From Candidatus Saccharimonadota bacterium (GTDB taxonomy: Archaea > Nanohalarchaeota > Nanosalinia > Nanosalinales > Nanosalinaceae), in contig NZ_CP180230.1 in NCBI RefSeq assembly GCF_047555085.1, positions 480,001 through 512,000 of the forward strand: DNA of 32,000 nt. The letters are read 5' to 3'. The position numbers were made by a program, and so were the translations under genes. Positions 1 to 32,000 of this stretch are shown one piece after another (within the stretch, counting starts at the first letter, position 1; each line of letters opens with the position of its first letter). The notes below the pieces were generated by a model. That model had not been told where the DNA came from, did no database searches, and saw only the letters and a program-made list of their open reading frames with translations.

Positions 1-792
1 GATCTGGAGGATGAATACATAGTTGATTTATTCAAATCGCCGAAGGAATCAGATCAGATTGAACTAGAAGAAGAGAACTTAAAGAAAAAAGTTCTACTCT
101 GTAGAGATGATCTAGAGACTGTGAAGGAAAAGGCTCCAAATACCTACGATTATATCGAGTGGGGAAGCAACCAGGAGAGAGAATCTAAGCAGAAAACTTC
201 TGCAGGCACGCCGTGGCCTGAAGTGCCTTCGGTGAACAGTAGATCTCCTGGTTGGTGGGCTATTCCCAATATTGACCCTGTAAATATTTTCATGATCTAT
301 GGAATCAATCAAAGATACATATTTTGGCACAGCGAAGAAGCAAAGATTAGCGACAGAAGGCTGCACATGGCCAATTTAACAACAGATAAGATATCAAGCA
401 AGAAAATTGTTGCTGTGTTAAACTCGACTATTACGCCTTTGATGATCGAGCTGATAGGAAGAAGTAACCTTGGTCAAGGTGCTCTGGACTTTGCAACAAC
501 AGACGCAAATGATATCCTCTTCCCAGATCCTGAAATGATAGATAGTATTGACCTACAAGAGGACACTATAGAAGACTTCTTCAATAGAGAGATAAAAGGA
601 ATTTTCGAAGAAGTAGGTCTTGAAAGAGGAAAGCCAATAAGAGAACAGGAACCAGAAATAAAAGACGATAGAAAGAAAGTAGACGATGCCGTGTTTGATG
701 CGTTGGGGCTTTCTGAGGGTGAGAGGAAGGAGGTTTACTGGAGTGTTGCCGAGTTGGTGAAGGCCCGGCTGGATAAAGCGGAGAGTGTATAG
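1..792 (+). CDS. DNA methyltransferase, C-terminal part (5' end outside window); target-recognition-like region of an N6-adenine / type IIG-like enzyme
   Basis: Frame 1 is open from base 1 into the tracked ORF 121..792. The segment LNSTITPLMIELIGRSNLGQGALDF and the W-rich region before it resemble, from memory, the C-terminal region of gamma-class adenine MTases and type IIG enzymes. No catalytic NPPY/W motif lies inside the window. Confidence 0.55.
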   Translation, partial: DLEDEYIVDLFKSPKESDQIELEEENLKKKVLLCRDDLETVKEKAPNTYDYIEWGSNQERESKQKTSAGTPWPEVPSVNSRSPGWWAIPNIDPVNIFMIYGINQRYIFWHSEEAKISDRRLHMANLTTDKISSKKIVAVLNSTITPLMIELIGRSNLGQGALDFATTDANDILFPDPEMIDSIDLQEDTIEDFFNREIKGIFEEVGLERGKPIREQEPEIKDDRKKVDDAVFDALGLSEGERKEVYWSVAELVKARLDKAESV

Positions 793-795
793 ATT

Positions 796-1005
796 ATGGC
801 TCAAGCTGCTGGACCTCAAAATAGTTTTGAAAGGATTATAGAAGGGATTTTTGCACTCTTTGTGCTGTTTATTTTTGGTACAGAGGTTTTCCCTGAACTG
901 TTGCAGACTCTAGATTATCCTCTTTCGCCTTTCGTCATCTATGGCTCTTTGTTTTTGGCAGGTGTTGCTATTCTCTTGAGTATTGTAGGTGAGTTCTCTA
1001 GATGA
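796..1005 (+). CDS. small membrane protein (69 aa, 2 hydrophobic helices)
   Basis: ATG lies 4 nt after the MTase stop. There are two long hydrophobic stretches, and the stop overlaps the next start (ATGA at 1002-1005). Confidence 0.55.
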   Translation: MAQAAGPQNSFERIIEGIFALFVLFIFGTEVFPELLQTLDYPLSPFVIYGSLFLAGVAILLSIVGEFSR

Positions 1006-1214
1006 TTAGGAACGAGATTTCTACGGGCGCAATTCTGACGATCGTATTTGCAGGTGCGTATATGGCTATTTCTACTATTTGGGGTTCAGAACTTTCCAGT
1101 CTTGGTAAGATGACCTATACTAACACAGTGTTGATTTTCCTTGCTGTGCTTGTATTTGGAGTTGTTAGAGGAGGAAATTATATCGAGAACTATATGACAA
1201 ATAAAAGTGAGTAA
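1002..1214 (+). CDS. small membrane protein (70 aa, 2 hydrophobic helices)
   Basis: Translationally coupled to 796..1005 through an ATGA overlap. Two hydrophobic helices. Confidence 0.55.
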   Translation: MIRNEISTGAILTIVFAGAYMAISTIWGSELSSLGKMTYTNTVLIFLAVLVFGVVRGGNYIENYMTNKSE

Positions 1215-1295
1215 AATTAATTGAGTTTCTATTAACTTCTTCCAAAAATTTGTAAAGGCTTATTGAGGGCCTCTCAGTAGAATAGAAGACTTTAC

Positions 1296-1760
1296 CTAAA
1301 CTTCAGAAACTACAAGTAGAAGATCCGCCAGTATCAGCAGAAGGCCTATTCCGTATATTTCTGCTGAGCTTTTACTCTGGAATTTCCGGTTGGTGACTTC
1401 TTTGTTGTTTAGGCTGGCGACGAGGATTATTACTAGGCCTGCTAGTGATAGTGTTCCTATTCGGTAGGAGAGCGGTATTGAGATGTTTCTGTGGATTACT
1501 GGTGTTGAGAGGCCTCTAAGTAATATGGCTGCAGATATTATTTCTGTTGCTGATGTCTTGGATTGAAAGTTTCCACGGCTCAGGAATGCGTTGTGTCCTG
1601 TAGAGTAGATGAAGGATGTGGCTAGGCCTAAAATAGATCCTGTGATTATCAGAGCCAGGTTTTGGTCTATCCAGGTGATCATATCTGTAGTTTTTAGAGA
1701 AAATTTTTCTTTTATCGTGGCATAAAGGTTGCAAAGATTGTAAATTTCTGCCCTTTTCAT
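1296..1760 (-). CDS. membrane protein, unknown function
   Basis: About 4 hydrophobic segments. The start is ambiguous: Met at 1760 is only 8 bp from the divergent ORF at 1769, and an internal Met (MITWIDQN) at about 1682 is an alternative. Confidence 0.5.
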   Translation of the reverse strand: MKRAEIYNLCNLYATIKEKFSLKTTDMITWIDQNLALIITGSILGLATSFIYSTGHNAFLSRGNFQSKTSATEIISAAILLRGLSTPVIHRNISIPLSYRIGTLSLAGLVIILVASLNNKEVTNRKFQSKSSAEIYGIGLLLILADLLLVVSEV

Positions 1761-1768
1761 TATGGTTT

Positions 1769-2170
1769 GTGAATTATGTAGAGGAGAAGTTTTGGTATCC
1801 GAGTATTGATTATATTGATACTAAGCATTCTGATATTTTGGATGATAATCCGGATAAGTATCCTGGTGAGAAGATTCCTCCAATTAATTTGATTGATGTT
1901 TTACATGAGGCTAGAGTTGAGCCTGGAGTTTATAGAAAGGCTGCTGTTTTGTTTAAGGAGATTAGCAGAAGGCATGTGTATGAGGATGGGAATACTACTA
2001 CCGCAATTCTTATAACAATTGACTTCCTAAATGAGAATAACAGGGAATTTGCTCCTGAAGATCAAGATTTGACTGCTAAGGTTGGCAATAATCATGGCCA
2101 ATTTAAAATTAGCGAAATAGCTGATTTCCTGAAAACAGGTGAGATTAATGAAGAAAGACTCCCAAAATAA
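1769..2170 (+). CDS. Fic/Doc-family protein with degenerate active-site motif
   Basis: HVYEDGNTTTAILI aligns with the Fic/Doc core HxFx(D/N)(A/G)N(K/G)R, but TT replaces the basic residues. It is paralogous to 4542..4931, with similar length and a shared C-terminal ...TG(E/D) tail. GTG start. Confidence 0.6.
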   Translation: MNYVEEKFWYPSIDYIDTKHSDILDDNPDKYPGEKIPPINLIDVLHEARVEPGVYRKAAVLFKEISRRHVYEDGNTTTAILITIDFLNENNREFAPEDQDLTAKVGNNHGQFKISEIADFLKTGEINEERLPK

Positions 2171-2243
2171 GAAGTCTGAATGGCATGAGCATAATAAGAA
2201 GCAGCTTGAGAAGTATGAAGAGCTCGTTGAGAAGTTGAAATAG
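2148..2243 (+). CDS. 31-aa charged helical micro-ORF overlapping the Doc-like 3' end (candidate antitoxin/partner)
   Basis: Hand translation gives MKKDSQNKKSEWHEHNKKQLEKYEELVEKLK. The ATG at 2148 overlaps the last 23 nt of 1769..2170. A second Doc gene carries an analogous micro-ORF with a similar EL..KL C-terminus. Confidence 0.3.
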   Translation: MKKDSQNKKSEWHEHNKKQLEKYEELVEKLK

Positions 2244-2253
2244 AGAAATTTTT

Positions 2254-2730
2254 CTAGTTTTGATTTTCCTCAAATTCCAGGCCTTCTATCTGTATTTCTT
2301 CAAACTCGAAAACTGGTTCTTTGCTTCTGCCTTGGTCTTTTAGGTCTATTATGCCGTGTTGGTAGAGTTTTTTGATGTCTTGTGAGGTGTTTTTCTTGTC
2401 TCTTCCGAGTTCTTCGGTTAGTTCTGTGATTGAGTCGAATTCCTGTTCTGAAAGTGTTTGCAGTAGTTCTCTTCTTTTCTCTGTCAAGAGCTTTTGAGCA
2501 ATTGAAAATTTTAGGATTACAGTTTTTTTCTCTGTTTCTTTGAATTTTTCTTCTATTTCTGATTCTGAGAAGTTCGGTATTTTTTCTTCAGATTCTGATA
2601 TTTTTTGTTCAACTTCTCGTATTTCTTTACCTATATCTAGCTCTGTTCCTTTTAGATCTGTCTTTACATCGTTTAGCTTCTTTTCTTTGTTTTCTTTCTT
2701 TGAGCTGTATTCCATTAGTATCTCCTTCAA
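2254..2730 (-). CDS. winged-HTH DNA-binding protein, HVO_A0114/TumA-like putative antitoxin
   Basis: An N-terminal charged coiled region is followed by LTEKRRELLQTLSEQEFDSITELTEELGRDKKNTSQDIKKLYQHGIIDL...PVFEFEEIQIE. This matches my recollection of the haloarchaeal HVO_A0114 family wHTH. Confidence 0.6.
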   Translation of the reverse strand: MKEILMEYSSKKENKEKKLNDVKTDLKGTELDIGKEIREVEQKISESEEKIPNFSESEIEEKFKETEKKTVILKFSIAQKLLTEKRRELLQTLSEQEFDSITELTEELGRDKKNTSQDIKKLYQHGIIDLKDQGRSKEPVFEFEEIQIEGLEFEENQN

Positions 2731-2823
2731 GTTCTCAAGTTTAGCTAGTAGGTCAGTTTTTTGTCATCTAACTGTCTTTGGTTTGTCTCCTATCTGTCTA
2801 TTGTAAACACAGCTTTTTTATTG

Positions 2824-2840
2824 TTGGTGTTTGACACCAA
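2824..2840. promoter_or_regulatory. perfect 17-bp palindrome TTGGTGT-TTG-ACACCAA, candidate operator
   Basis: Read directly from the sequence. It lies 4 nt upstream of the ATG at 2845, in the divergent spacer between the wHTH gene and the TumE-like gene. Confidence 0.45.
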
Positions 2841-2844
2841 ACAT

Positions 2845-3189
2845 ATGAGTGAGTTGCCGGACGCAGTGGAGGAGAGGTATCCTCTAGAGTATATTGAGGA
2901 GTTAGAGAAGACTCCTATCATATTGATGAAAGGGATTCCAGATATTCAGACGCCTTTCAAGTGGGCTGTGATGCTGGAATCAAGGGAATACAGCCTGGAG
3001 AATGCTTCTACGGAGACACATGAGATCGCAAGGATCGATAATTACCACAAGAATAAGCCAACACATATACACCGTAAGTTTGAGGAAGGAGAACCAGAAG
3101 AAGAGATGCGGCATCTCTCATTCCATGAAGCACGAGAGTATCTAGAAGACAACTGTGAAGAATTCCTGAAGAAATACTTCGAGGAATAA
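2845..3189 (+). CDS. TumE-like (DUF6516-like) putative toxin
   Basis: ARIDNYHKNKPTHIHRKFEEGEP resembles the R-x-DN-x-H...H-x-H core I recall for DUF6516/TumE proteins, which pair with HVO_A0114-type regulators. The start is placed at ATG 2845 because the upstream part of ORF 2761.. is hydrophobic and non-acidic. Confidence 0.5.
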   Translation: MSELPDAVEERYPLEYIEELEKTPIILMKGIPDIQTPFKWAVMLESREYSLENASTETHEIARIDNYHKNKPTHIHRKFEEGEPEEEMRHLSFHEAREYLEDNCEEFLKKYFEE

Positions 3190-3212
3190 AATAGGTCTGA
3201 AATTTGACGAAT

Positions 3213-3272
3213 AAAGTGTAATTTCTCATCTAACACTTTTGGCGGAAAGTGTGAATTCACAGATTACACTTT
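3213..3272. repeat. two tandem copies of inverted repeat AAAGTGT-N13-ACACTTT, the second embedding the palindrome TGTGAATTCACA
   Basis: AAAGTGT at 3213-3219 and 3246-3252. ACACTTT at 3233-3239 and 3266-3272. The 12-bp palindrome is at 3250-3261. Confidence 0.7.
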
Positions 3273-3373
3273 TCGAGTACTGAATAGGAGGGAAGTTACA
3301 GGAATTACGGAGAAGTCGTAATTAGAAGTGTTTCTTTATAAGCTGAGAACGGTGTTTACGGTTTTATCGTAAT

Positions 3374-3769
3374 TTAGCCAATTTCCTTCTCTGTTTTCTT
3401 CAGCAGTCTTTCTGCTGATTTGATGGCTCTGTCGGCGTCTTTCTGAGAAACTGATTTGTTTCTGTACTGGATATCTGTTTTCTCGTTTACGACCCATTTC
3501 TTGACTGAGTCGATGTTTGATTTGAAGTTGTCTGAGATGAGGCCTTCTTCGTAGAGTTTCTGTAGTTGGTTGGCGGTTTTTGAGTGGTCTTGGTTGGTTT
3601 CGCCTCTGTATTCGAGCATGAGTGCGTCGATGGATTTGATCATTGCCATGATGCAGCTGACGATTACAGGATTCCAGGTATCGTTTTCCAAGGCTTTTTC
3701 GTACTGCTTGTTGGCGGCCTCTATGTAGGATTCTGCTTCTTCAAGAGATTCTTCAATCCTCGAACTCAA
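3374..3769 (-). CDS. HEPN domain protein (toxin of a HEPN-MNT pair)
   Basis: A helical 131-aa protein with an Rx6H motif (RGETNQDH). It lies downstream of, and overlaps by 17 nt, a nucleotidyltransferase gene. Confidence 0.75.
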   Translation of the reverse strand: MSSRIEESLEEAESYIEAANKQYEKALENDTWNPVIVSCIMAMIKSIDALMLEYRGETNQDHSKTANQLQKLYEEGLISDNFKSNIDSVKKWVVNEKTDIQYRNKSVSQKDADRAIKSAERLLKKTEKEIG

Positions 3770-4394
3770 GTTCCTCGCCCTCCAGTACTATTCCATCTGT
3801 TTTTACATTGGTTTCGAATCTTTTGCCGTGAACTAGATTGTTTCTGAACTCTTCAACACTTTCTACCACAGGCACTAACTCAAAGTCAAGGTGAAGCTTT
3901 TTCGCTTCTTTCCTGGCTTGTTCTTTGATATCTTCAGTTCCTGTATAACCTTCAACTAGGATCAGAATATCAACATCTGAGTTAGGGCCTGCTGTCCCTC
4001 GAGCTACCGAGCCGAATAAAATGATTGATCTAATCTCATCTTTCAGACCAGAGTTTTCATAGAATTTTTCAGCCCATTCTCTCGCTGTTTCCTCTAGAGG
4101 CGTATTATCCGCTCTTAGAAGTGTTTTGATCACTTCATGATATCTTGAGTCTTGATTGTACTGGACCAGGTATGTGCGGCCTTTTTTCTGGAAACTTACT
4201 ATATCAAACTCCTCTAGTTCTCTCAGAAAATTGTTTACACTGTTGTACGATCCGGAAACTTTCTCTGCTAACTCATTCACTGTGAACATGTAACCTGGAT
4301 TTTCTAGAAGATGCTCCAGAACCTCCTGCTTATAGCCTGAAACAAGCAAATTCATGAAATTTTTTCTTTTAGAGCCTGCCGTAACAGATCCCAT
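3753..4394 (-). CDS. minimal nucleotidyltransferase (MNT) with N-terminal winged-HTH
   Basis: Pol-beta NTase signature in ILFGSVARGTAGPNSDVDILIL (GS-x-x-RG ... D-x-D). N-terminal wHTH: FTVNELAEKVSGSYNSVNNFLRELEEFDIV. The start could instead be the Met at about 4355. Confidence 0.8.
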   Translation of the reverse strand: MGSVTAGSKRKNFMNLLVSGYKQEVLEHLLENPGYMFTVNELAEKVSGSYNSVNNFLRELEEFDIVSFQKKGRTYLVQYNQDSRYHEVIKTLLRADNTPLEETAREWAEKFYENSGLKDEIRSIILFGSVARGTAGPNSDVDILILVEGYTGTEDIKEQARKEAKKLHLDFELVPVVESVEEFRNNLVHGKRFETNVKTDGIVLEGEELEFED

Positions 4395-4541
4395 GATTCA
4401 GACTTCAACTCAAAAATTTAAAAATGTTTGCACTTTTTTGAGCAAGTTCTCAATTTTTTGAATATATCCTCATTTTGTTGAAATAAGTGGTTTTTCGGTA
4501 TTTTGCTAGGCTTAATGAATATGTTCTTCTAAATCGTAAGT

Positions 4542-4931
4542 ATGATTGAAGGCCCCGAGTTAGAGGATTTTCTGGAGGCACATGAGCTGGCAGGACAGGT
4601 CAGTGAGATCCGGACGCCTGGTTTTAAGCAGTCTACTGAGAAAGGTATGAGGAAGTTGGCTGGTGTCGTTAATGATGCAAAGGAGTTTGAAGATCCCTAT
4701 AGATTGGCGGCTTTCATTTTGATTGAGACTATTAATAAGCATGCTTTCAATGATGGCAATCACAGAACTGCATGGATTGTAGCTAAAAAGGTTCTTAGGA
4801 AGAATAAAGAGGAGATGCGGGTAGAGAAGATTAAATCGTTTGATGAAATAGAAAGCGATTTAAAATCCGAGGTTAAATTCAAGGATGTGGATCAAGTTTC
4901 TAGCTGGATCCGCACAGGTGATTTCCAATGA
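4542..4931 (+). CDS. Doc (death-on-curing)/Fic family toxin
   Basis: HAFNDGNHRTAWIVA matches the Doc-type Fic motif HxFx(D/N)GN(K/H)RTA. Confidence 0.75.
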   Translation: MIEGPELEDFLEAHELAGQVSEIRTPGFKQSTEKGMRKLAGVVNDAKEFEDPYRLAAFILIETINKHAFNDGNHRTAWIVAKKVLRKNKEEMRVEKIKSFDEIESDLKSEVKFKDVDQVSSWIRTGDFQ

Positions 4932-5044
4932 CTGAAGCTGTTACAGAATCGGATATAGAGAAGGCGAAGAAGGATTTTGATAGAAGGGAAGAGATTAAGC
5001 AGATTGTAGAGGAAGACAAGGAATTGCTCAAAAAGTTGGAGTAA
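4928..5044 (+). CDS. 38-aa charged helical micro-ORF coupled to the doc stop (candidate antitoxin/partner)
   Basis: Hand translation gives MTEAVTESDIEKAKKDFDRREEIKQIVEEDKELLKKLE. Its ATG (4928-4930) overlaps the doc TGA (4929-4931). It is not in the ORF track because it is shorter than 60 aa. Confidence 0.35.
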   Translation: MTEAVTESDIEKAKKDFDRREEIKQIVEEDKELLKKLE

Positions 5045-5122
5045 TTCAGTTTATTTTCTAAGCCTATTTTGGATTACATCTTTAATTTTTCTGTAAAAAG
5101 AATCATTTATAGGAGATATTTT

Positions 5123-8100
5123 GTGAAGAACCGAGAGATAATTGATAACAGCGAGGGGCGTAAGCTTGTAAGTTTTCTGAGAAATAAGCTTGAGGAGAAT
5201 AAGGACGGCTTTGATGTTGCGACTGCTTTCTTTAACATCGAGGCCTTTTCCATGGTGAAAGATGAGCTTGAAGGGGTAGAAAGATTCAGATTGTTACTTG
5301 GTAAGTCTCCGGAGTTTGAGAATGATAGGACTTTAGCTGATGCTATTCAAGAGTTTATTGAGAGCGATGTTGAAGGACTAGAGTTCTCTAGAGAAAATCA
5401 TGAGGCTGTTGAGGATTTGATCGAGTTTTTGGAGCAGGATAATGTTGAGGTCAGGGTTTATGATGAGAATTTTCTGCATGGTAAGGCCTATATCTGGGAT
5501 GATGAGATTGTAATCGGTTCTTCCAACTTCACTGCCGCAGGCCTTACAACAAATAATGAGTTGAACTCTGTAGGCCCTGCTTCCAAGGCCAGGTATACAC
5601 GTGATGAATGGTTTGAAAAGTTCTGGGAGCTAGCCAGGCCTTTCAATGAAGAGCTTATCGAGCTCCTGGATGAATCCCGTTTCGGTACGGAGGAGTACAG
5701 TCCTTACCAGGTTTTCATGAAGACTCTATACGAGTATCAAAAGGATGACTTAACTCAGGATCTAGGTTCTGAGGAAAGAGGAGAATCTGATATTGATTTG
5801 ACAGAGTTCCAGGAAGACGCAGTAAAACGAGTATTCACTCGTATGGAGAAGTACGGTGGCTGCATGGTTGCGGACTCTGTAGGCCTTGGTAAGACCTATA
5901 TTGCGAAGAGAATGATCGAAGAGTTCGGCTCGATGAGGAAGAAAAATTACTTGATTGTCTCTCCAGCCTCACTTGAAGGTATGTGGACTGAAGAGATGAA
6001 AGATATCAATTTGAGTGAGAATATTTTAACTCAGGAAGCTGTTGCCCGTGATAACTGGGAGAGAAAGGCTGAGAAAGCCACAGGCGGTAATCTTGAAGAT
6101 GTAGAGCTCGTAGTTGTTGATGAGAGCCATAACTTCAGGAATCCGAAGTCTAACCGCTGGGAACACCTATTCACGATACTTAACGAGAAGATTAAAGGCA
6201 AAGATAACAAGCCATATGTTCTTTTCTTGACTGCTACTCCTATCAATAACTCTGTCTGGGATCTTTACTGGCAGTTAATGCTTATGCTGGAGCACAACAG
6301 AGCTGCTTTCATCAAGGAAGGTATTACAGATCTCTACGAGAAATTCCAGGAAGTTGAGGAAGCTGGCGATCCTTCTCTGCTTAACGACGTCTTAAATGAA
6401 ATTTCAGTTAGAAGAACCAGAGAATATATTCAGGAGAATTATCCTGATGCAAGTTATGAGGACGAATACGGAAACGAAATTAAACTGAATTTCCCAGAGA
6501 GAAAGCTTGATGATATAACCTATGCTCTTGATAAATCCTATCAGGGATACTTTGCCGAAATCTCCAGCAAGATTAAGGATGAGTTGACGATGGCCTATTA
6601 CCGCCAGCTGGAGTATAAGGATAAGAAGGAGCTGACTCAGGATGAAGAGCTTGAGAGAGGCCGTATGAAAGGTATGCAGGGAATTTTCGAGAAACTGCTT
6701 TTGAAGAGGTTAGAGAGCAGTGTCGGTGCTTTCAGGAACAGTATCGATAACCATATTGATTTCCTGCAACAGACGAAGCGGCATATCGATGATGGAAAAG
6801 TGATGTCGAAAAGCACATACAGGAAACATATTCTCAAAGTTGAGGAAGAAATTCCAGAGGAAGAGTATAGAGAAGAGCTTGAAAACATTGATTTAGACGA
6901 GTACAAATCCGATGAGTTCCTGGAGGATATCCAGAAAGATATTGAAGTATTCAAGGAAATCAAAGATATGATCGAAGATATAGGTTATGAGGAAGATGCC
7001 AAGATCCAGACTCTGGAAGAAGAACTCTATCAGATGTCTAGAGACGATCAAATTGTTGTATTCGCATTTTACTCCGATACTATCCAGTATATCTACAATT
7101 ATCTCTCTAACTCTGAGAAGTTATCCGATAAGAGAATTGAGATGATTACAGGCGATTCTTCTACAACTGATCGTGAGGAAAAGATTGAGGCCTACAGAGA
7201 AGATAACCTAGATATTATTCTGAGCACGGATGTTCTTTCGGAAGGTCAGAACCTTCAGAAGGCTAAACATTTGATTAACTACGATCTGCACTGGAATCCG
7301 ACTAGGATGATTCAGAGAGCTGGAAGAATCGACCGTATAGGAACTCCTCACGACGAAATTATCATCCATAACTTCTTCCCTTCAGATGAGTTGGAAGAAC
7401 TGCTCGAACTCGTCCAGGTTCTGGAGAACAAGATTTCGGATATTGACCAAGCGGTAGGTATGGACCAAAAGGTCTTGAATGAAGAGATTAATCCGAAGGT
7501 CTTCGGTACTACAAGCTCACTGGATGAAGATACCCTGCAGAGGATTAGAGAGAATGACCAAAGCGTCATGGATGAACTTTCAGACGATGCTCTAGGAGGT
7601 GGTGAAGGGTTCTGGCAGCCTATAAGAGACTACATGGATCAAAGAGCCCAAGAAGAGTTAGAGAAAATCCCTACAGGAATTTACAGCGGCCATAAAGAAG
7701 ATGCAAGAGGAATTTTCTTCTACTACCAGTACGGCGATGACTTCCATTACTGGTACTTCTGCGACCTCGAAAACAACAGAATAATTGAAAATAAATCAGA
7801 GATTCTGAAGCTTATCTCAGTAAATCCTGATGAAGAAAGGAAAATTCCAGATTTCTTCGATAAAGTCTACGATAAAAGTTCAGATGTCAGAGATGAACTC
7901 GAATCTGACTATAAAGCTATTGAGCAGTCCTCTTCCGATGACAAAATGAAAGAGTGGGACAACGAGAGATCCAAGAAGTTCCTGATTAAAATGATAAACT
8001 CCCTGAAAAACCAGATCAGACAACACCTCAGAAAATACCCTGATGACGAGGAAGCGCAGGAACAAGTAAGTCACATCCAGGAGAAACTGAAGAAAATCAC

Positions 8101-8296
8101 TTTGACAAAGACCAGAACTTCAGAAGTCAGGAAATACTGGCGTGAATACAAGGGAGAAAACGGTCATGGAGACTGGAAGGAACTCGCAGATCAACTAGAG
8201 GACTTCTTAGAAGATAAGACAGAGGCTAGTAATACTGAGCTTGAAGAGTTTGATAATGATGAATTGAAACTGGTTACTGTGGAATTTATTTCATAG
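5123..8296 (+). CDS. PLD-family nuclease domain fused to an SNF2/SF2 helicase
   Basis: HKD motif HGKAYIWDDEIVIGSSNFT. SNF2 motifs ADSVGLGKTY (I), VVDESHNFRN (II), LTATPINNS (III), LSEGQNLQ (V) and WNPTRMIQRAGRIDRIG (VI). A GTG start at 5123 preceded by AGGAG is preferred over the tracked TTG at 5069. Confidence 0.85.
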   Translation: MKNREIIDNSEGRKLVSFLRNKLEENKDGFDVATAFFNIEAFSMVKDELEGVERFRLLLGKSPEFENDRTLADAIQEFIESDVEGLEFSRENHEAVEDLIEFLEQDNVEVRVYDENFLHGKAYIWDDEIVIGSSNFTAAGLTTNNELNSVGPASKARYTRDEWFEKFWELARPFNEELIELLDESRFGTEEYSPYQVFMKTLYEYQKDDLTQDLGSEERGESDIDLTEFQEDAVKRVFTRMEKYGGCMVADSVGLGKTYIAKRMIEEFGSMRKKNYLIVSPASLEGMWTEEMKDINLSENILTQEAVARDNWERKAEKATGGNLEDVELVVVDESHNFRNPKSNRWEHLFTILNEKIKGKDNKPYVLFLTATPINNSVWDLYWQLMLMLEHNRAAFIKEGITDLYEKFQEVEEAGDPSLLNDVLNEISVRRTREYIQENYPDASYEDEYGNEIKLNFPERKLDDITYALDKSYQGYFAEISSKIKDELTMAYYRQLEYKDKKELTQDEELERGRMKGMQGIFEKLLLKRLESSVGAFRNSIDNHIDFLQQTKRHIDDGKVMSKSTYRKHILKVEEEIPEEEYREELENIDLDEYKSDEFLEDIQKDIEVFKEIKDMIEDIGYEEDAKIQTLEEELYQMSRDDQIVVFAFYSDTIQYIYNYLSNSEKLSDKRIEMITGDSSTTDREEKIEAYREDNLDIILSTDVLSEGQNLQKAKHLINYDLHWNPTRMIQRAGRIDRIGTPHDEIIIHNFFPSDELEELLELVQVLENKISDIDQAVGMDQKVLNEEINPKVFGTTSSLDEDTLQRIRENDQSVMDELSDDALGGGEGFWQPIRDYMDQRAQEELEKIPTGIYSGHKEDARGIFFYYQYGDDFHYWYFCDLENNRIIENKSEILKLISVNPDEERKIPDFFDKVYDKSSDVRDELESDYKAIEQSSSDDKMKEWDNERSKKFLIKMINSLKNQIRQHLRKYPDDEEAQEQVSHIQEKLKKITLTKTRTSEVRKYWREYKGENGHGDWKELADQLEDFLEDKTEASNTELEEFDNDELKLVTVEFIS

Positions 8297-8325
8297 ATAA
8301 AAATCTCTCTTTCTATACCAGAAAC

Positions 8326-8883
8326 ATGATTCCTTTTGAGGAAGAGGCCTCGTTGAATAGGACTGAGCGAAGAGTTGAGAGTATCCTGGAGAGTAACTGG
8401 GATAATGTTGTGCGTTCTACTCCTGGGATCCAGGAAGATCTTGAAGGCCGTTATCCGGAGCTTGCGGAGATTATCAGTAGAAGGATTATGGATGATACTG
8501 ATTCGGATTTCTCGAATGTTTTCAGGCCTGGTGTTCCCGATTTCCTGGCTTTCAGTGATTCTGGTGATTATCTGTTTGTAGAGGCGAAGTCGGAGAACGA
8601 CAGTCTGCGTCACACACAGCTGAAATGGCTGAGGGATTTCCGCGGTATAGAAATCGAGATATGGTTCGCGGATAACGAAAAAGATATAGAGAAGCTTGAG
8701 GCCTCTGATCTGAATGCGTACGGCTTCAGTGATGTCAAGAGGAATTCTTCACAGCTTGTTGTACAGGAGGGCCTGAAGGTTGATGTGTCGGAGGAGCTGG
8801 CTGCGATCACAGGCCTTTCCGAAGGTGATTCTGTGAAGTGGCGTCTGAAAAGTGCTGATGAACTGGTGCTGGATACAAGGTAA
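8326..8883 (+). CDS. VRR-NUC type PD-(D/E)xK nuclease with a C-terminal SpoVT/AbrB-like tail
   Basis: GVPDFLAFSDSGDYLFVEAKSENDSLRHTQLKWL matches the VRR-NUC pattern (PD ... E-x-K ... Q-x-x-W). The C-terminal LKVDVSEELAAITGLSEGDSVKWRL looks like a swapped-hairpin AbrB fold, which is a weaker call. Confidence 0.6.
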   Translation: MIPFEEEASLNRTERRVESILESNWDNVVRSTPGIQEDLEGRYPELAEIISRRIMDDTDSDFSNVFRPGVPDFLAFSDSGDYLFVEAKSENDSLRHTQLKWLRDFRGIEIEIWFADNEKDIEKLEASDLNAYGFSDVKRNSSQLVVQEGLKVDVSEELAAITGLSEGDSVKWRLKSADELVLDTR

Positions 8884-9017
8884 TGACTGATACAAGTCTT
8901 GAAGTTGAATGCGGCAGGTGCGGGTGTTTTTTCTGGTACAGCGGTGGGAAAAGTTTTCCTGAAAAAGTTGAGTGTCCCGAGTGTTTTTCCGAAGTCGAGA
9001 TTCCTGTCGATGGATAA
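8883..9017 (+). CDS. 44-aa zinc-ribbon micro-protein
   Basis: Hand translation gives MTDTSLEVECGRCGCFFWYSGGKSFPEKVECPECFSEVEIPVDG, with CxxC ... CxxC. Its ATG overlaps the upstream stop (TAATG). Confidence 0.45.
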   Translation: MTDTSLEVECGRCGCFFWYSGGKSFPEKVECPECFSEVEIPVDG

Positions 9018-9152
9018 ATTTTTCAGGGCCTTAGACGGTTTTTTCGTTTTACTTGCTTATTTTCGATTATGGCGTACTGTGTTAACATTTCGTGTCCATA
9101 ACAGTTGTGGCCCTGTAAATCGGGGCCTCTACAATAGTCCTGCTGAGAAAAT

Positions 9153-9244
9153 GCGGGGCGGGCCGGGTCTGGAAGCTCATCCCCTCTGGGGATGTAAGCC
9201 GGTGAACAGCCGTGTGTAACGCTTCGATCCGCCCTCTAATTTTT
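9153..9244 (+). ncRNA. candidate small structured RNA (unknown class)
   Basis: A GC-rich patch in a 290-bp non-coding spacer. A closing helix pairs GGGCGG (9156-9161) with CCGCCC (9229-9234). There is a CCGG/CCGG helix (9163-9166 with 9199-9202) and a perfect hairpin ATCCCC-TCT-GGGGAT (9179-9193). A T5 run follows at 9240-9244. No class could be assigned. Confidence 0.25.
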
Positions 9245-9307
9245 ATCATACCGTATTTCTGGATGAAAGGCATCCAGTTATTTATCTTCTGAAGTCTTCT
9301 TTTTTCT

Positions 9308-9997
9308 GTGAAGCAGGAAATCGAAAATTTTCTTGAAGTCCGGGAGAGCAGTAGAGCGAAGAGGCCTAGAATACGTTACAGGAGAGGAAGTTTTACTGTA
9401 GTTGTTCCTGAAGGCCTGGAAGTTGACATGGATGAGTTGATTGAAGATAATATTGACTGGTTTCAGGATCGTCTTGAAGAGGCCCGTGAGTACAGACAGG
9501 AAATCCCTGAAAGGGATCTGAGGCCTGGAGGAGAAATCGCTGTACTCGGAGCTGATAGAGAGATCGTGGTGGAGAAACGGAGATCTAACAGAGTCGATGA
9601 GAAGATTTTCCTGGCCGAGCATCTTGTGGAGAGGACTTCTTTCATGGATCAACTGGAGAAATCTTTGCGAAGTTTTGCACGTCAAAAGTTCGAGGAGAAG
9701 GCCTCTATGTATGTTAAAGATATTGATGGAGGTTTTGAGAAGATTTTTGTCCGTGATCAGAAGACACGGTGGGGCTCCTGTTCATCGAAAAATAACTTGA
9801 ATTTTAACTGGCGTCTTGTACTGGGGCCTGAAAAGGTTCTGGAGTACGTTGTGGTGCATGAACTGGTGCATCTGGAAGTCAGGGATCACGGTGAAAGTTT
9901 CTGGAAACGTGTAGAGGAGATTTATCCGGAGTTCGAGGCCTGTAAAGAGTGGCTCGAGGAGAATTCCGCTAGACTGGTTTTTGACAGGGATTTCTGA
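9308..9997 (+). CDS. YgjP-like / DUF45 M48-family metal-dependent hydrolase
   Basis: WGSCSSKNNLNFNWRL ... VVHELVHLEVRDHGESFW is the characteristic DUF45 HExxH...H..FW signature. GTG start. Confidence 0.85.
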   Translation: MKQEIENFLEVRESSRAKRPRIRYRRGSFTVVVPEGLEVDMDELIEDNIDWFQDRLEEAREYRQEIPERDLRPGGEIAVLGADREIVVEKRRSNRVDEKIFLAEHLVERTSFMDQLEKSLRSFARQKFEEKASMYVKDIDGGFEKIFVRDQKTRWGSCSSKNNLNFNWRLVLGPEKVLEYVVVHELVHLEVRDHGESFWKRVEEIYPEFEACKEWLEENSARLVFDRDF

Positions 9998-10055
9998 ACT
10001 GTTGTAGGCCTGTGACGCAGTTTTTAAGTACAGCTTTTTCTCATTGTGTTTCTAT

Positions 10056-10448
10056 ATGAGTCTTAGTTCAGCTTTCCTTGCGGAGTTTATCGGCCTGTAC
10101 ATAATGATTGTGTCCGCGGCTTTCATTCTGCGGCATGAATCTTTCGTTGAGTACGCCCGTAGCTTCGCCGAGGATATCGCACTCAGGTACAGTGTTGCCC
10201 TGGTAGAACTTGCTGCAGGCCTTGCAATTGTTCTGCAGCATCCTGTCTATGAAATCAGTTATGTCGGCGCCATCACGGTAGTCGGCTGGCTGATGTTGAT
10301 CGAGTCCGTCTTCCATCTTGCGGCGACGGAGGAACAGGAGCACAAGCTTCTTGATCATGCGGACGACAGGGCTTACTGGAAAGTTTTCGGTACGCTTTCC
10401 CTCCTCTTCGGAGTATACCTGGCAACACACGGCTTCACGGTCTTCTAG
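10056..10448 (+). CDS. membrane protein, unknown function
   Basis: Four hydrophobic segments. ATG at 10056 is preferred over the tracked TTG at 10044. Its stop overlaps the stop of the convergent PiT gene within CTAG. Confidence 0.55.
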   Translation: MSLSSAFLAEFIGLYIMIVSAAFILRHESFVEYARSFAEDIALRYSVALVELAAGLAIVLQHPVYEISYVGAITVVGWLMLIESVFHLAATEEQEHKLLDHADDRAYWKVFGTLSLLFGVYLATHGFTVF

Positions 10449-11590
10449 AAGGCCTGAAGCAGAAGGAAGACGAGGTAGGATGCTACTGCCGATATGGCAG
10501 GTGTCATGATCCAGAGCGTTACAACGTGGCTGATCATGTCGGGCTTGAAAAGCTTCCTGTCCGGAAGATCGTCTTCCGTTTCCTCCCCAATTTCCTTCTT
10601 TTCTTTCGAGTTAAGTGCTGCAGCGTTCATCTCCGGCGTCTCACCTTTCAGTGTATCCTTCATCTTCACAGTCCTTGACGCGCGGCCCCATCCAAGGCCT
10701 ATGATACACATCGTTGCGGAGATCGCAAGCGAGGCAGGAATCCCCATGCCTGAGAGAACGGTGATGATAGATGCGGAGACTGTTGAGACGATCAGGGAAG
10801 CCAGCAGAGGGAGTTCAGTGAGGCCATCGCCGACAGTGTCGAGAGTTTTCCGTGCGATAGTGAATCCTCCTACACTCATAGCTCCAACAGCGAGAAGTAT
10901 CGCAGGATTCATCTCAAGCATACGGCTTCCTACAAGAGGAGCAACAGCGTTCGCAACATTTGAGGCCCCGGCGGAGAACGCCATGTAGCAGGCAATCCCC
11001 ACTACGAGAAAGCTGGACAGAAGTTCCCTGTAGCTTGTGCCTTCTCCCATCCTGACAGGCCTGAAGCTTTTTTCCAGTCTCAGCAGCTTTCCTGTACTCT
11101 GTCCGATATGGAAGAAGTCATCCATGTGCACGTAAAGATATCTTCCGATGACGCCTCCTGAAAGGAAAGCGACTGAAGGTGCGACAAGCCACCAGGACAT
11201 TATCTGCCCCATTATCTCCCAGTTAAGAGTTCCTGTTGCCAGGCCCAGGCCTGCAATAGCTCCGACAGCAGTCATAGATGTCGAGGCAGGTACTCCTGAA
11301 AGATTTGATATCAGAAGCGAGAGGCCTATAAAGAAAAGTATTATTATCGATGCTGTGGTCGTGAATTCTGCGGCAGGAACTATTTTCCCGCCCATAGTTG
11401 TTATCACGTTTCTTCCGACTGTCCATCCTCCAAGAAGTGCAAAAACAGTCATCAGAGCTGCTGCTGCAGGCTTTGAGAGGAGATTGCTTCCGACAGAAGG
11501 TCCGAAAGCGACACCGGTAGACGATCCCCCGATGTTTATACCTACAAAAATTGCGGCCAGTACTCCGAAGACAAGCAGTACTTCGATCAT
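10445..11590 (-). CDS. inorganic phosphate transporter, PiT family
   Basis: A polytopic protein with duplicated PiT signatures GINIGGSSTGVAFGPSVGS and SAGASNVANAVAPLVGS. Confidence 0.85.
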   Translation of the reverse strand: MIEVLLVFGVLAAIFVGINIGGSSTGVAFGPSVGSNLLSKPAAAALMTVFALLGGWTVGRNVITTMGGKIVPAAEFTTTASIIILFFIGLSLLISNLSGVPASTSMTAVGAIAGLGLATGTLNWEIMGQIMSWWLVAPSVAFLSGGVIGRYLYVHMDDFFHIGQSTGKLLRLEKSFRPVRMGEGTSYRELLSSFLVVGIACYMAFSAGASNVANAVAPLVGSRMLEMNPAILLAVGAMSVGGFTIARKTLDTVGDGLTELPLLASLIVSTVSASIITVLSGMGIPASLAISATMCIIGLGWGRASRTVKMKDTLKGETPEMNAAALNSKEKKEIGEETEDDLPDRKLFKPDMISHVVTLWIMTPAISAVASYLVFLLLQAF

Positions 11591-11602
11591 GAGTTATAAC
11601 CT

Positions 11603-11788
11603 CTATCCTACAGGCCCGTTACGGAAGATTCCGTGATACATTATTCCTATTGAGATAGCTGCTCCGCCACCTACAGCATACTGTGTCGGTATGCCTGTGA
11701 AAACTCCTACGGCTGCACCACTTGATAAGCTTGCGGTGATGCCAGCCAGCACCTTGTCATAGTAATCGATATTCAGAAAAATCACCAT
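11603..11788 (-). CDS. small Gly/Ala-rich hydrophobic protein upstream of PiT
   Basis: A 61-aa ORF 12 nt upstream of the PiT start on the same strand. No family was recognised. Confidence 0.4.
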   Translation of the reverse strand: MVIFLNIDYYDKVLAGITASLSSGAAVGVFTGIPTQYAVGGGAAISIGIMYHGIFRNGPVG

Positions 11789-11870
11789 TAAACTCGTCTC
11801 TTTTCAGTCTAATAAGAATTACTGTCACTCGATTTCTAAACAGGCCTTCTCCACTTTTTATCCAGGCAGC

Positions 11871-11880
11871 TATTTAAATC
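11871..11880 (+). promoter_or_regulatory. TATA-box-like element for tfb (leaderless transcript likely)
   Basis: TATTTAAATC is centred about 27 nt upstream of the ATG at 11902. Confidence 0.35.
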
Positions 11881-11901
11881 TTTATGTATAATGCTGTGGG
11901 T

Positions 11902-12867
11902 ATGACTACTGAAACAGCATCAGGCGATGAAACTATAGAACCAAAAGTGAAGATGCCCGAGAAATCAGAGGACGCAAACGGCTGCCCGGAATGCGGCTCC
12001 AGCCGTTTTGAGGAGATCGAGGGAGAGACGTACTGTATGAACTGTGGGACAGTCGTTGACACCGACAGGATCGATACCACAAGGGAGTACAGGGCATTTG
12101 ACTCGGAAAGCACGCAGAAGAAGGAGAGAGTGGGCTCAACTATCACATACACGAAGGCCGACAAAGGAATGTCCACAAAGATCGGTGAGACAAACGAACT
12201 CAACAAGGTCTCGGGAAGGAAGAGAGGCCAGTACTACAGGATGAAGAAATGGGACAGCAGAAGCGATTCACGTGAGGACTCGCTTCAGAAAGGCCTGTCG
12301 ATCATTGACAGGCTTACATATGAACTGAATCTTCCGAAGTCCGTCAAGGAGGAGGCCGGAAGACTCTACGAGAAAGCGTCTGAAGAGGACTTGATCAAGG
12401 GGAAGTCCAGAGAGGCCTCTGTAGCTGCTATACTGTATCTTGTTGCAAGAAGCCATGAAGTTCCGAGGACTCAGAAAGAGATCGGTGAAGCGACTAAAGT
12501 CAAGCAGAGGAAGATGAACAAGACGTACAGGGATCTTGCAAGAGAGCTTGATCTTGATATCAGGCCTGCTGATCCGAAGAACTTTATACCGCGTTACGCC
12601 AGTGAAGTCGGACTTTCAGGAGAGGCAAGCGCCCGTGCAAGAAAAATCGTGAAGGAGGCCATGGATAAAGGAGTTACATCCGGAAGAAGTCCTTCCAGCG
12701 TTTCCTCGGCAGCACTTTACATCGGCGCACTGCTTGAAGGCGACAAAGTCACGCAGAAAGAAGTAGCGGAGGTAGCAGGCGTCACACAGACTACTGTAAG
12801 GAAGACTTACAGACTGATATCCGAGGAACTTGGCCTTGAAGAGGAAATCGAGGAGGCGAAAAATTAG
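11902..12867 (+). CDS. tfb: transcription initiation factor IIB (TFB)
   Basis: N-terminal zinc ribbon CPECGSSRFEE...CMNCG, two cyclin-like repeats, and a typical TFB C-terminus. Start is ATG 11902 (MTTETAS), although ATG 11884 is also in frame. Confidence 0.9.
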   Translation: MTTETASGDETIEPKVKMPEKSEDANGCPECGSSRFEEIEGETYCMNCGTVVDTDRIDTTREYRAFDSESTQKKERVGSTITYTKADKGMSTKIGETNELNKVSGRKRGQYYRMKKWDSRSDSREDSLQKGLSIIDRLTYELNLPKSVKEEAGRLYEKASEEDLIKGKSREASVAAILYLVARSHEVPRTQKEIGEATKVKQRKMNKTYRDLARELDLDIRPADPKNFIPRYASEVGLSGEASARARKIVKEAMDKGVTSGRSPSSVSSAALYIGALLEGDKVTQKEVAEVAGVTQTTVRKTYRLISEELGLEEEIEEAKN

Positions 12868-13011
12868 ATGGTAAAACTTCAGAAAGACGGCAACGGAAGA
12901 TACCACATCACTCTTCCGAAAAGCTTCGTCGATGGATTCGGCTGGAGTAAGGGAGACGAGATCTGCTTCGAGATCAAAGGCCAGGGAAAACTCGAGATCG
13001 AGAAAGACTAG
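12868..13011 (+). CDS. AbrB/SpoVT (MazE-like) family DNA-binding protein, 47 aa
   Basis: Hand translation gives MVKLQKDGNGRYHITLPKSFVDGFGWSKGDEICFEIKGQGKLEIEKD. The pattern 'G.. .ItlPk.f.. .g...Gd.' is typical of the swapped-hairpin fold. The ATG directly follows the tfb stop. Confidence 0.6.
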   Translation: MVKLQKDGNGRYHITLPKSFVDGFGWSKGDEICFEIKGQGKLEIEKD

Positions 13012-13019
13012 AAAATTTT
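13012..13019. terminator. AAAATTTT palindrome between convergent genes, candidate bidirectional oligo-T terminator
   Basis: It follows the stop at 13009-13011 directly and provides a T-run on both strands. Confidence 0.3.
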
Positions 13020-13047
13020 CTTACACCTCTTCTCTAGAGGCCTCCAG

Positions 13048-13551
13048 CTACTGTTCTTCTCTAAACTCTTTCTCCCTCAAAGTCAAGCTGACTTCCGGAT
13101 GTCTGCCACATGCATATTTTAACTCTTCGACGATTTTCTCGTATCCAGACCTGAAAGATTTCTCAGTTCTTTTCTCGTATTCCGGCTCTATCTTAGCATC
13201 CTCTACAGAAAAATCTTCAACATCTATATCTGTGTCTGTCAAACATCTGTGGCAGTAAGGATCCTGAAAAAATCCTTCAGAGTTCCGCATATCGTTGTCC
13301 TCATCTGTGTAGAAGAAACTGTTGTGATTGCTGTAACTTCCTGAGGCATTGACAAAGTTCCAGACATCCTGTTCGTCTTCGAAACTTTCCAGTCCTTCAT
13401 CAATTAATCTCTCGACTTCGTCTTCGTAAGACTGTCCAAGGCCTGGCGCCCAGCCCTGCATATACTCAAGGCCTCCAGTAGTTTCCCAGTTATCGTGTCT
13501 TGCTTCCGAGGTGACAAGGCTTCTCACTGAAGGCGGGAGATCTATTTCCAT
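13048..13551 (-). CDS. acidic hypothetical protein
   Basis: A 167-aa ORF with the strongly acidic composition seen in the other proteins here. No family was recognised. Confidence 0.55.
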   Translation of the reverse strand: MEIDLPPSVRSLVTSEARHDNWETTGGLEYMQGWAPGLGQSYEDEVERLIDEGLESFEDEQDVWNFVNASGSYSNHNSFFYTDEDNDMRNSEGFFQDPYCHRCLTDTDIDVEDFSVEDAKIEPEYEKRTEKSFRSGYEKIVEELKYACGRHPEVSLTLREKEFREEQ

Positions 13552-13658
13552 CGACAGTCTTGTTTTCGAGGCCTCCGTTAAAAAATCGATCCTCCAACAA
13601 AAGGGGAAAGATTGGAAAAACTAGGCCTCTAACACGTTTTTACAGGTGAAAAAAGATA

Positions 13659-13975
13659 ATGTCATACACCAAGGCGAACTACAGCGACGTTGAACCGAAA
13701 GGAGGAGCACTGCACTTCCTGAGAGACGAACTTGAATGCGAAAATCTTGGAGTAACAGTGATCGACGCAGAGAAAGGCTGGGAAGGACTAGAACACGATC
13801 ACGAGGAAGACGGCCAGGAAGAAGTCTACCTTCTGATCGAAGGAGAGGCCTCTATCACTGTCGACGGAGAAAAATCCGGATGAGCGAAGGAGATGCCGTA
13901 AGAGTCTCCGCAGAATCCGAGAGAAAGATCGATGCTCATGAAGACAGCAAGATAGTGGCGATCGGAGCGCCGTAA
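13659..13975 (+). pseudogene. cupin-domain protein interrupted by a single-base frameshift in an A5 run
   Basis: ORF 13659..13883 (…EEVYLLIEGEASITVDGEKSG*) continues in another frame as ORF 13736..13975 (…KIRMSEGDAVRVSAESERKIDAHEDSKIVAIGAP). Adding one A to the run at 13870-13874 fuses them into one cupin-like protein of about 105 aa. Confidence 0.65.
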
Positions 13976-14220
13976 ATTTTTCAGAGAAAAAGGGAAGACG
14001 GGGGAAGAGGCCTGTCAATTAAAAGGCGGACGCAGTGGAGGCCTCTCCCGCAAGATCTATTTTATAATTTCGTTTGCCGGGATTTGCCCCTGTCTCAGCT
14101 TCTATCTCAGTTTCAAGGGCCTTGCAGTTGGCGCAGATTAATTCTTCACCTTTGTACACTGTACCTCGAACTCTAACTAATATAGTCCTTTCGCCTGTCT
14201 GGGATCTGTGGTCCAGAATT

Positions 14221-14646
14221 TTATCTCATGTCGTTCGTTGACTCGACGTCAGCTTCCAGAACGCTGTTCCAGTCGAAATCCATCGCTATCCCGGATTCAT
14301 CTCCGTGTTCCAGAGCGTACTCCGCATACATTGCCATTGCGTTGTCAGGATTGTCGTATTCTCCAGGTAGAACCGGATCGCCTGTTTCCTGAAAAGTATA
14401 GTTGTCGGCTCCTCTACCTTTTCTCTCAAGTTTATCCTCAAGTTCAGCTGTTACATGCCTGTTCTCTGACTCCAGGCTGATACGGACTCCGTTGAAAGTC
14501 CGGAAAACCTCGACACGGTATGCTTCATCCTCCTGCGCCAGCTGGCTCATCTCGCCAGGATCATGCACACCTCTCTGCTGAGTGTAAAAACCGAAGTCTT
14601 TCCTTCCCTGCTCATGCTGGATGCCGTTTATGAAGAATCCTCTCAT
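14221..14646 (-). CDS. acidic hypothetical protein
   Basis: A 141-aa ORF with acidic composition. No family was recognised. Confidence 0.5.
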   Translation of the reverse strand: MRGFFINGIQHEQGRKDFGFYTQQRGVHDPGEMSQLAQEDEAYRVEVFRTFNGVRISLESENRHVTAELEDKLERKGRGADNYTFQETGDPVLPGEYDNPDNAMAMYAEYALEHGDESGIAMDFDWNSVLEADVESTNDMR

Positions 14647-14713
14647 CCGTACTCCCTGTTACAGATTCAGGGCCTCAAAACTCTTAACTCCATCGCATTC
14701 AAACAGAAAATTT

Positions 14714-15148
14714 TCACATGAACTCTTCCAGGCCTCTATCCTCACTGCTGCGTTCCTCTGTCCAGGAAAACTCTCTTTCAGCATCTATAGCTGCTTTCTG
14801 AACTTCATCAACTATCTCACTCCACGACTTGCTTCCTCCACGCCCGTGATAATCCGGAGCCCTGTACACTGTCTCCCCTGTAAAAATTTTCTCTTCAGAT
14901 CCGATTATACCTATCCTGTCATAGAAATCAGCAGTTACAGCAACTTCTTCGCTTTCAAAACGCCTTCCATCGTATCTTCCCTCATCCAGATCATTGGCAA
15001 CATCTGTCAGCTGATCTAAAGTCAAGTTATTAGTTACAGAGGCCTTAAATGCGTCAGGTACGACATGTACGTTCTCAGCGAAAGTTTCGTAATCATCAGC
15101 CTCGTTCTGAAGCATCTCTCTGAAAGTTCTGACGTACATATCAATCAT
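14714..15148 (-). CDS. acidic hypothetical protein
   Basis: A 144-aa ORF with acidic composition. No family was recognised. Confidence 0.5.
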   Translation of the reverse strand: MIDMYVRTFREMLQNEADDYETFAENVHVVPDAFKASVTNNLTLDQLTDVANDLDEGRYDGRRFESEEVAVTADFYDRIGIIGSEEKIFTGETVYRAPDYHGRGGSKSWSEIVDEVQKAAIDAEREFSWTEERSSEDRGLEEFM

Positions 15149-15219
15149 TTATTTCAGGCCTGAGAGAAACTTTCCCGGTGAAAAGTTAAAACTCTGTTCT
15201 GTATTAAGATAAGTTATCG

Positions 15220-16341
15220 ATGCAGTTCAGGGAGATAGATGAGCTATACCTGTACGAGTTCCTGAAGAACTTTGGAACAAGTATAATAGGAGTCTTCATA
15301 CCGGTGTACATCCTTTCACAGGGATTCAGCATCTATCACGCAGGCCTCTTCATCCTTATCTCCGGATTTACAGGCCTGACGCTTTCATATCCGATATCGA
15401 AGATTGTTTCGAGAAAAGGATTCAAGCACGGCCTTGCAGCCTCGTACCTGTTTATACTGCCAGGCCTCATACTGATACAGGTACTTGAACTAAGTCTGGC
15501 GCTGATAGTGGCCTCTGGCATACTGTACAACATCGGAAGAGTTATACACAGCATATCCATCAACGCAGAGTTCGCAGTTGATTCAAAGAAGAAGACGCGT
15601 GGAAGCGATTCAGGGAAAATGCTCAGCCTTCCGAATACAGCAAGAGTTATCGCACCTGTACTCGGAGGAGCAATATTCGCCTCACTTGGATTCCATACAC
15701 TTCTACTGATTTCTATAACTTTCCTAGGCCTCTCAATAATTCCCCTGCTTGTCACAGCTGATCACAGGGATACGAAAGAATACAGTTTCAGAGATCTCAA
15801 AGACTACGATCTCAGGGAGGTAGTTCCACTGTTCATCTCACGGGGAATCGACGCAGTATCCAGCGTCGACATCTTCGCAATCTTCATGTTCGTTGTTATA
15901 GGAGGAACGGTAGACGTTGGATGGGTACGCTCCCTGGACAGCCTCGGCTTCGTACTCACAGGATTCCTGACAGGAACAATAATCCAGAGATTCGGAAGCA
16001 AAAAGCCTCTGATAATCGGAGCAGTAGGAAACGGAATACTTAACATGACAAGAGGATTCCTTTCAACACCGTTACAGGCCTTCACACTTTCATTCCTCGC
16101 AGGAATCATGTTCCAGATATACCACGTCCCGCTTTACTCCCGCTTCGCCGACATGGCAGAAAAATCAGATATACTCGAATTCTACGCACTCAGAAAAACT
16201 TTCGTAGGCCTCGGAAACATCCTCGTCGTCACAACACTGTTCACATTCGACTACTTCTACAGCCTGGAAACAGGATTCAAAGCAGTATTCATACTCGGAG
16301 GCCTCGCAATGATAGTCATAGCACTCAAAGGCCCAGAATAA
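15220..16341 (+). CDS. MFS-type transporter
   Basis: About 10-12 hydrophobic helices with a central loop (DSKKKTRGSDSGKM). The overall MFS-like architecture is a call from topology only. Confidence 0.7.
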   Translation: MQFREIDELYLYEFLKNFGTSIIGVFIPVYILSQGFSIYHAGLFILISGFTGLTLSYPISKIVSRKGFKHGLAASYLFILPGLILIQVLELSLALIVASGILYNIGRVIHSISINAEFAVDSKKKTRGSDSGKMLSLPNTARVIAPVLGGAIFASLGFHTLLLISITFLGLSIIPLLVTADHRDTKEYSFRDLKDYDLREVVPLFISRGIDAVSSVDIFAIFMFVVIGGTVDVGWVRSLDSLGFVLTGFLTGTIIQRFGSKKPLIIGAVGNGILNMTRGFLSTPLQAFTLSFLAGIMFQIYHVPLYSRFADMAEKSDILEFYALRKTFVGLGNILVVTTLFTFDYFYSLETGFKAVFILGGLAMIVIALKGPE

Positions 16342-16350
16342 AAAATTTTT
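16342..16350. terminator. AAAATTTTT palindrome between convergent stops, candidate bidirectional terminator
   Basis: It nearly fills the 11-bp spacer between the MFS stop (16341) and the SWIM gene stop (16353). Confidence 0.3.
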
Positions 16351-16352
16351 CT

Positions 16353-16616
16353 CTATCTCTCGACTCCCAGACGTGTAAGATACAAGTGAGCTGCGATCTG
16401 ATGGGAACACAGATCTCCCTGGAAAGGACACGGACAGAAACTTTCACCTGAATCAATATCAACTCCCACAGTATAATCCGCATTATCACCTTCAACAGCG
16501 AACTGGTAACGATCATCAGAACTTACAGTAACAACGATTTTCTCCTCATCGATAATACGACGGGCCTTCCCCCATTTATGCAGATTCTCCCTCTCCGCCC
16601 GCGACAGATCCTCCAT
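16353..16616 (-). CDS. SWIM zinc-finger protein (87 aa)
   Basis: FCPCPFQGDLCSHQIAAH fits the CxCxnCxH SWIM signature. Confidence 0.65.
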   Translation of the reverse strand: MEDLSRAERENLHKWGKARRIIDEEKIVVTVSSDDRYQFAVEGDNADYTVGVDIDSGESFCPCPFQGDLCSHQIAAHLYLTRLGVER

Positions 16617-16673
16617 ACAAAACCGTTGAAAAACCTATACTTAAAACACAGAGGCCTCTACAGAAATTTTTGT

Positions 16674-17342
16674 CTACAGAGTTCTACTGTCAGAAGTATG
16701 TAGGCCTCTCTTTCCAACTTGGTAGAGGTACTGTACTTCCTGCGGTGTGAGAGCATGGTCATAGACACGTATTTCACATGCATTTAGCGGTATGTATCGA
16801 CTTCCACTGTTTGTGTATTCGTTGTTCCCTATCTTGAATGGGACGTCTATACTGGGTACGGAGATGTTGTTTATCTGGTTTGGTTCGGCAGCTAATTTTC
16901 CATCTATCCATAATCTAGAACGGTCTCTGTTGAACACTCCAGCTATGTGATACCAATTCCCTGTAGACAGGGTCGCCGGATTAGTCGAGGCGTGAGTAGC
17001 TCCATTCTCCATCCTGAATCTAATTTCATTCCCATTGTTGTGTGTAAAGCCCCATCCGTTATCGTTGTCTCTGTGAGTGGCTATAGAAGAGTTAAACCCT
17101 GAAGAAATGGACTCAAACTTCGTCCAGACGCTCAATGACAAACTATCTGATCCATGTACTTCGGCCAATACCCCACAATCAACGAGTTTGCCATCATCTC
17201 CATTAACATGGTAGGAACTTCCTCCAACAACTCCAGTTTCTCCCTGAATTGCTCCACTTACATTTCCATTATTATTACCACGGACATCGTATGCAGTGTT
17301 TCCACTTTCTTCATCCAGAGGCCAATATCCAACAAGCACCAT
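16674..17342 (-). CDS. LamG / concanavalin-A-like lectin domain protein (single unit, no signal peptide)
   Basis: It starts directly with MVLVGYWPLDEESGNTAYD. It also has ...LSLSVWTKF..., ...NWYHIAGVF... and ...EIRVYDHALTPQEVQYLY, which is the Laminin_G_3-like pattern. Confidence 0.75.
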   Translation of the reverse strand: MVLVGYWPLDEESGNTAYDVRGNNNGNVSGAIQGETGVVGGSSYHVNGDDGKLVDCGVLAEVHGSDSLSLSVWTKFESISSGFNSSIATHRDNDNGWGFTHNNGNEIRFRMENGATHASTNPATLSTGNWYHIAGVFNRDRSRLWIDGKLAAEPNQINNISVPSIDVPFKIGNNEYTNSGSRYIPLNACEIRVYDHALTPQEVQYLYQVGKRGLHTSDSRTL

Positions 17343-17344
17343 TT

Positions 17345-18790
17345 TTAGTGTTTCACCAGTTGTTTTCTCATGTCACGGCCTCTCGTACCATAACGATACA
17401 GTTCAAAGATTTCATGAGGCTTTAGAGCACGATTATAGATCCTGAATTCATCTAGGATGCCGTCCATATAGAATTGCGAATACCTTCTATCTGCACCAAT
17501 CGAAGACTGGGACATATCCCCTGTATCTGTCGTAGTTGTTGCTTTTGAGTCCTCCTGTACGCCATTAACATAAACCGTGGCATTTCCACTAGGATTCCAT
17601 CTTGCTACAAGATGATACCAATCATTCTTAATCAAAGTACTTTCAGTTAAAGCTATTTTTGGGCTTCCGTCATACCAGCCGAACTCCCATTTCCTATCAT
17701 CTCTTACGCGCATCCACCACTGGCCGTTGACACGGAACTGTGATGTGACATAATATGAACCTGAATTTGGTATTGAATTGAGATTTACCCACGTGGATAC
17801 CGTCCAAGAGTTGTTATTGGTAACTGTATTATCAGGGATTGCAACGCTATCTTCTTCCCCGCCATCAAACTTTGCAGCCTCATGCCGGATTGAATTTGAA
17901 ACAAAACTTGCTCCATTATTTGTGCCATCATTCGAGCCCCATGAATCATTTACATCTCCGTCTAGAGGCCAGTAACTAACACCACCTTCATTCTGATTGG
18001 GAGGCCTTGCATAGTCTCCTGATCCCCATTTGTACAGTTCCTGGATTTCAGATTGGGATAGAGCACGATTGTATATTCTTGCCTGGCATATATTTCCGTC
18101 AAAATTGCTGTGTGATCCTGCAGTATCGTCTCCTATCCGGGGGCCTGAGGAGGGATTAAGTGTTCCTGTATACTCTCCTGTTGAACTATTTTCGATATTT
18201 CCATCAACGTATAGCGTTGTTTCACCTGTTGAACCATCCCATACTCCTGTTACAAGATGCCAGTTCCCATCGGCTATATCGGTATCTCCGTAAAGTATTG
18301 TGAAACTGTATCCGGAAGCTCCTCCATCGTCATAGTAAATATTCACACGATAACTTCCATCACCGCTGTTATTGCTACCGTATCTTATGCCATAATGCTG
18401 AGAAGAACCTGAGCCATTGTAATTGGAAATAATTCCGTACTCTCCCTGAGAATCTATCTTCACCCAGGCAGAAACAGTGAAACTGGAAACAGTGAAGACA
18501 CTGTCATCACTGACTCCAACATAATCATCGCTCCCATCGAAGCTCATTGCTTGGAGGCCTCCACGACCAGATACCCCTGTCGTCACACCGCCATTCAATG
18601 TGCCATGATTCTTATTACCAGAGTAATCTGTTGCAGAATCGTCGTGCAGAGGCCAGTAGCCGACTAAACCACTGGAAAGATCAGGCCTTTCACGACTGTA
18701 TCCTTGCTTCAAGTCTCCGTTTCTGCCGACTGTACCACTACTGTCTTGATTATCTTCCCAATCTGATTCCGAGTCCCATCTTATCGCCAT
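17345..18790 (-). CDS. LamG-domain protein with two LamG units and a 40-aa N-terminal head
   Basis: Two units begin at GLVGYWPLHDD and GGVSYWPLDGD. Each ends with (R)IYNRAL(S/K)..EI.ELY. No signal peptide or TM segment is present. Confidence 0.75.
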   Translation of the reverse strand: MAIRWDSESDWEDNQDSSGTVGRNGDLKQGYSRERPDLSSGLVGYWPLHDDSATDYSGNKNHGTLNGGVTTGVSGRGGLQAMSFDGSDDYVGVSDDSVFTVSSFTVSAWVKIDSQGEYGIISNYNGSGSSQHYGIRYGSNNSGDGSYRVNIYYDDGGASGYSFTILYGDTDIADGNWHLVTGVWDGSTGETTLYVDGNIENSSTGEYTGTLNPSSGPRIGDDTAGSHSNFDGNICQARIYNRALSQSEIQELYKWGSGDYARPPNQNEGGVSYWPLDGDVNDSWGSNDGTNNGASFVSNSIRHEAAKFDGGEEDSVAIPDNTVTNNNSWTVSTWVNLNSIPNSGSYYVTSQFRVNGQWWMRVRDDRKWEFGWYDGSPKIALTESTLIKNDWYHLVARWNPSGNATVYVNGVQEDSKATTTTDTGDMSQSSIGADRRYSQFYMDGILDEFRIYNRALKPHEIFELYRYGTRGRDMRKQLVKH

Positions 18791-18836
18791 AAAAAATTTC
18801 TGAGGCCTCTGTCTGTATTTTGTTCTGTCTTTTATT

Positions 18837-21560
18837 TTATTCTTTCGTGATGTATTCGAGGCGGGCCTGTACTTTTTTCTCAGGGAATTTCTGCTTTATC
18901 GCTTCTCTGTATTTTTCTATCTGGGCCCTGTGTTTCTCCTTCTCTTCGCCTGTCTTCCAGTCTATGACGTCGACTCTGTCGTCTTCGATATTTATCAGAT
19001 CTATCTGTGCTCTGTAGACTGTATCTCCGTCAGGATTGCTGATGGATACCTCGGGGACAAGTTCTCCGTCAAGAGAATCAATTATCTCTTTCACTTCTTT
19101 TTCTCCCTTTGTAGAGGCCTCTACGTTTTCCCCCTGTGCATATCTCTCGGCAAATCTGTGGATCTTCAGGCCGTCTTCAGGATCGCCACGTGTAGTTGTA
19201 TCTGTTACACTGGCGACGGAAGGCCTCTTCTCCTCGGGCTCATCGACTTCAAGTACAGGCCTGTCGTCTTCCTCTGATTCAACTTCTTTGATCTCAGGCT
19301 CCACTTCCACAGGCTCCAGATCTATTTCCTCGTAGAAGCGGCTGGCACGTCCTTTCTCCGCAGACATGAAAAGATGGTTCTCTGCTCTTGTCGTTGCCAC
19401 GTACAGAAGTCTCCGCTCCTCGTCGTACGTCCCTGTAATACATCTTGAGATTATCTCGTAACGCCAGTTATCGTAATTGAAGGCCATATCGGAGTCGTCG
19501 AATATTTTCCTTTGCCGTATACCTGCCGGCTCCACATAGTCTATACTTGCTCTCGAGCCCTGGTAGCTGGGAAAGACTCCTCTGTTCAGGCCTGCGATGA
19601 ATACAGCAGGATACTCCAGGCCTTTCGCCTTGTGCACTGTCTGAATCTTGACGGTGCTCCTGCTTTCGGAGAAATCCACTTCATAAGTCTCTCCTTCCTC
19701 GATATTCTCCTCGATAAAGTTTATGATCCGGCCCGTGTTCATGTAACTGCTGATGAAGGTGTTGTTGAGAACTTCTATGATCTTTCCGGAGGCCGCTCCC
19801 TGCATCCCGTACCTGTTGAAAACTTTCTCAGCCACTGCCGTCACTGATTCCTCGGATGCGATCTCTTCACGGAACTCTCTCATATCCTTGGGGTACTCCT
19901 TTTCATCCAGAATCTTATCCGCCTCATCAAGCGTATAACCGGCCTCTTCAAGAACTACCGCCCAGCCTCTCCTCGAGTCCGAGTTCAGTATACGCAGCCA
20001 CGCCAGCAAAATTATAGACGGATCTGTCTTGAAAAGCTCGATACCGGCCTCGTATGCAGCCGGAACACCGTACTCACGGGCCTTCTCCTGCAACTCCAGA
20101 CCTAGACTGCGTGTCCTCGTTAACACAGCTATATCATCGAACTCCAGAGGCCTCTCACCGCCCTCCCCCTCACAGGTGTACTCGGGATTATCGACTATTT
20201 CCTGTATAGAAGTTATCACGGCCTCTACTTCGTCCTCGCTTATAATTTTCCTTATAGTTGAATCCTGAAGGCCTTTCTCCGATTCCAGAGAAGTTACATC
20301 GACTTCAGCAACGTTCTCCCATCTACTTCCAGGAAGTTCAAGAGTATCCTCCGAGAAATCCAGTATATCCTGACTGGAACGATAGTTTTTCTCCAGAGGG
20401 ATCTTCTCTACAGTCCCGATCTGGAATCCTACACGTTCCCGGCCTCTATTCAGTTCTTCTCTGAAACGTTCCAGTCTTTCCTGGAAATCCTGAATATTCT
20501 CCACTTCAGCGTACTGAAAACTGTAGATTGACTGTTTCCAGTCTCCTACAACACAGATATTCGGCTCTGAGGCCATTAGAAGTGCAAGCTTGAACTGGAT
20601 CTCGTTAGTATCCTGGAACTCGTCGATCATCATGTAATCGAAGCTTTCATCCTTCCTTACATTCTCATCTTCATGCATAAGCACGTATGTAAACATCATG
20701 AGGAAGCTGAAGTTCAGATAGTTCCTGGAAAGACAGAAATCTATGTAGCCGATGAAAAGATCGTGCACAAAATTTTTCAGTTCCTCACGATCCTCCTCAA
20801 AGGCCTTCCTGCAGAAATCCCTTCTAACTGATTTTGTGCCTCTGTCACCTCTCAGTTCTTCCTTCTCTGGTGCATCGTCAAGGTACGTCTTCCTGTCAAA
20901 GCCTGAAAGTCTGGCCCGTAAACGGCTCTGCTTCTTACCTCTTGAGCCTTCACGAGGACTGTTCTCATCCTGGAAAATCTTCCTGAAACGCTTCCAGTCG
21001 CCATCAAGATGTCGACCGGTATCACGGAACCAGGCCTCTCGAGTAGGAACTATTCCCTTCGATGCAAGTGATTTCAAAAGGCTCAGAAGCTCGGAGGAAT
21101 CGCTTACGATGTGATAGAAATCCCTGTATTCGGAGTGATCTTCACGGAAGCCTCTGTAAAATTCGTCGAACTCCTGTCTTTCCCTTATAGCACTTTCCAT
21201 CACCTGTGTCTCCTCTGTAATATTTCTGTCCAGGCCTATCATCGAGGGAGCGTCAAATCCATGTCTCTCAAGTACATCCTGGCAGTGGCTGTGGAATGTC
21301 GAAATCGGGGCCTCGAAGATCCTTGATTCCTCGACATCGGCCTCTTTCATTATCCTCTCAGTCATCTCCTCCGCAGCGTTACGCGTGTAAGTCGCAAGAA
21401 AGATATCCTCAGGCTCCACGCCTTTTTCAAGAAGTTTAACGTAGCGGTGTGTCACTGTAAAAGTCTTTCCTGTACCTGCACCGGCATCTGCCAGTATAAC
21501 TCCTTCAGTCCTGTCTATAATCTTCTGCTGTTGATCATTCGGTGCGAACTCACTCATCAA
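18837..21560 (-). CDS. UvrD/PcrA-type SF1 helicase with C-terminal RecB-family nuclease (AddA-like)
   Basis: DAGAGTGKT (Walker A), MIDEFQDTN (motif II), KNYRSSQDIL, VHKAKGLEYPAVF and LLYVATTRAENHL. C-terminal nuclease motif: VDVIDWKTG...HRAQIEKY. Confidence 0.9.
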   Translation of the reverse strand: MMSEFAPNDQQQKIIDRTEGVILADAGAGTGKTFTVTHRYVKLLEKGVEPEDIFLATYTRNAAEEMTERIMKEADVEESRIFEAPISTFHSHCQDVLERHGFDAPSMIGLDRNITEETQVMESAIRERQEFDEFYRGFREDHSEYRDFYHIVSDSSELLSLLKSLASKGIVPTREAWFRDTGRHLDGDWKRFRKIFQDENSPREGSRGKKQSRLRARLSGFDRKTYLDDAPEKEELRGDRGTKSVRRDFCRKAFEEDREELKNFVHDLFIGYIDFCLSRNYLNFSFLMMFTYVLMHEDENVRKDESFDYMMIDEFQDTNEIQFKLALLMASEPNICVVGDWKQSIYSFQYAEVENIQDFQERLERFREELNRGRERVGFQIGTVEKIPLEKNYRSSQDILDFSEDTLELPGSRWENVAEVDVTSLESEKGLQDSTIRKIISEDEVEAVITSIQEIVDNPEYTCEGEGGERPLEFDDIAVLTRTRSLGLELQEKAREYGVPAAYEAGIELFKTDPSIILLAWLRILNSDSRRGWAVVLEEAGYTLDEADKILDEKEYPKDMREFREEIASEESVTAVAEKVFNRYGMQGAASGKIIEVLNNTFISSYMNTGRIINFIEENIEEGETYEVDFSESRSTVKIQTVHKAKGLEYPAVFIAGLNRGVFPSYQGSRASIDYVEPAGIRQRKIFDDSDMAFNYDNWRYEIISRCITGTYDEERRLLYVATTRAENHLFMSAEKGRASRFYEEIDLEPVEVEPEIKEVESEEDDRPVLEVDEPEEKRPSVASVTDTTTRGDPEDGLKIHRFAERYAQGENVEASTKGEKEVKEIIDSLDGELVPEVSISNPDGDTVYRAQIDLINIEDDRVDVIDWKTGEEKEKHRAQIEKYREAIKQKFPEKKVQARLEYITKE

Positions 21561-24147
21561 GTATCATATCTCTGTTATGTAAATCATCAGGATTTGCATC
21601 AAGAGGGAAGCCGTCCTCCATGTACCTATTCAGTTCATCAAGCTTATCTACAACAAATTCCTCAAATCTGTCAAGATCTTCCTTGAAGAAATTGCTGCAG
21701 CGATAATCAACGAAGGCCTTTATTATCTGGCCACATCCCTTCCGCACATACTTGTACTCTCCGATCTCCTGCTCGCAGAAGGCCTGAAAATCTTTCGCAA
21801 GGCCTGAGTTAACGGCTTTATCTTTATCGAACTGTACATCCATCTCTCTTCCATCGAAAAAGTCTCTGAACTCCTGGCAGCCAAGCTTGTTCAGAACTTT
21901 CACTGCATCGCTGGTCTTTCCTTTCTCACGCAGCAGATGCTCGTACATCTCGAGACTTGAGATAAATTCGTTGAACTCCTCTGGTATATACTCGATAGTA
22001 ACGGCGTTATCCCCGTTGGAATCTTTTCCATCAACAGCGTCCGAAAGATTATCCAGAAAGTTCAGGAAAGTGAACTTCAAACGCTTTCCCGGCATCTGCT
22101 GTCTGTGGAAAGTCAGATACATCAAAGCCTGGAAATCAGGCCAGTCAGCGTCCTCATACATCTCCACGTTCGAGGCCTTGACTATGTCTCTGGCGGATTT
22201 TTTCCTTCCTGACTTGTAGTCCACCAGATGAGTTGAATTCATTATAAGATCTATTTTTCCTTTGACAGCCATATCAGTATCAATAAACGCCATCTCAGTC
22301 AGTTCCGCATCTATCTCCTTCTCAAAGGCCTCTGAGAAAATGTTCTCGTCTTCTCCACGATTGTAGGCCTCGAAACTTGTCTCTTCAACTCCGTGATTAT
22401 CCAGGAACTGTGAAATATTTTTTATTCCGATAAGAAGCTCTGTCTCAAGCTGTTCAAGGCTGTATTCGTCCATGAACGGAGTCATGTGCTCGATCATATG
22501 CTGCAGTATTTCCTCGTCGTCAAGCTGCTTTACATATTCGGGGTAGTTGGCGTAGAACTCGGCGTAGTCGTGGAAGATATTTCCTTTCTCCTTTTTGTCG
22601 TCCTCGATGTCGGAAGTAAGTCTGCCGAAGTAGTACACTCTTGGAGAAAGCACGAGATCGTTCAAAGCGGACTGACTCAACGCCTTTACCTCTCGGGCCT
22701 CTACACCCATATCCATGTGCTGGAATCCGCCTGTATCCGTGTCATCTGCAGGCCTGTAGTACTCGTGATCTAGATCTGTGAAGCTTTCCACATCTCTTTT
22801 CAGAAGCTCGTTCAGGTGGTAGCAGGGTGTTATCTCCCTGTTAAGTTCTCTGTCCTGCACCATGAATACCTGCTGTTCACCGCTCTGTATCATTGAACAG
22901 AAATTGTTCCTGTTCTGTACTGCCTCGGCCTCTCTGTCCCTCCAGGGCCTGTCGCCTGTGTCACGGGTCCAGTCCGAGCCCATCCCTATGAAAAATACGA
23001 CAGGCCTGTCAACAAAGCTTACTGAAGTAGGATCAGCGAATAAAACACCGTCAGTTGTCTCTGATGTCGCGGGATCAAAAGACTCGAGGAAGAACTCAAG
23101 ATCGCTGAGACTGTTCTGTGAGACCTCTCTGTCCATGAGATCAAGTTCTTCAAGTATAGTTTCGACCTCATCCATATCTCCGCCGCCCATCTCACGTAGC
23201 TTCCGGACAACCTCCCCGAAGTCGAGGAACTCCAGAACATTCAGGAACTCCTGCACCTCTTCAAGGCCTGAAGTCTCTGAAACAAGCCTGTTATCCTTCC
23301 TGCGGGATATATCAACATCCATCTCATCCAGTACAGGCCTCACATCCTTCACACGGACGTTTCTGGTAGAAAGACCTATTCTGAGAAGACTCACAAGATT
23401 CCTCAGATCCTCATCCTCCGAAAAACCTTTCTGAGTCAGGAAAGGAATACTTTCTGCCTCGAAAGAGGCCTCGATCATTGATTGATACTGGCTGTCGGGA
23501 TGGACAACTACGGCAGCGTTCTCAGGCCCGATATTTTTGATGTTCTCGGTCAGAGACTTCACGATATCTCCTTTTGACTCGAAGATTCTGAAAGGAGGAA
23601 GCTCGTGTTCTCCGCCTGTGAAAAGATCTATCTCCCTGTAGTTGTCTGGTAAAATTTTTTTATCCAGATTGTTGAAACTCTGAAGGCCTATAACTGCGGT
23701 CTCACTGTATTCCTCGGATGTAGTATAGTTTTCCATCGCTCCGAAAGCTGTAGAGGCCTCCTTCAGTGTTTCTATAACTGTGTCCACAGCCTCTGTCTGG
23801 AATCCGCTGTACTTTTTGATCGCCTCTATGTCCCCGGTGTGCTGCCAGCATTCAACGACATTTCTCAACAGGTAAGCGGCCTGCCTCCAGCCCATATCCT
23901 TCTCGTTCACAAGCCTCAGGAAGGTCTCCTGTCTCTGCTCCATATCAGGCCTCTGAACAAGCCTTCGAGGTGTTGAAGCGAACTCTCCCAGCACCGGTTC
24001 ATCCAGTCGGGATGTAAGTGCATCGGCAAGGGATGCATCGGTCGTCAGTACAAGGCCTTCTTCCTTGAGGTCTTCCACTTGAGAAAATATTCTGTCCACC
24101 GAAGCCGTCTCTGGTATCTTCACTGGATAAAGATTTCTCCGTAGCAT
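21550..24147 (-). CDS. AddB-like subunit: degenerate helicase-like N-region plus PD-(D/E)xK (RecB-family) nuclease
   Basis: No Walker A motif. Nuclease motif GKIDLIMNSTHLVDYKSGRKK...FQALMYL. It overlaps the start of the AddA-like gene by 11 nt. Confidence 0.7.
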   Translation of the reverse strand: MLRRNLYPVKIPETASVDRIFSQVEDLKEEGLVLTTDASLADALTSRLDEPVLGEFASTPRRLVQRPDMEQRQETFLRLVNEKDMGWRQAAYLLRNVVECWQHTGDIEAIKKYSGFQTEAVDTVIETLKEASTAFGAMENYTTSEEYSETAVIGLQSFNNLDKKILPDNYREIDLFTGGEHELPPFRIFESKGDIVKSLTENIKNIGPENAAVVVHPDSQYQSMIEASFEAESIPFLTQKGFSEDEDLRNLVSLLRIGLSTRNVRVKDVRPVLDEMDVDISRRKDNRLVSETSGLEEVQEFLNVLEFLDFGEVVRKLREMGGGDMDEVETILEELDLMDREVSQNSLSDLEFFLESFDPATSETTDGVLFADPTSVSFVDRPVVFFIGMGSDWTRDTGDRPWRDREAEAVQNRNNFCSMIQSGEQQVFMVQDRELNREITPCYHLNELLKRDVESFTDLDHEYYRPADDTDTGGFQHMDMGVEAREVKALSQSALNDLVLSPRVYYFGRLTSDIEDDKKEKGNIFHDYAEFYANYPEYVKQLDDEEILQHMIEHMTPFMDEYSLEQLETELLIGIKNISQFLDNHGVEETSFEAYNRGEDENIFSEAFEKEIDAELTEMAFIDTDMAVKGKIDLIMNSTHLVDYKSGRKKSARDIVKASNVEMYEDADWPDFQALMYLTFHRQQMPGKRLKFTFLNFLDNLSDAVDGKDSNGDNAVTIEYIPEEFNEFISSLEMYEHLLREKGKTSDAVKVLNKLGCQEFRDFFDGREMDVQFDKDKAVNSGLAKDFQAFCEQEIGEYKYVRKGCGQIIKAFVDYRCSNFFKEDLDRFEEFVVDKLDELNRYMEDGFPLDANPDDLHNRDMILDE

Positions 24148-24207
24148 TTATCGTTGTTTCGATTCATGCATCGAAAAGCTCTAAACAGTTCAGATAAACA
24201 AGATCAC

Positions 24208-24672
24208 ATGGACGACAAAATCAGGATCGAAGGCACAGAATATACTCTTACAGGAATGAGTGAGGCCTTTCACACACCTGAGAAATTCGAGGCCTCCGCA
24301 CACAGTACCGGAAGCTTCTATCACATTCAGGGCTCCTGTTTAGAGAGTGTGGAAACTGATGCCGGGTCAGAAAGTCTGGCATACACAGTATCAAACGGTT
24401 CTGAATACGTACTTCATCACTGGAGTCCTGACAGAGAACAGGGCCTGCTTGAGGACCAGTCAGGCCTGAAATGGCTCTACGATGCAGAAAGCGACATAAC
24501 AGCATACTTTGATGGACAAAACTACGTCGCAGCCCACAATCCTGATATAGCAGATTTCTGGGATGATATCATCAACGGAGAATGGATGCGGGAGTTCGTA
24601 CCTGATGCTGTAGACGATGGGATGCATCGACTTCATCCGGAAGTACGGAGACGTGTAGAAAGAGGCCTCTAG
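24208..24672 (+). CDS. acidic hypothetical protein
   Basis: ORF 24154..24672. ATG 24208 (MDDKIRIEG) is preferred because the upstream residues are basic and atypical for this proteome. Confidence 0.45.
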   Translation: MDDKIRIEGTEYTLTGMSEAFHTPEKFEASAHSTGSFYHIQGSCLESVETDAGSESLAYTVSNGSEYVLHHWSPDREQGLLEDQSGLKWLYDAESDITAYFDGQNYVAAHNPDIADFWDDIINGEWMREFVPDAVDDGMHRLHPEVRRRVERGL

Positions 24673-24681
24673 AGAGATCTT

Positions 24682-26085
24682 TTACAGAGAGTTCTGGAAC
24701 TTGCTGTGAAGTCTGCCTGCAAGTTTTCGTGCCTGTTTAACATCAAGATCTACTGCTCTTGCATCTCCACCGATCAGGCTGCTTCCTGCAATATCAACAG
24801 TAACTGTTGAAAGATCCCAGAGCCTCTGTGAGACGGTAGATGTCGTTATAACGTTTTGAGTCCTGTAGTAAGGCACTATAACTGTTTCACGTTTCCAGAA
24901 ACCGTTCCGTGCGACAAAATGATTCTCTGTCTCTGCATAACCTTTATGCACCCATTTTAGAGATGCTGCAAGGCCTGAAGCAATCAAAAGCACTACAGGC
25001 AGAATATAACTGAAGTATCCTGCTCCGAAGTAGAGGCCCAGACAGATGATGCCTGATAGGATCATATACCGCGTGAAATATCTTTTCAGGCCTCTTTCAG
25101 GGATCTTCTCCAGCTCAAATTTTTCTACATTGTCTATTTCCTCTGAAAACTCGATGATACGTTTCCTTGTGGATAGAGGGATAGCGAGTTCTGGTCCTTT
25201 CTCTGAAGTTGTCTGCTGGGAGTATCCTGCTGTCTCTATGCTTAAACTGGCTCTGTCTATCACTCTCTTGAGAGGATTGTCCTCTATGACAAGCTTCTGA
25301 AGTTTTCCAAGAGGAATACTTCCCTCTGAACGATTGAAAAGTCCACGCTCGTACTCCAGAGTATCTTTCTCCCGCCACAGCCTGTAATCGTAGTAACGTG
25401 TGACTGTGGATACAAAATTAGTGGCGAAAACTATAATCAGGCCCAGGAAAAGTACAAGTGAGAGGCCGGGGACAAGTGCCACATTAGCCTCGTCCAGTAC
25501 CGGAGCGAAGGATGTGGCAGAGAATCCTGTAAGGCCTAAAAGAAGGAACACGACTCTTTCATCTATAGATGTCGCTCCCAGCAACAGGAGTTCGCTTTTA
25601 TCGATGCTGTAAAGCAGTTCACGCTCGTCATCCTCCTCTTCATCTTCTTCAGAGGCCTTGCTCTTCTTTTCTCTTATGATCTTCTTGATATCCTCTGACT
25701 GTTCCAGATTGATGTACTTGAAAGAGGCCTCCGTCGTTTTTCCTCCCGCAGTCTCAAGTTTGACGACAGCTATCCCCAGAATTCTGTGGATAAGATTTCT
25801 GTTTACATCAACGTTCTGGACACGTGAAAGAGGTATCTCACGTTCGTTCCTTCGTATAACACCATGCCTGATATTAACGCTGTCTTCCGAAAAAGAGAAC
25901 TCGAAGTTCCTCCAGTAAAGATAGCTGTAGACAGCTGAAAGACCCAGAACAGCGAAAAATACCAGTGCACCGCCCAGAAAGTTAAGCTGCTGGAGGCCTC
26001 CTGTTGAAGTGAACAATGCAACTGCAGCTAACTTGACTGCGCTGTTGACTGCTCTGTACGGTATAGACAGCTTTGAAAGTTTCAT
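24682..26085 (-). CDS. YdbT-like membrane protein with three bPH (DUF304/bPH_2) domains
   Basis: Three repeats of the pattern R.G...R.E..IP..R.QNV......Q...(G/D)L..V...TAG, each preceded by a TM hairpin. Confidence 0.75.
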   Translation of the reverse strand: MKLSKLSIPYRAVNSAVKLAAVALFTSTGGLQQLNFLGGALVFFAVLGLSAVYSYLYWRNFEFSFSEDSVNIRHGVIRRNEREIPLSRVQNVDVNRNLIHRILGIAVVKLETAGGKTTEASFKYINLEQSEDIKKIIREKKSKASEEDEEEDDERELLYSIDKSELLLLGATSIDERVVFLLLGLTGFSATSFAPVLDEANVALVPGLSLVLFLGLIIVFATNFVSTVTRYYDYRLWREKDTLEYERGLFNRSEGSIPLGKLQKLVIEDNPLKRVIDRASLSIETAGYSQQTTSEKGPELAIPLSTRKRIIEFSEEIDNVEKFELEKIPERGLKRYFTRYMILSGIICLGLYFGAGYFSYILPVVLLIASGLAASLKWVHKGYAETENHFVARNGFWKRETVIVPYYRTQNVITTSTVSQRLWDLSTVTVDIAGSSLIGGDARAVDLDVKQARKLAGRLHSKFQNSL

Positions 26086-26546
26086 ACTCCGTCCCTGTCC
26101 TCTGATTCAATCGCAAGATCGCGAAGCTTCTCCTGCATATCCCTGGCATCTTCAGGAAGAAGGCCTGGAATCGTGACATCAGCCCCACGTGATCCTGCCG
26201 TGTAGACAACTACCTTGGAAAGGCCTAGAAGCCTGTCTACAGGAGATTTCTGGGTGTCAACGTGCTGGATGCGTACATAGGGCACCATGGTTTTGACACG
26301 TGTGAAAACTCCACGTTCAAGGTACATGTGATCGTCACGTAAAGTGAAGCGCCATGCACGATAACGCACATAGCCTAAAATTATTGATAGAACAATCAGG
26401 AAACTGAATACTCCTGTGAAAACATCTGCGGGAGGATAACTTCTGAAGTACCATGTCACTGCAGCTGCAAGACCGGAGACAACCGCTGAAACAAGTATGA
26501 ACGTTCCGATCCAGACCGGTAGAATCTTTTTCTCAGGCTTTCTCAT
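26082..26546 (-). CDS. YdbS-like membrane protein with one bPH domain
   Basis: A TM hairpin followed by LERGVFTRVKTMVPYVRIQHVDTQKSPVDRLLGLSKVVVYTAGS. There is a 4-nt overlap with the downstream ydbT-like gene. Confidence 0.75.
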   Translation of the reverse strand: MRKPEKKILPVWIGTFILVSAVVSGLAAAVTWYFRSYPPADVFTGVFSFLIVLSIILGYVRYRAWRFTLRDDHMYLERGVFTRVKTMVPYVRIQHVDTQKSPVDRLLGLSKVVVYTAGSRGADVTIPGLLPEDARDMQEKLRDLAIESEDRDGV

Positions 26547-26661
26547 AAATTTTTCAAGGCCTCTGCCCTGTTTTTACTTGAGTAAATTTTTAATTTCATT
26601 CGAGATGAACCGTTAGATGTTTGAGTGTTTCCCGACAAAAATTTCTTCGTGTAGTAAAATA

Positions 26662-27675
26662 ATGTCAGAAAATGCTGTAATAGGAGATAAACGTGTTTTA
26701 ACTGCAGATTTCCTACCGAACAGGATGGTGCACAGAGGCCATGAAAGACAGGAAATCGCCGATGCATTGAGGCCTTTAACGGAGGATCAAAAGCCCAGGA
26801 ACGTTCTTCTGTACGGTCCTCCAGGAACAGGTAAGTCGACGATGGCGCGTTACGTTGTCGAGAGGATGCAGGAGCATATGAGCCTGGCCTCCGGATACGC
26901 CAACTGCTGGCGCTACCCATCCAGATTCAAACTGTACCATACTCTTCTCCAGGACATGGGAGAAAAAATGATCCACAGGACAGGCACTCCGACGGATGAA
27001 CTTGTTGACAAGTTCGAGGAAAAAGTCAGGCGAAGGCCTGCCGTAGTCGTACTGGATGAAGTAGATCAGATAGAGGACGAGAGAATCCTTTACGATATGG
27101 TGCGTTACAACAGGACAGGCCTGATAATGATAGCTAACAACGAGAATGTTTTCTACGATCTCGATGAAAGAATCCGCTCCTCACTTTCATCCAGAAAAAA
27201 CATTCGATTCCAGGCCTACACCGAGGAAGAGATAATGGATATACTGCGGGATAGAAGACAGTGGGGTCTCAGAGACGGGGTGATCAACGATGAAAGTCTC
27301 CGAAAAATCGCCTCACGTGCGAACGGAGATGCAAGGATGGCGATCAACAGCCTCAGAATCGCTGCAGAGGAAGCTGAGAAAGAGGCCTCTGAACAGATCA
27401 CGGCAGAATACATAGAGGAGGCAGTTCCACAGGCCCGTGACATGAACGAATCAGAGTCTCTTGAGAAGCTTAACGACGATCAGAAAATTCTTTATAACGT
27501 CATAAAGGAGGAAAATGAGATCAGGCCACGAAATCTGTATGACAGGTATCGTGAAGAAGTTGAGAGGCCTAAAGTTGAGCGTACGTTGAGAAACTACCTG
27601 CAGGAGATGGAGAAATACAGACTTATAGAATCGAAAGGCAAAGGAACAGGTACAAAATACGTCCTGAAACAGTAA
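26662..27675 (+). CDS. orc1: Orc1/Cdc6 replication initiator
   Basis: LPNRMVHRGHERQEIADAL, Walker A LLYGPPGTGKST, Walker B VVVLDEVD, sensor region GDARMAINSLR, and a C-terminal winged helix. ATG 26662 is preferred over the tracked 26617. Confidence 0.9.
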   Translation: MSENAVIGDKRVLTADFLPNRMVHRGHERQEIADALRPLTEDQKPRNVLLYGPPGTGKSTMARYVVERMQEHMSLASGYANCWRYPSRFKLYHTLLQDMGEKMIHRTGTPTDELVDKFEEKVRRRPAVVVLDEVDQIEDERILYDMVRYNRTGLIMIANNENVFYDLDERIRSSLSSRKNIRFQAYTEEEIMDILRDRRQWGLRDGVINDESLRKIASRANGDARMAINSLRIAAEEAEKEASEQITAEYIEEAVPQARDMNESESLEKLNDDQKILYNVIKEENEIRPRNLYDRYREEVERPKVERTLRNYLQEMEKYRLIESKGKGTGTKYVLKQ

Positions 27676-27875
27676 AAACTTCTAGAGGCCTGTGAAATCA
27701 TTCAGGCCTGTTTTAAAGTATTTAGAGAGCTCCTTGTTTTTATTTGTTTCTTTTTGGTGGTGACGCTATAATATATAGCTGGAGATTAAATGTATGTATC
27801 ACGGAAAGTTCAGGTCTAGGGAAATCGGGGGATTTTCTCTGGGCTGTTGCAGGAGTTCGAGGGGGTGTATCGGAG
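27676..27875. other. candidate replication-origin segment (AT-rich stretch plus G-string elements)
   Basis: It lies immediately 3' of orc1. An AT-rich tract runs from about 27733 to 27800. It is followed by GGGAAATCGGGGGA (about 27827-27840) and GAGGGGGTG (about 27859-27867), which resemble the GGAAAC...GGGGG part of archaeal ORB elements. The overlapping ORF segment is non-acidic. Confidence 0.25.
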
Positions 27876-28217
27876 TTGCTGAAATATATCTCAGGAGAGG
27901 GGACTGTATCCCGAAGTTTTGTACGTAATTCAGATGAGAGCCGCCGCCACAGAAATCTGATAGAGAAACTGGCATCGGCATATATCCGTTCAGGATTCGA
28001 TATCAAAGCCGATCATATATCCAGTTTTGATACCCCGCCGAAGTTTTCCATGGTGATGCCAGATATATTCGCGGAAAAAGACGGCAAAAAAATCATTATA
28101 GAGGTGGAGACACGGAACTCCATAGGCACTGACAGGGATAGAAGGCAGAGAAGAGTGTTCGGCGAATGGGCGAAGAAGGACAAGGATCGTGATTTCCGCA
28201 GAGAGATAACTCTTTAA
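27876..28217 (+). CDS. hypothetical protein with a possible PD-(D/E)xK-like core
   Basis: The C-terminal part of ORF 27744..28217. MPDIFAEKDGKKIIIEVET resembles a D...E-x-E/K restriction-endonuclease-fold core. The start is uncertain (TTG 27876 is proposed), and the N-terminal 44 residues of the tracked ORF look non-coding. Confidence 0.4.
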   Translation: MLKYISGEGTVSRSFVRNSDESRRHRNLIEKLASAYIRSGFDIKADHISSFDTPPKFSMVMPDIFAEKDGKKIIIEVETRNSIGTDRDRRQRRVFGEWAKKDKDRDFRREITL

Positions 28218-28244
28218 ATCGCTTCTTGCAGCCTTCACAGGCCT

Positions 28245-28275
28245 GGAACTTTTTTGCGGAACTGCGGAAAGTTCC
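28245..28275. repeat. inverted repeat GGAACTTT-N15-AAAGTTCC
   Basis: Read directly from the sequence. The half-site CGGAAAGTTC also occurs at about 27813-27822 on the other side of the ORF. Confidence 0.6.
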
Positions 28276-28282
28276 GGAGTTG

Positions 28283-28290
28283 TTTAAATA
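28283..28290 (+). promoter_or_regulatory. consensus-like archaeal TATA box TTTAAATA
   Basis: It sits in a 358-bp non-coding spacer. About 105 nt downstream is a GGGG-N6-CCCC hairpin followed by T5 (28380-28399). Confidence 0.3.
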
Positions 28291-28426
28291 GGGAGGCCTC
28301 CGCATAATTGCATACAGGCTAGGAAAAAAGATAATTCTCCTGGCGCCTTACCGAACCCAGAAGAGGAAAAGCGGGGGGAGGGGATCCAACCCCCTTTTTC
28401 TCAGAAAACCAAGGAGGTGAAATTTT

Positions 28427-28555
28427 TTGACTGCGACAACAGGATTCGAAGAACTTGATCTGAAAAGCGGAGACTACATACTCCCTGACGACAGGAAAGC
28501 TAGTATAGGCCTCAGAATAAGAAGAGCTATACCTTTCCTGAGTAAAGGCCTCTAG
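28427..28555 (+). CDS. 42-aa micro-ORF with strong Shine-Dalgarno sequence
   Basis: AAGGAGGTGA (28411-28420) lies 6 nt before TTG 28427. Hand translation gives MTATTGFEELDLKSGDYILPDDRKASIGLRIRRAIPFLSKGL. Confidence 0.25.
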   Translation: MTATTGFEELDLKSGDYILPDDRKASIGLRIRRAIPFLSKGL

Positions 28556-28575
28556 AAAAAAGGTTTTTTCTTCTA

Positions 28576-28830
28576 CTATTTTCTCCTCTGTTTCTGCAGT
28601 TCTTCAGGTATCTTGGCAGGGCTGGATCCCATCTTAACTTCGAGTATCTTGTCTGATGGGTAGAACGTGTTAACTTCGTTTTCGTCTCTTATCCAGACGC
28701 CGTCTTTCCTTACATCGATGAAACGTACATGGCCGTAACTGGTCTTGAACTGTTTTTGGCCTCTATCAGGAGTCTCCACAACGACGGATATCTCGCGTTC
28801 GCTGGAGACATAGTCAGGGATGTCTGGCAT
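28576..28830 (-). CDS. small hypothetical protein (84 aa)
   Basis: The start is taken at MPDIPDY, because the upstream 26 residues of the tracked ORF are Cys/Leu-rich and atypical. No family was recognised. Confidence 0.45.
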   Translation of the reverse strand: MPDIPDYVSSEREISVVVETPDRGQKQFKTSYGHVRFIDVRKDGVWIRDENEVNTFYPSDKILEVKMGSSPAKIPEELQKQRRK

Positions 28831-28906
28831 AATAAGTCCTTGAGGCCTGGATGTTGAAAAAAGAGGCAGTGGAAAGCTTAAGTTGAGACAGTTCAAATAA
28901 CAGTCC

Positions 28907-29128
28907 ATGGATGTAGCAAAAGTTATCTACAGGGATGAAGATGACAGGAAGAAGGAGATCGAGACAGGAAAACAGATTCCTGGGAAAAACGGTGTAAAGG
29001 CCTCTTCAGTAGAGATAGATGAAGAAGGAGAATGGGTGATGATACATACTGAGGACAGATCCGGCAATGAGGGAAGCCTGATAATTCCCCGTGAAAGAAT
29101 ACTTTTGATAAACGAGGGACGTGTCTAG
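28907..29128 (+). CDS. small hypothetical protein (73 aa)
   Basis: Acidic and predicted beta-rich. It is divergent from 28576..28830 and weakly similar to it (…W(I/V)…(I/Y)P…(K/R)IL…). Confidence 0.45.
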   Translation: MDVAKVIYRDEDDRKKEIETGKQIPGKNGVKASSVEIDEEGEWVMIHTEDRSGNEGSLIIPRERILLINEGRV

Positions 29129-29139
29129 AAAAATTTTTT
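29129..29139. terminator. AAAAATTTTTT palindrome between convergent stops, candidate bidirectional terminator
   Basis: It lies between the TAG at 29126-29128 and the reverse-strand TAA at 29138-29140. Confidence 0.3.
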
Positions 29140-29743
29140 ACCGCATGAAATACGGAGTGGAGCGTTCAAACACTTCTTTTAACAGGCCTTCTCCCAGACT
29201 GGAGTTGTTTTCTTCATCGTATTCTCTGAGCTTTTTCTCATGTATACGTCCGTGTTCCACAGCTTCGATGATTCCTTCAGCTGATACTTCCGGGATGTAG
29301 GGTACAAGATCGAGATAGTAAATCTTCTCTTCCTCAATCAGATTTCTGTCGATCATCTTCCTGGCCTTATTCTTAAGTTTCTGTGAGGCCTTGCGGGAGT
29401 TTTTAACGAAGTAACCTACAGCAGATTCAGGGTAACCGAGGAAAAGTCCTTCAGAGCGTGCTGTGTGGTATGGAGAGTCTTTTTCGACTTTGTCGAGCAT
29501 CTGGAATCTATCCAGGTCGCGTGCGATGTAGTACTTGTGATGCATCTCTGTCTCAAAACTCAGGTGCTCCATATCCGTCAAACTCAGGAAATCCTCAATC
29601 AACGACTTCTTCCCGCTGTCCATAAATTTTACAGAGGCCGCCGGCTTCTCTCCTATAGCCAGTAACGCCAGCGAGACACGTGTATCCAGATCCAGCCTTG
29701 GAACAGCATCCTCCAGCAAGAAATCATCAAGACTCTCCGACAT
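29138..29743 (-). CDS. conserved hypothetical protein (LGYPE-motif family), paralog of 31676..32000
   Basis: GLFLGYPESAVGYF...YYLDLVPYIPEVSAEGIIEAVEHGR is paralleled by EFLGYPEDDVEYF...KYLELVSYVPRPEEENIVEAVELGK in the last gene of the window. The start is taken at MSESLDD. Confidence 0.55.
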   Translation of the reverse strand: MSESLDDFLLEDAVPRLDLDTRVSLALLAIGEKPAASVKFMDSGKKSLIEDFLSLTDMEHLSFETEMHHKYYIARDLDRFQMLDKVEKDSPYHTARSEGLFLGYPESAVGYFVKNSRKASQKLKNKARKMIDRNLIEEEKIYYLDLVPYIPEVSAEGIIEAVEHGRIHEKKLREYDEENNSSLGEGLLKEVFERSTPYFMR

Positions 29744-29797
29744 AAGAAACAGGTTTAACACCTTAAAATTTCAACCTTTCCCCTCAACAACTTTTCC

Positions 29798-30469
29798 TCA
29801 ACTTGACTTGCTGGAGCTTGTATGAAGACCTCTGCTTTTTATAGAATAAAGATAACGGATTTCACTCCCTGTTAAAGGCCTGCTGTAGTACCGGGCCTCC
29901 GCAATTCTTCCCTCAAGAGCTCGTTCACTGGCACTGTAACTATCCATATCATCATGGCCAAGTGTTCCTGTATTGGTGTTCACTACTCTTGAAGTAGTTG
30001 TTACTTTGGACATGACCTGTTCGCCATTGAAGAACATCCTGGAGGTACCCGTATTATTTTCATGAGTGATGGTGTACATGTTCCAGCTATCAACGTTATC
30101 TGCAGTATAGCTTCCTATCTTGTAGTATCCATCCTTCGTGTTCTCAAGCACGTATCCTGACCACCCGCTTTCATCGCCATCAGGATGGATTATGAATCCG
30201 CTTGCTGATCTGTCTGACCATCCTGCTCCGGTAGCGTTCCATGTGCTCTGAGCTGAATGCATCCATACATTCACAGTGAATGAAGGGCTTGTCCTGTAAT
30301 CATGTCTTATCCTGCCATCCACACCGTCAAAACTGTGGGAATTTTCTCCCAGAAGGCCTTTAGCTCCCTGTGAAACACCGCCTAATAAAGTTCCATGATT
30401 ATCTCTCCCTGAATGATCATAGGCCTCTCCCGAAGTCCCGGTAAGCGGCCAGTATCCTGTCAAAGTCAC
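29798..30469 (-). CDS. LamG-domain protein (single unit, no signal peptide)
   Basis: It has MTLTGYWPLTGTSGEAYD at the N-terminus and ...ARYYSRPLTGSEIRYLYSIKSRGLHTSSSKSS at the C-terminus. Its length (223 aa) and termini match those of 16674..17342. Confidence 0.75.
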   Translation of the reverse strand: MTLTGYWPLTGTSGEAYDHSGRDNHGTLLGGVSQGAKGLLGENSHSFDGVDGRIRHDYRTSPSFTVNVWMHSAQSTWNATGAGWSDRSASGFIIHPDGDESGWSGYVLENTKDGYYKIGSYTADNVDSWNMYTITHENNTGTSRMFFNGEQVMSKVTTTSRVVNTNTGTLGHDDMDSYSASERALEGRIAEARYYSRPLTGSEIRYLYSIKSRGLHTSSSKSS

Positions 30470-31242
30470 AGTGTATCATCTGGCGAAATTTCTGAAGGTT
30501 TTTCCAGCTGATACAGCGCTTTTATCTCAGGAGTGCTTAAAGGCCTGTCGTAAATCCTTAATTCATCCATGCTTCCTATTATCGGCTGGTAGTTTGTCGG
30601 AGGTGTTCTCTCACCGATATAGGTTTTCTCTGCACCTGCAGTGAAATCAAGAATCCATTCGCCTTCTTTAACTCCATCAACGAACACTTTGAAGCTGTTT
30701 CCCTGTTTCCTAACGACGTAATGATGCCATGAACCATCGAAAGGTATCGTGAAGCTTGATTTCTGATAGATATCTGCAACGCTACTATGAAGATCCAGTT
30801 TAGGATCAGATGGTTCATACTGGACAGCAAAGTATGTGGCCTGATCGCTGCCAGAAGCTGACTCCGAGTACATCGTTGCATGTCCATCCGGCCCTTTATC
30901 GGTGTGCGCCGCCCAGAAACTCAGAGTGGCATTCTCCATCGAAGGAATTCCTATAACCTCTCCAAGTTCCAGGGCGTCATCGCTGCTGTCAAAAGCCAGA
31001 GCAGTTCCATACTTGCCGGACACCCAGTCCCCATCAGTAGTCCCATCGTTACTCATCACTTCATCTGTTACTGTTGAACCCGAACCCGAGTCCATAGGAT
31101 AGTACGCGACAAGGCCTTCAGTCAGGGAACCGTGAAAATACCCTTGCTGTAAACTCCCGCCACGAGAAATATTGTCAGCTACAGTTCCTGCTGAATCCTC
31201 CGGACTTCTGAAATCATCACCGTTCCAGTTTAACTTCGGCAT
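30466..31242 (-). CDS. LamG-domain protein with N-terminal head (one unit)
   Basis: The head MPKLNWNGDDFRSPEDSAGTV...LQQGY parallels the head of 17345..18790. The unit runs from GLVAYYPMDSGSG to ELRIYDRPLSTPEIKALY. There is a 4-nt overlap with the downstream gene. Confidence 0.75.
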   Translation of the reverse strand: MPKLNWNGDDFRSPEDSAGTVADNISRGGSLQQGYFHGSLTEGLVAYYPMDSGSGSTVTDEVMSNDGTTDGDWVSGKYGTALAFDSSDDALELGEVIGIPSMENATLSFWAAHTDKGPDGHATMYSESASGSDQATYFAVQYEPSDPKLDLHSSVADIYQKSSFTIPFDGSWHHYVVRKQGNSFKVFVDGVKEGEWILDFTAGAEKTYIGERTPPTNYQPIIGSMDELRIYDRPLSTPEIKALYQLEKPSEISPDDTL

Positions 31243-31327
31243 CTAAAACAAGTATAGGCCTCGGACAGTTTTTAATTTTCCCGCAGAACAGGGAAATTTT
31301 TTAACGAAAGACCCAGAAAACAACTGT

Positions 31328-31675
31328 ATGAGCACATTTCTCGCAGAACTGGTGATGACTTCCCTGACAGTGGTAGCGCCAGGCCTATACTTCCTGCTAT
31401 TTGTAGAGCCGGCAGAAGGCCTGAAAGGGTACAGATACAGATTTCTGGAGGAAAATGGTGCACTGGAATCAATCAACAACGCTGCCACAGTCGGAGTAAT
31501 CGGCTACATGATTTTCATCCTGTCAGTCCCTGCATTGAATGCTTTCTTCGGCACAGTATTCTCTCTGACGGTAACACAAGCTGTGAACTCTATGGGGACA
31601 GTGCTTCAGGTATTTACGCTGATTATACTTACTTTACTGAACACTACGCTGGCATATCTGGGCCTCAGAAAATAA
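31328..31675 (+). CDS. small membrane protein (about 3 TM)
   Basis: A 115-aa hydrophobic ORF. No family was recognised. Confidence 0.5.
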   Translation: MSTFLAELVMTSLTVVAPGLYFLLFVEPAEGLKGYRYRFLEENGALESINNAATVGVIGYMIFILSVPALNAFFGTVFSLTVTQAVNSMGTVLQVFTLIILTLLNTTLAYLGLRK

Positions 31676-32000
31676 TCATTCGCTGTAAAGCGGATCGTTG
31701 AATATCTGTCCCAGAATCTTCGCTCCTGTATCTATCCCGAGATCTTCATCTATCTCCAGGATTTTCTCCTCTCTTTTCTTCCCGAGTTCTACAGCCTCAA
31801 CAATATTTTCTTCCTCAGGCCTTGGAACATAGCTTACAAGCTCCAGATACTTCAGATCTTTCTTCCTGATCACGCCTTCCGAGACAAGTTCCTCTGCCTT
31901 CTCACGTGTAGGCCTCTCGATATGGCCTTCAACAACATTGCTGGCGAAATACTCCACATCGTCTTCAGGATAGCCGAGGAATTCTCCTACACCCTCATCT
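31676..32000 (-). CDS. LGYPE-motif hypothetical protein, C-terminal part (5' end outside window)
   Basis: The reverse frame stays open to base 32000 (…DEGVGEFLGYPEDDVEYFASN…). It is a paralog of 29138..29743. Confidence 0.55.
   Translation of the reverse strand, partial: DEGVGEFLGYPEDDVEYFASNVVEGHIERPTREKAEELVSEGVIRKKDLKYLELVSYVPRPEEENIVEAVELGKKREEKILEIDEDLGIDTGAKILGQIFNDPLYSE

Follow-up and report, generated by a model that had tools for sequence, protein, structure and literature searches.

In gamma-proteobacteria the palindrome GATC serves as the Dam methylation site for strand discrimination and occurs about once per 240 bp in E. coli, where Dcm/Vsr very-short-patch repair exerts its bias on CCWGG. 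A GGCC methyltransferase paired with a T:G glycosylase (M.MthTI and Mig.MthI, plasmid pFV1) provides an archaeal precedent. Closest in kind to the word described here are HIP1 (GCGATCGC) and the alternate highly iterated palindromes of cyanobacteria (Elhai 2015, PMC4390886; Xu et al. 2018, PMC5861425), and in one cyanobacterium, Synechococcus PCC 6312, an over-represented word, CAGGCCTG, includes AGGCCT (PMC5861425).

Does an element of this sort exist outside the cyanobacteria? The hexamer AGGCCT of a nanohaloarchaeon looks like an archaeal counterpart of these still unexplained "highly iterated palindromes". An earlier note on this DNA knew of no description of the phenomenon; a literature search indeed found no description of such a palindrome in archaea, nor of AGGCCT in nanohaloarchaea, although its kind is known from HIP1 and the HIP1 variants.

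Abundance and distribution of AGGCCT

The stretch of DNA analysed (the window, 32 kb at full length) matches Candidatus Nanosalina sp. VS9-1, a DPANN nanohaloarchaeon.

1..32000, no strand: all AGGCCT copies (n=120)
1..9300, no strand: sparse part, 16 copies, every one within ORFs
9301..32000, no strand: dense part, 104 copies, 4.6 per kb
27676..27743, no strand: spacer after orc1/cdc6, two copies (27686, 27704)
28218..28575, no strand: convergent spacer, four copies (28239, 28294, 28507, 28546)

A hand scan had put the number of AGGCCT copies at about 120 and the expectation from mononucleotide composition at about 6; the recount yields exactly 120 and the computed expectation is 6.1. No other of the 4096 hexamers is as frequent in the window. 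Markov models predict 7.3 copies at order 1, 22.9 at order 2 and 57.6 at order 3, and 100 dinucleotide-preserving shuffles gave 7.69±2.64 copies with a maximum of 14. Of the 211 GGCC tetramers, 120 lie inside the hexamer. A Markov-corrected ratio near 1, which the earlier note had listed as speaking against its claim, is formally what the maximal-order model (order 4) returns, with 115 copies expected and 120 observed. We judge it uninformative: all it says is that the two bases next to GGCC, A on the 5' side and T on the 3' side, are enriched with near independence (odds ratio 1.9), a property of the signal and no evidence of chance. AGGCCT occurs about once per 220-270 bp (~230). Local spacing is near Poisson (CV 0.85-0.94), with no sign of selection for spacing at this scale.

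Exact counts of 16 and 104 bear out the unevenness reported earlier (16 copies in 1-9.3 kb against about 104 in 9.3-32 kb). Within the dense part, annotated ORFs carry 4.1 copies per kb and unannotated DNA 7.4. On the provisional gene map, 13 of the 16 spacers beyond 9.3 kb hold at least one copy; one of the 13, 24148-24681, was later seen to be a conserved ORF. The claim that most of these spacers contain AGGCCT therefore stands, as do the four copies placed in the convergent spacer, while the quoted spacer coordinates were exact or at most ~25 bp off (11821 becomes 11842, 13578 becomes 13569, 16644 becomes 16652, and 27677 becomes 27686). In the sparse part, 1.2 kb of spacers hold no copy, against ~4.7 expected at core enrichment. 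Genes up to 8.3 kb realise 12 of 18 synonymous opportunities and offer 7.5 AGGCCT-capable contexts per 1000 codons, the outgroup level; genes beyond that point offer ~16 per 1000 codons and spell the hexamer in 81 of 109 capable peptide contexts (74%). The sparse part also has a lower GC content (0.37-0.41), and defence-type and toxin-antitoxin-type genes are located there.

Codon usage and encoded proteins

11884-12867, + strand: tfb gene, AGGCCT at 12291 (phase 2), 12413 (phase 1) and 12562 (phase 0)
12291..12567, + strand: the three tfb copies, one per codon phase (phases counted from 11884, where the ORF starts)
18837-21560, - strand: AddA-like helicase gene, 10 copies
21550-24147, - strand: AddB-like nuclease gene, 15 copies

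Coding copies in the window are spread over the three phases (23/27/43). The tfb gene illustrates this: its copies read aaA-GGC-CTg (12291), gAG-GCC-Tct (12413) and AGG-CCT (12562), so that the three phases noted earlier are real, at positions other than the 12256, 12411 and 12546 first given. Synonymous-codon shuffling leaves 17.0±3.5 copies, where coding DNA has 93, an excess of 5.5 times. Codon usage does not explain the abundance of AGGCCT. The dipeptide R-P is encoded as AGG-CCT in 21 of 23 cases, and capable peptide contexts are realised to 75-83% in the clade described below, versus 0-10% in outgroup orthologues. Most sequences that can be converted synonymously to AGGCCT have thus been converted.

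Replacements have been driven too. The AGGCCT-rich clade has 18.2 reachable contexts per 1000 codons, outgroups 5.7-11.7. RP stands at AGGCCT sites where outgroups carry SP, TP, KP, HP or NP, and EAW where they carry NGW or EGW. Codon alignments across lineages were made for the AddA-like and AddB-like genes (18837..24147, - strand), which realise 25 of 30 reachable contexts; their sites are partly common and partly lineage-specific, and some fall where the amino acid differs from that of the outgroups. The force on AGGCCT has altered amino-acid sequences and acts at the DNA duplex, not at proteins or RNAs.

Half-sites, variants and flanks

Which parts of the hexamer matter? NGGCCN occurs at 26 times expectation with both A and T flanks, at 3.1 times with one and at 0.65 times with neither. 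The probability of a 5' A is 0.82 given a 3' T and 0.70 given another 3' base, against a background of 0.27; the strand-specific pentamers, 5'-AGGCC on each strand, act almost additively and independently. Variants one base away stand at 3.1 times expectation if the change is in an outer position, at 1.4 times if it is in positions 2/5 and at 0.72 times if it is in positions 3/4, and the force needs an intact GGCC core. AGGCCT far outnumbers each of the nine neighbour pairs, those that differ by a transversion among them, and unannotated DNA holds 27 sites versus 14 one-off neighbours. The check proposed earlier on the deamination neighbour AGGTCT/AGACCT found it to be the most depleted of all (0.60 times expectation, p=2.5e-4). 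An outer-position bias among one-off variants was likewise reported for HIP1 by Elhai and is predicted by a two-round ratchet (PMC4390886).

19111..19124, no strand: 14-bp perfect palindrome GTAGAGGCCTCTAC, centred on one AGGCCT within the helicase gene

This palindrome exists as described, at 19111-19124 and not at 19088-19101. It is exceptional: across the fetched loci, only ~1% of AGGCCT sites extend beyond the hexamer into palindromic arms of at least 4 bp. The reported extension to (G)AGGCCTC(T) is real but weak, with GAGGCCTC in 22 of 120 copies and G as the preceding base in 35%. No longer conserved motif was found in the flanks.

Phylogenetic spread and turnover

Five further lineages, whose AddA-like helicase is 77-79% identical, carry the excess (observed/expected 19-27; 16-27 across all six). 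Pooled DNA from five of the six (102 kb) contains 434 sites, against 16.5 expected, a 26-fold excess; the runner-up palindromic hexamer attains only 2.5 times its expectation. At 57-65% helicase identity the ratio is 0.4-3.2, and lineages at ≤49% show no excess. The excess thus sets in abruptly between 65% and 77% identity, in keeping with a single specificity having been gained. The six assemblies are independent (NCBI, ENA, Logan, JGI).

At 72% nucleotide identity, 67% of AGGCCT copies are conserved and 17% of all hexamers; at 83% identity the figures are 81% and 37%. AGGCCT sites are hence 2-4 times stabler than other hexamers, and they often coincide with amino-acid replacements. They nevertheless turn over, in balance: the closest pair shows 9 losses and 8 gains. 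The positive DNA-level process postulated in the earlier note is upheld by the three phases, the unannotated DNA and the 5.5-fold excess over synonymous shuffles, and further by its occurrence in six related lineages, its absence farther out and the altered peptides.

Discussion

What process could favour one hexamer at the level of DNA? Tentatively, with a probability of roughly 40%, we read AGGCCT as a HIP-type element of one Nanosalina-like clade, upheld by a DNA-level fixation bias that is probably linked to methylation. The clade would have gained a system that recognises a specific site, the most plausible being a DNA methyltransferase acting on GGCC, AGGCC or AGGCCT, and mismatches or heteroduplexes between site-bearing and site-lacking strands would be resolved towards the site-bearing, methylatable strand. 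Such a ratchet would fix the flank of each strand separately and protect existing sites. If so, the abundance of AGGCCT reflects molecular drive and not the sum of ~4500 individually selected sites, and the cell may still make use of the marked sites. Against this, no gene for a methyltransferase, Vsr, a Mig-type glycosylase or MutS/L was found in ~125 kb of clade DNA, methyl-directed mismatch repair is to our knowledge not established in archaea, and the AGGCCT-free spacers of the sparse part are odd for a purely mutational drive on resident DNA. A ratchet of this kind was proposed by Elhai for cyanobacterial HIPs (PMC4390886), but the only experiments on HIP1, the nearest analogue, implicate it in transformation and recombination rather than repair (10.1101/2024.09.10.611283).

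Ordinary selection on each copy would predict conservation and balanced turnover just as well. In that case AGGCCT would be bound or recognised by an abundant dimeric protein, as a nucleoid, architectural, segregation or self-marking element, and fitness would rise with the number of sites. We regard this as possible but doubtful. Sites kept 2-4 times better than other hexamers accord with it, an argument already applied to HIP1 by Xu et al. (PMC5861425), as do a copy in nearly all core spacers, positions that matter to different degrees (centre > 2/5 > outer), as is typical of protein-DNA recognition, and a moderate implied scaled advantage (~e^3.5 per specific neighbour). Yet ~4500 redundant sites per Mb would each have to be selected strongly enough to override amino-acid choice, spacing lacks regularity, and there is no known candidate AGGCCT-binding protein. 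Half-sites with an intact core are favoured, whereas core-broken variants with one AGG half are not, a preference that pentamer or methyltransferase-core logic fits better than simple dimer half-site logic. Drive through an uptake or recombination signal of the USS/DUS type, DNA with (methylated) AGGCCT being preferentially imported or recombined, would account for the turnover, for the altered peptides and for an enrichment that holds in every frame and at all six positions, and AddAB-like and Mre11/Rad50/HerA/NurA recombination genes are present in the clade. We nevertheless think it unlikely: a 6-bp motif offers little specificity, sister lineages have these AddAB genes too but lack the motif, and we know of no documented natural transformation in nanohaloarchaea. 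In its favour, this function is now proposed for HIP1: methylated HIP1 raises transformation up to >100-fold and behaves like Chi (10.1101/2024.09.10.611283), and HIP1 abundance correlates with DNA-uptake genes.

A polar Chi-like pentamer, 5'-AGGCC, read by an AddAB-type helicase-nuclease, with the palindrome as the most compact two-orientation carrier, seems extremely unlikely. The near-independence of the two pentamers, the AddAB-like genes, the 5-nt Chi sites of Bacillus and the description of HIP1 as Chi-like are in keeping with it; but sites with the pentamer alone are not skewed in orientation (32 vs 33 in 1-28.2 kb; in genes, 38 sense vs 26 antisense), sister lineages with orthologous AddAB lack a comparable word, and AGGCCT is far denser than known Chi sites. 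Very unlikely, too, is a Vsr/Mig-type bias alone, in which m5C at GG(C)C deaminates, the T:G mismatch is over-corrected to C:G and AGGCCT accumulates. The GGCC-specific archaeal precedent and the depletion of AGGTCT/AGACCT would suit it, but a T:G to C:G bias cannot yield an excess over transversion neighbours, the excess is 26-fold, it involves the outer A/T positions, where that strand has no cytosine, Dcm/Vsr has only a small effect on CCWGG in E. coli, and such genes were not found in the ~125 kb. As sole cause, the Vsr-like repair bias suggested earlier is largely refuted. We give virtually no credence to the absence of any special process, for which only the maximal-order Markov ratio speaks: low-order Markov models and dinucleotide and synonymous-codon shuffles are exceeded 5- to 16-fold, codon or dipeptide usage is countered by the effect in three phases and unannotated DNA, a dispersed repeat family by flanks that are not conserved, and an assembly artefact by the same excess in six independent assemblies.

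Comparison with known systems

Like HIP1, AGGCCT is a short GC-rich perfect palindrome and the most over-represented genomic word, with an observed/expected ratio within the 15-300 reported for HIP1. It shares with HIP1 the occurrence in every reading frame and between genes, a conservation above that of control words between related genomes, one-off variants that deviate chiefly at the outermost positions, an inner core not over-represented outside its full context, and lineage-specific word replacement. Unlike HIP1, it resides in an archaeon (DPANN, ~1-Mb genome), is a hexamer and not an octamer, reaches 2.6-5.2 copies per kb versus 0.3-2.7, and is confined to a narrow clade where HIP1 is nearly phylum-wide.

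With the Dcm/Vsr and M.MthTI/Mig.MthI systems the word shares a GGCC-centred site and a depletion of the T-for-C neighbour AGGTCT/AGACCT, as expected if T:G were corrected to C:G in this context; it departs from them in its 26-fold excess, which extends to transversion neighbours and outer A/T positions, and in that such genes were not seen in the clade DNA reached (~125 kb). The uptake sequences of Pasteurellaceae (USS) and Neisseria (DUS) are likewise genome-wide, present in all frames, felt in encoded peptides and similar in their balance of conservation and turnover, and they are built by molecular drive and not by per-site benefit, as we propose for AGGCCT. They are, in contrast, 9-12 nt long, non-palindromic, spaced at ~1 per kb and linked to known competence machinery. 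In density, AGGCCT (one per ~220-270 bp) is of the same order as Dam GATC, but a 4-mer attains this density by chance, whereas a 6-mer requires ~20-fold enrichment.

Abundance of AGGCCT and the choice of null

The 32-kb window contains exactly 120 copies of the palindrome AGGCCT, 16 of them in 1–9300 and 104 in 9301–32000, so the earlier note was right in its hand count of about 120 and in the regional split. The sites that it had located are real, but several positions were off by up to ~35 bp: the three copies cited within tfb lie at 12291, 12413 and 12562, and the 14-bp palindrome exists, at 19111–19124. Expected copy numbers are 6.1 from base composition and 7.3 from an order-1 Markov model, while 100 dinucleotide-preserving shuffles of the window yield 7.69±2.64 (maximum 14). 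AGGCCT ranks first among all hexamers of the window, both by count and by z-score, and takes up 120 of the 211 GGCC tetramers. When synonymous codons are permuted within each ORF, 17.0±3.5 copies are obtained (maximum 26), compared to 93 observed in ORFs.

Does a more stringent null abolish the excess? The expectation climbs with Markov order, from 22.9 (order 2) through 57.6 (order 3) to 115 (order 4). A corrected ratio near 1, which the earlier note would have taken as evidence against an excess, is thus formally reached at the maximal order (120 versus 115). We nevertheless rejected this null, because its sub-words are built from the signal itself: the 153 copies of AGGCC and 159 of GGCCT in the window are mostly parts of the hexamer. 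What emerges at order 4 is an almost independent enrichment of the two flanks of GGCC, 5′ A and 3′ T. The excess of AGGCCT is confirmed as real and lies far beyond chance.

A six-letter DNA word with a GGCC core

For the fine structure of the signal we pooled 102 kb from five AGGCCT-rich loci (the window and loci L001, L005, L130 and L132 of related lineages; 434 sites); the pooled counts come from orthologous regions of related genomes and are therefore phylogenetically non-independent. Among the 64 palindromic hexamers compared in these loci, AGGCCT reaches 20 times expectation and the runner-up 2.5 times. Occurrences of GGCC with both flanks, that is AGGCCT, stand at 26 times expectation, those with one flank at 3.1 and those with neither at 0.65. 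In 68 kb from three lineages, A precedes GGCC in 70% of cases without a following T and in 82% with T, against a background of 0.27, and the odds ratio between 5′ A and 3′ T is 1.9. One-off variants in the pooled set occur at 3.1 times expectation when the change affects the outer positions, at 1.4 for positions 2/5 and at 0.72 for the central positions 3/4. An intact GGCC core is thus required, and the 5′-AGGCC pentamer of each strand contributes almost additively. These data establish that the target of the pressure is the DNA word itself, at all six positions, in a strand-wise additive and core-dependent manner. The pressure is strong: in unannotated DNA it favours AGGCCT by ~e^3.5 over each specific neighbour one step away.

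In the pooled loci, a number of further palindromic hexamers are strongly avoided (CTTAAG 0.12 times expectation, GGGCCC 0.12, TGCGCA 0.18, GCGCGC 0.19, ACTAGT 0.24, GTTAAC 0.26), which may reflect restriction pressure.

Codon phases, spacers and flanks

Most copies in the window are located inside genes, where all three codon phases are used: 23 read AGG-CCT, 27 nAG-GCC-Tnn and 43 nnA-GGC-CTn. Codons almost invariably yield AGGCCT wherever the peptide permits it: the dipeptide R-P is spelled AGG-CCT in 21 of 23 cases, [EKQ]-A followed by a T-initial codon is spelled AG-GCC-T in 22 of 28, and x-G-L is spelled A-GGC-CT in 34 of 55. Beyond 9.3 kb, ORFs carry 4.1 copies per kb, compared to 7.4 in unannotated DNA.

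Flank positions −1 to −8 deviate little from background: the highest value is 0.42, for T at −3 as well as at −4, and the base at −1 is G in 35% and T in 12% of copies. Any palindromic extension is lacking at 66% of sites. Because the flanks carry so little information, we rejected a longer motif as well as a repeat family of the REP or MITE type. As octamers, TAGGCCTA occurs once and GAGGCCTC 84 times among the 434 pooled sites. Regular or clustered spacing was likewise rejected: distances between sites are close to Poisson at the local scale (CV 0.85–0.94, or ~0.9), without a surplus of short gaps. Scans of the window for tRNAs and Rfam families gave no match, so the sites cannot be attributed to structured RNAs.

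Five spacer copies (13569, 15156, 18803, 26557 and 31256) lie 7–17 bp upstream of minus-strand start codons. Together with the G that frequently precedes them they read GAGG, and some copies may additionally serve as Shine-Dalgarno-like elements. A G-rich inverted repeat (GGGGGGAGGGGATCCAACCCCC, then a T run; 28330–28420) is present in the spacer behind the AHJR-like gene; it has no Rfam match and may represent a terminator or a small RNA.

Distribution of the trait among related lineages

The host, Candidatus Nanosalina sp. VS9-1, is a DPANN-type nanohaloarchaeon of the Archaea; a VS9-1 protein, encoded on a contig of 1,046,238 bp, shows 100% identity to the AddA-like helicase of the window. 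Five further lineages, retrieved from NCBI, ENA, Logan, a TARA assembly and JGI, encode an AddA-like helicase 77–79% identical to that of the window, and these are AGGCCT-rich as well. At GC contents of 0.40 to 0.46, their order-1 observed/expected ratios (O/E) are 19.8, 22.9, 27.0, 22.4 and 18.8; the window has 16.5. Besides VS9-1, the rich lineages are JALDAN01 NHA29, ERZ28435421, TARA ERZ28654222, ERZ24792328 and Ga0209946, and the poor ones include Ga0075107, ERZ27265936 and SL_4KL_010. Lineages with 57–65% helicase identity show an O/E of 0.4–3.2, and those with 45–49% identity an O/E of 0–0.7. From this split between rich and poor lineages it follows that the trait is clade-specific, is of an age sufficient to span lineages with only ~70% DNA identity, and is no assembly artefact. 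The pressure arose once, in a narrow clade.

The helicase belongs to a bacterial-type AddA/AddB helicase-nuclease pair (18837–24147) that is conserved across nanohaloarchaea. The next closest relatives of this pair (45–49% identity; loci L002, L003 and L136) reside on contigs labelled Thermoplasmata, which suggests either mislabelled bins or transfer among halophilic archaeal groups. Several tandem genes for Laminin_G_3 (concanavalin-like) surface proteins flank AddAB in the window (16674–18790 and 29798–31242) and in loci L130, L132 and L135; these genes differ in number among lineages and are somewhat poorer in AGGCCT (1.5–4.5 per kb). Three JGI contigs (L006, L007 and L008) share an identical gene set upstream of AddA. 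In L006, a BREX-type island (BrxA, BrxB and a 1210-aa protein; 12546–22337) directly follows an integrase gene, and unrelated genes occupy this position in L007 and L008, which marks the integrase-adjoining locus beside AddA as a strain-variable integration hotspot.

Conservation of sites and change in proteins

Alignment of the window with L001 (72% nucleotide identity in aligned blocks) shows conservation of 67% of AGGCCT sites, versus 17% for all hexamers. L005 and L130, which at 83% identity form the closest pair, retain 81% of AGGCCT sites versus 37% of all hexamers. The two share 36 sites, and the 9 losses and 8 gains inferred between them suggest a system close to equilibrium.

Is the pressure confined to synonymous positions? 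When the genes for AddA, AddB and a bPH-domain protein are aligned by codon, many AGGCCT sites fall at protein changes relative to outgroups: RP in the clade corresponds to SP, TP, KP, HP or NP in outgroups, EAS to ESV, and EAW to NGW or EGW. In these genes, peptide contexts able to spell AGGCCT by synonymous change (reachable contexts) do spell it in 76–83% of cases in the clade, versus 0–10% in outgroups. Such contexts are also 1.6–3 times commoner in the clade (18.2 per 1000 codons, versus 5.7–11.7). Since reachable contexts are both realised and more frequent, the force overrides the choice of codons and, in part, that of amino acids.

The AGGCCT-sparse left part of the window

Region 1–9.3 kb is AGGCCT-sparse and lower in GC than the rest. 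It contains the following genes:

1–792, plus strand: Type IIG-like restriction-methylase, C-terminal specificity part (the window begins inside the gene)
1769–2170 and 4542–4931: Fic/DOC fragments
2254–2730: HVO_A0114-type HTH protein
3374–3769 and 3753–4394: HEPN and nucleotidyltransferase pair
5069–8296, plus strand: HKD(PLD)+SNF2 defence-type helicase (PADLOC C3a139 and DrmD-like models)

The stretch 1769–4931 thus forms a cluster of small defence or toxin-antitoxin-type genes. The Type IIG-like fragment shares 39% identity with a 1219-aa protein from L009, a locus from a motif-poor lineage, and the final 39 residues are almost identical. In L009, the Type IIG-like and HKD/SNF2 gene pair directly adjoins AddAB (5554–12931).

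Could this region be a recently acquired island that has yet to ameliorate? Of the 18 reachable contexts in its ORFs up to 8.3 kb, 12 (67%) already spell AGGCCT, yet there are only 7.5 such contexts per 1000 codons, and the spacers of the sparse part (1.2 kb) contain no AGGCCT. A simple young island does not account cleanly for this combination, nor for the orthologue of the SNF2/PLD gene beside AddAB in L009. It is possible that the region is old and subject to other constraints. Its pattern fits fast synonymous saturation together with slow accumulation at the amino-acid level.

Candidate genes and viral contigs

In ~125 kb of clade DNA, we found no recognisable methyltransferase, Vsr, glycosylase or MutS/L, the Type IIG-like fragment excepted. 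A search with that fragment against 5.8 billion proteins returned no homologue above 44% identity; it therefore has no close counterpart in the other AGGCCT-rich lineages and was rejected as the cause of the excess.

Viral contigs scanned for three closely spaced AGGCCT copies gave, among the matches listed, mostly chance occurrences or tandem repeats, and no nanohaloarchaeal virus was identified among them. One contig (L091, IMGVR_UViG_3300031867_007516; GC 0.525) carries 22 dispersed copies in 10.8 kb, often as GAGGCCTC, and three related contigs (L010, L051 and L086; GC 0.36) carry many copies in the context AAGGCCTT. These AGGCCT-rich contigs raise the possibility that the word may be iterated in other hosts or viruses too. 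The literature searched contained no link of AGGCCT or iterated palindromes with archaea or nanohaloarchaea.

Discussion

What builds AGGCCT? For the highly iterated palindromes (HIPs) of cyanobacteria, Elhai (PMC4390886) proposed a two-round, strand-by-strand ratchet, in which a methyltransferase recognises the core and biased mismatch correction fixes the flanks in turn. The AGGCCT pattern appears to match HIPs point for point, and this ratchet as well. On the strength of this match we favour a methylation-linked fixation bias, at a probability of about 40%; it would build AGGCCT through enzymatic steps all of which we infer.

A very-short-patch repair bias of the Vsr type was among the candidates of the earlier note, which also suggested a comparison of deamination neighbours. 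That comparison bears the idea out in part: AGGTCT/AGACCT is the lowest neighbour in the pooled set (40 observed versus 67 expected, 0.60 times, p=2.5e-4). As sole cause, however, such a bias is very improbable, because the excess of AGGCCT (26 times expectation) holds against all nine neighbour pairs, including transversions and changes at the outer A/T positions, which T:G to C:G correction cannot produce. A polar, Chi-like pentamer is likewise very improbable, since sites with only the pentamer have no orientation skew (32 versus 33 in 1–28.2 kb; in genes, 38 sense versus 26 antisense). Selection on each site as a binding or architectural site is an unlikely but not negligible explanation. 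Drive by uptake or recombination, suggested by recent work on HIP1 (10.1101/2024.09.10.611283), seems improbable to us.

We also considered, as a rather doubtful proposition, that two overlapping strand-specific AGGCC marks make AGGCCT a methylated "self" signal by which a DPANN ectosymbiont distinguishes its own from host DNA. The word would then act during DNA import, end-processing and recombination, as an orientation-free equivalent of a Chi or uptake sequence serviced by the bacterial-type AddAB nuclease. If true, AGGCCT would constitute the first system of HIP type beyond the cyanobacteria.

Under whichever cause, the question is now sharply constrained and readily testable. The HIP problem has stood for thirty years, and every case studied in depth comes from cyanobacteria. 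AGGCCT would represent an independent archaeal case, with another word, a genome of ~1 Mb, a sharp onset (O/E 16–27 in the clade versus 0.4–3.2 in sister lineages) and a clear signature of strand-wise additivity, GGCC-core dependence and amino-acid replacement. Together, these features make it testable in this clade which enzyme system builds a HIP: given a 1-Mb genome and close motif-poor sisters, the responsible genes could be found by simple comparison. The case further shows that the proteins of a reduced symbiont genome can be reshaped by a force at the DNA level, and codon-usage and k-mer-based binning or detectors of horizontal transfer will be strongly affected in this clade.

Comparison with known systems

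Dcm/Vsr-type repair bias shares with AGGCCT the depletion of the T-for-C neighbour (0.60 times), but would give only a modest excess, and relative to transition neighbours alone, whereas the excess of AGGCCT is 26-fold and holds against all nine pairs. The enzymes of such a bias, an m5C methyltransferase with a T:G endonuclease or glycosylase, did not turn up in the ~125 kb of clade DNA. Uptake sequences (USS/DUS) are non-palindromic, 9–12 nt long and tied to competence, in contrast to a 6-nt palindrome with near-uninformative flanks. Chi and other polar motifs are asymmetric and show strand skew with respect to replication or transcription; AGGCCT is palindromic, and its pentamer-only sites are unskewed. 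REP and MITE elements conserve tens of bases and are mostly intergenic, while AGGCCT is mostly genic, with flanks near background.

HIP1 and its relatives (PMC4390886; Xu et al., PMC5861425) are far closer. Like them, AGGCCT is a short, perfect, GC-rich palindrome and the most over-represented word. Its O/E of 16.5–27.0 in six lineages falls within the ~15–300 typical of HIP1-type words under low-order models, and it is present in all frames and between genes, beyond peptide and codon usage. Conservation between related genomes exceeds that of control words, one-off variants lie mostly at the first and last positions, and the core (here GGCC) is unenriched outside the full context. HIPs are further marked by a cognate, mostly orphan methyltransferase for the palindrome or its core and by quasi-periodicity on a scale of 10–90 kb; for AGGCCT, the observations extend to ~125 kb of clade DNA, in which no such enzyme was found, and to the local scale within 32 kb, at which spacing is close to Poisson. 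The difference lies in host and word: cyanobacteria and a word related to GCGATCGC for HIP1, an archaeon and AGGCCT here. We therefore regard it as a new HIP-like variant and not as HIP1 itself; for AGGCCT, the most fitting description is a highly iterated palindrome in archaeal, hexameric form.
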